Assembly (NCBI GenBank): GCA_004022145.1
Contig: RCNU01000002.1
Origin: Paecilomyces variotii
Lineage: Eukaryota
DNA: 64,000 bases
Reading direction: 5' to 3' (one strand)
Positions within the stretch are counted from its first letter, which is position 1, and every line of letters starts with the position of its first letter. The translations under genes and the position numbers were made by a program. Below the pieces are notes generated by a model. It made no database searches. It had not been told where the DNA came from and worked only from the letters and a program-made list of their open reading frames with translations. This document shows positions 1-64,000 of this stretch, one piece after another.

Positions 1-317
1 CCGCATAACCAAAAGTAGCAGGCTAAGCCACAAGGTAGAGGCGGATGTGGACGGCAAAAGAAAAACCCGCGATCTAATCGGATCGATAACCAATAAAAAC
101 ATCATGGTGGCAAGATTTGCTGGTCACCGAATGAGGCTTTCTGCTAATGGATTCTCTGTGGACCTGCAATGATTAGTGATTTTATATGTCTAGATCCTCG
201 TCGAGATTGAGGAGGATCATTTTCAGTGCTGCTGGCAACATCGAATTTTGATGGCAATAATAATGTCGGCTTATCCAACACTCCAGAACAGCAGACGTAG
301 TCATTCAGTCTCTCCCT

Positions 318-1596
318 TCAGCTCTTTTCCTTGCGGGTTTTTGCCTTCTCGGGGATAGCAGGAGATTCAGATCTCAGTGCCTTCTGCATAGCTTCCTTAA
401 CCACATCCTCTTTGATGGCCACTTCCAGGAGAAGCTCATCGCGTTCCCAAATGAGCTCGACCGCAGCGGCCACCGGGCCAGCCAGCAGTGCAAGATTAAC
501 CAATTTCACTACCAAGGAAGTCCACCCGACCTTCCCCAGGATCTTCTTGTGCGCCGAAACATACATGCTGATCGCCCACAGCAGAACTCCTACGGAGCCA
601 ATCAGCCAGTCCCACTGCAAGAAGATGTGTACACCTTCAGTAACAGACTGAACACGAAGCGTGGAATATTTCCAAGGGAATGTCAGGCCAAAGACCGCAT
701 TGTGGTGCAACGCAGCCGCGTACTTCTCGCTAAAGAGGACGGGGACAAGGCTAGCAGATAGAGAAAGCACCACACTAGCGACGTAGGTGACGGATGCACT
801 GGCAAATGCAAAGAAGTATACTCTGCGGAAGGCTCGTCGCAGCACTATGGGAGAGTTGGCCTTCTCCTTGGATGCGAAGGGCGACAGCACCACATAGACG
901 GTGGTGAGCAGGACGGCAACGTAGATAGGCCATGGCTGCCAGATCGCAACGACGAGTTGCTTCTGGTCATAGGAAAGGAATTGCGGGGTTGGAAGGACCA
1001 TCAGTAAGGAAGGTACATGATACGCAATGAGGAAAACGAGCGGGATCGCATTAAGAATCACTGGCGGAACAGCGATCGCGCGAGCAGAAGGTGCTCCGAC
1101 AATTGGAGACAGCCACAGTTGAAAAGAAAAATACAATGGCGTTGCGAAGGCGTATGTGGCCAGTTGAGCAAGAACGCCATCAATTGACGAACTGTATTTT
1201 CCTCTCCCGTTAGACAGGGCCATGTTGATCCACAGAGGCATAATGGGAGGCTTACAGAGATATTATTGACCAGCTGTTAGCGTTTCTCCATGACTCCAGA
1301 ACAACCAGGACCCAGGCAGCGCCCAGAGAGCCTGAAAAGTTGATTGCCTGCAGGGTCAAGGACGGGTTGCTGCCATCGAATACAGTCCAAAAGAATGCCC
1401 CCAGGAGAGTCAAGGTACTGTCAACAGCTTCTATACCCGCATAGATCGTCCTTAAAGGCTCCTTTGTGCCCGGCAGTGTCTTGGCGAGTATCGACTGGTC
1501 AACAAGCTCAAAGAGGCCATTGTCGCGTGAGAAAATCCATATCGCGTAGACGGCAAACGCGCTCAGGGCTGGCAGGATGTATTTTACAATTCTCAT
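318..1596 (-). CDS. Multi-pass membrane protein, CtvD/AurD-like (putative membrane hydrolase/cyclase family)
   Basis: Two ORFs joined in frame by a GT-AG intron (1255..1192, branch CTAAC). Motifs LRTIYAGIEAVDSTLTLLGAFFWTVFDG, LVVLESWR, QLATYAFATPLY, WQPWPIY and FLQWDW plus many hydrophobic segments resemble CtvD-type proteins (from memory). Confidence 0.6.
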
Positions 1597-2210
1597 GGTG
1601 CAACCGTGCTATCGCTGGTGGTCTATCCCAGGAAGTTGGAACAAGCTTTAGAGGATGATATTCCAGTTTCCAGCACAGCTTAACTCTGCATCCAATTCGA
1701 CGGGTCTTGGAGTTGAAACACGCTGCCAATTAAGTATGTGGGCGCAGAATTGTTTGGGTACAGCCACGGTGAAATCCTTTATCATTTCTCCATGTGATGC
1801 GTCTGCAGCTAAGATCGGGCCGAGGTGTACTTAGAACAAGGCGGCAACTGTGATGATACTCTTCCGCCATTTTGCATGCGGACTGACTAAAGCCTTGCAG
1901 CCCATGATCTGGAGGACACTGGTTGAATGTCTCATTTGCTCGGCAATCGACTTCTTTCCATCCCATGTGAAGACTTCGATAGCGATATACGCGGTTCCCC
2001 TCGATTTCAATAAATTGATATATTAATTCGGTAATTTAATCGTCGTCGATACGCGGAAGGCGTTTACGCATATGGACTGGATTAGTACTTAGGTTACTGC
2101 AATGTAAAGCGGCATGTTCTCAGTTGTTAGTAATGATCTGACAGTTGTGGCTTTTTATTCAATGGCACAAACCCGTAGGGAGAATTGAAGTATTGTTTAC
2201 CACTGGTGGT

Positions 2211-2235
2211 TCTCTCTCTCTCTCTCTCTCTCTCT
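2211..2235. repeat. (TC)12 microsatellite
   Basis: Perfect tctctc... run read directly in the sequence. Confidence 0.95.
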
Positions 2236-3432
2236 ATACCCTACCTTGCTACTGCTGTATACTTTTGAGAAGTACCATATAGTTGACGAGTAGTTTCCCT
2301 GCTGATTGGTCGATAAGCGGTCCACAGGGTGAGGGTCTCATATTGTTTGATTTGATCTCCTTTCCATCCTGTTCGTTCAGTTGTGTTAGTTATAGATGGT
2401 CCAGGAACGCAAGAAACATGTGTAAGCAATTGCATGACCAAAGAAATGGAAGTAGGGTGTGTTCGGTCTGTTCAGTGATGGCGGCGAAACACAAGACGAC
2501 GCTGAATTAGCTGCCAGCTAAACAGAGCATTGTTCCGGTATCTTGGTCCTGTTATTCTCCGATGCGTCCCCGGACTGGACCATCCTGGCTAAGGAACAAA
2601 GAGGCTCATAGATAAGGCGCAGTGATCCTTCTTAATCGGTTCTCTGCAGGGTCCCTGGAACTGTTCTGTACTGGTGCCCAGCTCGATAACGAACCTCCAC
2701 GATCGACAGCTTTCCTGGAGGTAAGTAAGCTCCGGTTTGGGGGTGAGATATGTGAGCGTTGCCCAAACAGGCGTTAGCAAGAGACAACGAGCGCATCCTA
2801 GTGGCGAGTGACAGCAGCTAAGACGGCTCTAGATTAGAGAGATGGAGATTAGTGTCGCCTGTGGGAGACTTGGACGACGACAGCAGAATGCGGTCAACGA
2901 TCAGCACGTCCGGTACGGATTCGTCCATCCCACGGTTCAGACGGACGAGGATTGGATGCTGGACCGGCCGTTCGACCATTTCCTATTGCGGCGTCAGAAT
3001 AATTAATAACCAGAAGGGAAAGCAGAAAAGAAATCGTAGTGGCGCCCGCCAGAAAAACTTGTGCGCCGTGGGAAACTCGGCGCCTGACAGGCGACGCTCC
3101 GCGGTGCGCAGAACTTTGGCGTCCGAAGTCCCGTTCGAGCTCCGCGAAAGAAAGTCTCCCGCTGCAACCCAGAGATCTCCAGCTCTTAAGCTCTCAAGCT
3201 ACTTACCACAAGCTCTAACCAGCAAGCTCTGCGGCTCTAAGTCAGAACTGAAACGGACGACTCTCGAGCTTCACCTGGATTTCGTCTTGATGGTCCAACC
3301 GTGACGTCTCGAAAGTCGCTTCATCGCATGTCATCGATCGGCCTGCCAGCGCGCACGACTTCACCGCGAGAGGGCATATAAAGCAGTCTGCCCGTGTGCC
3401 CCTCCGTCCCTGGTTCCTTACTCCTGCAAACC

Positions 3433-4744
3433 ATGTACGCTGTCGAGCAAGACAGGTCCCATCCGGTTCTTACTCCACCACCACAGCTCTCTATGGATCG
3501 CATCCCTCCGCCGTCCTCAGCGTATCCTACGCCGGGGTCCGGGGGTCCGTTGCGATCGTCCGACCATCTCGCTCCGGTCTCGACGATACACGATGGCCGT
3601 ATCTGGTCTCTACAGGTGGTGCAACAGCCCATCCGGGCGCGCATGTGCGGTTTTGGCGACAAGGTCCGTTTCGAAGCAGACAGGGGTAGTTGGAATGGCG
3701 TTGGGAGCTCGACTAACGGAGATGCTGTAGGATCGAAGACCGATCACACCCCCGCCATGTATCCGTCTGATCGTTCGAGATGCGCAGACAGAGAAGGAGA
3801 TTGATATCAAGTAAGGAACATTCCGGGACATGACGCCGGTGGTTGTCTCCAGTGGGAATGGGAAATGGGAAACTAACAGGCCTTGTTCTCGCAGTGAGAT
3901 CGATACATCCTTCTACGTCCTCACGGTCGACTTGTGGAATGCAGAAGGCACACGAGAAGTGAACCTCGTCCGACACTCTGCGACATCACCCTCGATCTCG
4001 ACAGCGACCTCCTCTTCGTATCCTCCTCCGCCACAGAATATGTCACCCACCTATCCTCCGTACCCGCAAAATCCATACAGCCAGCCGATGGGCTATCCGC
4101 CTATGAACAGCTACTACCCGCAGAACGGACAGTTGACATATCAGAATCCTTACGGAGCCAACCCTCAGGCGGCCTACTATCCTCAATATTACCCTGGCGG
4201 CCATATGCCACCCGCAGGCCTGTCGCCTGCCACGGCACAGCAGCCAATGTCCGCTGGGCCTGGTGGCATGTTCACGCGAAACCTCATCGGCAGTCTCAGC
4301 GCCAGCGCCTTCCGTTTGACTGACCCGGACAACAAGATTGGCGTCTGGTTCATTTTGCAGGATCTCAGTGTGCGAACAGAGGGCACTTTCCGGTATGTCT
4401 GCCTTACAGCTACATTTGCAGTCCCCTTTAACTAGAACTTGTTACTTACGGAGGGAAAAAAAAAAATTAGACTGAAAATGAACTTCGCCAACGTCGGAAC
4501 GCAATCAGCAGATTCAAACGGCACGCCTGTGCTGAACCACGGCTCTGCCCCGGTTCTCGCGTCTGTCTTCTCTGAACCCTTCCAGGTTTTCTCCGCCAAG
4601 AAATTCCCTGGAGTCATTGAGAGCACGCCTCTGAGCAAGTGCTTCGCCCTGCAAGGCATCAAGATCCCCATCCGGAAAGACGGAGTGAAGGGGTCACGAG
4701 GACGGGGAGGCGATGGCGACGATGATGGGGACGATTACGATTAG
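3433..4744 (+). CDS. velB: Velvet complex subunit B
   Basis: Four exons: 3433-3663, 3731-3810, 3895-4392, 4471-4744. Protein MYAVEQ...[38 protein letters not shown]...[17 protein letters not shown]...[16 protein letters not shown]...[30 protein letters not shown] is the split velvet domain with the Pro/Gln/Tyr-rich insert typical of VelB. Confidence 0.97.
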
Positions 4745-6532
4745 GCTGGAGATGTTAGCTGCGGATGGGGATGTGAAATGACAATGGAAATGTGGAAAAC
4801 CACAAAAGCAGAGCCCGGTGGAGTCAACATGAGATATCCTTTTCATTTGCAGTGCGTCGGGGTTTCTTTTGGATTCGGGTTCATTTCGGGATCGGGGTTC
4901 GGCGGGTATTATTGTTGTTTCCCTTCTCTGGTCGGGTATGCAACGGACGGATTGTATTGCTACGAGTCGGGGCCTATGGTTTAATAGGGTGCTTTTTGTA
5001 CGGAGCAACGGTGGTTTATATACTTGGAAACGGAACGCATTTTTAGAACCAACCCTCTTCTGGTGGCCTCTGCAGGATCATCCTTGTATCGCGTCGACGT
5101 TTTATATATCCAGGCTTAACTATATCTTCGCTCTTATGGTTAGAACAGAAAAGGAGGCTCCTACCCTTACGGACCATGGAAAGAGCTTTCTAGGTACAGT
5201 AATCTCGCGAGGATACCCTGGTTCCAACGTCATGATGCCCCTGCGACGACAACTGGTTCTGGTTCTGTCGGGGCCACATCTTGGTCCGCAAGTTTTGATA
5301 CCGTGGGACGAGAGAGATGATGAAACAACAATGAGGTTGGCCATGATTTGCCTAGATGATCGTCGTGTTAAATAACTTAATTATCGCTATAGAGAAAGAT
5401 ACATGAAATATATCTCCGCAGCATAAAAACAACCTCCATGATCAGCCATATCACTTTAACACTACTCGTGCATACTTATCTATCAGTATCTACTTACACA
5501 GTACTAGAAACCCATCAACTACAGAACTAACACATACAATCCTCAATAATAATAAGCCAGCCCCTATCCGGAAAATCCTTCCCCAGACCTATTGCACCCA
5601 CCTCAAAGACACCACCCCCCTGCGCGCAGACTCAGAGAATGCTAATAACGTCGAATTATCCACATGTTCTACGGAGCGCTCTAGATTTTTGTGCCCGCGT
5701 GTTAAAGCAGATTTTTTTTTCTTCCACGGATGCGTTGGGAAGTTTACCCGCGGATATACTGTAAGTATGGGTATGGTAGGATCTGCGGTGCCGCATGCGG
5801 AAAGGACGGAATCTTTCTTGTTAAGGTCGGGTGATTTATGCGATGCCAACAATTATGATCTATCTATTTACTAGAGGAGGAGTATCAGATGGTAGTAATT
5901 ATTATCTTCGATTCGAACATGTCTGGGAGTTATAATGTAATGCCCCTGCCAAGACTTAATTCGAAAATTAATGTATAAAAAGTCTGATATGTATCCTGAT
6001 ATTCTGCCGAGCATCCGAGGGATTTCTGTATTGGGATATCAAGTATTATTATTATGATTAATTTATGCTAAGCAGCCCATTAAAAGCTTCATACTTAGTC
6101 CGTATTATATTATTATCTCCACTGTGGGGTGGCGCGGCGGTAATTACCCAATGTATTATTACAACGAGTATGTATGGCATTCTGGATATATATATATACC
6201 TTGGCAGTCAAGCATAAACAAGGTCGCACATGGCTGACACAGCTGATATCATACTGTCTCTAATACGATAGATCGAGAGATACATATACAGTACAGTCCA
6301 TTATGTGGCGTACTTCAGGCATCGGAAACTAGAACTGGCAATACGTAATGGCTACGTGCCTCAGGAGAACGAAAAGGAAGCGCATCCGAGATGCGGATTA
6401 GAGGTATAAAGAAAGTCGCAAATAAGAAGGAGAGAAGAGCAGGGGGGTTTAATTGGGGAGAATCTCATATTGTCTCGTGTATCTATCTTTTTCAGACGCC
6501 GGTAATTCCATCGGGACCCTATACTCGCTATC

Positions 6533-8804
6533 ATGAGGCCGATAGGGATATATGATTTTATCATCGTTGGCGGTTAGTACCATAAAGAATGAATATTTAT
6601 ATAGAGTAGTTATTTATTTTGTGCGATTGCTTATATACTCATGTGTGTTGCAGGTGGTACGGCTGGGCTTCTGGTTGCCGGTCGACTCGCTTCCAATCCA
6701 CGGGTCAAAGTACTTGTTATTGAAGCTGGAGCAGGGTAAATATTATCATCACACGTAGAGCCCGTACTGGCTAAGTGAAACAATATCTGACAGCAACTCT
6801 AGTGATCCAGAAAGTGTTGAGATGATAACTACACCCGCCCTGGCCTTCCATCTTCGCGAAACAGAATATGACTGGGCCTATGAAACTACATTGATTGACA
6901 AGCCTGGATACAAACGTGTGGAGGCAGCTAATACCCGCGGCAAAGTGCTTGGTGGAAGCAGCTGCTTGAATTATTATACTTGGTTGCGCGGCAGTGCCTC
7001 GACTTACGACGACTGGGTTGAGTTTGGCGGCGAAGCATGGAGCTGGAACAATTGCTCCCAGTCATTTATTACGGTGAGTTTATAACATCTTGCTTCTACT
7101 TTCCGAATTACTTTCCCTTCATCTTCAAAAAGTCATGCTATTTTCTCTGACAAAGCGATATATCGTAACAGCCTGTTACTTTCCATGACCGCCAAAGGAT
7201 ATTAGACAGTCCTCCTGTGAATGCTGCCGCGAATACAGAAGATTCACTACTCCAAATTGGCCCTGCAACTCCAATTCCTCTGGCAGAGCTACTCACGTCT
7301 GCATGGAAAAGCAGAGGGTACCCGGTCACGAATGATATATTCAATGGCAATGTGGATGGGATGACACATGTCATACGAACAATCCATAACGGCCAACGGT
7401 CGACGAGTAACTGTTTTATCAAGGGCTTACCGAACGTCGAGATCCTTTCAAAAAGTCATGCAGAACGTATTATTATCAAAGATGGTTCTGCCGAAGGAGT
7501 ATTGGTGCATACACCCCGAGGCCCGGAATACTATAAAGCGGACGCGGAGGTGGTTGTATCATGTGGAGTATTCGAGTCTCCCAAGTTGCTCATGCTATCC
7601 GGCGTCGGTCCACTTGATCACTTATCCTCGCACGGACTGCCTTGTATCGTCGACTCAGAACATGTCGGACAGCATCTGCAGGATCATCCCGTTGTGCCGC
7701 ATGTTTTTCAAGTCAAGGAGGAATATTCCATGGATAGGGTCTTGAGACCAGGGCCCGAACATGAACAGGCGCTGGAACTGTATCGGGAAACGAAGACTGG
7801 TCCGTTTTCAAGCGGGTTATTGGAAATGAGCGCTTTTGCAAGGATTGATCATAGACTGGAGACATGTAAGGAATGGAGACACGCTCGTGAAAGCGTTAGA
7901 GCAGATCCATTGGGGCCTGGAGGACAACCACATCTGGAGTTTGACTTCTTGGTAAGGATTCCCTTCTTTCCTTCCTTCAGTGCTTTTTGTTAACTATGAA
8001 CGAACTAACCTGGAAATACCTATCCAAGCCATGCTTTGCGCAACCATTCCAGCCACACATACCGTCTCCAGAAACTGGCGGTCATCTCACGGTCGTTGTA
8101 TCGCTTCTTCGACCACAATCCCGCGGAACAGTGAAGCTTCGATCAGGCAATGCCGCGGATCAGCCTGAGATATGTCTGAACTACCTCTCCGACCCAGTTG
8201 ATATTATTGGTCTTCGAGAAGGGATCCGATTCATCGATGAGGTCCTTCTGAAAGGCGACGAAACCAAAGACCTCATTATTGGAGAATATCCGAACTCCCT
8301 TCCCCGTGAATCCGATGAAGAAATGGATCGGGCCATTCACGAACGAGTTACAACTGGCTATCGTATGGTGCTATTTCATACATAATAATTACCAAACATT
8401 GCTAACTATGTCAACAGATCCATGTGGAACTTGCCGTATTGGGAAAACAATATCCCAAGGGGTGGTCGATCCCCATCTCCGTGTCCATGGTATCGATCGC
8501 CTGCGGGTGATTGACGCGTCGGTATTCCCTATTATTCCTGACGGTAGGATTCAAAATGCTGTATATATGGTTGCTGAGAAGGTGTGTTGGTCGTCGCTGA
8601 GAATGGAGTTGTATTGGCTGACATTGTCAGGGTGCGCACATGATCAAGCAAGATTATCAGCAATGGTGGCCACAACTACACCAGCCCTGGTCGCTCACAG
8701 GGACACTGAGAGGTTGCAAGGAGAGAGCTGAGAGGATATGGTCGTTATCATGGAAGATTGTAGGGGAGAATAGAGAGGTGTTGAGACAAGCTTGGAATGA
8801 ATAG
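6533..8804 (+). CDS. GMC oxidoreductase, formate-oxidase (FOD)-like, His/Arg active site
   Basis: Spliced gene of about 7 exons. Rossmann [62 protein letters not shown] (across an intron) and [27 protein letters not shown]. Collinear with Aspergillus oryzae formate oxidase as recalled. The last exon is read from the acceptor at 8630 to TAG 8804. Confidence 0.85.
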
Positions 8805-9195
8805 TAGGAATCGATATATTCTCTATTCTTGCAGTTTAATATGTAGATAGCATTGACTGAGAAGTGAGTCTCGTATATGTTCACTTAACGCTTGACATTT
8901 AAGTCTGGATATGATTTCTACATGTACATAAAACATGTCATGGCGGATTATCCAAGGATCAAATAGGCACGTCATGGTCCTTTGCCAGACTGTGCTTTTG
9001 AATTCACCAGCAGGTCCTCCAGAACATTGAAAACGAAAACAACAAATAGGAACCACGCGTAGTCATGCTATTCAATCCAAAAAAGATCCCGAAATTCTGT
9101 GCACCAACGCCTGTAAGGTAGTAACGCCTGGCCATAAATCGTATATACTATAAGTGGAAGAGGGCCACTGAAGAAGAATAATTCCCCTCTGGTGT

Positions 9196-11661
9196 TCATC
9201 CAATATAAGCCCCACCGGGCCCAAAGAAATTGTATGGCGGGTTCCCTGATCCGTTAATCGCATCATACAAGTCAAAGGCCGAGGGGGCGAAAGGAGATCT
9301 GTTATTGTACATATCGGCGTCAAGATCTGTCATGAACGCTGACATTTGAGTGGGTTCGGTGAGAACTGGCCAGGTACCCAGTGCTTCGCATGTTGGCACT
9401 GACACCTGGGTGATGTCCAGATTCGCTGCTGAGGAGGTTCCCGATTCTGGTGAGATGACATGCACATTCAGACCTGCTTTGAGTTCACCTATGAGGGCCT
9501 GTGGGAACACGTATTAGCTGAATTGACAAGCCTACGACTAGAAACAGGATTGTCGAAGGGACAGGACAAACCATCAGGATGTTTAAGCACTCCCGGAAGG
9601 GCTGGCTACTGCTGGTAATCTCAACCAGAACATTTGTCCCCTTTTCAGCAGCATCGAGTTTCTCATATGCTTTGGGATCTCGTCTGTTCGCTAATACGCT
9701 CATCAACAGCGTCATCACCGCCGTGAAAGTAACGGAAGGAAGAAACCAATAACAACCCGCAAGAAGACCTTGGGACTGTAACTGCACCGCAAGTGATACC
9801 TCTTGCATGGCCGCCTTGATGCATGCCATCGCACAGGCAAAGGAATGGATCTGCGAGCTATTCTCCCCGGAACTGGGTTTGCGAATATGATGCAAGAACG
9901 GAAGGTAGAGGGCCATTTGCACACGGCAATGCGCTATGAGGAGCAATATCTCGGCTCGTCTGAGGAGTAATTGAGCAAAATGCACAATAGTTCGAAACAG
10001 GATTGCAGCTTACCGTATATCATCATTCGGTACTCTCAGGTACTGCATGCGGCTAACTTCGGAAAACCAAGTTTCCAATTCCTTTTCGATGCTCAGTACC
10101 ACCTGGTAGTTGACCCGAAACGTGTTCTCGGATACGAAGGAATATTCGTCGACCGGGTAGATACACTTCAAGATCCGTTCCTGGATCATAGTAAGTCGAG
10201 TGTGTGCATTGGCAGCCGTCAATAATGCCTTTTCCTTAAGGAGGTTCTCTCGACTTTCTCGAGAATTGCTCCGCGATGAGAGATCGTCTTCCACTTCGCT
10301 GGGAAGATCCAGGTCCGTTATGTCCTCGTCCACTAGCCTCGGGAGACCGAGAATACAAGTCAGATAGACATCCAAGGTCCAAAGAGTCCAGAATGAACGC
10401 TTCAAAACTTCTTTGGCAATAGGGTCCTCCGTTCCTTCAATGCAGTGCGTCTCGCGCACTCGTCGCATCGCAGCAACACCAGCGCTGACAAAGTCGCGAC
10501 AGGTCAGAGCCATCGATCTCGACTGTAGGTAAATGGCGATAGTCAAAATCGCTTGTAGTGAGGAGATGTCTCTGCACACGGCGAAATCTAGTAATTGTCG
10601 AGCGAGTCTGAAATACTCCTCGCTGAACAGGGAAAAGAAAAGAATAAGAAATCAGCTATTTAGTTCATGATACATCGATCTTGGACAGTCAGCGCACCTT
10701 CGGTCTTCACCACCACTAAATAGCTCACCTAGCGCGCAAAGACTAATGAGAAGAGGCAGCTCCTTATCCTCAGTCACGCTTATTCCGTTTGCCGAGTCTT
10801 CGTAGAGTCGGTCGATGGCTCGATCGCAGGAGGGTCGATGAATGAACGTGAGAAGGCAGAATGCATTTTCCACAGCAATACTGACGAGCTCCTTTGCTCT
10901 GCTCTTCGTCGGTAGTACACCCGTGTCAGACATTATGCGGTTTCCCAGATGGAACGGAGAGATGGACCGATGCCACCCGAAGGCTTCCCGCAAATCCATC
11001 TGAAGCAATATTTGTTGTAGCGAGTTGGTGAGCATCTGACTGCAACGGTCTCTGATAGTACAGAGCAGGGCCAGACGTCCGCAATGGCTGTGGTAAGTAT
11101 TGCACCATGCTCCGCCTCCTTTCCGACACCCTCCTCGTTCAATCATTGTGTCCAGGAATATCCCGCGACCACCATCCCCATTTGCTAACGACCGGAGGGT
11201 TCCGCTGACTTCTTCGGTGCTCCATCGCGTGTTGCGAGTGACTTCCTCGAGCAGTTGTTCTGGGTTCTTCTCGCTGATCAGACGGTCCACGTCAATCGAG
11301 GGCCAGACGGTGCGGAAAATCGTCTTGAGGTAGAATAGTTGGGTTTCTAGATGTTCGATGTACTCTGGGCGCGAACGTCTCCTTGAAGATTCGTAATAGG
11401 AACAGTCTGCACGGGAGTACGCCTAGGTATTAGAAGAGAACAACAGCTGAACCTCGGAAAAGGGCAACAATTGGACTCACCGAGACCGCGTAGATCGCAT
11501 GGCCGGCACGGACTCTCACCATCGCACTTCCACTTCTTCAGTCGACACCGGTCGCATGCTCTTCTGACACGCTTCGCAACCGTTCGTTTTGCTTTGTCAG
11601 TGGGATCAAGGGCGGCGGATTGGTCTGCTGGCGTCGAGTCCTTCGATATCGCGCTCTGCAT
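9196..11661 (-). CDS. Zn(II)2Cys6 transcription factor with Fungal_trans domain, diverged Asg1-like
   Basis: CDRCRLKKWKCDGESPCRPCDLRGL-DC binuclear cluster. Middle-homology region RDISSLQA...KEVLKRSFWTLWTLDVYLTCILGLP and VQMALYLPFLH...SFACAMAC. Four GT-AG introns restore the frame. The start could lie further upstream (ATG 11792). Confidence 0.88.
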
Positions 11662-12688
11662 CTTCGTTTTAAAGAATTAGATATGTTTGCCAAGAAGATG
11701 ACGGTTGACAAGGGGAAGATCTTATGGCGGGGGCCGTTGTTCCAGCTATTATCCGCATTCTTGGGACAATTCTCGTTCACGTCACGGTCCATCTCTCCAA
11801 TAATGGTTACGCTAGGAGAACGATAACGGCGGCTTCCAACGACGCTACAGGGGCGCTATTCGAAGCCGATGCGGGTCTGGAGAGATACATTAGCCTGGAT
11901 GTTCATCTTCCTTGGCGTACGGGGTTTCGGCTTCCTTTAGAAAAAGCCCAGTGGACCGGCTAAACAGCAATTGCTATTGTCTATTGGACTGATTGAGCCT
12001 TGAGTTCGGACCTAAATCATCTTCACTTTCTTACCCCGCGCCACCGATTGTCATGGTTAAGTTTCAATATGATGAAATACGCGCGCGAGGAGTTCGCCTA
12101 GGTCTTGCTCTGGCATGGTTGAACCTGTATTGTGCATGGAGTATCATGGTCACTTGCAGAATCTCATCTTTCCCTATCGTTTTGGATTTGCTGCGGACGG
12201 AAATCGCGGAAGCAGGCTTGATTTTCCATGGCATTTGCTTCGGACAGGGAGAGCATCATGGCAGCGTTTCTGTTAGAATGTCATTATATGGAACGTCATA
12301 AATAATCTAACGTACTCTTCGCTTGTCTTAATTTGGTATACATGCATTTTAAGTATCCCTATTGAAGCTGAGTATCTTGGCGTAATTATCTCCCCTGAAA
12401 CTCGCGCTAACAATCGCAATGATCAAGTCAAGTATGTACTGGAACGACTTTCTGGGACCGAACTGCTTGCTTCTTGCGCCGTCATGTATGTACTCTGTTA
12501 CCGACACGCATTGGCTGCAAGAGGTACCCGCTAACAAGAATACAAACACAGGTCTACGGAGTAGGAACGCTCGAGAATCTGTCGAACGGGAACGGCCTTC
12601 CTATGTACTCCGTAGATATAATACGACCCACCTGGCGTATTGACTATGGATAGGCTAGGTCACATCGCGGCTGGCTTCTTGCTTGGAT

Positions 12689-14248
12689 TCAACTGCTGCT
12701 GAACTCGACTATCAGGTCTGCAATGTCCCCGGGTCTCTCTTCGACCGGGTAATGACCTGCATTGCTGAGCCAGATGCCACTTGGGGCCCAGTCGACCATG
12801 AGGTCGGCGTTGATTGTCTGGGTGAGAATATGCTTGTAGTCTTTGAGCAGTGGATCATCCTCCCCAAACACCACGACCACTCTGAACGGTGCTTCACTGC
12901 CAGCGCTACGCCGCGCTTTCATATCTCCGTTGCGCCAGAACTGTCTCACTTCGTCTCCCCGCGCCGACAGGCTCGTCTGAGCATTGAGACTGCTGAAGTG
13001 GATTGGTCCACATAGTCCCTCACCCAGTTTCCAGAGCCATGTCTCGCGGAGGGAACGAAGCACGAACTCGGGCATGCCGGGTGCTATATGTGCGAAACGG
13101 AACACCCCTGCCTTGCTGTTGAGGGGAAAATCCCTGTAGGGCGCTTCATAGCCTTCGATCTCCTTCTGGGGGAGATGTGGAGACATGAAACGCATAACTC
13201 CAGACTCGGGCAAGTAGCCATCCATGATGCCGGTAGACATAAACCAGATTGCGTATAAAAGGCCATAATGCAGGCTCATGTCACTTGGACGAGGCGGCAG
13301 GAAGGCGTTGAGCAAGAACAGACCACGGCAAGCATTTGCTCGAAGATGCGGCAGGGTACAGAGCGCGATACATCTTGTGTGTAGTGAGCATGACATTAGC
13401 AGATGAGAAGGTGGAAACGGGTATCAAAGTTGACTCACCCACCCCAGTCATGTGCAACAAGTGTAGCATCCTCAAGGCCTGTAGATTCGAACAATTCGAT
13501 CAGAGTCCTCATGTGTAACTCGAAACTGATGCACGTCTGTCGAGTAATTTTGTCACTCCTGCCGTGACCAATCCAATCTAGGGCAAAGACCTCGTGTCCT
13601 TGTTCGACCAGTTTTGGCATGACCTGTATGATCGCAATTTACCAGGGGTTTAGAAAAAAAAAATAATAATTGCTTCGTTTGTCGCTTCCCTTCCAGGAGG
13701 CCTCGCTAAGAATGGGAGATGAAACTTACATTTCGCCAAATATAACTCCAGCTGGGATTTCCATGAAGAAGCACGATCGGGCTTTTTCTCTCGTATTCGC
13801 CATGAACGCCGTTATTCTCCGGTTTTATATGGATGTACCGGGCTGTTGCACCGCAAACCGATATCTCTTCAATATTATTTGCAAACGGCATGTCACTCAA
13901 TGAGCCTTTTCCGTTTCGATGCAATCTCAATACCACATCTTCGGGGAATACATAACGGGTGTTAAATTGTGACTGAGCCTGTAACTGTTCCTGTGCTCGG
14001 TACTTCTCCGTATCATTGATCAAAAGACGACAACCGGCAACGATCATAAAGCGAAAGGTATTGATGAAAATGCATGGGACCGATCGCAATACCACTCTCG
14101 TCATATAGAGAGGAAGTAGGAGTAAGGCCACTATCAAGCGAATAATGGTAAAGGACATCATGAACCTGCTGAGGCTGCCCCAGCGCTTCAGCAGCATGTC
14201 CTCGATTGACATGAGTGACTTCGTGCATTTATTGTATTGTAGTGACAT
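12689..14248 (-). CDS. Alpha/beta hydrolase, haloalkane dehalogenase-like, with hydrophobic N-terminal extension
   Basis: LLHGNPSWSYIWR, ALDWIGHGRSDK, nucleophile elbow VAHDWGG, acid motif GEDDPLL and base motif NAGHYPVEE. Three exons joined by GT-AG introns. Confidence 0.85.
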
Positions 14249-14692
14249 TGTTGAGATGTACGATGCTAGATAACTCCGTATGCAAGAGGCGCTATGTAAC
14301 GTTTATAATAAACCGGTTCGTGGGGCGTCAGCTTTTGGTGCAAGGACACTGAGGGAGGTAAAAGTAAGGAACAAGGACGAGACAACATAGATAAATGATG
14401 AAAGGGACCCAACCAATGACCACGCGCCAATCAACTAAAAGCGACTAAATGGAAACTATCTGGCCATGTGATTGTCTCAATGTTGGGATATTAGACCGGG
14501 GGTTGTTGACATCATTATATACGTCTTGTGAATACCTAGTTGAGCCTAATAATTGAGCTACAATATTTTCTCCACTAGATGAGAAATAGGAAAACAGGGA
14601 ACAGTGGATTCGAATTCTCCCTATCTATTCTAATTTTTAATAATTATTGAAGGTCTCTCCGGAGTGAACTTTGTCCTCAAGAATGTTTCGCA

Positions 14693-15612
14693 TTAACTGG
14701 AATAACTCGGTAAGGTTATGTAGTTCTCCATGGGACGGTTGAGAGTCGTTGAAGGTAGATATTTGATCGATGGATTAATCACCCATTCCTGGTGGTGTAT
14801 CTCAGGTTTCGAAGAAGCGTCATAGGCTGGGAGTTGCAAATGATCAATCACCACTTCAGATGTCCATGGACTATTACCTTCGCCCAAAAACGAAGCCCAT
14901 TTGGTAGTCTGGGCACCAACACATTGCCGATCTTCAGCATCGAAGCGGATTCTATCATCGCTGCGCCTTGATGAGAGCGCTGGGGCAGGATTGCGATCAA
15001 ATGCAAACTTCACACATCTCGTCGCAGACTTGACTAAGCGTGAAAAAGCTGTCCCAGATACTGATTTTTGAAGGAGTTCGGGAGAATTATAATTCCTGAC
15101 AGAGACGGCGCGAGGGCTATATCTGTCTTCTGGGAATACTTGGAGCTGTGTGACTTTCGACTGGACGGGAATCCGAGATGCCTTCTTCAAAGCAGGCTTC
15201 TTGGGAAGATTCGCTGATAATGTGGTATTCCATCGTGAGTGATGAGATGGACTTCTCGGTCGTGATGGAATGCTCCTTTGCCACGGGCCATATAGCCAGG
15301 TAATATCACTGTCCTTATCCCTGGATAATAGGCATCAGCGACTAACTTACTATGCCTCTTTTCATGTCTGATGACTACTTACCAATTGATCCTCCTGGGA
15401 GACACTGTGCCTGCAGGGCAATCTTTCTTGTTCCATGCTCTCCACAGAGCATTCTCTAACCTAACTGAACTTTCCAGAGCTATACGTTTCCTTCGAATAT
15501 ACCGCCTCGTTAACCAAAGATCTTCATCTGACCATGGATGAGCCAGGTAATCAGCGTTCAGCGAGGGCTCCTCCTCCAGTACACTGTCATCCCGGATGGA
15601 AGTTGGCATCAT
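14693..15612 (-). CDS. DUF1752 (Reg1/Hex2-like) putative PP1 regulatory protein, short and diverged
   Basis: DDSVLEEEPSLNADYLAHPWSDEDLW...RLENALWRAWNK...PRRINW|DKDSDITWLYGP (intron ~15383-15320), followed by KKPALKK and candidate RVxF-type motifs RCVKF and RIRF. Confidence 0.75.
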
Positions 15613-17156
15613 TCCTTGACGTGAAGCTGAAGAACGAAACGGAAAACAAACAGGTGAAGTAACCGGCTCAGATATAACTTCTGGAAATGAGTATTAATGA
15701 CAAGAAAACGGCAGGCTTATCTTCGTCGACATCCAGGGCATATCACCAGCTTCAAGTTGGACGGCCAATGGTAAGAAGGTCGAGTGTATCCGAAGGTTTA
15801 GGGCTTTTGTCGCTGACCATACACTATAGTTGAAGCAATGATAAAAAAATAATTGATGTCAATCTCTTCCCCAGTGTGGAGCGTGCCTCTCCATGGATGC
15901 CAATATAAGCGCTTACGGTCAGACAGCAAGCCAGCGGGGAACGTCCGGAAGCATCGCAATAATGACAAGCAGCCAGACCAATTACAATAGAATCCAGGTG
16001 ACGATATCCTCATCCGGTACGAGTTAACAGGTAAGTGGGAGAAAATGCACGGGAGATAGCAGCTTATTGTGTAAAGTGACGGCCGAGGTTCCGAATCCGG
16101 TTCACGTCACCTAGGATATCAGATCCGTCAGGATCGGCGGGCCGGAAAGTGGACATTCCTCGATCGACGATGCTTGCTTCCACGAAAGTTCTCGCTTATC
16201 TAGAACTGTCGCATAATTCATGGCACTTAGGTCAATGAATCGTCCGAAAAGAGACGACGTCTTCGAATCGTTTGCTGCATTTCGAGGTCATTGATGGCGC
16301 CCACTTTTTGTCCCACGATATGAAGTGCGAGAAACCCCAAGGAGAGTCCATTTAACCCTTGCAACATACTACAGAATGTGGCGTCAGCGCTGTGCCTATT
16401 CCACTACATCAGCAAGCCAGTTAGCATTGAGAATAAACGCCGTTTCCAAGGCGCCAACAGCCGAAACATCCGCGGAACTTTTTACCGTCATCTCGAGCCC
16501 TATGGTATTATCTCTTAAGAAAAATTCAGACAAATCAAGTTGCTGCGATCAACATAGCATCCATATCATACTACCATGCTTTCGAAGTGGGGTCTATCTC
16601 CAGGGCAAAGACGTATGGAAAAACAGACGAGCCCGAACAGCCAGAGATAGTGGAATCAGATATCATAGGGAAAACTACCTGCTTCTTCTACATATCTCCA
16701 TGTAGTCTTAGGTACTTCTACATTCAAGACGTATCTATATGATAATCTTGCCGGTTGTACCGCGGACTTTCGACACCAGAAATGGATCTAGCCACCATGC
16801 ATTAGACGTCTAGTATCACCATACGGCGGATATTCCACTTACTTTCGCATTGAGACAGGTGTCAATGCGTATTTCGACAGGTTATCTGACTGCCCGACAG
16901 TGGCATGAAAGTTTCGACTTCAGCACAACACGAATTCGGTGATCCAGTGTACTAAGTGTTGTACAAGGGTAAAATCAGGCCTGGACCGCAGTCCGTTGTT
17001 CAGGTTCATGCTGATACATTGCAAGGTTCTCCATTTCCAAGCTTGTTGGATCCACAGTCGAACGGTCCAGACTAAGGAACGAAGTACTTATTACTTCTAC
17101 TACGTGATTTCCGTCAGTGGGCGAGAGTGTACATCAACAATCTTTCTACGGCCAGC

Positions 17157-18397
17157 ATGCATCAGATGGAATCGATAGTTCAATTTTCGCAGCAAGAGAC
17201 AGGAATATCGGCGGGCACTTTCCTTGAAAAGGATCGAACAAACATTCACGCTGCCGAAATCCAGCATTATGTTCCAAGTCCGCTGTCCGAAGAAGAGCCC
17301 GAAACAATAGAGAAACTCCAAACCGGATACATGCTTTCCGATCTCAGGCAAGAACCTCTGCATTTCTCGGAGTATTGCAATTACTGATCTCTTCTAGCAA
17401 TATTGACAAGCGTCATGCTAGCCCCTTTGAATTGGCGGCACATATACTCCATGCTTTAAGTGCCATTCTGAGTCTTGCGGGAACGATTGTCTTCTGTCTA
17501 TGGCCACTTACTCTGCCGTTGATGCTATTTTATATCTTCTGGATACTGAAATCGAATGATGGATGTTCCGGAAACCTCTGGCGTCGAAGCGAGAACGTCC
17601 GTCGTTCACGCATCTTGAGGGCCTTTGCATCCTACTTTCCGTGCAAGCTGCGCCGCACCACTTTGCTATCTCCAAGACGCAAATATATATTCGCGTATCA
17701 TCCCCACGGCATAATCTGTCATGGTGCTTTCGCAGCATTTGCAACCGAGGCGTTAGGCTTTTCCAAGCTATTTCCAGGAATTACCAACGCACTCCTCACA
17801 CTGGACACAAACTTCAAGGTCCCATTCTATCGGGAGTATATCCTGTCCACCGGTCTCGGAGGAGTGTCGCGCAGCTCCTGCAGGCGCTTGCTATCATCTG
17901 GCGGCCACGACGGCAACGGAGCTGGCCGTGCAATAACAATTGCGGTTGGGGGAGCGCGCGAATCCCTCCTCGCGAAGCCAGGCACAATGCGAATCATCAT
18001 TCGAGGACGCAAAGGCTTTGTGAAGCTCGCTGTAGAACAAGGGGCCGACCTCGTTCCTGTTCTCGGGTTCGGTGAGAACGACCTATATGACCAAGTCGAA
18101 GCCGATCACTATCCTTCAATCAAGCGACTGCAATCAATACTGAAGCAGTCCTTGGGGTGGACATTGCCGATATTCTACGGACGCAGTATTTTGGGTGGCG
18201 GTCGCGGCTTTTTGCCTTATCAGAAGCCCGTTAATGTAGTTGTTGGGGAGCCAGTGAACGTTGTGCGTCAAGAAGAACCTGATCCTGAGTATGTTGATCA
18301 TGTCCATCAAGTCTACATGGATGAGTTACGACGCCTGTGGGACAAATGGAAGGATATATATGCGAAGGACAGAAAGGGAGAATTGGAGTTTCTGTGA
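17157..18397 (+). CDS. dga1: Diacylglycerol O-acyltransferase type 2 (DGAT2/DAGAT family)
   Basis: YFP, YHPHG, GGARE, RKGFVKLA and LVPVLGFGENDLY motifs, plus N-terminal TM segments. The 5' exon joins in frame only through a GC-AG intron at 17348-17397. Possibly a secondary paralogue. Confidence 0.92.
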
Positions 18398-19368
18398 CTT
18401 GTGGAACGCAACGATATTGAGTGTATGAAGGAAAGCGGCAGACGCCGAGGGACATAGAACTGTTTTGTGACATTCCTATTCTAGCATGAATAAAAGTCTC
18501 GACAGATAGTATAAATGGCAGTCGATTCGTGCTTGCTATGGAGCAGTCCATTACCTCTCGGTGTACTTTCTCTTTTGTCAAGAAAGTTGTCCTATAGCCA
18601 CAAAAAAAGAAAAGAAAAAAAAACCTCCGAGGGAGATTCTCCGAATACAAGCCTAAACTGGTTTCGCAGGTGGATGACCGACACCTCAAAAAAACGGGAA
18701 GATAGATACATAGAGTGGTCAGCGATATCAGTGCAAAGGAATGGTTAGAGGATATATCCATGGAATCACCGACGGATCCATAGGCCTCGTTTCACTAAGT
18801 TTGAATCAGTTACTTCTCATGAATATCCAAGATTTCTTTTTCAGACCATATCAGATGTCGTAAATCTAAAGTGTGGACGATTATTCTACTCTAGTGCTGT
18901 GACATCACATCGCTGCTCTGTGGGCCGGGAAGTTCGGAGGATCTATCAAGTTGATGCTTGGCCAACATCCTGTTCTTGAATACACGAGAAGCTGGTTCCA
19001 GCCCCGGATCCTTATCCTCCAATCTATACCAAGTAATTAATCGGAACGTCCCAACTCTAGTAAGCAGATATGGGTACCGTGTGCATCAAATGCGAATTGG
19101 AAGCTCCCAGGTACAGCACACTCCACAAAATCACAGCTCCCACACTGGGGTTCGATCGGGTGTCTCGGGCTAGTTACTACGGTTTAGTTACATGTTCAAT
19201 AATGTGAAAGTGACATGCCTTATCGAAGGATGTGCGTTTTGCACAAATGACGTCGCCATGTTTTAAATTTTGAATAAGTATAAGAAAGCTGGCCTGGGGA
19301 ATCGATGCGCCCTACCATGGTTTCAGGCTCACAATCTCCGGTCCATTGATTCATTTCGGAACTGCAAG

Positions 19369-21196
19369 ATGGGCCTCTTAAACTATATTATATCGTTGGT
19401 CTACCAAGTGATCCAGTTTTTTGTTTCAAAGTTCTTCTCCCCTACTCCTCCAGCACCTCGGAGAAGGATCAGTAATGCGCGCCGTGTTGCTGTTATTGGC
19501 GCAGGGATTACTGGTGTTTCGTCTGCTGCACATTGTGTTGGTCATGGATTCGAGGTCACAATCTTTGAAGCAAAGGGGAGAGATCATCTGGGGGGTATCT
19601 GGAGTGTGAGTTCATCTGAAGAATTATTATAGGGATCAAGAGCTAATGGGATATCGTTTACAGCAAGTAAACCCGACATCATCTTTACAAATCCATAGCC
19701 TCATGTACCGCTTCCATCCTTCTGTGAGGTTCAAGAATGACTATCCCCACCGCGACGCCATCATCAGAGAGGTCACGGATTTGTGGAAGAGATATAGACT
19801 TGATGAGCGGACTGAGTTCGAGGTTCCGGTCCAATCTGCCTGGAAAGATGAAAAGACTGGGAGATGGATTGTCCAAGATCCTTCCTATGGCTATTTTGAC
19901 GGCGTTATCGCTGCTGTCGGTACTTGCGGAGACCCTAAAGCACCACATATACCTGGCCAAGAGAATTTTTCAGGCCAGATCTACCACTCCTCTCAACTCG
20001 CGGGTAAGGATGTGAGAGGCAAAAACGTCATTGTCGTCGGAGGTGGTTCTAGTGCTGTTGAGGCCGTTGAGTTTGCAGTACAAAATGGCGCAGCGCAGAC
20101 GACAATATTGGCTAGGGTATGTATATTATCATGACCTGTCAAATGGAGAGAACTTTCAAGCGCTGACATGTCACCATAGTCTAATAAATGGGTCATACCA
20201 CGAAACCCACTTATTGACGCTCTGCTGTCTCTTAACATTTTTGGCGAAGAAACCGAGTTTGCTTGGGTGCCCGAAATACTGTTGAAGCAATTCTTCTACC
20301 GAGATTTGGAAGACCTGATCCCCACTGGAAGAGGCCTGTACACAGATACGCCCATGGTCAACAATGACATCTTGGAAGAGGTGCGTAAAGGGAAGGTTAA
20401 GTGGCTGCGCGGTGACATCAAAGAGTTCGCGGAATCGGGACTCGTTTTCAACCATCGCGCCAAAGGTGTTCCTAAAGGCGGACCCGGAGAGGAAATTACC
20501 GTGAAGGGCGATATCTGCATCATGGCTACAGGTTTTCATAGACCCAGTCTGGGATTTCTGCCAGGTGATGCCTTCAAGGAACCTTACAAGCCGCCGAACT
20601 GGTTTCTCCAAACCTTTCCAGTTGGCCATACAGATATTTGTGCCAACAACTGCACGTACATCAATGGGATCGGCACCGTGGGCAATATTCACATAGGCCT
20701 GTATACGAGGTTGCTTTTGATATTTCTGGTGGATCCAAAGACACGTCCATCGACACCCTGGATGCGCATCTGGGTCGACTGGACGCGGATGTGCAAACGG
20801 GCTGCTCCAGGTGGCGCACTCGAGTTCTTTACCTACAGCGAACTCATATGGTGGATAATATTCAATATATTCTCGAACCCGTGGAGATGGAGATGGGTCT
20901 TCTTTGTCCTATGGGGATGGGGAAGTATCCCAGCCAATAATGCTGGAAGGGAAAATTTGATCATCAATGGCAGCACCAAATCCGGGTCCAACGGCCAAGG
21001 ATCTAAGCCTGGTAGCTCTGATAATGAGAAGCATTCCGAAACCGACAACAAGCCAACCTATTCCGCTGCTCTGGCATCGAATATGCCGAAAGGGCAACCA
21101 AGGATGAAGAATCTGAAAGAAGAGCCGCCATTCGCGGATACTCAGAGTCAGGAAGGTCGTGAAGAGAAGCAAGAAGCAGCAAAGAAAGACGCCTAA
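19369..21196 (+). CDS. Flavin-containing monooxygenase (FMO/BVMO-like)
   Basis: Two Rossmann motifs (VIGAGITG, VVGGGSSA), GGIWS, FMO-type motif FSGQIYHSSQL and ATGF. Three exons. Hydrophobic N- and C-terminal segments. Confidence 0.9.
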
Positions 21197-21595
21197 TCAC
21201 TCCGAATCCTTCTGCTCAGAAAATGCCAAAATCAGGATCTAGTCTACATCAAGGTGGTTGTCTAAGAACATACTGCCGATTGGGGCTATATCTAAAATCC
21301 CATCATCGAAGGGAACAGCAGTGGGCGATTATGGATAGCTCGAATGGGAAGGATTTTTCGGTCTGAAATGCATTGTAAAATAATTCGACAGATGAAGGCC
21401 TATATCAATGTAATGAGAGGATTTTGTGACAGTACGACGTTGTAGTCCATAGATACAACGCTCCACTGCTTCTCGTAGCATCTATTGGAGAAGTTAAGGC
21501 ACTGGAGCTCCTCTGACATGCTAAGGAGAAAACAAGACAAGTTACAGTTTTCAAAAGAAAGATCACATTAAGAATAGCAAAAAGCCCCTGCGCGT

Positions 21596-22651
21596 CTAAA
21601 CATATTGTCGTATTTCGGGCTGGATCTCGGTCCAGCGATCCATAAGTTCATCCCACAATCTCCGCTGGAGCTCAACGCCCCTCTTGCTGCAAAGGATATA
21701 TGGTGGTGCACGTATCTCCGAATCACTCAAATATTGACCGTGTGACTCTCTCCCTACACAGGCAGCATGCACTAACGTTCTGCTTCCAACCTCCGCGGTG
21801 CGCGCTAAAAGGGTCTTGATTATATAGGTAGGCGTGGGCAACTCCCGGAGAAGATTCGAGTGGCATAGTCCGGGATTGACATAATTGACCACGACTTCGT
21901 CGTGGTCTTGATGTCTCGCAAAATACTCGCGGACTATCATAGCAGCCATGACTTTACTGATATGGTACCTCCTCAACATGTAGGCTGTCCTCTTCTCTCG
22001 AAGCGCCCCCAGGATATTGGGTGCTTCCAGCTCCGTGAGTGAGGTATGGAAGATGACCTCGCTGCAGACGAACGACAAATGAGCAACGGTCCCATGATTT
22101 CGTGATGTTTTCTTCAGGCTCGGCAACAACATAAAGGCGAGGAGGAAAGTGTTGATCACATTGACAGTTATAGTGGTCTCGTCCCTATCGACTAGTCTGA
22201 AAGTCGGAGTTGCCACAGCAGCGTTACATACAACTGCATCTAATCTGTCAAGACAATTTGCCCTGTTCACAAAGTTCTTGACAGAGTCGGATGAACTAAG
22301 CTCCAGACCCCAGCACTCGACAACATCGTGGCGCCCAGTGATTGATTCAATTATCCTTCGCGCCTGCTTGCCTTTCTCGTCATCTCGTGCAGTGATGATT
22401 ACTCGCTGGGCCCCTAATCGCACGAAGTGTGTTGCTGCTTCCAATCCAATCCCTCCACTGGAACCGGTAACAACTACTGTTTTCCCAGTCCAGTAGATGA
22501 TGGGATAAGGAGGCTCGACGAATAATTGTCTGTAGAGGAACAAAAGACCAAAATAAAAACTGCTGAAGTATGAGAAGATCCAAGAAAGGAGCGTATTTGG
22601 TTCAGGACCATGCCCCAGGAACTTGGTAGACATTGTGAATGGATAGATCAT
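21596..22651 (-). CDS. Short-chain dehydrogenase/reductase (retinol-dehydrogenase-like) with N-terminal membrane anchor
   Basis: VVVTGSSGGIG, VCNAA, YHISK (YxxxK) and VNPGLC. The start is uncertain. A possible extra 5' exon at 22905-22833 would splice in frame via intron 22832-22726. Confidence 0.9.
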   Translation of the reverse strand: MIYPFTMSTKFLGHGPEPNTLLSWIFSYFSSFYFGLLFLYRQLFVEPPYPIIYWTGKTVVVTGSSGGIGLEAATHFVRLGAQRVIITARDDEKGKQARRIIESITGRHDVVECWGLELSSSDSVKNFVNRANCLDRLDAVVCNAAVATPTFRLVDRDETTITVNVINTFLLAFMLLPSLKKTSRNHGTVAHLSFVCSEVIFHTSLTELEAPNILGALREKRTAYMLRRYHISKVMAAMIVREYFARHQDHDEVVVNYVNPGLCHSNLLRELPTPTYIIKTLLARTAEVGSRTLVHAACVGRESHGQYLSDSEIRAPPYILCSKRGVELQRRLWDELMDRWTEIQPEIRQYV

Positions 22652-23173
22652 ATAAGAAATGATTTTGCCCAGGACAGACTGTCTCAAAGATGTAGACAGT
22701 TTCAAGTCGATATTCGTACCAAAGCCTGGGGGTTCAGCAATCGATGCTTTACATTTTATCGCAGCGATAGTGACTATCTACCCTTGACCCTGGCATTGGT
22801 TACTGACGAATACTATCGTGCCTATATCATACCTTCGGAAGAGCATCCGAAGTTCGAGAAAATGTTGGTTACCAACTTGGAAGGCTTCAAATATGATGTC
22901 AGCATGATCTTGTCCCGTCTGTACTTGTTTTCCTCTGGCGGGCTGAAGCAGATTCTCCAGCAAGATAATGATATTTGTCGCCATGCGTGGACAGAGCGCA
23001 CTGAGGCAAAGGCCTATAACTCCGCCAGGAACCCGCTAGGGAGTCTCCGGGACTTTCTGCATTAGACAGTAGTGTAGCTCCCTAGTGACCTTGCCTCCGA
23101 ATAATACAGTCCCTCAAGTTTAGTTTCTATTTGTTGATTCACTCATATCGCACTGTAGCTATTTCATCCGATG

Positions 23174-25988
23174 CTAATAGCGCTGAAATCTCTTCCGACA
23201 GACTTTAGCAGCCTGTGAGTGCCGCCCCTTGTCACATTTATAGAGGATCGATGGCCCACAATGCACATCATCCCTGCAATAACAATCCATCGAGCTTGCA
23301 CAACCAGGGTAATAGCTATATTCAGACTCCTCCATAACCTTACGAAACAGCGGCGGTACAAAAATTCCTCGAGGGTCCTGTTGACGTGCCGTGTCCAGGA
23401 AGTTTTCCAGTTCAGGATACTTGTCTTTCATAGGACATTCAGGGTGAAGAAAGGCTCGTTGTGGATTCTTGCCCCAGTGCGCTCGGGCGCCGTATTTACA
23501 GAATGTAATCTGCTCTATCTCGTCCAAAATGTCTTGGTGGTGGGCAGGAAGACCTGCAAGGCCCTTCGAGACAAGCATGTCTATGTAGACCGTGTCTCTC
23601 CCGTAGGCCATGTCGAGTGGGGCGTCCGAACCTTTTCCAAACCGCATGGCGAAACCTAGGAGCGATGGCAGACATCCTTGATGAGGGATAAGATCAGTGA
23701 TCGCGCGGACTTCTCGAATCCAGTCTCCGAGGTACCGGACATCCATATCAAACTCAATCAGAATCTGCACTTGATTCTGCCAGTAGCATCCCGAGAGACG
23801 ACCCCTACAGCTAGAGCCCCCTAGGCGATGTGGCCACCCGATAATGCTTTGATTAAATATCTTCCAGTGTCCAATCTCACCTTCCTTGTACCAGAATGGA
23901 GGAGGACGCTGCTCAAAAAAGCAAATTCCCCAGTCGGTGGGCAGCGGCGTGAAGTTGATCTGATCGATAGCGAGCGAGAACTTTCCACCAATAGCAGCCC
24001 ACGGACGGTGTTCGAAGAAGCTGTGAAAAGCATCCCCTGGGGTATCAGGAGGCACAGATGTATGCCATCGGACAATGGCCGTACGTGCATTGGGATACCA
24101 CATCACTCGTGCAAACGAGAGTTCCCTCACAAGCATGGCAATTCTTTCTGGAAGTCGTCGATCTGATTCCTTAACCACCTGTAGTAAGAAATGTTAATAA
24201 AGCATTGTGGGAAATAGGTACTTTTTGCGACTCACAGTGGTGTTAAGCTTGTACATTTCCGTCCCTTGGATCTCAATCTCAGTGACAATCCCTAAAAGAC
24301 CCATAGTCCCTATCCACCTTGTTGGATTATCTTCTTCGCGCACTTCGCCTCGACCGTCCACGTAGGTTATTCGTGATATTGCGTGTCCGAACGCCGATGG
24401 TCTTTCGGTGGAACTGCCATGGGCGCCCGTTAAGAACATTCCCCCGACTGTAAGTCCCGTAAAGATCGGTATATAGTCCGAAGGCATGCTCATTCCCAAT
24501 TCGTGCATAGTGTCCATGAGGTGGTCCATCTCCATTGACGGCTGTACAGTGATCGTTTTCCGCCCTTTGTCCCATGATAGCACGTCACTCATGCGAGACA
24601 TATCAAGTTGCATAGCACAATCCCCAGCTTTGACATTAACGCATGGAAACTTCACAGTACTATGGTAGAGTTGCCTTGAGGCACGAATGCTGAGCTGATC
24701 GCTACCTTCTTTGGATCCTAGAGCGATCGGGCATCTGTCAAGGCCACTCTTAACGATCGATGCAACATCTATGGTGGTTTCCGGCATATAAAGTTCTCCG
24801 CCGTGAGGTGGACATTTTCGAGGATACCATGCGCTCTTGATGACATTAGGTAGATCCCCCCGGCCAAATGTAATAGACGGTGCTCCCATCCAGTCGTACA
24901 AATAGATCAACAGGAGTCCCACCAATGTCATGATAAAAGTGAGACGAAACAGGGCCTTGAAAGCATTCCCCACCAGCCTGATAAGCAAAGGCGGTTTCCG
25001 CTTTTTTGATCCCCAGAAACCATCGCCACCGAGACCCCAGCCTTGGGACCATCCTGTTCCTCGAGACCGTTCCTGGGCTATTCTCCAGAAGAGTGACCCC
25101 TGCGAGTATCTTCCTGTAAGCGAAAGTAAATACTAAGAAGGCGATTTTCGTTTCAAAGCATATAACCTACATCATATAGCTGGCGGAGATCTTCCTTCTG
25201 GACTTTGCCATTTCTCTGGAGCAGTATCCAAGTGGTTCCGAATTCGAAGAAAGCAGCAGACCACTATTCAACGTCAGCCAGCTTTTCACGGTTATCAATT
25301 GCGTGATAGAAAACAACATACCCCATAAGGATCGACGGCACATCGGTTACCACTCATCAGATTAAATATCTGCTTAAGAGAGAGATCGTTGGCACCAGGG
25401 CTGCTGAATTTCGCGAACAGATTCTCAAAACTTTGAGCTACAAACCGCCCTTCGTGGTCATAGACGTTGCTATCTGATGCATGCTAGTCCGATAAAAGAA
25501 ACCGTAGCAAGTCAGCGCATCAGCTTCTGGTATCAACACGACATAAGAATAGACTTTTGTAACACCTACTTTGGCTTTATGAATACTGTCCAGGTAGACT
25601 CGGAAGAATGGGTCTGGAATCACGCTATGCGCGAGGCGTGTCGGATAGGAGAAACCACCATTGATGACCATTATCGCGAATATAGAAAAGGGAATATTAA
25701 AGCCGAGCTCTCGGAAGCCTCGATAGGTATCCAAGGGCCAAATGATGCCATCTCCATCCCGGTCCCAGAAAATCACATGTTGCTGTAACACGCTCTACAC
25801 GTTTCATCTAGTATTAGCGAGTGTGCTGCAAGGTATCAAGGCACGGCAGATTCCTGATGACATACATAATCTTTGAACTTCTCGTAGTGAGGTCCTTTAG
25901 AACCGCAAGGGTTCTCATTCGACACCGCAAGATTGGCTCGAGCGACTCCTGCTTTAGGTACTCCTCTTGGTGCATCAATTTCCATCAT
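23174..25988 (-). CDS. Caleosin/peroxygenase fused to a plant-type L-gulonolactone-oxidase-like FAD oxidase (predicted 823 aa)
   Basis: Six exons, all phase 0 with GT-AG introns: 25988-25866, 25794-25570, 25483-25322, 25263-25171, 25099-24236, 24178-23174. Caleosin motifs SVLQQHVIFWDRDGDG, YPT...PDPFFR, KAKHASDS, EGRF and GSLFW...GWSQGWGLGGDG continue without a stop into a TM helix. Then come FAD_binding_4 motifs (YHSTVKFPC, GLTVGGMFLTGAHGSS), an ALO-type motif (KYGARAHWGKN) and a Cys-rich tail. Confidence 0.85.
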
Positions 25989-26680
25989 TAGATGTCTTGG
26001 ACTGAAAGTAGATGCGACGCAATACACGGTTTCTGTCTGCGCTATATAGGGTAGAATGAATGGCACTGTAACAAACTCACTCTCCATGTGCACTAGCCCC
26101 CTTTAGAGCAGATATCAAGTTTCTCTCCTTGAAATCTGGTCTGTTGTAAGCTTACATAGCCTCGGGTCCGATCTGGCGGCAGAAAACTTGCAAGGTAGCA
26201 ATGCGGATGGGGATCCGAGATGTCGTTGAGCATTGTTGATATCATGTTGGGGAATAAGTATCGACTTTCTGATAAAACATTTGATTTCACGTGTCACCAC
26301 CTTCCGAGATTTCCACAGACCCCTGCACTTTCACTCGAAAAGATCCAGATCAGCTGCAACATAGCCAGGGAAATCCATCTCAACAAAGCCACCCTGCAAA
26401 TGCCTCTGGGTTTCCTTACCAATAATGTCCCCATGGTTTCGAACTGTCCCACCAAATATCGTATCGAGACTACATAATGTAGCCCACTGGACTTGCATTC
26501 TCTAAATACGGTCCCGGATTGCTGTCCAGGTCTTCCGCACTGAATTCGACGCCCAAAAGGAGTACGTATCTATCTAAATGGGAGAAACGCTTAATATTGC
26601 TGTGAGAAGTTAACATGCATTTAGACAGAGAACCTTGCCAATAATCCCCTTGCCTTCGGGTAATTACTTCCTTTTCCACT

Positions 26681-27723
26681 ATGCAGAACGGCAATTCAGC
26701 CTTCGAAATCGCAGTTCCCAAAGCGACAGTAACACAGTCCAGACTGTTAGCAGTTGATATCGACAACCACGTTAATCTTCCTACAGGGGCGCGCGGAAAC
26801 CTGGGACCATCTATAGATAGTCCGCGAGGTTCCCCAAAAGACTCGCATAAGTACGAAGATTATGTGAGTTCTGGACTGGTGTATCCTGCTTTTCCCCCTT
26901 CAAGACTGAAACGTCACTAACATTACCAATTGCGAGGTTAGACACTTCTGCAGCAACACGTACTCTTCTGGGACCGGGATAACGATGGCCAGATTACACC
27001 CATCGATACATATATCGGCTTTAGGGAACTAGGGTTTAATATCATATTCTCTCTCCTGGCAGTTCTGGTCATAAATCTCAATTTTTCATATCCGACCAGG
27101 CTTGCGTATTCGTGGTTCCCTGATCCTTTCTTCAGAGTCTATGTGCCTAGTATCCACAAGGCAAAGGTTAGCGAGAATACACCACGACAAAGCACTTTTT
27201 TTTAACTCTCGATTTGCTCCTCAGCACGGTTCAGACAGCGGCGCAATTGATAACGAGGGACGTTTCGTTTCGCAGGCATTTGAGAATATCTTTGCCAAGT
27301 ACGACAGGGAAAATCGCGGTTGCTTGAGTCTTGCCGACATCTTTCGCATGATGAAAGGGCAGAGAGTCGCTGCTGACCCGTTTGGTGTAAGTGACCGACT
27401 ACGTTATGTCCTGAGGACCACCCCCTCAACCAAAAGAAAAAAAAAAAATTAAAAAGACACATACCATATAGTGGGGAGCAGCCTTCTTCGAATGGGGGAC
27501 AACCTGGCTATTGCTTCAGAAAGGTGGAATGGTCTACAAGGAAGACCTGAGACAGGTCTATGACGTGAGTAGTAAGGTCTTTCTATCCAATTCGTAACTA
27601 ATTGCTTTCCTGTAGGGGTCACTATTCTGGAAGATTCGCGACAAGCGATTAAAAGCAGAAGGTTGGCGCCAGGGTTTTGGCCTAGGAGGTGATGGATTTA
27701 TTGGATCCGTTAAGGTTACCTAG
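26681..27723 (+). CDS. Caleosin / peroxygenase (canonical, 256 aa)
   Basis: Exons 26681-26863, 26942-27166, 27225-27386, 27472-27564, 27616-27723. TLLQQHVLFWDRDNDG (His + EF-hand), proline knot YPTRLAYSWFPDPFF, KAKHGSDSG, EGRF, DPFGW and GSLFWKI...GLGGDGFIGSVKVT*. Confidence 0.95.
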
Positions 27724-28233
27724 GAAGGGAGAGAGAGGCAGGAGGGTGGATGCAGTGGCTTTTGGGGTTATTGCTGGGACACGAAAACACTAAGGTGGCA
27801 TTTATTCCTCCGCATCGCGAACCAGACATATCGGACTTGTTGCAACAAAGCTAGCCATCCTATTCATGGATAACGCATGGACACACTCAGATAATCTTTG
27901 AGTTTTTTGATTTGGACCTATTTTTCTGGGGTAATTCTTTATCAGTAGAAGTTTGAAACGGGAGAGGAGCGAGAACTTCTTGGTTGGGAATGTCCTGCCA
28001 TAGTAGACCACAAGTCCTTGAACAATATATGAACTTAGGGAACTCGATAATGTTCAGAAATACAAAACTTCTATCACTGGAACTTTCGGCAGGAAACCAA
28101 ACACGTCATGTATACCTCACGTGCAGCTGTACCCAGTGAGACAACTTAAGGCATTTATTGAAATATTGTGCCTCTGGAAACTCTCTAGCTGATATTCTCT
28201 CCAAACAGAAAGACTTTATTAGACTTTGAGACT

Positions 28234-29507
28234 ATGGAAAAGTCCACTATGCTAGACTTTGCGGTTTGCGTTCCCAATAGTTCTGTGACACAAAAGCGCC
28301 TCCCTGCCATTTACGTTGAGAATGATGCTAGACGTCGGAACTTGCAAGACACTGCTGAAATCGAGGCATTCAATACGCTACCCAAAGTTGCACGGGATGT
28401 AGGTCTGCTAGCTTTATTCTGAAGATAACAGTTCTCTGACTATTGAGCCAGAGCTCATTTCAACGTTATTTGGCGTTTTTCGATCGAGATGATGATAGTC
28501 GTGTCTCACTGTTCGATAGCTTCGTGGCCTTTCATGATCTCGGTTTTAACACTCTTTTCTCTTTTTTGATTGCAACTTCGATGCACATGGCTATGTCATT
28601 ACCGACTAGTCTGGCCACGCGAGGCCGAATTGATCCATTTCTGGCCATATATTTCGGGACGGTCGTAAAAGCCTTGGTCCGCATCTTCTTTACCTATCTA
28701 CGTGTTTTATTTCAGGCTAAAGTTGTGGAAGTAGCTGCTCCAACTTTGGGGGCATACCTTGTTCGATGCCGAAGGTCGATTCCAAGAAGAGGTCTTTGAG
28801 AGGCTATTCTCCAAGAGTAGCAAAGAAGAGCCAGACTATCTCACGTTGAGCGAGGCCTATGACTTTGTTAAACGGCGGAGAGAGCCTTCGAGTCCTATAG
28901 GTGTATGTTCCTACCTACCAATTTTTAACATGATTGAATATTTACTCTTTCAATAGTGGATCCTGGTCATTGCTGAATGGCATGTCATATGCCTTCGGCA
29001 ACGGAATAGGTTACTGAGCCGCACCGGTTTGCGTCAGATATATGATGTTAGATGGCCCATTGTGATTTATAGAGCTCTTTCCGGGGACACTGACTGTGAA
29101 GAATCAAGGGATCCGTGCTCTGGGAACTTCGGAAGCAACAAAGATCTCATCACAGATATTGGCCCGATTACCATGCTATTTCGCATCCTATAGAGGACCT
29201 TACGAACCCTGCCTATTGGCCGCCCGTGAGTTCAAGCTTTTGTATCGGTATACAATGCTATACTATTTTCGAGTTATTAACGCTTGCCTAGGCGCTTCAG
29301 TCTGCGATGGACAAGACTCTCGCTTACATTATACTTGCTCTTTTTGCAGCCTCGTTCGCCGTTCCGTTATTTGCATATACCTGTATTGCTGGAGACCCCG
29401 GAAAAGAGTTAAAGACCATACTTGCGGTCATGACATCTAGTTTCTGTCTTACATCCTGGAGATTTGGTAACTATCTGCAGGCGGAGAGACAACGACTACG
29501 TTCTTAG
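28234..29507 (+). CDS. Divergent caleosin-like protein lacking both conserved heme His, with extra C-terminal TM extension (326 aa)
   Basis: Exons 28234-28398, 28452-28676, 28735-28902, 28957-29046, 29109-29225, 29292-29507. Intron positions match the other two caleosins. FQRYLAFFDRDDD, LPT...IDPF, FDAEGRF, LRQIYD|GSVLW. The last exon is less certain. Confidence 0.8.
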
Positions 29508-30142
29508 GTTTCCGTAGGCACTCTTCCATTCTTTCTGGCATCTAGAAGCTATAACCTTTTGTAAATAAGCATCAGACAAGACCCAATATGAATGCAGGCG
29601 TTCCTCTTGAAGAAGATAGGCCAGAGATCCGGTCGCTTATGACATGGATGTTTAGTAGACCCATTCTTACCTACGAGTTCAATCTATAATAGCTCGAGTC
29701 TTCCAGTTACCTAGGTAGCTTACTTTCCCTATGTCAATAACAGTTGTTGATGTAGTGATCGGGACGTCTTCCGAACGTCAAATGCCTGACGTCACTGTGA
29801 GATTCCCTAGCAGCCGATCTCTGTTAATTCATCAAGATTCAGAAATACACTAGTTTATATTCTTTTCCATAAGTATCGGCGGGGCATTCAAATCCAGCTG
29901 AACTCTATGAGAGGCTCGTTCTCGATGCGATATTTTCGCGTTGTTTAGCGTGGAGTGGCAATAATATTGACCTGCACATATGATGGTAGCAGGCATTGAG
30001 TAAGGTGACAGGAACAGCATTTAACCTGATCAGTAAATTCCTTATAAGTCTACGTAAGGATCATGGATCAAATTTCAGCTTCTTGGAATCTACGATTCTT
30101 TGTTAGTAGATCGTTCATTTTCCCTCTCCGTGGTAGGACACT

Positions 30143-31300
30143 ATGGGCACCTATCATCCACCTTTATCGCTTGTCATATTAGGGACAATCTTTATTGGTC
30201 TGGGGCTTATAGCTTCTATTGTAATCGGGCTTGATATACTCCTCCGCCGAGGATGGAGGTCAATGATGGGCATAATGTAAGTTTACCTCCATGTTGTGGT
30301 CTCCGGCTATATAAATTCTTGGTAAGGAGTGCTTCGGATAACTGACATTGTTCTTGACCGTAGGATTCCAGTGTACCTCCTCAATTCGTTATATCTTGCA
30401 CCAATCACGTTATGGGTATACTTCAGTTATGGCCGGCCAACAAAACCAGAGAGACCCTCTAAGTCAACCGGTGAGCATCAACATGGTCATTGCAAGTACG
30501 CGCTGGTTGAGATCTCCATAAATCCTACCTATAATCCAAAGCTGATTGCTCCTTGCGGTATAGTCCTGGCGGAAATGGTCAACTAAACCATCATGACCAC
30601 ATGGAGAATAAAGAACTTGAACACGGACACGACCAGAGCCATGGCCAGCACCACAGTGAGGTCCACGGGGAAGGTCACCACCACATGGGCGGCTCATCAC
30701 GGCCTATGTTCGCAACCACAACTGTCGCAGTGTGCCATTGCGGAGCAGGATGTCTCTTGGGAGATATCGTTGGCGAATGGCTCGTTTACGGGACGGATGC
30801 CAAAATCAATGGCCACCGACTATGGGTCGCTTTCCTAGTTGGTACGTATTTCTAGGCTCCTACGTATCTTGCTCTACGCATGAAATCTGATACGCCTGCG
30901 CCTGAAGATTACGGATTCGCTCTTCTTTTTGGAATTGTATTTCAATATTTCTCCATCGCCCCGATGTCAGGCGATTATGGTCCCGTGACGATATGGCGGT
31001 CGATAAAAGCCGATTTTCTGTCGTTGACTTCGTTCCAGATCGGTCTGTACGGGTGGATGGCAATATACCAGATTCCAATATGGAACTTTAGGTTGGAAGT
31101 GAGCAATGTTGTTTACTGGTGGATGATGCAGGTATGCTCCCTCGCAATTAGCCGGATATGTTTTGAATAGCCTTGCCCACCGTCAGAGAGTATCCTATCT
31201 GATATGCTTCTTTCAGATCGGCATGTTCGCGGGCCATTGGACAGCCGTACCGATGAATTGGCTCTTGATTAAATTCAAAGTAAAAGAGCCATGCGCGTGA
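30143..31300 (+). CDS. DUF4396-family integral membrane protein with His-rich loop
   Basis: N-terminal TMs, HHDH...HGQHH...GHHHM loop, VCHCGAGCLLGDIVGE, FQYFSIAPM, KADFLSLTSFQIGLYGWM and MMQIGM...WLLIKFKVKEPCA*. Five exons. Confidence 0.85.
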
Positions 31301-32223
31301 AGCAAACTACATTACGGATACAATGTGAAGCCATTCTTAGGGTTCACTCAGGATAAAGTGTCTCGACTCCAATGCATGATGATTTTCGACCTGCTTGTAT
31401 AAGCGCCTGCATCTTATTGAGAAATTTGCCTACCCTTGAGGTTTCGACGAAAGGACTTACACGTATCTAAAACTATTTCTGTATCGTTGTTTCCTTCCTT
31501 ATTGTTAGGTATGTCCAAGTGGCGATTGCTTGCAAAATGATTGTGTAGTCACATTATATCGAGGAAAGATTATCCCCGCAAGTCTAGTGCATAACACCTT
31601 CCGCAGCTCCTTTAACACCTGCCTTTCCACTTCTTATTCTGATGATATTTTGATAATGGTATTGAAGTGTTTCATTGCTCACACTGATATGTCTTGTTGT
31701 CTGCCAAGCCTCCGGCTCTAGTAGGCACCATGGAAACAGTCCTTCAATATACCTAATTCATGACTGCACTTTCTTTGTACTTACAAATGTCATATTGTAG
31801 CAGCAACAAGCATTTATCTGTCCCAAACAGTTCTGTAGTGGCATTGTATAACGGTTCACTTTCACTTCAAAGAATCACGTGCTGAAGACGCCTTGCCCCA
31901 TGTGGACAACGCGCTCAAGAGGGCAGGAGGGTGGGAGGTGAAACTGCTCCTGTCCTTTGAAAGACCCTTCTCTCTTTTCATCTGTTCCAGTCTACTCTCT
32001 TGACATCCAGAGGAGGCTCCATAGAGTGGGTAGGACTCAGAACGAGAGGCCCTTGCGAGATTCTCTATAGTACTCAGGATTCGATATACCTCCGAACTGT
32101 GATTTGGCTGCAGGAATCCGTTTTCGTGTCAGTCAGCTTCTGCAGAGTAAGTGATAATCTACAAGCATCTGCGCGTACCTGCATATTCTTTCTCACATAA
32201 CTGGGAATTAGAGTCTAGCAGAA

Positions 32224-33591
32224 ATGTCGGAAGAGTGCGATCTCGGACAGCTTCTTGATAGCGTTTACAAGCTCCGTAACGCTGCTGTGGAGAATCAACG
32301 CTATACTGCATACAGAGTTGCATCGCTCGAGCGTGCTCTTGTCACCATGGAAGATAAGCTGAAGAAACATGAGAAAATGATACAGTATCTTGAGAATCAG
32401 CTAAAAGTCAAGACGGACGTCTCTGGGCGCAAGATTGATAATGGGGTTGGACGGTTGGTCGATACCACTGAGTCCTCTTTTCAGCTGAACGTTGGTTCGG
32501 GATTCGAGGTGAATGTGAAGTGCAGAATGGATAGCAGTGTGCTCCAAGCCCCTTTCGTGGAGCACGAGTCTCCTGTCGAGTCCATGTTAATGATTGCAGC
32601 TCCGCCTGCCACTCCCACTCGACAGGAGTCAGCGGATTGTTGGATTGTCGAGAACGGCAACATTGACTCTTTCCTGGACGACATAAACACCCCAGTTCTA
32701 GAACCAGAGAGACGTGTATGTTTATTTCCATTGGTGATATATAAATTCTTGCGTGCTTATAAGCGTTAGGACTTCATGCCAACTCATCGCAGATCAGCAT
32801 CTAACGTCTCCGACTACCAGAGCGTCATGGGCGATTTTCCCAACAAAATGCCACTGAAGCCTGTTCCATGGGACGGGAAGATTTCCTGGGCGTTCGAATC
32901 CTCAAGCATTTTTGACAACCCAGAAGAGGAAACAGACGCGGCTGCTGTCCGCTACGCATTTTTTGGAGGCCGCACCGCCTCTAAGCTATGGCTCTTCCAG
33001 TATGGCATCCGCTACATCCCAGGATCAGAAGAAAAAAACGCTTTCCGTACTGTTAAAGTTGAGAACCTGCCGTTGGATATCGACATGAACACTCTGCTTA
33101 GCCAGGTCTGTGGTGGCGAGATTGTCGTTGCCCGTCTCCTTAATACCAGCAGTATTACGGGACACCACACTGCCCTGGTTACCTTTGTCCAGCAGCGTCA
33201 GGCAGAGGCATTTGTTGACTACGCTTCGAAGTATGGTCTCTCTTTCGGAAAGGATAATGTCTGTGTGAAGATGCTGGAGACCCCAACCTATCCAATGTCG
33301 GCGGAGATGGAAGGCCTCATCCTTGACGAGGGTTACACGCGCTGTGTTGTCATACGTGACTTTGAAGAAGATCTTTATGAGGAACTTGTCTCTCTCGTCA
33401 TCGGATCTGTTTGCGGTAATGAAATCGAAGAGATCAAGCCAGAAGGGAACAGGGTTACTATCCAGTTCCACTCCATCAAGATGGCCGCTGTCGCCTTTGG
33501 ACTAATTCGCGGCCGCCGTTCCTTCTCAGGATGTCGTCTTGATTTTGCGCCTGACCCTTGTGCTCGTCCCGCTCGCCCAGTCATGGAATAA
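32224..33591 (+). CDS. Conserved fungal hypothetical protein (N-terminal coiled coil, C-terminal RRM-like folds)
   Basis: Two exons. RTVKVENLP...ALVTFV...AEAFV and TRCVVIR...IQFHSIKMA...FAPDPC pattern typical of RRM-like fungal proteins. Confidence 0.7.
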
Positions 33592-34406
33592 GTGAACGGC
33601 ATTTCCTCAGACGCGTATTTGGCTTCTGCGGGCAAATACTTCGGTGTTTGAGCGATGGGTCTGGTTCTAGGTGCGGGCTATCCGCTGGTTGCACTTTCAG
33701 GGGCAATGGTGTTTTCGGTCTTGGTTTCTACGGCATATTCGCTATTCAGCGTACCACTACATGTCTTTTCTAAGTGGTTAGTCGCATGTTTTGCAAAGTT
33801 GCAAATAATTAGTTCACAACACCAAAAATTAAAGTTTATCATCGGGAAATATCTCCGTACTGAAAATTTCAGGTGATGTTTATATTTAGAGTCCGTTATC
33901 TTTATAGTTGGCAAGGATAGATAGTATTGTGTACGCGCACAAAGCGAACGCCAAGTGATCTGCCAATCATCCGTTCGCGGCAGGTTCTTTGAATGCTGAT
34001 TATGGGATAGAACGTCCTAGATTACTTGATTACTAGATTCTTTGTATACCTACAGAGATAAATATGGGTTCAAACCCCCCTTAGAACTAAAAGCAAGCAA
34101 GCGATTCAAGTCGTTCAGGTCAGACCTTGCTTCCATGCCATTCAATATTCGACATATTGAAGTGCGGTCTTCAGTCACGAAAGGTACTGTTATCGGACAG
34201 ATATCTCGAGCTTTTACGGCAAAAAGGATGCTAATCATATGGATCCCGCACGTATTACCAGAAAAAACCACATGAGGACACAAAAGAAATCATTTCAATG
34301 CTATGTGAAAACTATGATATTACACCAGGGCGGTTTTTTGCCTCTACAGTCCTAAGTCTCAACGCTATTAAACAAAGAAGATCGTATCAGATGACATCAT
34401 GATACC

Positions 34407-35289
34407 TCACAGGATGAATCTGTTCTTCTTTCGGTTGTAGGCTCTCTGGTCCTTGAGCCACTGGCGGTAGCCCTGGACGCTGCCAATCTTCTCACCATAG
34501 TAATCTGGGACAGGGTTGGCGAGGGAGTTGGAAGAGGGGTCCACGCGGTGACGCTTGATTCTGTTGTAAAATTCCTTTTCTTTCTGTTATGGGTTTTATT
34601 TAGCACAGTTCATTGTTATATGGGATGATTGATCTGCAAGATCTTGCAGATCAATAAGAGGGGGAACTCACCACCGCAACTCCAGACTTGTATCGTCGGT
34701 GGACAAGTCCCCAGACAGCATTTCCGAGGAAAGGACCTGCCAGCCAACCAACAGCACCGCAAGCAGCCGTGGCCAGTCCCAGCACAACGAACGGGTCAAG
34801 GCCCATCACTTGTGCTCCCAGGTTTTCTAGGTCTTGGGATGAGAGAATCTGAACGCCAATGGCGGTACTGGCTATGGAGGCAACGATCGAAGAACCAAGC
34901 GAGTATCGTCTCCGGGAAGTCCGAAGCTTGAAGAATGTATTCCAGTCGAGAGGAGCGTCTTGGTTGTATGAAGACGTCTTTGCAGAGGCAGTCGAGGTGG
35001 TGGAGTTGAAACGGATGCAGGACCGCTGGATAGCGATCTTAGCGATGCTCTGAACATGCTGGGACCGCGATGACTTCAGGACGTTTGCCTGTATGGGACT
35101 CTGGAAAGGAAGGTTGTTTTGACATTTTGAAACCGTGCCTGCTGGTTGTCTTCGCTGCTTCGTCGAGATGCTGCGGCAAGACTGCTGGAACGAACTGGTG
35201 GAATACGCAAATGGCGCAAGAGGGCCGGAGGAGATCCGGGTCCCCAGCGCAGCGGTGCGCAAAGGTGCGTTGAGAGCTGTCATATGCAT
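34407..35289 (-). CDS. pam17: Mitochondrial presequence translocase-associated motor subunit Pam17
   Basis: LDWNTFFKLRTSRRRY, GLDPFVVLG, GWLAGPFLG. Second exon KEKEFYNRIKRHRVDPSSNSLANPVPDYYGEKIGSVQGYRQWLKDQRAYNRK. Confidence 0.95.
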
Positions 35290-35946
35290 TGCAAACCAAG
35301 CCTGTCAAACAATCGACTGGTGCTCTTAGCGGTGGTGAATGTCTGGAGCTCTGGTAAAGGCTTCGATGGTCGTATGAGCATCAAAGCGTCAAAGGTTGCG
35401 GGAGCTTGACCGTCGCGTTACATAAGCAACAACCAAACCATCATTCGATCATGGAAATGGAAAACCCGGGCAAAAGTGCTTGAAGATGGTAGTTTTGTGG
35501 TATTTTTTGTTTCTTCGCACAGGGAACTGGCACACTTTATAACAAAAGGCAGATTATATTTTTCTCCCTCTCTAATTCTGGACTGTTAGGCCTGCTATTT
35601 TGTTTACGCATAATGAGTGGATAACGACCGAGTCCGTGCTCAGCTTAAGTACTACCAAATACTTTAGGATCATATGGACAAGAACCGCGTGCATTTCATT
35701 GAGAAGACACCTCCGTAATTCCAGCGGAGAATTGACTACATGCAATATGTGACGACATGCTATACAGTGATGTACGGTGTATTTCCATCGTCGTTATATC
35801 CATCTACAATGATACAGATCGTCAAAAACTTATATATGTTGCTGGTCGGTTTATATGCTCCCATGCTCTCCATGGACTTTGAGGAAACGGCAAAACGACA
35901 CTCAATGTCCGGCTCCTTCAGTTAAAAAGACTAGAGGAAGGCGGAC

Positions 35947-37009
35947 CTACAGACCGCCATTCTGTTTGACAGCTCCGGGTCGAGAAGTCGCGCGGGTAGA
36001 CGTGCCATATCCATTGACCCGACCATAGAGCCACTTCAATGTGCTAGTGCTGAATGCCATTACCACAGCGCTAAGAGCGAACAGACCAATCCGGCCTTCA
36101 GTGGGCAACCGCTCGAAGATGGGATACGGGTACCTGTTTATGTTAGCATACGGTGTCCCACCCACGTTCACACTCTGAACGAGGCCTCTCATACCATCCA
36201 TTGTGTGCGTAGCATCTCTCTATCCAAAACCAATAGCCAAAGGCGATAGTGCTTGACAACCCGATAGCTGGGAAAATCGTGATGGTCCAAGGAGGCGAGA
36301 GCAATAGTAGGTCGATCAGCATCACAATGGCGGGCACCGCGTGAAAGCTAAGATCTACGGTAGAGTTAGCAAAATCACCTACGCTGACTGGAAGGGTACT
36401 CACCGGCATTGAGAGGAATATATGCCCAGTCTGGGATAACCAAGCGTGTATCAATCTGAAGATCGTAAGAAACTGCCTCATGGATAGAGACGGGTTACAA
36501 ACCAAACGGAGACCCCAGTACAGAATGCTAATGAGCACTTCCAGAGGAGTACTGCAGATCGAAAGAAGATTTTTTGCCAGAAACAATCGCGGAGAGAGCG
36601 TTATATCGGCAAGGAGACCGATCGCGAAGGTGACTGTCGCCAGCGTAAGGCCAATAACAGTCAAATATTGAAAATGCCAACCGTATGCCTCGTTCCTACT
36701 GAGGTTAACGGATTGTCCCTCCAGAGCAGGCAGCAGTGTACTCACGCATGGTTTGGATTCTCGATCATACTATTCGTTATGTGAGCGAAAGTCCATTTCA
36801 TTTATCTCTGTCTGCACAACTCACAAATTAAAAGACCATATAAAGCTTGCAAGACCAGTCCACTGTACGAGAGTCAGCCACGGGTCGAGTAAAGGTTAAG
36901 TTTATAGCCGACGGACATGAACAATAGCAGAAACACCTCTCGAGGGACTTGGCAGTCTCTGGAGAGGATGCTGGTTAATGAGCGACTCAGAAGCTTTTGA
37001 CGATGCCAT
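35947..37009 (-). CDS. FAR-17a/AIG1-like integral membrane protein
   Basis: HPLQRLPSPSRG, YGWHFQYLTVIGL, PLEVLISILYWGL, DLSFHAVP and NGWYPYPIF across multiple exons. Confidence 0.85.
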
Positions 37010-37667
37010 TGAACAAACAATTTATTGAGGACTATACAGAAAAAACGAAACCGAAAGTGCACACGAACAGAACAAGTATTAAACAAGGGATTAAAAATCT
37101 GGGGAGTTTCAGCCGGCGATGACTTCATCGTCCCGAGACTCCGAGCCCGATCAGACCCACGTGTGCTTATCCGCTGAGTCAGCACTAGCAACTCCGGGAA
37201 AACATTATCGCGGGGCTTATCTCTGGCTGACTCGTCGCTGATGATTGTCTGAGAGTGGTGTTTGGATGCCTCTTGATGACTGTTCACTTCGGATTGCGTG
37301 TCTGATCTCTGGAAGTTAAGACAATCTGTCAGCTCGACTGTTTGGGAGGGTATACGGACCGAGAACTGTTGGAACAAGGGAAATCTCCTCTCCACCGTTC
37401 TTATCAGACCAGTTGGACTTCCAGCGCTGGAACCAGAAATCAAGCAATCGATAAGTCTCTGTCTACCTACACGAAGATAGACCATATACTCAACTGTCCT
37501 GCCTCATCCTGAGCTGAGATTCAGAAGTAACTATCTACTCTTATCACTGCATCAAGGCTAGATCAACTGGATGGCTGTGTCGTCAGATATAGTTGGACCC
37601 TTGTGGAACCGGGGTTTGTACACAGTCACAAATTCACGAAATAGAGATCAGTCGTTACTAAGGCCAT

Positions 37668-40405
37668 ATGCCTCGTCCTAAGAGGCCAGGTGCTCCCGAA
37701 CCCAAACGGAGGAGCCGCAACGGATGCTGGTAAGGCTCCTATATGTTTGAATATGACTGGTGCAGATAATTGACTCAACCATTAGGCCATGTAAGGGACG
37801 GAAGGTTAAATGGTGAGTAAATTATATAATTACGGTTACACTATCTGTTATTGACAATTTTCTAGTGGCGAAGAAAAACCGTCCTGCCTTAATTGTCAAC
37901 GGCAAGGTGAGACCTGCGACTACAGTATTCGCCTGAACTGGGAAGGGAGGACCAAGAAGAAACCTATTGGATTCCAGTCCTATAGCCCCGTTTCCAGTGT
38001 AGTTTCATTCGAGCACCAAATACCACAGCCATTTCAGGTGTTTTCTGCGTCCGATCACCAGGGACAATCGTCGATCTCTCTGGATGTCCAGGGGTCACGT
38101 AACCCAGCTCAAAATGCAGTATCCAGGCCACACTCGCAGCATGTTTCAACATCTACGATTGCCACTTTTGGAAGAGATGATCAGACTGATGGCGATCTGT
38201 TGAGCGCCTCTAATCAAGAACCTCTAAGCGCTGCCAGTGACTGGACTGGACAAGATGCTCCTCCGCCTGGCGGACTTTGGCAGGGAATGGTCGAACCAAG
38301 GCCTTCTGAGGCAACACACTCTTGTGCAGTATACGACCAACCATTCAACACAGACATCCACGAAACCAACTGTCCCCGAATGTCACCGTTCAGTATTAGT
38401 GAAAGGTTTGTCTCTCAGCCCACGTCATTTCTTCGCCAATCGTGGAATGCGCAGCCCGACACGCAAGAGAGCCCCTCTATCGGCGACGACAGAGGCTCAG
38501 AGTATTCTGCCAAGCGCATACGACTTTCCAGTTATCCTTTCTCGTCTTTTCCAGGGTACGACGAGAACAAAATCGTCTCGCTGATAGACAGTCCGGCCAG
38601 CATTGGTGACAGACCAGTTCTCCAGGGAAGTAAGTCTGATATACGTTCTGGTGAGCGGCGACATCAGTGTACCCCCCTATCACCTGCAAGCCTTTCAGGG
38701 GTATCCGGCGATGTTTATACCAATAGCCTCAGCAAGTCTTTTGCTTTAATTGATGGCTCAACAGCCCTGCGGCGTGTATCTGTCCACTCCTTATTATCTC
38801 ATTCTGCGGAACCAGATGCTGAGACCAATGCCCTTCGCGCGAGTGCTGGGGATGAGTTGAAGCCGGACAGCGGCACACTTGGTGCTGCTGACAGTTATGG
38901 ATACGACTATGGCTATCCTGACCATGATCTCAACAAGAATGACGACATCGCTGCTCTCAAGCATGCGAAACCAGAGGAACAAACGGAGGGTAGCCTACAA
39001 GTACAATCACCGCAAACGATATCCACTCCGGGAAATGATACTGTTATCAAAGGTGACTATTACAGGCAACCAGTTCCAGTCAATATACCGAGATACTTAT
39101 CTCCTCTGCCATCTGCACTCCTCGAGAATCCGATCAATCTAATGTATTTTCATCATTTTCTGAACCACACTGCGCGTATACTTGTGCCACACCACTGCTC
39201 GGAAAATCCGTTTGTGTCTGTTTTGCCTTCGAGTAAGTACAATATCCCTGGGGTACTGCGCTTTGGCTAACATATAAAATAGTGGCTGTGAGTGACCCTA
39301 ATCTGTTGAATCTTCTTTTGGCGTACTCTGCCAGTCATCGTGCAAGATATCTGCAGCATCCCGAGCCAGCGAATCGAATCGCACACTGGGTCAGTGATGT
39401 CTTCCCAACCTTGCGGCAGGCCCTGAACGATCCTCAAGAGAATGTCACGGATAGCCATCTGGCAACAGCCATCATGTTGCTCTCCCTGAAGATCGTTTCA
39501 CCAAGCACGTTCGAGGTCCCAATTCCTTGGCAGAGCCATCTGAAATTGGCGCGCGATCTCTTTGTAGCGCGAGAAGAACATCAACTAGCCCGTCTGGGGA
39601 ACAAGATAGCCATATTCCTTTCCCGATGGATCACGTATCTTGACATATTTGGAGGGCTATCTTGCCGGCACAGTGACCCTCCTCTCTTTGGCGGCGAATG
39701 CTGGTCTTCACCCATTCCTGGCTCAAGCATTGAGGAAGAAACGAAATTCCAGGTCGATTGTTTCATGGGCTTCACTCCAGTCACACAGTCGTTCCTCTCT
39801 CGTTTAGGTGATCTTACCCACCGCTGCGACAATGAACGCTTCGATGAGACAGGAAGATTTCTCGCAGATTGGGGACCTTCCCCGGATATTGTCCTAGCTG
39901 CAGAAAGCTTACTACACGACATGCAGGAGCTCCGAGAGTACGGCATGATTCGAGGAGCGCACGATGAAGACGTGGAAAGTGTGGAGGCTATTTCTATCGA
40001 TCAAGCCTTCCACTGGGCCGCGATGGTACATCTACACCGTCGAGTTCTCAATACGTCGCCATCTAGTCCAGAATTCCACGCGTGTTTAAAAGAACTCTTT
40101 GGCGTCCTGAGAAAAGTCCCCATTGGAAGCCCCCCTGAAATGTCAGTCATCTTTCCCATATTCACAGCTGGTTGTGAAACGCAGGATCCGCTAGAGCGGC
40201 TAGAGATTCTGGACAGAATCAAGGGCATGGAGATAGCAGGTCTAAAGCAGGTAGGTTGTAGCTGTCGTCGCTTGTTACTACTGTCTGTTTCCTTTTTATT
40301 GACTTGAATCTACTTCAGGTCCAAAATGCACGCACACTTATGCAACGCTGTTGGGCAGAGGACTTGCCATGGATCGCACTCGCAGACGGCGAGTTTCTAG
40401 GATGA
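37668..40405 (+). CDS. Zn(II)2Cys6 transcription factor with Fungal_trans_2 (DUF3468) domain
   Basis: RSRNGCW|PCKGRKVKC|GEEKPSCLNCQRQGETCDYSIRLNW split by two introns around a 27-nt microexon. C-terminal LMYFHHFLNHTARILVPH, LLAYSASHRAR and IFPIFTAGCE. Confidence 0.92.
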
Positions 40406-41708
40406 TATTACCACACTGAGCCCATTCAGTCGAGGATACAATGAGATCACTCGACGCATCACGAGAAATGAAACAAGTACATAGTAACATCTATACATAG
40501 TTAACGATGTAAATAAGGATGCCATGCTATCAAGCATAACGACAGCCGAACATATTGCAAAACCAAGACGCCATAGATAAGGAAGAAAGCATGGCATTAT
40601 TACATTATCTCTCAGTCCTATCTCAAAGAAACAATTATACCCAGAAGATGTATCACACAATAAAATAGCATAAAGTGGACGTTGGACGTCTCTCGTAAAA
40701 GAATCAAAGACTGACGAACGAAAATCCGTTATTCGAATAATCCCACTTGTAGTCCCATACTTATTCCTTGGGCCATTAGGTATTCCGGGGCGGAGACTAA
40801 GGAATTTTTTTTAACTAGTAATTAATTAATCACCGTGAGCCGGTGAGGATGAAGTTCGGCACTTTTGCCCTAGTAGTAAACGAAGTCTAGACTCATGTGG
40901 CCCGGAGAAAGACACAATTGGACGTTAGATAGATAGATGCATGGAGTAATTAGATGCGAAGGAAGAATTTTCTATACCCAGGACCTAAGTATTTCTATGG
41001 ACCGTTGAGTCAACTATCGCAACAGCTAGGATAATCATAGATTCTCAATTCTGCAATATTTCTTCAACTCTTAATATCTAATTAATACCTCTCCACAATT
41101 GAGTCATTTCCTTTTTTTTTTTCCCATGCGAATGACCTGAATAAATTATTAGATTCTCCTTGGCGGTCGCGTCATCCGACCATTTCGCCATGATCCACGC
41201 GGCAGTAGAAAATTTTCTGATTCGGACGGGCGCGGGGGAGGCGTCCCTGGCGCCGGCAGCCACGATCGACGGCGGAAATGATGGGATTCCTGGGAATATG
41301 GGGTATACTAATCGGCACTAATTAGCTGATAGTTAGATCGAGTCGAGTCAGGTGTAGAAGAGAAAAAGGCGAGAGATGTCCGGAGTGGCCGATTCGTGGA
41401 TAGAAGAAGAAGAGAAAAAAAAAGGAAGAAAAAAGAGAGAAACCGGCGTATAATCCAGGTCATTTCTCAGGTAGTAGTAATAAAGTAGCAATGACTAACC
41501 AACCAACCAGGGGACGTTCGGAAATCAATTCTTTATCTTTATCTCCAACGAAAAAAAGCTGCAAACGGGAAACTATCGCGACAAGAAGTTTAGTGAATCG
41601 AGAGCTGTTTGGTTGTCTTGAGCGGGACGAGAAAAAGAAGCCCCTCAGTGCTTGGCTGTGACCCAGAGAACTGCGACCGCCTCGAGAGGAAAGCTCATTA
41701 TCTTCCTG

Positions 41709-41730
41709 TCTCTCTCTCTCTCTCTCTCTC
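41709..41730. repeat. (TC)11 microsatellite in the 5' region of the DUF3602 gene
   Basis: Perfect TC run read directly. Confidence 0.9.
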
Positions 41731-41930
41731 TTCTGTCTGATCTTGATCTTTTGCGCTCTTCTGTTCGATCAGACCAGATAGCTACACATCGTCCAGATCA
41801 CCAGCGCAGATATCTCATTCCTCTGGTGCATTGCACCTTGCGCGCCTTCATCTGCGTCATCGACACCTTCGACTCGCCGCCTATCTTTCCCCTCGCGACA
41901 CTTCGAAACAGCACATTTTTCACTTCACCA

Positions 41931-42574
41931 ATGTCGCGGAATATCTCCCACGGGCGCGGAGGCGCAGGTAAGCTCACTCTCCTTGTCTTGTATATCGCAG
42001 AATTCGGGGACTTTTCCGTTAAATGATCGCATCGCTGACACTCCGCTCGCAAGGCAACATGTTCGCCAAAGATGCCCCGCCAACCCCTGAAGACCTGACC
42101 ACGCCCACAATCAAGCAGGATTATTACACGACCGGTCGCGGAGGCACGGGGAACATGATGCACAACGACAAGGAGCATCCGGAAATCGCGCGAGAGAGCC
42201 AGGATGTCGAGGCACCGCCACTGCGATTGGAAGAGGGGCGGCATTTCACGGGACGAGGTATGCTTTTTCACACGAACTGAATGCGCCGTCGACGATCGGG
42301 AAAACTGACCTATGTCAATAAAATCACAGGTGGTGTTGCAAATGCAGTCATCCCCACTCCAGAGGAAGAGAAGCATCTCCAGGAACAAGAGCAAGAATTG
42401 CGACGAGTCCTCACGGCACGAGCTGATTCAAAAGAGCGCGCTGTCTCGAAGGAGCGGGCAAGAGAGAAGGAGAAGGAAAAGGAAAAGGAAAAGGAGGGAG
42501 AGAACGACAAGGACCAGGACAAGGAGCATCAACACCATCATCATCACCTTTATCACCCTCTTCACTTGCACTAG
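41931..42574 (+). CDS. DUF3602 / Par32-like protein with GRGGxGN repeats
   Basis: SHGRGGAGN, TTGRGGTGN and FTGRGGVAN across three exons. Low-complexity EK and His-rich tail. Confidence 0.85.
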
Positions 42575-43515
42575 GCCATGTCCCAGACAGTGCGACCTGA
42601 TGCTCGATCGAATCTTCCTGGGAAACGACCATCCGAGCGATCAACCGATCATCATCAGAATCCATTCGAGACAGAAGCATGGCACGGAACGGCAGGAAGA
42701 GACAGTACTGCCGGCGGTGCTCACATGGCGAAACCAGTCCGACTGCTCAGTCACCGCCTTAACGACGAAACAATATCCCTCTGCGCGTATATATATATCA
42801 CTCGCATCGTGTTCCCTTAATACTCCTCATGAATTCCCTTTCCTCGTCTTATTTCGAAGGCTGGTCTCCATATCACGAACTGTACATATTCCCCCTGCTT
42901 TTCGTTATTGTTGGTCACGATACCTAGTTATCATTATCCTCGATCGAGGGCGCTCCATCCTGGGACACTCGGAGGTGCATTGTCTCCTTTTTAGACTGAA
43001 TAGAGAATATTATTATTGTTTTCGTTTTCCTTTTTGCTGCTGTTAGAGCAAGGCGTGACTTATAGAGACACTGCACAGATGGATTGATAATGCTTCATCA
43101 TCAATTCCAGACATTTGATAGACACTTGGAAGATCCTGCACGAACTGTCCACGAGATGCAGACAGACATCGACAGGATTTATACCATCTCTTTATCTCTC
43201 AACCACCCCCTGTCACTTGACACGGACCAGGGCCAATGCAAGCGCCCCCGCAACCTCAAAGATAAGCCGACGCGCTTTCATACGCCCATCGTCCAGTATC
43301 CAGATATCTAAGGCTGACAGAGAATTCAGGAAACTTCAAAATATCATATGAATTTCATTGCTACCAAGTAATGCAGAGTCCATATCTCATATACACTGTA
43401 ACCGAATGAGTGAATGAATGACAATTCAACCAACTTGGATGAACCCGTCATCACAACAATCCCCTCGTCCATCCTTCTGACCAAAGATAGTCCAGTGACA
43501 TCTCTTCCATCTGCT

Positions 43516-45355
43516 CTACATCAACACCATTCCCATACCAGCGCCAAACGCACAGAGCAGGTATAGTCCAATCTGCGCCACGCTCGGGATCGTAATCGTC
43601 TGCGATGCATACAAGCTGGATGCAGCTACTCCCTTGGATGGCTTGCTACGTCCCGATCCTGTCTCTTCATCGGTTACAGTACCGGTGCCAAAGCTGCCAG
43701 CTGCACTCAGAAGAGCTGCGCAGGTGCCGGTAGGCTTCTGGGCACTGCTGCTGGTAGCAGACCCCTTGAAGTCGCAGGCAGAGGCGCCGTTGCCGGCTTT
43801 CTTCTGTTCTAAGTAGTAGGCATTCAAAGCCCAGGCGAGTTGATCGTCAGCATCGCACATCGAGAAGGAGCCGAAAGTTCCTGTGGCCGCATTGCCGCTG
43901 ATTCCAGTGCACGCTTTCTCGGACAGGCCGCATACAATACCTAGAAGGTTGCCGACGTCTTTCCCTGAGAGGCCCGCTTTGGGTCGACACGTTACAGACT
44001 CTGCCATGCAGCTACAGAGCTCCTTATTGGGTGTCGGCGGTAGGACTGTACCAGCCTGCCAGGTAGTATTCACCGTAGGACAAGCAGCATTTGCAGTCAC
44101 AGTTGGAGTGTATTGGGCCATATTGGTCCCCGTCGGCTTTGCCTTGGCCATCTGGCTGGAGAGGTAAGGGAAGTCTGTAAGTGTGTGTATCGTGTCACCC
44201 TCGATTGAAACGACCCCTAAATAGTTCGTCAATCATCGATTGCTGATCATGTGCGTGAAACTATATGATCCTAGAGAAAGGAATACGGACCATAATTGTT
44301 ATCTTCCTGCTGAAACATGTAGACAATCCCTCCCGACCAAACTTTTGTCATCTGAGGGCCAAAGAGAGCCTCTGCTTCTTTGAACTCTCGCGGTCTGATC
44401 GTATTGCAGCCGTACTCAGAGAAGAAGGCTGGGATGTTGAAAGCTTCGAACTCCTTCGTGCGGTCGGCATAGCCAGAGGACTGGAACGAAGAATTGCCGC
44501 ACCATTCGTAGATATTCAGACCCCAAAAATCAACTCTTTCAGCGTCTGTGCCACAGTCGAAGTACTGAGTGATTATTCCGCGCAGCTCAGCATCGTCATC
44601 CGCGGCATATCCAACTGGAATATCTCGATAACCTTTCTCGTAGATATAGCTCTTTGTGTCGCGTACCGCAGCTTTGACGAAGGCACTCGCAGGGGTATAA
44701 GACATATTGTTGGTCACTTCATTACCTGCGAAGAATCCGATCACGTTTGTGTATTTGGCCAGTGCATCCACGACAGACGTGTAACGCGTATAGAGTTCGA
44801 TATTCCATTGCGGGTGAGATCGAACGATGGACTGAGAAGGCTCGGACAGATCTGCGAACACGTAGATACCCGCATCTGCGAGCATTTGCATACATTCGCT
44901 ATGGTCCCCATCAGGGTCAATCGCGTATACACGGATGACATTGGTGCTCAGCTCCCTGAGATAAGGGATATCCCGACGACATCCCGCTACATCTGTCAGG
45001 GGGTCGACATAGCTCTGACCCGAGTCACTTGGCGTGTTTGCTGCGGAGATATCAGAAGAGGTGACGAGGTGAAGTGAAATTCACTTACATTGATAGGCCA
45101 GTCCTTTGATGAAGCTGCTACGATCAGCCACGAAAATCTAGTGGACCCTCAACGAGACTTACAACTCAGTACCGTTCGTCTTATAGAAGAAGTGTTTCCC
45201 CTAAATCGGTGGTCAGTAAAGTGGTCATGTAGGATTCAGAGTGTATCCTTCTCCTTGCCTACCTTAATCACAATAGGATCAACATCCGCAGCGTAAGAAT
45301 GAAGGAAGAAGCATGCCGCCACGAAGGCCGTAGATAGTAACTGCATGGCTTTCAT
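43516..45355 (-). CDS. 1,3-beta-glucanosyltransferase, GH72 with X8/CBM43 domain, GPI-anchored (Gel/Gas family)
   Basis: Signal peptide, VDPIVIK, FFAGNEV, NIYEWCG, FFSEYGC, WSGGIVY, Cys-rich X8 domain and a hydrophobic GPI signal. Confidence 0.95.
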
Positions 45356-46579
45356 GATCCCGTTAAAATGGTCTTAATGAGGAAAGTAAGTGGTCGAAGA
45401 GTAAAACGAGTGATGTTGAGAATAAGAGGGACGAAGGTCTAACGAACAGAGAAGAGGCGGCCGTAATGCTCCGTGATGGAAGGAGCCAGTGGTACATGTC
45501 TTCCTCCATTTCCAGGCAAGAGCGCTCTCATTTCACTGCGCTCACTTCACGAACTGCTTGTCTGCAACGAGACTCATAATTTCGATTCACATCTCCAGGT
45601 AGGATCTGGCCAGACACATCTGCATAGACAGGAATACATCCGTCCGAGAGCACCCGCACGGTTGGCAGCTTTTCATGTCTTTACATTGTGGCATATGCGT
45701 AGCATCAGCCGTTTTCAAATCGATTATCCCTGACACTGTTTATTGCTTCAAAAGCACCATGGTGACTATATATCCTAGAGGGGTAGTAGCCATACTCAGC
45801 GACTTGCCACAATAGACTCCCAACGCTGGCTTAACATGCTAGTTTGTGTTCGAGGCGATAATCTCAAAACACATCGACTTCATCATGAAATCCTTGGCGA
45901 AACCGCTTGATGATAAACCACTTGCAGTTTAGCGACGAACTTGACGGAGTCTACCGCGATTATTCGAGCTCTAATACATGGTCTACCACGTGGAACAAAG
46001 CCATTTATGAGGAACAACAGAATGAGCTAGTCTGACGGAAGTCTGATGAGCTTTGGGACTTGCTGTGGATGTCCATAGCAAGACACTTCATCTCAGATGT
46101 CTGTCGAGCTTTTCTATATTCCAGCATGTTCGGTTCAGGTATTGACGGAATGGAAGAACACAGAATTATCACCCGCCAGCCCTTCAAGCTAATTGGCATT
46201 CGATCCATGGATGTATCGAAGCTTCCAGCTATATAATACGAGTGTAAAGCTAGAGCTGCACCTCGCCTACAGATCAGTCGTGTTGTGGTGAAGCGTTGAT
46301 TATGTCCCTGGCCGTGGCTGCCGGACCGCGAGATATGGCGATCAGGTGTACTTGATTGCTGCCGGAATCAGTATAGAAACCCCGCATCCATCATGTCATG
46401 TCCGCCACGGACTCGGTATTATCATGCTATCTGTCACGTCAATATAAAAGACGATGCTCACGCAAATTGCCTTCCAGGAATGCAGCCTTTCATGAGTGGC
46501 ATCAAATCTGACCTTCCCCCACTGACTCAATACAGCGTCGACACCAGTAACCACAAAAGAGATACAGATCCTAGTCCCC

Positions 46580-47825
46580 ATGCAGCGCGAAATAGTTTCA
46601 CAAACAATAAAGATCGATCAATTGTTGACAGGACGATTGGGGACGTACCGGATCGCGAGAAAGTTGCATCCACGGATCTGGGCCGCTGCGTGAGTTACTC
46701 TGTCCTTCCATGGTGAACCACTGGCCTTCTAAAACTCCCGCGTTTACCTTGCTCGTTGATTTATCTGGGAGGCTATCCCTGACTGAAAGTAGACCCCTGA
46801 ATCAATCGACAGGTCCTGTTGTTATCAAGACAGCACCCAAGCTGCGTCTTGAAAATGAACGGACCGTCTTGAGCCACCTTCGGAATCAACCTTACATCAG
46901 GCAGCTTGTCGATGAGATTCCAGAGTCGGAATCCAATCCTCCAGGATTGGTACTAAAGCGGCTAGATGATAACCTACTCGAAGCAGCGGATGTGAAGAGA
47001 CTAAAAAGAGGCGAGGTGAGGCCTATTGCGAGAGATATACTTAAAGGACTGAAGGCGTTGCATGAAGCAGGATGGGTCCATACTGGTACGTTGTTCATCA
47101 GTCACATGGAGTGAGAACGCATTAACATTAGAAATGTCAGATATAAAACCAGACAATATCCTCGTCAACTACGGCAAAGGCCTATTACGCTTCAGCACTG
47201 TTCAGCTAGGGGATTGCGGTCATTCCTGCCGTGACACTCCCATTGAGAGTACGGATTCTCACCGGCGTCCCGTGAACAGACATACAATTGGTGCAGCATT
47301 ATACCGCAGTCCAGAGGCCATGTTGAACCTTCCCTGGGATACCTCGACAGACATATGGTCTTTTGGGGTGACTGTTAGTGAACGCAGCCAGCTTTATTTT
47401 ATCAAGTACCCTTAAGAAGTATCGCTAATATATGGATCTCTCATCAGATCACGACACTTCTCCGTGGTCCCGAACACCACATCTTCTCGCCCTCGTTCAA
47501 TATCTCCCCGTCTGATGAAACCTATCCGTTCCATGTCCTCATCAGGCAGATAAAGGAATTCGGAGCGTTTCCATCGTCCTATTCGACTGACCCAATCGAC
47601 GCAGAGAGAATGTCCGTGATGAACTACATCCAGAACCACATGTTGAGGATCAAGCTAGCAGAGGCCTGGAGTCCCGTGGTAGAAGAAGATGAAGAGTCTG
47701 AGCTGGGCATGACGCGTGAGGATCGCGAGTTCATTGGCAAAATCTTGAAGATGGACCCGAGGGAAAGGCCTACTGCGCAAGAACTTCTGAACGATAGGTG
47801 GCTTGGTCCTGAGAGCGAAGACTAA
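46580..47825 (+). CDS. Ser/Thr protein kinase-like protein (fungal accessory family)
   Basis: GTYRIARKL...IWAA|, VVIKTA, WVHT|DIKPDNILV, LGDCG, YRSPEAML, DIWSFG and DPRERPTAQELL. The start was inferred. Confidence 0.8.
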
Positions 47826-48089
47826 AATCTTGAGTGCTTTGGATTCCGGCATTTGAGAACAACACTCGCCTTTCTATGGATGGTTACAGTACCTAGTCAC
47901 GATACAACATAAGAGTCATCATAATACAATAAGTGCAAATTCGAGCACCATCCAGAAGAGATCCATTAAGGGAGCAGTAACAAAAAGTTTCATGCGTTCC
48001 AATCTACAATCTAGGGCCCACACAATATAGACATTATCCGGACCGTAACCATCCCGTATACAAGAAAAACAACACATCAATATCATCCA

Positions 48090-49256
48090 CTACGGCAACC
48101 CCTGCCTTATATCCGACTTCTCATTCAACCCCCAAGCGGTACTACTCCCATCATGAACCGTCGCCCGTCTCATATCCCTCTTATACTTCCCCTCAAAACT
48201 ACCCCCTGTCGCTCTATGCATCACACACGTATTATCCCACAAGATCAAATCCCCATCCTTCTCCCACTCCACACTGAGCACATACTTTGGCTGCTTACAA
48301 TGCTCATAAAGCCTAGTAAACAACTCCTTCGACTTCTCATCCGATAACCCTTCGATATGATGTACATGTGCGGCAATATACAGATTCATCCGACCGGAAG
48401 GCTCGTGCATCTGAACCAGCTTATGTCTGCTATATGGATAATCGTCCGGGTTGATGTGCGCGAAGGTTTCGGGCGCGGCGACTTTGCGTGAATGCCAGAG
48501 TGAGTGTGCGGCGATGTAGTCGTTGGAAAGGAGTTCCGTTTTGAGATCTGAGGGTAATTCGTCGAATGCGGTGCGTGTATCGATGTATTCGGTGTTGCCG
48601 CCTGTTCCTTTTGGAGGGAGTTCGTGTGCGCGAAGGAGAGAGTAGCCTGCCCGACGGGGGTTGAAGCTTGAATCGACGTGGAAGAGGGAGTTTCCCTACG
48701 TAGTGAGAGGGTTGGTTAGTGAGTGGTTGATCTCAGCGTTATCTGGCATGGGAGGAATATTGATCTGAGCAGAGAAAGATGGTTGAGACGTCAGTCAGTA
48801 CCTTATTCCAATCCCTACGGACATTATCCATCGCAAAGACCGATCCGTCCAAATCGACATTTCCAACATCAAACAACTCAACAAATGGAAGTCTATGCGG
48901 ACGACCACCTACGATGTAGGGTGTCACATCGTCGAGTTCACCGAATTTCCTGGCAAATTGAACGTGTCGCTCATCATCTAGACCAGCTTGACGGAAGACG
49001 CAGACGCCATACTATATATATTACAGATAATATCAGCATTGGGGATTCTTTCTGCATGTTGGGAAGGTATCGTTATTGAGAATTTATGTCGTTGGAATTA
49101 TATACTTACTTTGGTAATAGCAACTAGGACTTCTTGAAAAACATCGTCGTCGACGGGCTTCGAGAAGTCAATGCCAGATATCTCCGCGCCAAAAGTGGGA
49201 TGGAGCTCTTTGATGGTGATATGCTTGAAAGAGGGCTCTGTTGTTAGGCCTGGCAT
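48090..49256 (-). CDS. Fe(II)/alpha-ketoglutarate-dependent dioxygenase, TauD/TfdA (2,4-D dioxygenase-like)
   Basis: LHPTFGAEISGID, GNSLFHVDSSF (HxD), GGNTEYIDTRTAF and WDNTCVMHRA...RDMRRATV. Three exons. Confidence 0.92.
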
Positions 49257-50088
49257 GTTTCTGTGTACAGCAATTACTTAAAGCTGAGCTTTTACTTGCA
49301 ATGTCAATTGAGTAAGTATGGCCAGAGAGATTTCGCGATACGCAACCAGGTGTATCTTGAAATCAGCAATATATAACCCGCACATCGGCAACATCTCCGA
49401 GATATCTACCTGAATCTATCCCCATCGTACAAGCCACATGACCCAATTAGCTGGGTCGATTAGAGCTGGTCCACGAATGGGATAGAATAGCCAGGTGAAC
49501 AATACTAACCGGCGATAAGCTCGGCTTCATATCGCGGGGTAAAGAGAACCCATCTCCACGTCGGCTTTTGATGCGAACGACGCATTGAGCAGTTTTTGAT
49601 CATGGGGGTTGAGCAGGGTTACTGAGTTCATTCCTCTGGGGTTAAGTTACTGGTTACATCTGCATATGACAGTGAACGAGTAGATCTTTCACCTGGCGTT
49701 TTCTCCGCATTTGTTCTCCACTGATCAGCGACGACTAAGTATCATGGTTGTGGAGAGCTTTGATTGTCTCCATTCCAGCGGGGAATATCTTTACCAGTCC
49801 TGGTCGCAGGAAAGACCTTCATAGTCCAATGTGTCCATGCTACGTATGTATATACTGTTTATGTTTACATTGGAATTACTTCGTGCAAAGAACGTCCGAT
49901 AATATTAAACTCTCCCTGTTCGCCCCCTATTCTTCTTGCTATCTAAACATATTTCCTAAGCATCTTTCCTCCAGGTAGAGATCAATCTTCACCCATGCAT
50001 ATTGCCTATCTCTTAAAACAATGCTAACTGTAAATGCTGCCCTTTGTCTGAGTCTCATCGTTTCATCCGACAAGAAGACCTAGATGCT

Positions 50089-50709
50089 CTAGTTCTTGCT
50101 AGCATACGCTTCAATGGCAGCCTGCAACGCCCCATCCATCTGCGAGGTAGCCAACGTGATGACCGGAATATCAAGAAGCCCGACCTTTTTCTTGAGCTCA
50201 TTGGAGACCTTGTTGGTGTCGGCTCTGACGACGTTGAAGTTGTTGACCATTGCATTTGCCATGCCAAGCTTCTGGAATTGGGCTTTCTGTATAAGGGAAA
50301 GTATCTCTGTTAGTATCCATCTACCACAAAATTCACTTGGCGGTCTCTTGAGGAAACTAGATACCTTTCTAATGGCACCTTCTAAGGAATCACTATACGC
50401 AGACTTCAGTTCGTCCCAAGCGTTCGTGATGGTTACGCTCTCCGATGGACTGAACATCGGCGAATGAGCAGTATTATTGGCCGTAGCTTGCAGATGACCC
50501 TCGAGCGAGGTAACAGCTACAGGAACATGTGCAGCACTTGCAGAGCTGCCGTTGAAGAGCTGCATTGCATTTTCAATAGCGCTAAAGTCGCGAGAGACGT
50601 TAGAGAGGTCGCCAATGACGGTTTCGCCAGTGCTGCGTCTCGCGAGAGGAGAGCTCAAGGCGAGACTGGTGACGGTAAGAACCATCATAATGTGCTTGGT
50701 GAACATCAT
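50089..50709 (-). CDS. Secreted HsbA/Mp1p-like hydrophobic-surface-binding protein
   Basis: Signal peptide plus RR propeptide site, amphipathic helices and K-KAQF...LG motif. One 78-nt intron at 50364-50287. Confidence 0.7.
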   Translation of the reverse strand: MMFTKHIMMVLTVTSLALSSPLARRSTGETVIGDLSNVSRDFSAIENAMQLFNGSSASAAHVPVAVTSLEGHLQATANNTAHSPMFSPSESVTITNAWDELKSAYSDSLEGAIRKVSSFLKRPPSEFCGRWILTEILSLIQKAQFQKLGMANAMVNNFNVVRADTNKVSNELKKKVGLLDIPVITLATSQMDGALQAAIEAYASKN

Positions 50710-51862
50710 CTTGAATGAGGTACTTGAGCTGCCTTTGATGAGAGGGGAAGTTGCTCGTTGTCTTGGGTTGGTTGTTGATGGGTGGAAGGAAGAAGAGAGG
50801 GAAGGCCTACGCACTATATATGCACAACACAGGCACCTGCGCGATTTTATTCATTGAGGAATAGAAAGGTACCTGACATTAGTGTCCCATGCGGGTGATT
50901 ATTTGCTCTTTTCTTCAAATGTGACTCGAGGCATTGTCGTAAACTGTCCTCTACGACATGAATCCACTTGGCCTAAGTACCAGCAACATAATCAATGCAT
51001 AAATACCGCCACAAGAAGATCCGTTACCCTCACAGTACATAATCTAGGTTATACAGTGGAGATACACTTTACAAGAGGTGATTCAGCAATCTATCTCTCG
51101 GCTGTTCTTTCATGCCTAGTTACAAATTTGGCTATCATAAGCTTCTTCCAGTAGCGCGCTTGTTCGAAATTGTAGAAGGCTCGATTTGTACTCTGTAAGT
51201 GGTATTACTAACGATAAAAGTACATACATAACTACACGTGAAAAATGACTGCTCGTCAATCGATCGAGTAAAGGTCGTACGGGGCAACTACGCTGGAACA
51301 TTAAGAATTCCAAATACTATGCTGTGCCCGATACAATCTTATAGCTTTCACAAAATGACAAATAATCAGCCACTCTAGTTCTTGAAATGATCTGTTCCTG
51401 GAAATCACCTACTCAAGGACTCTGCCATTAAGGGCAGGCTTCCCCAAAGGATGGACGTTGCGTCATGATACGATGGCATATGATGCTGAACTTTTGTGTT
51501 TTCTCAAAGCTACAAAGATTGAGCAGAAGAACGATGTATACTTGTAAAATGTCATTAATGCATCTCCAGGCCCATGTACGAGCTATACGCCCCGGGAAGC
51601 GTCCTATCATCTCTCGTGCCACGCCCACGTCGCTCATGTGAAATCCACACCTGGCTAAATGAAGTACATATACTCTCTATTTTAGAAAGCCGGGACCCAA
51701 ACATTCAAAGACCATGTCTCCAGCAAAGTGACAAAGAGAAAAGTAGAGCAGGAACCTCGTGCTGCGGTAGACGCAGGAAATCGAGGCGATAAAGTGGAGT
51801 GGATGGAGGGACCTATTCGAGGTGGAGGAGTCGTTGGATCAGCACGTAATATCTGCATCTCT

Positions 51863-54293
51863 TCAACCAATAACCTCCTCGGTCTCTTCGATGATCTCCT
51901 CGACAATCTCCTCGACGATGGCATCGCCCTTGTCCTCTGCGGCGGGAGCCGTAGGTTTGGCGAGCTCTGCATCCTCGCCCTCGGCGGGAAGACCCATGGC
52001 CTTCCTCTCTTCTGCGAGAAGCTCCTTCTCCCGACGAATCCAGGCTGTCCATTCGTTGAGGACGCGCTTCCGCTTCTCGACAATTTCTGTGTTGGCGATA
52101 TCGACGGCGTACTTGTCCTCCTCGTCGAACTCGCGCGAGTACTCACGGAGGTTCTTGCGGACCTGCTTCTGCTCCTCCTTGCTAAGGAGAGTCGGTGGCC
52201 GTGGGCGCCAGACGAACTGCTTGAATTTCTCTGTCGGGTTCTCGGACAAGGTGGTACCGGAGAACGTGTGAAGATTCCAGCCGTTTTCCATCTAGTAGAG
52301 AAGTTAGCATGATCAATAATGTTACAAGATTAAGCAAATATCAACATACCTGGTGAGTCCAGACACTAGCACTGCTGACGACGTAGCGGCCGGTAGGGTC
52401 CCAGTCGATATCCGTAACACCGTAGTGCTCAACAGTCTTCATCAGCTGAATGTTGGCGTTCAGTTCTTTCTCTCCCTTCTCGGTCTCCGTCTTCTCGCCT
52501 TCAAAGTCCAGATCCCAGAAGTCGAGATCAAAGTTCTGCTGCGAGTGAACTGTGGCCACCACGACGAAACGTCCCTTCGGTGACCAGTAGATGGCGTTGC
52601 TGGTCTTCTTCTCAACGGTGCGGGCAAGTCGGAAGCTGCCAATACCAGCACCCTTAACCTTCTCGGGGGCGAAGAACGAAACGGACGTCTTAGGGGCGAC
52701 ACCAGAGCCAGCGACGGCCTCTCCGGTGGTGATCAAGACGAAACGGTCGCCCTTAGGCTCCCAGGCGAAGTTGATAACCGCATCCTTCAAACTGTCCACA
52801 ACCTCCACAGGAACACCCTTTTCCTTGACACGGAAAATTTCCAAGTTCGTAGCCATGGATTTCTTAGACTTGGAGTGACGGTCAACCTTAACGCAGACGT
52901 AGGTACCCTGAGACTGCCAGTGAAGCTTAACGTCGGAGACATTGAACAGATTTCTGGTTCTGACAATCTCCTTCGATGGGACGCTCATAAGACCGACTCT
53001 GGCAGGGTTGCTGCCGATTTCAGGAGTCCAGAATGCAAGCAGCTGCTCGTACTGCTTGACACCCTCACGCTGGGGCGTGGCAGGCGACCACTCAAAGTCC
53101 ATGACTCCTTCGATCTTGACGGAAGTCTTGCCCAGCAGGTTCATTCTGGGTGCCTCGTAGATAGAAATGGACTGGCCCTGCAGCAGCCTTGCAACATACT
53201 TCTCATCTGCGGACCACTTGAAGGCAGGCCACTGAACCTTCTTCTTAGGAACGGCTGCATCGGGGCCATCGGGACCGGCCAGATCGTGAGAGACGAACGA
53301 TCTCAACGGCTTCCCGGAAACAATATCCCAGATGATGATGTTCTTTCCATCCTCCTCGAAGGTCAGAGGACCAGCCGGCTGCGACTCATCAACCTGAATG
53401 GGACGAGCTGACCAGGTGGTCAGATATCCTTCCAGAGGCGAGAACTCAATGAGTGAGACGAAGGGGTGCGGGAACTGCTTCTGCTTGGAGAACGAGGGAC
53501 CGCCCCAAAGCTGGACACCCTGCGGGTGAATGGAAGCAAGGAACGTTCCTTGAGGGGACCACTGCACAAAGAGCTGGGTCCAGTGAGGTCGGTCGACAAC
53601 AGGCTCCGGAGGGTTATTCTTCATGTTCCAGTAGACGCCAACCTTATCTCCACGGTAGAGAGCAAACTGGTCCCGGGCAGAGGGATCAGCCAGCCACCAG
53701 CGCAGATGCTCCTTCTCCTTGAAAGGCTCGATGTGGGGTGGCTTGTATTCCTCGTCGATCCGTCCTTCGCGGCCGTAGCGGTCGATATCTGTCAGCTTGT
53801 TGACGGCGATTGTGTGTTTCTTGTCCAGCGGGACACCGTGCAGGTGCTTCACTGCGGCCACTGCCTGTTCGGGGGTATCATATTCAACGAACGCAAATCT
53901 AACGTCTGTGAGCCCAAAAAATACTAATACCATCATATTCCGGGAGCAAAACATACCCCTCCGACATGTTCTTCTCGTTGAGCGGCATGAAGATGGCATC
54001 TTCGCTCGTGTGTCCGACAGTGTTGAGTTTCTTCAGCAAGAACTTAATGAGCTTTTGTTTGCTCTCCGCCGGCACAACGGGCAGTCCATCGACGACAACG
54101 AAGGTATCCAGACCCTCCTCCAACTTGACTTCATATTGCGCCTTGAGATCTGTTGAGCGACAAAGCAGCGTTAGTTAGAGAGGGGCACAAACAGCCAGGG
54201 CGGCAAGGCCTGCCTACCAGAAAAGTCGATTTCTTCCTCCTCCTCCTCGTGCTGGAGGTCCTGCTCGGACAGGGTATCGAAACTGGGCGCCAT
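51863..54293 (-). CDS. prt1: Eukaryotic translation initiation factor 3 subunit B
   Basis: [13 protein letters not shown]...[10 protein letters not shown] (RRM), [21 protein letters not shown] and [30 protein letters not shown]. Confidence 0.97.
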
Positions 54294-54900
54294 GGCGAAC
54301 TCGCAGACCAGGAGCGTACGACAAGCACTCAGGTCGTAAGGGCGATGGACTGCAACTGGCAGATTTCTTCGTCTTTTGTTCCCGTTCGCGCAGGCCGTCT
54401 CGTTAGGGCAAAGATTAATCTCGCCGTCTGTGTGCGCCGCGATGCTGAGTCATCCGTCGCACGGCTCCTTGATTGATCCGTGCCGGGACAGTCACCTGAC
54501 ATGCTTAGGTCATCCTTCCCCGGTCTCCGCCTGAGCTTCTGGGCAATCGTTCGCTTTCTAAACCCGTCAACAACAAGAAGCCCATTAAACGGCTGTAGTA
54601 GACCGGCTGGCTTTCTTTGTTCTCTCCGGTCTCTTTTTTCTTTTCGTCCTTGCTGATCTCTACACTACCTTCTCTTCCATCCTCCTCACGTTGGGCATTC
54701 CTCAAGCGCATCCATATCATACCCCGCCGGCCTTAACCGCCAGCGGTACACTCACTAACTAGATCGGGGTGCCTATCCAACTACAGCTCCTGTCGTCAAC
54801 CTTTCCTGTGTTGATCCAACCGTCCCCCAATTTCCTACAATTCTTCAGATCTCTCTGCTGTTCCAGTTTCTCTCAAAGTTCTCTCGCAGTTACGGGCAAG

Positions 54901-56010
54901 ATGTCATGTGAGTGTTCTTGGTCTCGAGCACGCGCATGCGACAGGAAGCTAATAGTAGTGTCGCGACAGTATGTCCCGAGGTCCGCGAATCCTATGTCAA
55001 GGTCATTGACTCCATCTTGGCCGCCAGTGATCTGAACACCATCTCAGAAAAGCGAATCCGCAAGGGTCTTCAGGAGGCTGTCGGCTATGACCTGACACCG
55101 CAAAAGGTTCGTTGTTTCGTCGTGACGGTCGTCGCCAATTGCGCGCGCTTATCCGTCTGGTGATCCTCATGCTGACCGATGGGGAAGGCGGTCATCAAGG
55201 AGCTCATCATGGAGCGTTTCGATATCTTCGCCCAGAGGAATGGTGTAGGAGAGTCTTCGGAGAATGCTGCAACGACCTCTGAGACTACGAACGGACACAA
55301 AGCAAGCGATGCCTCTAACCCCACCGCGGCACCAGCGTCTCCTACTTCGTCCACGTCCCAGAAGCGCCAAGCTGATAGCGAAGACCCTTCCGAGAATGGC
55401 ACCAAGACGCCTCCAAAAAAGAAGAGAAAGGCAGACATCGACGCTGACGCCCTGTATGCTGCCAAGCTGCAAGCAGAGGAGAACCTGCGCGCCAGGCCGA
55501 CTCGCGCTGGGAGCACAAGGAAGGCGGCCCCGATCAAGAAGAAGAAGTCCAAAACTTCCAAGAGGGTCAAGGCAGAGGATGATTCCGATGTGGAGTCTGG
55601 ATCTGAGGCAGGGACTAAGAAGGAGGTGAATCGATCGGGTGGTTTCCACGTGAGTCCGGTCACCCTTGATAGAATCATATCACCAGTGGCTGACCTTGAT
55701 GTCTTTACAGAAACCTCTTACATTATCTCCAGCACTGTCGAATTTGCTGGACGGTGAGGTGTCGGTAAGTGGAGTCCCCTACGTCCTGGTCGTTGTTGCC
55801 CGATCCTCTGCTAACGGAATGAAGCTTTCCCGGCCCCAGACAGTAAAGCGACTTTGGCAATATATTCGTGAACGTGATCTTCAGGACCCCAATGATCGCC
55901 GCCAGATCCGCTGTGATGATGCTATGCGAGCAGTATTCAAACAAGATCGGGTCCACATGTTTACCATGACCAAGATCCTCAATCAGAATCTCTATAACCC
56001 CGATGAATAA
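54901..56010 (+). CDS. DEK_C + SWIB/MDM2 domain protein (Uaf30/Spp27-like)
   Basis: IDSILAASDLNTISEKRIRKGL (DEK_C) and GGFH|KPLTLSPALS...LSRPQTVKRLWQYIRERDLQDPNDRRQIRCD (SWIB). The first exon is 7 nt. Confidence 0.9.
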
Positions 56011-56899
56011 TACCTGACAGCATCTTTGAAGAGCATGACGCCGTGGTTGGGCGCAGACTTGGCTTTCTTATTATTTTTTTTTCTTTTCCTTCTTTTTTTC
56101 TTGCATTGTCTATCTCACCCTTATGTCGCGCAGGACACGTGAACCTCTACACACAATTATTTTTGGCGTCATATTTCCTTTGTTTCTCCGGCTATATCTC
56201 TTAGCGAACGACGCTTGTACAAGCATCATATCATACTCTCTTTTTGTATCTCCAGCGGGAGTTGGTGGCTTTGATGGGGGGATCCTGCGTGTGGTATCCT
56301 GGACTGACTCTTTTGCCATTCACGAGAATTCCATTACGCAAGAATAAAGCGTACCTTTCTCTTATCACAGTCCTGGATTTGCCCAGCCTCACATAACTAA
56401 CTGCTGTAATCCTAAGCTTATAGTTCCTTCAATTCTATTCTAGTTATTTAGCGTCTGGCAGTAACAATCGCGTATTGATCTTGTTCTGTCCATTCAGCAT
56501 GCTTTCCCGCACTCACCGCCTTGGGTTCAGTCAAGCCGATTAACAGCGCGTACTCTAGCCATCTTGACTCATAATGACTCTGAAGACATCAACATCAGGC
56601 AAATCCTGCCGTTCGAGTTCACTGGAGATCACTCGAGGCTCCTCCCTTGAGGAGGTCGCCTGAAAGTTCTGGCGAATATCAAGTATTTCGCACGTACATA
56701 ATCTCCTATCTTTCCTTCTGACGTCCCGCATCTGCGGCAACGACTTTTTTATCCGCTGGTTGATAATCTTCCCCACCGGACCGCTGCCACAGAACGTGCC
56801 GAGAGTTGCGAAAGCTCAGCAGTCGCCCGTCCTGTGAAGTATCCCCTATCTTGTCGGTCCCGTCTTGTTCGGTTCCTTGTTTGTGACTGGGACACCACA

Positions 56900-59419
56900 A
56901 TGGCAGATCAAGCCTCAGCTCAAGGAGGAGCTCCACGCGGTCCGCGGGACTCGAACAACCCCTCACACCCAGCGGCTGACGGCAGCGGGTCTAGAGACTC
57001 AAGAGGGAGAGGAAGAGGCGGTAGAGGAGGACGAGGCGGCCGCGATAGGCAAAATCGCAGCCAGAAGAACCGACAGCCAGGTGTAAATGCGACATCAGGA
57101 GATGGCGGACGAACTCCTGGCGCAAGTTCCGGAGGCAAAGGCACCACCGGTGATCACTCGACCGGAAATTCAACGACAGAGGGTGAGGATAAGGGCAAGC
57201 TGCCGGCTGGTGTCACAGCGGAAGAAGACGCGGATGACGCTGAGGTCTGCTTTATCTGCGCATCAAAGGTCGAGCATACGTCTGTTGCGCCATGTAACCA
57301 CCGCACTTGTCATATCTGCGCGTTGCGGCTGAGAGCCCTGTATAAGACCAAAGCTTGCGCGCACTGCAGGGTATGTAGACCGTTGTTTCATCCTATCTCT
57401 GGTTATCACAGCTGTATACTGATCAGTTTCTATCGAAATTGACAGACCGAATCCAGCTTTGTCATCTTTACCGATGACCCCCTTAAGCGCTACAACGAGT
57501 TCAATGAGTCGGATTTCGTCAGAAAGGATGACAACTTAGGAATCAAGTATGAGAAGGACGAAATCTTCGAGGACACTGTATTGCTACTGCGGTACAACTG
57601 CCCGGATGAAGACTGCGATGTAGCGTGTTTGGGCTGGCCAGACCTTCATCGCCATGTCAAAACCAAGCATGGAAAGGTGATGTGGTAAGTATCTCTTGGA
57701 AAGTACGAGTTTGCAGTAGAAGGTGCTAATATATCTCACAGTGACCTCTGCACAAGGAATAAAAAGGTATTCACACATGAACATCAATTGTTCACAACAG
57801 CAGAACTTCGGAAGCATGAGAAGTATGGTGACAATAAGCCTGGAGAGGTTAACCAGAGTGGGTTCCGTGGTCATCCTGAGTGCGGATTCTGTCGCCAGCG
57901 TTTCTACGGCGATGATGAGCTTTATGCCCATTGCCGAGACAAACACGAGCGCTGCCACATATGTGACCGCCGGTCTGGGAACCGTCAACAACAGTACTAC
58001 ATTGACTACAACGCACTTGAGGATCATTTCCAGAAAGACCACTTCCTCTGCTTGGATAAGGAGTGTCTCGAGAAGAAGTTCGTCGTCTTTGAGTCTCAGA
58101 TGGACTTGAAAGCCCACCAACTAGAAGCACACCCTAACGGCCTTTCAAAAGACGCAAGAAGGGACGCTCGTCTAGTCGATATGTCCGCTTTCGACTACCG
58201 CGCTCCGTACCAGGCCTCGAGGCCTCGCAGGGAGCGTGGAGCAGGTAGAGGACGTGATCCGAACGCGGAGCCTCTTCCAGTCTCTAGTGCTCAGCCGCTG
58301 AGAAGAGACGAAATAGCATATCAGCGACAGGTGGCTATCCAGAGTGCTCAGTCCGTATCGACGCGAAGCTTCGGTGGCCAGCTGACACGTAACGATACTC
58401 AGCCTGTCCGCGCACCCGCCCGTCCTGCTGATCCTACACCTGCTCAAGCTGCCGCTGCTGCCTCTGCTGCACGCAATCCTCCAGTTTCGGCGATGGAGAA
58501 CCTCAATATCAGTGCCACCACCGGTCCTCTTACTCCTCAAGAGCAAGCTCGTCGTCTCCGCCATGCTGCCGTGATCGAGCGGGCGTCTACCCTGCTCCGT
58601 AATGATCAGATCAAGATATCCGAGTTTCGCGCCAAAGTCTCCAGCTACCGCACTTCAGCCATCTCCGCCACCGAACTTCTCGACGCATTCTTCTCCTTGT
58701 TCGATACGTCTAGTTCCGAACTTGGCAAGCTTATCAAGGAGCTGGCCGAAATATACGAAGATGAGTCAAAACGCAACGGCCTCCTGAAAGCTTGGAACGA
58801 TTGGCGGGCCATCAACGAAGACTATCCCGCTCTTCCTGGACCCAGCGGTATGGTGCCTGGCCTAACACTTGGTACTGTCAGCGGCGCGGGTGGCGGTGGT
58901 AAGCGTGTGTTGCGCCTGAAGTCCTCAACCGCTCAGTCTTCTCGGTCTGTCGTTAGCAGAAGCGGAGCCAATGCGTTCCCGGCTTTGCCAACCGCTGCAG
59001 CGAGGGCTTCTAACAACAGGATGTCTTCTAACAATAGAAGCTCCACGGTCTGGGGTAATAGTGGTACTCAGAACATATCTTCTCCTGGTCCGTCTTCTGT
59101 TACCGTTCGGCCTGCCTCTCGCCCTGCTACGACCGCGTCGCACGTAGCCGGCAACACCACTCGAGCAGCAGTTCCACGCGACAGCGAGGCATTCCCCTCT
59201 CTGCCACCCGCTGCGAAGCCTAACGTCCTCATGGCCGGTCTTACGCGCGGCACTGTCCGCTGGGACGACCGTCGTGGACCAGCCCCAAGTGCCTGGGGAA
59301 CTGGCAGTTCCAACAGTGCTTCTGCCCAACCTGAGAACGAAGAGTCTGCTAACGACAACCATACTGGGAAGAAAGGAAAAGGAAAGAAGGGAAAACAGAC
59401 TCTCTTCCACTTTGGTTGA
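56900..59419 (+). CDS. hel2: RING/C2H2 E3 ubiquitin ligase Hel2/Rqt1 (ZNF598 family)
   Basis: CFICAS...APCNHRTCHICALRLRALYK...CAHCR RING, GHPECGFC and further C2H2 fingers, RGG-rich N-terminus and repeated FPAL motifs. Confidence 0.93.
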
Positions 59420-59872
59420 TAGCCTCCTTAGGGTCACTGTTTTATTTCCGGGCCCTATGCACGCTGATTCGGTTTCCATGCATATGTTGGAGTCATCAAG
59501 GGATTTGTCTCCGTCTTAGTTTCTCTTTTTTATCTTTACTTTGAGACTGGTTGGATGTGTAGAGTAGTATTTCGAGCCAGTTCCGGTGCATGAGCAAAAA
59601 GGAAAAGCGTGTTGTTATTTGTAATATGTATCTAGTTCTATTCCACTACAATGAAAGATAAAAGTGATACAGATCCCACCTCTTCCTGAGGATTTTGTCT
59701 TCGGTCTTGGGTCATCCTGGTAGGATATTATTCTGAGTAGCTGTAAAGTAACATGGAGGAGTTTATTTGTAAATTCGGTCGCATTACTTTGTATTCTTAA
59801 CTAAATGATACTATATATTTATACACAGAAGGAATTACATAAAATAAGATATCCCTTCCACCCTCTTGGGCT

Positions 59873-62842
59873 TCATCCCTCAACCTGATTATCTGTGGAA
59901 GAACCACCGCGTGGTCCCGGAGAGTCATCTAACAGATCACTGCATTCGTCACGATGATCACGCTGACTAGATCCTGACCCCTGGTCCATTTCTTCTGTCG
60001 AGTAATTAGCATCCTCGGATACTTCTGAGATGAGTTCTTCCTCCACATCATCTTGTTCGTTATCATCATCATCAGAAGATGCAAACTCGGCGTCTACGGC
60101 CGCTAGTTGCAGAATGAACTCTTCTTGGAGCTTGCTAAGCCACTCCTTCAAAGCTACATCTTCCATATTGCCATCCTTGGCTTGCATTAGTTGCTCTTTT
60201 AATCTGAGGATCAAGTTTCGCCTTCTCGCAATAGCTACAGCTTTAGAGCTACCTTGGCGACGCTCCACGATCTCGGTCAGCTTCTCTGATACGTTTGCAG
60301 CTACTTCGAGTACTCTTGGAGGGAGAGCAACGAGTTTGGCCAGAGCGAGTCCGTAGAACTTTTCCTGGACGTGTCCCTCGGCGATTCTATAGAGCATGGT
60401 CATCTTCGATGCTTCGGGTGATAGTTCAACTGCTAAGTGGAGATTCACGACGCCGCTTCGCTCGGACATTATACGGGCCAGGTCACGGAAGTGGGTTGCG
60501 AACCATACCAGAGCGTGGCTTTCAACGAGAGCTTCTGCGATGGCAATTGCGATAGCGAGGCCGTCGGTCGTGCTGGTGCCGCGACCTAATTCGTCAACAA
60601 TGACCATGCTTCTAGGCTCGATGTTGTGAAGAATAAATGACATTTCGCGCATTTCGGCAGTGAACGTTGACATATTAGCTTCGATATCGTCCGTTGTGGA
60701 AACGCGAGCGAAGAGCTGGTGGACGATTGGGAAAGATGCGTATTGGGCGGGAACGAAACAGCCGATTTGTGCCATTATCGTCATCAAAGCGAGGGAGCGT
60801 ATGTATGTGGATTTACCGCTCATGTTGCAGCCGGTGATGATTTGAAATCGAGACTGCTGAGCGGCATAGGCGTCGTTCGGGACGAATTTATTGGACTGGA
60901 TCCTCTCCTTGATCGGGTGTCGACCAGCTTTGATGGCTAGGACGTCTGTTAATTCCGGACGTACGTAGTCTTGAGTTGTGACGAGCTGGGCGAAGGCTGT
61001 CAACATGTCGAGAATGGCAATCGCTTCGCTTACTTTGAATAGTACAGATATCTCGGATCTTATATCCTCGATTAGTTCCTGGATACTCCTGTCGCTCATG
61101 TTGACAACTTCGTTGTGGGAATCCATGATCTTTTGGTTCAGTTTGACAAGATCTAAGGTCTGGCATTCAATGGTGTTCTTTTTGCGAAACACATTGATGA
61201 AGATATCTGGAAGAGGTCCATTCTCCAGTTCTCCGGTAGACATACTGATATAATATTGACGAGCGGGGTCGAACTTCAGGTCCAGGACAAGATTATGAGC
61301 CTCTGTAGAGTGTCAATAATTTGGACGTGAATTAGGAGGAACACACAACCTGCGAGAGCAGATACCAGCTCCACAGCATCCGCATTTGCCTCCTTGTATG
61401 TCTGGCGTGCGACGTCTAGAAGACTATTCACTCCAGCCTGCAAAGTTCGTTATTTCCTGTCTCATCGATGTGGCTGGAACATTCACCTTGATTGCGTATG
61501 TGCGCTGGTTCCTCAGGTCAAGGGGTCTAGTTTGGTAGGTTACATCTTCATTCAACGTTGCGTCTATCAGCTCTTGAATAGCACGATGACGGGTAGGATT
61601 GCAGAGCTGGGATTGTCAGTCGAAGATGAATTATTGATCCCAATTATGCCAGACTAACGTCTCTGATATTCAGTAATAGCTCACTCTGCGCGGTGGCCAA
61701 TGCATCATAAACAGGCTTGATGGATGAGACGTAGGTTTTTAACATAATAACCTTATTAATGCATTGTTCGGCATATTGAAGGGACAGTTTGGTAGGAATC
61801 AAGATGAGCTTGATAGTCAGCGTATTGGGTCATTCTCGAATGTGTGTTCCCGACTAACAGAAGTAATAATCCTATCTGAATCCACAAAGTTCTTGAGAGC
61901 TACGCAGGGAGAAGTCAATAAGCGGAAGCCTCTCTGAAGCATTCACGGACCTTGTCTGATAGAAAAGAACATGTCTTCATTTGTGGTCAGTTCCTCTAAG
62001 GCATCATATCTACCGGTGATCTTGCGTGGCTCCGTTGACGGCTGAAGAATGTTACTACGAAGCAGTCTGGCGCCCATTGGCGTCAGTGTCTCATTAAGAA
62101 GCCCGAACAAGGAGTCTTTGGACTTCGTATTCTGCACGTTCTGGATCAACTCTAGAGAAACAACGGTAGCAAGGTCAATCATCATAGATCCCTGCGAAGG
62201 TTCGAATTTGATGCGAAGAGAATGGAAGGAAAAAGACATGCCGAGTTCCACTTCGACATACTTCAACACCTAGTAGAGATTAGTTAAGCATTGATTTGTG
62301 GACAGCAGCTAACAAACCGCAGCAAGTGAGCACGTTGCGAAATAGTTGCCCTCCAATGTGATTTTAATGGTCTCGAGATCTTCCTGGAAGGCGAGTCGGT
62401 CCACATATTCGTGTCCTGTCCTTTCCGACCAGTATTTGCGATCAATTGTGGTGGTCTTGAGATCTGGAAGGTTCTCCTGGACGATAGAATACAACTTAGA
62501 TTGTATATCTCTGGCTGTACTCATGAACAATATTTCCGTGGGCTCAAACACGTCAATTTTGTTTATTGTCTTGACGTAAGTTTGGCTATCGCATATCTGG
62601 CAGAGCACTGCTTCAGAGGTAGAAAGATTGACAAACGCGAGGCCCACGGTTGATGATATTCCTCTTGATTCACTAATTGCGCATATTATATCCTGGGAAG
62701 CTATACTTGTAGCTGCCGTCATGGGTCTTCCGGTTCTTGGTCGTCCAGTATTTGGTCTGCCCGAGGGGTGTCTCGACGAAGTAGTAGTCGTTGTTCCTTG
62801 GTCATAGGGGTAAGATGTACCCGTCGAAAAGGATGAAGCCAT
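59873..62842 (-). CDS. msh4: MutS homologue 4 (meiotic crossover)
   Basis: ICAISESRGISSTVGLAFVN...QICDSQTY, SLELIQN, TPMGARLLRSNILQP, Walker A GCNMSGKST, STFTAEM, DELGRGTS and FATHF. Confidence 0.93.
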
Positions 62843-63083
62843 CGTCAGTCCCCTAGCTCATTTGATAGTCTCACAATATTATTGAGATCGATATACGATT
62901 ATAGGCATCTCCCAGAAATGAAAACGATGTGGTTGATGTCTCGAGACTGTTGAGGACTGTTGCGGAGATAAACCACAGTTGGACAAAACGGGTTTAGTGC
63001 GATCATGCCCGAAATTTCTCCAAACCGATAAACTTTGCGATATCAGAGCAATTCAATCGCAGAAACAACTTTTTTGCTGCAAA

Positions 63084-64000
63084 ATGGCCACTGTCTTTCC
63101 TCCTCCCAGCAAGCGCCAAAAGCGCGAGGTTGCTGAAAGGGCACAGCAACAACAGGAAATCCAAGCTATCCCGGAAAACCTGGGAAACGTTCGAGTGCAA
63201 TTCTTCGACCAAGCTACCGGAAAACCCACTGGCCCCGCGGTCGCTGTACCTGTCGCCAATGCAAATGTGAAAAATCTTGAGACACTGCTTAATACGCTCC
63301 AGGGTAATGTAGGTATGCCTTCCATTCTCGAGATCGTTAACGAATTTGAGAAAGTACCGAATACCGGATTAGCTGACTCCGTGCCTGTAGGATGAGAATG
63401 AGCGCGTGCCATACAGGTTCACGTATCGATCGGACGAAAAAGACGAGCAGACGGTCGATATCCTCTCAGACCTATACTCTTCCTTGCTGAAGCCTGGTCT
63501 AAAAACTACCGAAGATATCGTTCACCTTCACTATACCCCGCAGGCTGTATTTCGAGTAAAGGCTGTGTCGCGATGTGCTTCCGCAATCTCTGGTCACGGA
63601 GAAGCAATTCTGGCGACACAATTTTCTCCTATCTCTTCGTCGACAATGGTATCTGGAAGCGGAGATTCCACGGCTAGGATATGGGATTGCGACACAGGAA
63701 CTCCAAAGCATACCCTGAAGGGTCACACTAGCTGGGTTCTAGCAGTCAGCTATTCGCCTAATGGCCTCATGATAGCCACTGGGAGCATGGATAATACTGT
63801 GCGATTGTGGGATGCAAAGAACGGACAGTCATTAGGGAACGCTCTTCGTGGCCACACGAAATGGATCACCAGTCTAGCGTGGGAACCCTACCATTCGCAG
63901 GAACCAGGAAGGCCACGACTTGCATCTGCTTCGAAAGATTCGACAGTTCGCATCTGGGATGTAGTGACGAAGAAGATCGATACCCTTCTCACAGGTCACA
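63084..64000 (+). CDS. rsa4: Ribosome assembly protein Rsa4/Notchless (NLE + WD40), truncated by the window end
   Basis: MATVFPPPSKRQKRE, YTPQAVFRVKAVSRC, SGSGDSTARIWD and GHTKWITSLAWEPYH. Confidence 0.95.

Follow-up and report, generated by a model that had tools for sequence, protein, structure and literature searches.

A caleosin-flavoenzyme fusion and its linked neighbours point to a candidate lipid-oxidation module in Paecilomyces variotii

In plants, the peroxygenase cascade combines a peroxygenase with an epoxide hydrolase, and alpha-dioxygenase and caleosin make up a droplet pathway. In fungi, metabolic clusters that lack a backbone synthase and carry an internal Zn2Cys6 regulator form a general class, with the gliotoxin cluster as a regulatory model. 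Fungal caleosins are described in the available text of a 2018 family survey (PMC6309107) as mostly single-copy proteins of 25-30 kDa, a single caleosin being the rule in most fungi; the survey defines caleosin/peroxygenases by an EF-hand, a lipid-binding segment and two haem-coordinating histidines, and nowhere in its main text uses the word 'fusion'. In A. flavus, caleosins have effects on sporulation, on droplets and on the export of aflatoxin (PMC5808235, accessible part). Among plant GULLO-like flavoproteins, AtGulLO5 is a dehydrogenase that converts L-gulonolactone to ascorbate, and MsGulLO is only a weak oxidase and made no ascorbate (PMC6077269, text available in part).

We analysed a 64,000-nt stretch of Paecilomyces variotii contig RCNU01000002.1 (GCA_004022145.1), hereafter the window, in which the region under study spans positions 6533 to 31300. 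An earlier note had described eleven genes here, and Pfam bore out their families and order, with open spliced models for all eleven: GMC oxidoreductase, Zn2Cys6 + Fungal_trans, alpha/beta hydrolase, GATA_AreA-like (PF08550), DAGAT, FMO-like, adh_short, Caleosin + FAD_binding_4 + ALO + GULLO2-like_3rd, Caleosin, Caleosin and DUF4396. The reported absence of a PKS, NRPS or terpene core likewise held, as none of 65 open frames, hand-picked across the window rather than comprising every frame, matched such families in Pfam; with no backbone synthase among these frames, the block does not qualify as a classical BGC. Other claims stood in part. The note had placed extra hydrophobic anchors on most of the enzymes, and a Kyte-Doolittle mean of 1.6 or more over 19 residues is indeed reached in eight genes (hydrolase, DGAT2, FMO, SDR, fusion, caleosin-2, caleosin-3 and DUF4396), but the segments of DGAT2 and caleosin-2 are typical of their families and the GMC protein has no anchor, its sole such stretch being the FAD-binding motif. 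Similarly, the housekeeping genes said to form the right edge are present (eIF2A-domain, ZNF598 and MutS), but others intervene (by Pfam, Pam17, AIG1, a second Zn2Cys6 gene, GH72, a kinase, TauD and HsbA). On the left the neighbour is a velvet gene (Pfam). Repeats amounted to just two direct and two inverted low-identity pairs, giving no sign of a mobile-element boundary, and no Rfam family was matched.

Foremost among the core genes is a fusion of a caleosin to a GULLO-like flavoenzyme (23174..25988, minus strand; 823 aa, 5 introns), identified by Pfam, RNA and a conserved frame. It comprises a caleosin with both histidines, a basic linker, one long hydrophobic helix and a cysteine-rich FAD domain. 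The fusion had been called from the letters of the window, and indeed a single open exon (25099-24233) spans the caleosin tail into the oxidase, while RNA contigs in runs X1 and X6 extend past the oxidase exon by 256 and 151 letters, the longer extension corresponding to caleosin exons 3 and 4 plus one base. The fusion recurs with the same linker in Exophiala sideris and two further records; E. sideris-cluster P0002, Logan P0027 and contig L001 all keep an open frame through tail, linker, helix and oxidase, and L001 also has introns at the same two places as in P. variotii. A metagenome scan reduced 242 pattern matches to one locus of 1.2 kb, which shows the fusion without neighbours. Because the exon is open and the frame is conserved elsewhere, we reject an annotation artefact. 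One public annotation gives the fusion as two genes (P0010 and P0014), and the annotations of another P. variotii strain and of an E. sideris strain split it likewise. A separate candidate, A. turcosus P0448 (caleosin + PP2C + DSPc, 879 aa), is likely a merged annotation rather than another fusion, since relatives annotate the three separately.

The caleosin half (E 9e-70 for the fusion) and caleosin-2 match PF05042 above cut-off, and both fit the survey's sequence definition of a caleosin/peroxygenase, with QQH, DxDxDG and KAKH present and hydrophobic segments of 1.59 and 2.07. The oxidase half is GULLO-like, with FAD_binding_4, ALO and GULLO2-like_3rd (33 bits versus a cut-off of 27) and a lactone/alditol oxidoreductase fold, and TIGR01677 scored 169 bits, below its curated cut-off of 383. 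The fold is nearest L-galactonolactone dehydrogenase and alditol oxidase, with only 15-19% identity to characterised lactone oxidoreductases in structure alignment. Of the 16 cysteines in the oxidase, eight stay unchanged across 12 relatives (with 11 or 12 letters compared in each column), and several relatives start with signal-like segments. A conserved His within an HS motif, together with a Pro where GLDH has Ala113, would fit an oxidase, but the plant relative P0162 carries both and AtGulLO5 is a dehydrogenase. The nearest Atlas clusters are mostly from Streptophyta and Chlorophyta; a horizontal origin of the oxidase is a lead, most relatives in the tree carrying no taxon label. Judged from its sequence, the fusion looks to span the membrane with the disulfide-rich domain in the lumen, and because of this helix and lumenal domain it would suit the ER bilayer better than the droplet monolayer.

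Divergently oriented to the fusion gene is the core gene for caleosin-2 (26681..27723, plus strand; 256 aa), a canonical caleosin with EF-hand, lipid-binding segment and both histidines, for which RNA shows 4/4 coding introns and a UTR intron. It is sister to T. atroroseus UA08_06812. A recent tandem duplication giving rise to caleosin-1 (the fused caleosin) and caleosin-2 was rejected (AU p 0.014, for a pair chosen after inspecting a quick tree). Caleosin-3 (28234..29507, plus strand; 326 aa model) has its first intron in runs X1 and X6, and its last four introns are predicted. As had been noticed from the letters, it lacks the histidines: it reads QRY where its paralogues read QQH, and the KAKH histidine is missing, whereas 214 and 225 of 238 caleosin-like proteins, a redundant set, match the first and second histidine patterns. 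It is a caleosin homologue by Pfam and intron positions, and not a peroxygenase. Caleosin-3 is 32% identical to the neighbouring caleosins, has four intron positions in common with them and carries an extra C-terminal hydrophobic helix; its best match among the proteins compared was 33-39%. A separate fourth caleosin (P0463) lies elsewhere in the P. variotii genome.

The third core gene encodes a flavin monooxygenase (19369..21196, plus strand; 568 aa), supported by Pfam, RNA and a clade of relatives. This 13-row clade has only Eurotiales among its named members, and the family, widespread in fungi, yielded no characterised member among the homologue matches. RNA loose ends at 19688-19722 reflect an FMO paralogue elsewhere in the genome. 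Located inside the core is a single-exon SDR (21596..22651, minus strand; 351 aa; Pfam), which retains YxxxK and has a weak N-terminal hydrophobic segment; its best NCBIfam matches (PRK06197, PRK06196 and LPOR) all fell below cut-off. In run X1 the SDR lies on one RNA contig with the fusion. It has zero cover in X5 and little in X6; such gaps were not counted, as holes prove nothing.

The GMC flavoenzyme (6533..8804, plus strand; ~614 aa, 6 introns, C-terminal end uncertain), identified by Pfam and a PDB search, best matched A. oryzae formate oxidase (E 8e-63, the next family reaching 2e-19). It retains FOx Arg87, Ser94, Leu97-Asn98-Tyr99, Thr101 and the C-terminal His/Arg pair, residues listed in the available portion of PMC11236828, and because of these formate-oxidase residues it is probably not a lipid enzyme. 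The accessible text of the A. nidulans gmcA paper (PMC3390393) mentions neither formate oxidase nor clustering. We treat the GMC gene, and at the opposite end the DUF4396 membrane protein (30143..31300, plus strand; Pfam; model of 283-285 aa with a His-rich loop), as flanking genes and candidate module members only; the latter shows RNA cover in bins, with no joint among the rows listed. The Zn2Cys6 + Fungal_trans transcription factor (9196..11661, minus strand; Pfam; 737 aa model) is a candidate regulator of the block. Loose ends of RNA at 11481, seen in three runs, indicate its first intron, and a TF exon retrieved Fungal_trans clusters only in the Atlas search. The alpha/beta hydrolase (12689..14248, minus strand; 462 aa; Pfam), a spliced model with both of its introns in RNA contigs, has an Asp-nucleophile motif HDWGG, HGNP and a hydrophobic N-terminus, and appears haloalkane-dehalogenase- or epoxide-hydrolase-like; its single exons scored 22-28 bits against PRK00870/PRK03592 in NCBIfam, far below the cut-offs of 241-265, and exon 3 had no PDB match. 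A soluble GATA_AreA-like protein (14693..15612, minus strand; Pfam; 285 aa model, intron in three RNA runs) carries PF08550, which we take to be the former DUF1752, and presumably resembles the Reg1 N-terminus. Finally, DGAT2 (17157..18397, plus strand; 396 aa; DAGAT E 4e-83) has RNA joints for one coding GC-AG intron and one in the 5'-UTR, and combines the DAGAT domain with the DGAT2 motifs YFP, HPHG and RxGFxxLA.

Comparison with other genomes covered the FMO, the fusion and the caleosins, with linkage followed for the FMO, the fused caleosin and caleosin-2, and these core genes are linked beyond chance. In T. atroroseus, UA08_06811, a relative of the FMO (57% over 585 columns), and UA08_06812, which is caleosin-2's best match outside Paecilomyces (72%), carry consecutive tags on a single contig, an adjacency with a chance of ~2e-4 per genome assuming 9,500 genes. 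Similarly, P. cinerascens KAJ5195552.1 and KAJ5195553.1 are consecutive, the first sister to the fused caleosin (100/96) and the second within the caleosin-2 clade (95/84); the P. cinerascens oxidase half was not recovered. Each pairwise linkage comes from one outside genome and from tag order rather than DNA sequence. In five of the six outside species of the FMO clade that could be checked (P. lecythidis, P. variotii No. 5, Penicillium sp. IBT 35674x, A. hiratsukae and A. turcosus) no adjacent caleosin was recovered, and the sister species P. lecythidis gave no match to caleosin-2 or the fusion. Because the caleosins recovered in these five fall outside the caleosin-2 clade, they show absence rather than broken linkage. 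The outcome that would have counted against the earlier note, orthologues scattered in all relatives, is thus not what is seen for the core pairs and the fusion, a result limited to the core.

RNA runs, as assembled contigs, can show cover and splicing but not co-expression; among the ten genes tested (all but the GMC gene), cover was found for every one, all of them in run X1, and splicing for eight. Run X2, whose unspliced contigs are probably DNA, has a hole over 17.4-25.4 kb that was not counted, and its word share of 0.56 exceeds the extent placed on the region; five more runs labelled as this species contained almost none of the region's words. In the promoters, CGG-N8-CCG occurs in 4/9 upstream regions, where shuffled sequences average 0.69 (post hoc; family-wise p 0.025 across 39 dyad patterns), at 16080..16093 in the DUF1752/DGAT2 divergent region, at 22836..22849 upstream of the SDR inside a perfect inverted repeat of 7 bases, at 26204..26217 in the fusion/caleosin-2 divergent promoter and at 29760..29773 upstream of DUF4396. 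These regions serve up to six genes, and the motif is absent upstream of the FMO, hydrolase, TF, GMC and caleosin-3 genes; the window holds 13 sites in all, nine of them outside those upstream regions. We read the motif as a weak hint of co-regulation. No 7-9-mers were shared by the upstream regions beyond shuffles, and known regulator motifs (FarA CCTCGG, CRE, BrlA, AbaA, VosA, WetA and STRE) showed no clear enrichment, FarA CCTCGG occurring in 4/9 (p 0.09).

Together, the core genes point to an undescribed lipid-oxidation module. We see about an even chance that the FMO, the fusion and caleosin-2 are an old, patchily kept Eurotiales accessory module with a peroxide mechanism centred on an ER-located fusion; the SDR and the His-less caleosin-3, sited among them, probably belong to it, and the adjoining accessory genes are candidate members. 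In such a module the fusion would sit in the ER membrane, where its lumen-facing flavin domain would oxidise a sugar, polyol or aldonolactone and pass electrons to O2, giving H2O2; with this H2O2, or with a lipid hydroperoxide, the attached caleosin would epoxidise or hydroxylate its substrate, be it fatty acyl chains or some other hydrophobic compound. Caleosin-2 might perform the same chemistry on droplets, the FMO and SDR would tailor the product, caleosin-3 could be a non-catalytic scaffold and DGAT2 may store the product in triacylglycerol. The H2O2 supply is not assured, because the plant family members are a dehydrogenase (AtGulLO5) or a weak oxidase (MsGulLO). A more ambitious version, which we hold to be possible but rather doubtful, is a TF-controlled oxylipin or lipid-detoxification cluster around a self-sufficient peroxygenase, in which a green-lineage-type flavoenzyme would generate H2O2 for the caleosin fused to it. 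A droplet caleosin, the pseudo-enzyme caleosin, the FMO, the SDR and a dedicated DGAT2 would work alongside, and backbone-based finders would miss such a cluster.

The earlier note had grouped all eleven genes into a lipid-droplet module, and the linked core pairs and the weakly favourable motif agree with it in part. Extended to a single Zn2Cys6 regulon of all or nearly all eleven genes that builds droplets and oxidises or detoxifies their cargo, with the formate oxidase and the fused oxidase both feeding H2O2 and the hydrolase opening epoxides, the idea seems unlikely. A Zn2Cys6 site with the spacing of CGG-N8-CCG is known from the gliA promoter (PMC4006717, as partly available), all ten tested genes are covered in one run, and in biocatalysis there is a proposal to supply peroxide-dependent enzymes with H2O2 from formate oxidase (PMC6563469, available excerpt). 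However, the motif is post hoc and missing upstream of five genes, the GMC protein is formate-oxidase-like and unanchored, the linkage seen in other genera concerns the FMO/caleosin-2 and caleosin-1/caleosin-2 pairs and no gene of the left half, and the fusion's helix and disulfide-rich domain are ill-suited to a droplet monolayer.

Conversely, the genes may have a place in common rather than a pathway, as an accessory neighbourhood inherited by descent and eroded in each lineage, with the fusion as the sole functional unit. Eurotiales microsynteny is common, the FMO and caleosin have paralogues elsewhere in the genome, mixed accessory genes run on for 20 kb rightwards, and most checkable species have the FMO without a linked caleosin. 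Yet these species show absence rather than broken linkage, and the locus carries three caleosins that come from different clades and are not a recent duplication, two of which form a pair in P. cinerascens as well; most fungi have a single caleosin (PMC6309107). We consider this reading improbable too. Least probable, in our view very unlikely, is that the core is an antioxidant unit that protects lipid stored in spores: an aldonolactone would be turned into an ascorbate-like reductant by the flavin domain, while the caleosins would clear lipid hydroperoxides. The oxidase fold, the ascorbate made by AtGulLO5 and a date-palm caleosin described in the accessible text of PMC6123484 as a fatty-acid hydroperoxide reductase would fit, but identity to characterised lactone oxidoreductases is low, MsGulLO yielded no ascorbate (PMC6077269) and the need for a fusion would be less obvious.

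The preferred reading, a module around the ER fusion, matters because the partners and oxidant source of fungal caleosins are poorly defined: a conserved flavoenzyme fusion is a candidate partner that allows a one-protein test, could place the plant GULLO-like family, of disputed activity, in a functional context, and as a self-supplied peroxygenase would interest biocatalysis. If the wider block is co-regulated, it would be a lipid cluster missed by standard mining. Like backbone-free clusters, the block sets redox enzymes side by side with a Zn2Cys6 gene and has a candidate CGG-dyad motif, but the motif lies in just four of nine upstream regions and no transporter gene was identified. The GMC protein shares with Aspergillus oryzae formate oxidase (PDB 3q9t, 5zu2, 5zu3) the C-terminal Arg and those residues that are linked to formation of 8-formyl-FAD, but has Tyr for Phe before the catalytic His and a longer predicted C-terminus. 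Caleosins 1 and 2 resemble fungal CLO/PXG proteins (PF05042; A. flavus AfPXG) in the EF-hand, lipid-binding segment and both haem histidines, and are ~60% identical to those of Aspergillus and Penicillium, but this locus holds three copies, of which one is fused to a flavoenzyme and another lacks the histidines, and a fourth copy lies elsewhere. The oxidase shares domain architecture, conserved cysteines and a secretory-type N-terminal segment with plant GULLO-like flavoproteins (AtGulLO2/5, Mucuna MsGulLO; TIGR01677, PF22906), but is fungal, fused behind a caleosin and below the TIGR01677 cut-off. No lipoxygenase, Ppo or alpha-dioxygenase was found in the window. As in the plant peroxygenase cascade and the alpha-dioxygenase-caleosin pathway, a caleosin occurs with a candidate peroxide supplier, here with an Asp-nucleophile hydrolase and DGAT2 nearby; in contrast to the plant systems, the candidate peroxide source is a sugar-type flavoenzyme and the genes are physically clustered.

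The eleven gene families proposed in the earlier note, in the order GMC, Zn2Cys6 transcription factor (TF), hydrolase, DUF1752, DGAT2, FMO, SDR, caleosin-oxidase fusion, caleosin-2, caleosin-3 and DUF4396, were all recovered by Pfam among 65 open frames, which likewise contained no PKS, NRPS or terpene core domain, as that note had held. The names of its homologues assign the window to Paecilomyces variotii. Open spliced models were obtained for all eleven genes. RNA contigs were compared with 11450-31400, a span with no part of the GMC gene and only a minor part of the TF. One RNA run, X1, gave cover in 30/30 bins of this span, and RNA joints (15 of 34 were displayed) backed introns of the hydrolase, DUF1752, DGAT2, FMO, fusion, caleosin-2 and caleosin-3 genes, while loose RNA ends marked the first intron of the TF. 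Therefore, the genes within 11450-31400 are transcribed rather than silent, with the qualification that the evidence consists of contigs, whose depth gives no ranking of expression among genes. The eight runs catalogued as RNA and containing the stretch are all food or food-fermentation metatranscriptomes, from three studies. The DGAT2 coding intron at 17348-17397 has a non-canonical GC donor and a 3′ edge that varies in other strains, and 5′-UTR introns are also found in DGAT2 and caleosin-2. Loose RNA ends in three runs at 19688-19722 reveal that the genome has another, related FMO gene at a different place.

The earlier claim that all eleven genes form one co-regulated lipid-droplet oxidative/oxylipin cluster survived in part: linkage favors a caleosin-centered core of three to five genes (FMO, fusion and caleosin-2, probably with SDR and caleosin-3), the remaining genes are unproven, and a location of the fusion on the droplet monolayer was not upheld. 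Synteny was judged from locus-tag and accession order only, for FMO, fusion and caleosin-2, using the best 120 of 716 FMO matches and the best 120 of 1,944 caleosin matches. In T. atroroseus an FMO relative (UA08_06811) and a caleosin (UA08_06812) have successive locus tags on a single contig; the former belongs to the starred 13-row clade that also includes the window FMO (tree of 38 rows chosen from the matches), and the latter is sister to caleosin-2 at 98/79 (45 chosen rows, excluding the long-branched caleosin-3). Similarly, P. cinerascens carries consecutive accessions for a sister of the fused caleosin (KAJ5195552.1, 100/96) and a member of the caleosin-2 clade (KAJ5195553.1, 95/84). 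The three fused-type caleosins formed one clade at 93/85, not starred. A tree holding caleosin-1, the caleosin half of the fusion, together with caleosin-2 was rejected (p 0.014), so the pair is old. Counting against the linkage, among the matches listed an FMO of this 13-row clade adjoins a caleosin in just one of six outside species in which both such an FMO and some caleosin were recovered. The two are non-adjacent in P. lecythidis (006054 and 008028), P. variotii No. 5, A. turcosus, Penicillium sp. IBT 35674x (012329 or 007165, and 012465) and A. hiratsukae (000679 and 004720). The caleosin of these five belongs to a clade other than that of caleosin-2, and thus, among the matches listed, they show patchy absence rather than a broken link. 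No FMO was found among the best 120 of 716 matches for four carriers of the caleosin-2 clade, T. stipitatus, T. verruculosus, A. japonicus and P. cinerascens.

Several other caleosin arrangements were seen. P. variotii has a separate caleosin, P0463, in common with P. lecythidis. Another caleosin adjoins a PP2C gene in several Aspergillus section Fumigati annotations (A. hiratsukae, A. felis, A. pseudoviridinutans), and in A. turcosus P0448 the caleosin, PP2C and a dual-specificity phosphatase are merged into a single model. One caleosin sequence, P0171, is listed identically under both Penicillium palitans and P. chrysogenum/rubens, and a P. chrysogenum assembly has three near-identical copies, which could be due to recent transfer or to regional amplification in food moulds.

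We regard it as an even call that the three-to-five-gene core is one module. A regulon of all eleven genes is unlikely. Among 42 promoter patterns the most notable was CGG-N8-CCG, present in 4/9 upstream regions compared with an average of 0.69 in shuffles (family-wise p 0.025, 39 dyads considered). On one strand, each of the four sites takes the form TCGGA-N7-CCG. This motif offers a lead, not proof, hinting that DGAT2 and DUF4396 might join the core. Against the full regulon, it is missing upstream of FMO, the best-linked gene. Further TCGGA-N7-CCG sites occur at 24467, which is coding, and at 49386-49400, between TauD and HsbA genes beyond the eleven-gene block. Also against the full regulon, the GMC gene is formate-oxidase-like: among solved GMC structures it matched A. 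oryzae formate oxidase at E 8e-63 and any other at 2e-19 at best, and it retains the residues described as diagnostic in PMC11236828. Its product is likely a one-carbon enzyme, which would also yield H2O2. A literature search on formate oxidase, Paecilomyces and formaldehyde found nothing within its reach, which took in few subscription papers.

A neighborhood of genes without shared function is doubtful to a similar degree, and an antioxidant role for the core is improbable. The hydrolase has an Asp nucleophile motif; dehalogenase and epoxide hydrolase are both candidate identities for it, which the profiles do not separate. The DGAT2 motifs are intact. The best SDR profile matches were PRK06197, PRK06196 and LPOR, which we take to correspond to retinol-dehydrogenase-type SDRs. 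Caleosin-3 indeed lacks both histidines, as had been noted, and has 32% identity to the neighboring caleosins, with intron positions in common; its first intron is spliced in two RNA runs, and its model ends in a hydrophobic C-terminal helix. Presumably similar to a shortened PP1 regulatory subunit of the Reg1 type, the DUF1752 protein (14693-15612) carries an RxVxF-like motif at residue 178. At 32212-33591, 3′ of DUF4396, lies a gene with two exons and a product of about 450 aa that had no Pfam match; its exon 2 looks RRM-like by eye.

The proposed caleosin-oxidase fusion (23174..25988, minus strand) proved to be one gene. Exon 25099-24233 runs without a stop from the caleosin tail through a basic linker and a hydrophobic stretch at residues 250-268 (mean 2.18) into the FAD domain. 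In X1 record 4 the alignment to the oxidase exon starts at letter 257, and the 256 preceding letters equal caleosin exons 3 and 4 plus one base, by length arithmetic rather than a displayed joint; X6 record 23 has 151 letters beyond the same edge. A single X1 contig (21587-25483) covers the fusion and the downstream same-strand SDR, possibly by read-through or overlapping UTRs, and X5 and X6 contigs end between the two, at 23119 and 23143. In the 30-member fusion cluster, 11 of 15 listed members are fused (679-822 aa) and four are halves from two split annotations. The tail-linker-helix-oxidase frame is also open in P0002, from a cluster common to Exophiala sideris (60% over 647 columns), and in Logan protein P0027, and in contig L001, which has the window's arrangement of a caleosin exon, an intron, this open frame and a second intron following KLNTT. 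A C-terminal piece was found in E. xenobiotica. The C-terminal stretch of P. cinerascens P0026 looks like the window's linker read in another frame, a resemblance suggestive of an annotation splicing error in the same gene; no oxidase half for this species was recovered among the homologue matches. In the protein tree (window 23174-25099) the fungal fused oxidases form a single starred clade. Its closest relatives are for the most part secreted proteins that carry no label, and Dunaliella salina belongs to the wider group. No named stand-alone fungal oxidase was among the labelled members (1/16 non-fused relatives carried a taxon label), and transfer from green algae is a possible source. In literature searches that took in few subscription papers we found no published account of the locus or fusion, and the 344 fungal caleosins in the PMC6309107 supplements could include fused ones.

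The AlphaFold model of the fusion (mean pLDDT 74) has a low-confidence caleosin half and a helix at 239-270. Eight of 16 oxidase cysteines are invariant among 12 relatives, the oxidase half has three N-glycosylation sequons, and stand-alone relatives P0021, P0040 and P0071 begin with signal-like segments. From these features and the basic residues before the helix we infer that the protein spans the bilayer and places its oxidase in the lumen, a topology that would be consistent with the ER or secretory pathway but not with the monolayer of a droplet. The haem regions of fungal caleosins are likewise predicted to face the lumen, according to PMC6309107. Judged by its sequence, the oxidase half is of the plant GULLO-like type, and is a candidate H2O2 producer; plant relatives described in PMC6077269 include one strict dehydrogenase and another that is a weak oxidase. 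In its predicted structure, the oxidase half shares its fold with galactonolactone dehydrogenase and alditol oxidase.

Follow-up and report, generated by a model that had tools for sequence, protein, structure and literature searches.

Natural oxygenases built of two modules are exemplified by DUOX and by the Ppo dioxygenase-P450 fusions of fungi. Caleosins are characterized by a single EF-hand Ca2+ loop lying beside a lipid-binding segment, as described in PMC6309107, and a caleosin takes H2O2 as oxygen donor according to PMC12295067, in which organic hydroperoxides are reported to be favoured over H2O2 by OsPXG9. The GULLO2-like proteins of plants and green algae (AtGULLO1-7, MsGulLO, and P0056 and P0034 from Chlamydomonas and Dunaliella) are stand-alone proteins; among them, MsGulLO is reported in PMC6077269 as a weak oxidase without flavin and as a protein of nectar that carries a signal peptide, and AtGULLO5 carries the "gatekeeper" Pro yet is reported in PMC11505616 without oxidase activity. 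A meeting of these families is documented in Chromochloris zofingiensis, whose lipid droplets are reported in PMC6818385 to hold a plant-type GULO, several caleosins and short-chain dehydrogenases together, the GULO being droplet-targeted in yeast as well and described there without a TM segment. By engineering, AAO has been combined with UPO in cascades and chimeras (PMC7358221), in which a peroxide producer is tied to a peroxide-using haem enzyme.

Here, we present a gene of Paecilomyces variotii that unites a caleosin, a linker with a TM helix and a GULLO2-like flavoenzyme in a single frame. It lies at 25988-23174 on the minus strand of a 64,000-nt stretch of contig RCNU01000002.1 (hereafter the window, in whose coordinates all positions are given). 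The idea of pairing oxidase and peroxygenase is shared with the engineered AAO/UPO systems; however, the families of AAO/UPO, DUOX and Ppo are unrelated to those found here, and the fusion has a membrane helix between its modules. In Chromochloris zofingiensis the GULO and the caleosins are separate proteins, whereas in P. variotii a caleosin-GULLO fusion stands beside an SDR gene and two more caleosin genes. The explanation that we favour for the locus as a whole, at a probability of roughly 0.6, is one membrane protein, about 823 residues long, composed of a complete caleosin, a linker helix and a complete flavoenzyme.

Gene structure and transcript support

The six exons join into one CDS of 2472 nt with 823 codons and a single terminal stop (Table 1). 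The translated CDS differs from the NCBI model P0012 at 16 of the 822 aligned residues. Use of an in-frame upstream ATG at 26087, where the JGI model P0015 begins, would add 33 residues and bring the protein to 856; in run X2 a 5-nt insertion after 26047 would disrupt this N-terminal extension. An ATG scan of the 5' UTR also located a one-codon uORF at ATG 26157.

Table 1 Features of the fusion gene in window coordinates
Feature	Position	Strand	Remarks
5' UTR	25989..26226	-	extent set by the limit of the RNA contigs; X1 record 3 unspliced from 25866 to 26226
exon 1	25866..25988	-	41 codons; ATG 25988, second ATG 25985; caleosin N-terminal segment
exon 2	25570..25794	-	225 nt; first haem His (LQQH), EF-hand loop, hydrophobic lipid-binding segment (residues 71-89)
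exon 3	25322..25483	-	162 nt; second haem His (KAKH.SD); Pfam Caleosin E 2.7e-15
exon 4	25171..25263	-	93 nt; Pfam Caleosin E 1.6e-06
intron 4	25100..25170	-	71 nt, GTAGGT...CAG; critical join of caleosin and long exon
exon 5, first 35 codons	24995..25099	-	caleosin C-terminal tail GSLFW...GWGLGGDGFWG, ending in basic patch KKRK (25006-24995)
linker	24836..24994	-	TM helix predicted at about 24964-24884 (residues 247-273); internal ATG 24931
exon 5, remainder	24236..24835	-	FAD-binding (PCMH/VAO-type) half; YHS His motif, IPIF "gatekeeper" region, GAHGSS
intron 5	24179..24235	-	57 nt, GTGAGT...CAG; follows ...KLNTTV
exon 6	23177..24178	-	334 codons; ALO cap domain (MRF, HWGK motifs) and Cys-rich GULLO2-like C-terminal domain
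stop codon TAG	23174..23176	-	directly after exon 6

The long exon 5 opens with GSLFWRIAQ... and has 288 codons before its donor, GTGAGT, at 24235; in the unspliced sequence the frame is open for 301 codons. Its codon 36 is CCG, at the point where the ancestral caleosin stop would stand. The 288 open codons and the CCG at codon 36 had been pointed out by a sequence-only reading of the window and are recovered here. The same reading had compared the gene with its neighbouring paralogue (26942-27723, plus strand), and the measured structures agree with it: the internal exons of the paralogue (26942-27166, 27225-27386 and 27472-27564) have the same sizes as those of the fusion gene, and its last exon (27616-27720) has 35 codons followed by a stop. 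The position of intron 5 is common to all relatives seen, the exon-5-like ORFs of six sequences ending at NTTV.

Spliced contigs of the RNA-derived runs X1, X4 and X6 together reproduce all five intron boundaries. The joint of intron 1 (25794 to 25866), the joints around exon 3 and that of intron 5 are present in contigs of X1 and X4; the joints flanking exon 4 on both sides are present in X1 and X6, two studies, the intron 4 joint lying at 25098/25170 (cut +1). Exons 3-4-5-6 are connected by X1 record 1, exons 1-2-3 by X1 record 3, and exons 3-4 with the whole of exon 5 by X6 record 13. No splice joint within exon 5 was found in any contig, and no indel is listed there in the RNA-derived contigs. 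Across 25099-24900, the interval for which the sequence-only reading had suggested a transcript check, exon 4 is therefore joined to 25099 with no joint inside exon 5, and the proposed in-frame passage of the caleosin through basic patch and TM helix into FAD_binding_4 and ALO is upheld by the spliced contigs as well as by the junction in other lineages. Run X2, an unspliced contig from a different strain, is uninformative on splicing.

Downstream, an X1 contig is unbroken from 22900 to 24175 through exon 6, and the 806-residue models that include an extra intron are for this reason unsupported. Contigs are assemblies and do not resolve single molecules; moreover, X1 record 1 continues about 1.3 kb past 22900, where it presumably enters the SDR gene that lies downstream, and contig continuity alone is therefore no proof of one mRNA. 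Overall, 25988-23174 is best explained as one real, expressed six-exon gene of P. variotii.

An arrangement of two separate proteins was weighed against the fusion and is considered very unlikely. In such an arrangement a caleosin of 212 residues would be produced by an alternative AG acceptor 14 nt upstream (exon start 25113), which shifts the frame into an early stop, the oxidase would have a promoter of its own inside the gene and start at ATG 24931, which lies within the TM helix, and the fused frame would arise only incidentally. This corresponds to the reference annotation, in which the gene is divided into P0015 (caleosin) and P0019 (oxidase from ATG 24931), and the frame of the 25113 acceptor is the one read by the P. 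cinerascens model P0032 (E 5e-09). However, the X1 and X6 contigs use 25099 and not 25113, use of the latter would drop a conserved caleosin tail of 30 residues, and the reference caleosin model keeps intron 3, which is spliced out in X1, X4 and X6 alike.

Caleosin module

Pfam Caleosin (PF05042; caleosin/peroxygenase, EC 1.11.2.3) is matched by exons 2, 3 and 4 at 106.1, 57.1 and 28.6 bits, respectively, against a gathering cut-off of 27 (E 2.4e-30 for exon 2; the other two values are given in Table 1). The EF-hand Ca2+ loop residues D51, D55 and G56 are conserved and adjoin the lipid-binding hydrophobic segment. The haem histidines H46 and H116 (P0012 numbering) are found in 100% of 46 canonical caleosins and occur in this fusion as well as in that of Exophiala. 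Both belong to the 33 columns retained in the fusion out of 34 that are conserved in at least 90% of those 46 caleosins. The caleosin part had 0 matches among PDB sequences at E up to 1.

Canonical fungal caleosins such as AfPXG of Aspergillus flavus (P0199) and the paralogue in the window belong to the same Pfam family, and the fusion retains their EF-hand, their two haem histidines, their hydrophobic segment and their C-terminal tail. The difference lies in the ending. The tail of 35 codons closes the paralogue, and the stand-alone Penicillium caleosin P0027 ends in the same way, whereas in the fusion no stop follows codon 35 and the chain runs for 587 further residues, via the TM helix, to the flavoenzyme, giving 823 residues as against a canonical 25-30 kDa. 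In the tree the fused caleosin modules form a branch of their own (P. variotii with the P. cinerascens candidate at 100/96, joined by Exophiala at 86/85), apart from the canonical caleosins of the same genera, and they appear to share a single origin. Two Onygenales caleosin models that stop just past exon 4 (P0035 and P0191) were considered as hidden fusions and were placed outside the fused branch.

Flavoenzyme module

The domain order is FAD_binding_4 in the long exon (42.5 bits, cut-off 26.4; E 6.6e-11) followed in exon 6 by ALO (65.0 bits, cut-off 23.1; E 1.2e-17) and GULLO2-like_3rd (PF22906; 33.9 bits, cut-off 27; E 2.5e-08), the same three domains as in the GULLO2-like proteins of plants and green algae. 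At an identity of 26-38% to these proteins, the HS, GAHGS, MRF and HWGK motifs are shared, as is, by the family alignment, a Pro at the place aligned with the "gatekeeper". Among 19 oxidase relatives, 26 columns reach at least 90% conservation, and the fusion retains 25 of them, among which are those of HS, GAHGS, MRF, HWGK and a Cys motif. YHS of the fusion aligns with the plant SHS motif, and its His is presumably the flavin-linking His of the oxidases. The HWGK sequence corresponds to an HWXK motif named in PMC11505616.

In the AF2 model (mean pLDDT 85.1) most of both the caleosin and the oxidase modules is above 90. The best Foldseek matches of this model were GalDH (8qmy, TM 0.68-0.70) and alditol oxidase (0.76, normalised to target), and together with DprE1 they were matched at E 1e-23 to 1e-17, which supports a predicted VAO/PCMH two-domain fold; a PDB sequence search also matched GalDH (8qnr, E 2e-14). 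The likeness to these solved VAO-family structures is one of fold (TM 0.68-0.76), sequence identity being 14-18%. At the gatekeeper, where Gly or Pro distinguishes oxidases from dehydrogenases with Ala, A113 of GalDH pairs in the HMMER alignment with the Ile before the Pro, and that Pro aligns with the plant Pro in the family alignment. The substrate motif of GalDH is E-x-R. Its Glu aligns with Ala in the fusion (A-M-R), and in view of this replacement and the low identity, the substrate is not predictable from the likeness to GalDH.

By its domains and motifs, the flavoenzyme belongs to the plant and algal GULLO2-like branch of the aldonolactone/alditol oxidoreductases with VAO fold. In Protein Atlas, both domains fell in no cluster of at least 50 members; the nearest clusters, GULLO2-like proteins of Streptophyta and Chlorophyta at 0.82, serve as a lead only. 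No named stand-alone fungal member of the branch was present among the matches whose names were looked up.

Conservation of the junction

At NCBI, a P. variotii cluster of 30 members includes fused models with 806 or 822 residues, and there is one of 755 residues for Exophiala sideris, all titled "hypothetical protein". The caleosin tail is in frame with the oxidase also in P0004 (of the Exophiala cluster), P0033, P0189 and L001, the last of which was the one relative among 131 pattern matches of a metagenome scan. Judged from these alignments, the in-frame junction is conserved in at least five lineages. The sequence-only reading had stated that two separate genes in all relatives would speak against a fusion, a pattern that these lineages do not show. 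Its further statement that no such protein had been described holds for papers, as none describing a caleosin-flavoenzyme architecture was found in the literature searched, and does not hold for databases, where the joined sequence already exists as hypothetical proteins. A protein search with the junction only (long-exon residues 1-130, near lengths) gave 44 candidates, of which 0 were significant.

Extreme improbability is attached to the view that the locus is a decaying read-through, in which two tandem genes were recently joined by loss of a stop and the joined product has no selected function. The distribution is patchy, with 1 among the 120 matches listed (374 in all) having both the caleosin and the oxidase families, and some alleles are broken: L001 has TGA in place of the Trp codon of GS.FW, A-to-I editing or read-through being conceivable there, and in one P. 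variotii strain the models are divided at the GS.FW site into P0016 and P0013, so that the fusion is broken, or seemingly so, in some genomes. Against this, members of Eurotiales and Chaetothyriales with 46-58% identity have the junction in common, their linkers staying within 58-62 residues, and nearly all conserved residues are kept in both modules.

The same stops at GS.FW would also suit two separate proteins, as would the Met present in the linkers of P. variotii and P0033 and the start of P0190 at a Met directly before the helix. This possibility is weakened by the lack of any Met from the caleosin tail to the middle of the FAD domain in three of the five lineages, and by the maintenance of the frame through a diverged linker in all five. 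One continuous chain remains the reading that we prefer.

Linker and membrane topology

The linker of the fusion gene is basic and hydrophobic, and in each of the five lineages the linker contains a hydrophobic 19-mer (KD 1.99-2.44), the Kyte-Doolittle maximum of the P. variotii linker being 2.18. The AF2 model places a helix at residues 238-269, within a region (215-288) of pLDDT below 50.

Three lines of evidence bear on the side of the membrane on which each module would lie. A hydrophobic, signal-like N-terminus is found by a crude hydropathy criterion in 13 of 19 stand-alone oxidase relatives, whereas the oxidase of the fusion has no N-terminal signal peptide and is preceded instead by the internal helix behind the caleosin. 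The oxidase part holds 16 of the 18 Cys and all three N-glycosylation sequons (NxS/T; N487, N564 and N598). The flanks of the helix carry charges of +3 to +4 on the N-side and -1 to +3 on the C-side, the N-side being at least equal to the C-side in 5/5 lineages, with a weak asymmetry in P0189 (+3 on each flank). On these grounds, the placement of the modules on opposite faces, raised as an alternative by the sequence-only reading, seems to fit better than a same-face tethered peroxide source. The caleosin would probably face the cytosol at the ER or a membrane derived from it, with the flavoenzyme located in the lumen or externally.

The main proposal of that reading, a self-sufficient peroxygenase with both modules on the same face or in contact and H2O2 passing directly from flavin to haem, is held to be distinctly unlikely. 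The existence and conservation of the fusion speak for it, and so do the acceptance of H2O2 by caleosin reported in PMC12295067 and the purposeful coupling of oxidases to peroxygenases by engineers described in PMC7358221; moreover, a single bilayer span, of the kind described for bilayer-bound caleosins in PMC6309107, would put the part with the first haem His on the oxidase side. It is opposed by the secretion-like traits of the oxidase module and the distribution of charge in the linker, and by the weak or absent oxidase activity reported for plant GULLO-like proteins in PMC11505616 and PMC6077269. In addition, the two haem histidines of the caleosin flank the hydrophobic segment, one on either side, and a hairpin with the entire caleosin on one face is therefore favoured. 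A predicted complex of caleosin and oxidase modules scored 0.00 in two runs without controls and counts neither way.

The polypeptide could also be cut after synthesis, which we regard as unlikely. The linker helix would then serve as an internal signal, and signal peptidase or another protease would free a soluble, secreted or lumenal flavoenzyme, leaving the caleosin with an extra C-terminal anchor; the fusion would be a means of co-expression and co-targeting and not of one-chain catalysis. The secreted appearance of the stand-alone relatives is in agreement with this, MsGulLO being a nectar protein (PMC6077269), as are the low pLDDT and rapid evolution of the linker (residues 215-267 account for 5 of the 16 positions at which two P. 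variotii strains differ) and the second TM segment predicted near the C-terminus in 19 of 40 selected fungal caleosins (PMC6309107). On the other side, the five lineages do not share a small-x-small site in the residues that follow the helix.

Proposed origin and function

For the single membrane protein favoured here, an origin may be envisaged in which a caleosin gene lost its stop and captured, on its downstream side, a flavoenzyme of the secretory pathway. The linker helix would have replaced the N-terminal signal peptide of this enzyme and would now act as a signal-anchor. The flavoenzyme might oxidise a sugar-lactone or polyol-like substrate and produce H2O2 locally, and the caleosin in the same membrane patch might spend this H2O2 to oxygenate unsaturated or hydroxy fatty acids. 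Such a feeding of caleosin oxygenation by the flavoenzyme is put forward as a tentative possibility. The weak or absent oxidase activity of MsGulLO and AtGULLO5 counts against peroxide coupling, and with the modules on opposite faces the peroxide would have to cross the bilayer.

Genes for a DGAT2, an FMO, an SDR and two more caleosins neighbour the fusion gene. Oxygenated fatty acids may enter the neutral-lipid pathway of these neighbouring genes. A broader and rather speculative proposal is that GULLO2-like flavoenzymes are dedicated peroxide suppliers of caleosins, and that the fusion is a self-sufficient lipid peroxygenase within a DGAT2/FMO/SDR/three-caleosin cluster that builds oxidised storage lipids; a sugar-derived substrate would be oxidised on one face, and lipids would be epoxidised or hydroxylated on the other or the same face.

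At the level of annotation, the two reference models, one of them intron-retaining, should be corrected to one gene, and a possible lipid-oxidation gene cluster is flagged at the locus. Caleosins require a peroxide donor whose cellular source is unsettled, and for plant GULLO-like proteins neither a substrate nor a role has been convincingly established. The link made by the fusion is echoed on the lipid droplets of an alga, where GULO and caleosins are reported to occur together (PMC6818385). Should the two modules of the chain prove to be coupled in catalysis, the fusion would be the natural equivalent of the hand-built oxidase-peroxygenase cascades of PMC7358221. A conserved natural fusion therefore offers a concrete, testable hypothesis that ties GULLO-like proteins to caleosins.

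Gene structure and domain organization

The caleosin-flavoenzyme fusion is real at the level of both gene and transcript, and it is conserved. In the window, which is from Paecilomyces variotii, a minus-strand gene model was reconstructed from donor and acceptor sites, and its joined exons give a 2472-nt frame of 823 residues with one stop, at its end. Pfam assigned Caleosin to exons 2-4, FAD_binding_4 to exon 5, and ALO together with the Cys-rich GULLO2-like_3rd domain to exon 6. The sequence-only reading had set this gene against its caleosin paralogue, and the details were borne out: in the plus-strand neighbour, exons measure 225, 162 and 93 nt and the final one, 35 codons long, closes with ...GSVKVT-stop, and codon 36 in the fusion gene is CCG with the frame open beyond it. 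Read side by side with the window translation, both split models of the reference strain match it, namely the 566-residue oxidase P0019 (RWQ98722.1) and the caleosin P0015 (RWQ98723.1).

A transcript contig also takes in an upstream ATG at 26087, in frame with the gene, from which the protein would gain 33 residues, as in the reference model. The strain of RNA run X2 carries a 5-nt insertion after 26047 that would disrupt this extension, so the conserved start is probably 25988 or 25985.

Exons of the fusion gene and genes in its neighbourhood
Feature	Position	Strand	Length or match
Exon 1	25988-25866	minus	123 nt
Exon 2	25794-25570	minus	225 nt
Exon 3	25483-25322	minus	162 nt
Exon 4	25263-25171	minus	93 nt
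Exon 5	25099-24236	minus	864 nt
Exon 6	24178-23177	minus	1002 nt, then TAG 23176-23174
DGAT2-type acyltransferase	17228-18394	plus	E 4e-83
FMO-like monooxygenase	19267-21196	plus	three ORF pieces
SDR, hydrophobic N-terminus	21599-22777	minus	
Caleosin paralogue	26942-27723	plus	
Third caleosin	~28440-29200	plus	Pfam Caleosin E 3e-13 and 2.4e-09, two ORF pieces
Pam17	34654-35304	minus	E 3e-33
AIG1/FAR-17a-like protein (PF04750)	36146-36769	minus	E 4e-27

Transcript evidence

Four RNA-derived runs (X1, X2, X4 and X6) were compared with positions 22900-26300. X1 showed zero differences from the window; its 3711-nt contig maps to 25483-25322, 25263-25170, 25098-24233 and 24175-22900, which corresponds to exons 3-4-5-6 with introns 3, 4 and 5 spliced out, and its second contig joins exons 1-2-3 and extends to 26226. 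X6, a metatranscriptome from a different study, gave a contig of part of exon 3, exon 4 and the entire exon 5, while in X4, from a third study, introns 1, 2, 3 and 5 are spliced out and exon 5 is covered by three pieces, with a 6-nt gap between the first two. The X2 contig, from a different strain, is unspliced and uninformative on splicing. The joint that matters most, exon 4 to 25099, is present in two runs from two studies, and no joint or indel inside exon 5 is listed in the contigs of the mapped runs. Intron 3 is spliced out in X1, X4 and X6 alike, contrary to P0015, whose 211 residues read into it.

The long X1 contig extends about 1.3 kb beyond 22900, presumably into the next gene, and contigs are not molecules, so their continuity alone is no proof of a single mRNA. 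The decisive argument for the fusion is rather the splice itself, since a transcript with exon 4 joined to 25099 is stop-free up to 23176.

Conservation and rarity of the fusion

Other P. variotii strains have fused models in NCBI; lengths within their 30-member cluster include 806, 822 and 790 residues, and the 806-residue form has an extra predicted intron near its end that is unsupported by X1. A second cluster contains a fused model of 755 residues, labelled Exophiala sideris (also Elasticomyces elasticus), from which the gene predictor spliced out the linker; in P0004, a Logan ORF of this cluster, the last caleosin exon continues in frame into the oxidase by way of a linker that is basic and hydrophobic. 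An HMMER pass over 1.84 billion representatives (1995 matches, best 150 listed) and a profile search (374 matches, best 120 listed) added, among the matches listed, two further ORFs joined in frame in the same way, P0033 (47% identity) and P0189 (54-56%). A single metagenome scan yielded L001, a 1217-nt soil contig in which two introns separate, in turn, caleosin exon 4, the junction exon and the start of exon 6. In the five lineages with the in-frame junction the linker is 58-62 residues long and always has a hydrophobic 19-mer (Kyte-Doolittle 1.99-2.44); in three it contains no Met, so that the oxidase there lacks an initiation codon of its own before the helix.

The 755-residue protein (P0022) was deposited in identical form under both species names, which belong to different fungal classes, a sign that one of the assemblies may be mislabelled or contaminated.

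Several observations speak against a fusion that is intact in every genome. At 136-138 of L001, TGA replaces the Trp codon of the caleosin-tail motif GS.FW, yet the frame downstream is still open and conserved. Models of one P. variotii strain are split at the same codon into P0016 (204 residues) and P0013 (409 residues); these stops could be coincidence, knock-out alleles, errors or recoding. P0190, on a 1294-nt contig, has a Met start immediately before the helix, and the P. variotii gene has an ATG inside it, at 24931. An alternative acceptor at 25113, 14 nt upstream of 25099, would yield a caleosin of 212 residues that is not fused and ends in a short tail read out of frame.

The terminal stretch of P0032, a caleosin model labelled Penicillium cinerascens, matches window exon 5 in another frame (E 5e-09), and a homologous long exon probably exists in that species; P0032 reads it in the frame of the 25113 acceptor. 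A tree built from 33 caleosin modules pairs the P. variotii fusion with the P. cinerascens candidate at 100/96 and adds the Exophiala fusion to them at 86/85 (not starred). The group stands apart from canonical caleosins of Paecilomyces, Penicillium, Talaromyces, Fonsecaea and Capronia, a pattern that fits a single ancient fusion retained in some lineages only.

The architecture is rare. Among the best 120 of 374 profile matches, the precomputed Pfam column places Caleosin and oxidase families together in one; the three representatives above 700 residues among the HMMER matches listed were matched through the oxidase part alone, and none of the Atlas clusters of at least 50 members contains both domains. 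No published account of a caleosin joined to an aldonolactone-oxidase-like enzyme was found in the literature searched, which took in a minority of subscription journals, and the words "FAD", "fused" and "oxidase" are absent from the main text of a survey of 344 fungal caleosins (PMC6309107). Fused models are already in NCBI as hypothetical proteins; the fusion is a new architecture combining two known kinds of protein.

Integrity of the modules and kind of oxidase

Of 34 columns with at least 90% conservation in 46 canonical caleosins, the caleosin module retains 33, both haem histidines and the EF-hand among them, and the flavoenzyme module retains 25 of the 26 columns that reach this level in 19 relatives, with the HS, GAHGS, MRF, HWGK and C-terminal Cys motifs. 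AlphaFold2 (84-row alignment) modelled the fusion protein with a mean pLDDT of 85.1 and a pTM of 0.71, both modules being mostly above 90; region 215-288 falls below 50, yet contains a helix at 238-269. Foldseek ranked GalDH first (TM to target 0.68-0.70), followed by alditol oxidase (0.76) and DprE1, and GalDH 8qnr is also the best solved relative by sequence (E 2e-14). No caleosin structure was found in the PDB.

The nearest named relatives of the oxidase are green-algal and plant GULLO-like proteins (26-38% identity), and none of the relatives whose names were examined is a named stand-alone fungal protein. A crude hydropathy test found a hydrophobic, signal-like N-terminus in 13 of 19 stand-alone relatives. 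The Glu of the E-x-R substrate motif of GalDH aligns with Ala in the fusion. Among characterized members, AtGULLO5 is reported to be in the cell wall and to lack oxidase activity though it has Pro at the gatekeeper place (PMC11505616), and MsGulLO is described as a secreted nectar protein without flavin that acts as no more than a weak oxidase towards several lactones and sugars and is a proposed H2O2 producer (PMC6077269).

Genomic neighbourhood

The genes between 17228 and 29200 around the fusion possibly form a cluster for lipid oxidation and storage. The SDR resembles plant steroleosin in its layout, and the X1 contig seems to extend into it from the fusion gene. The third caleosin is divergent, with FQRY in place of LQQH at the first haem-His motif, and may therefore be without haem binding. 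AIG1-family proteins hydrolyse fatty-acid esters of hydroxy fatty acids, and the AIG1-like protein further off could be linked to the nearby lipid genes.

Proposed membrane topology and possible peroxide coupling

What the data establish is the architecture; membrane arrangement and mode of action are inferred from it and from sequence features. The linker helix is preceded by a basic stretch; its N-side flank carries a net charge of +3 to +4 and its C-side flank one of -1 to +3, the N-side value being higher in four of five lineages and the two being the same in P0189. Of the 18 cysteines, 16 fall in the oxidase part, as do all three N-glycosylation sequons. The two haem histidines flank the caleosin hydrophobic segment, one on each side, a placement that would fit a hairpin caleosin; a single span in bilayers has also been described (PMC6309107). 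Linker charge, the secretory features of the oxidase part and its relatives, and the caleosin layout together favour what the sequence-only reading had held as its alternative, with the domains on opposite membrane faces: the caleosin would lie on the cytosolic face and the flavoenzyme on the lumenal or outer face (probability of about 0.6, judged from sequence features), the linker helix replacing the lost signal peptide of the flavoenzyme. Cleavage after the helix, releasing a secreted enzyme, is a serious rival that we nevertheless consider unlikely.

H2O2 crosses membranes, and coupling, with the flavoenzyme supplying peroxide to the caleosin, is conceivable but less likely than not. A rice caleosin is reported to accept H2O2, less efficiently than organic hydroperoxides (PMC12295067). 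Given the favoured topology and the known biochemistry of the family, the self-sufficient peroxygenase proposed earlier is an attractive hypothesis but less straightforward than had been hoped. Lipid droplets of Chromochloris zofingiensis are rich in a plant-type GULO, several caleosins and short-chain dehydrogenases, and the GULO targets droplets in yeast (PMC6818385); this joint occurrence of GULO and caleosins is an independent hint of a functional link between the two.
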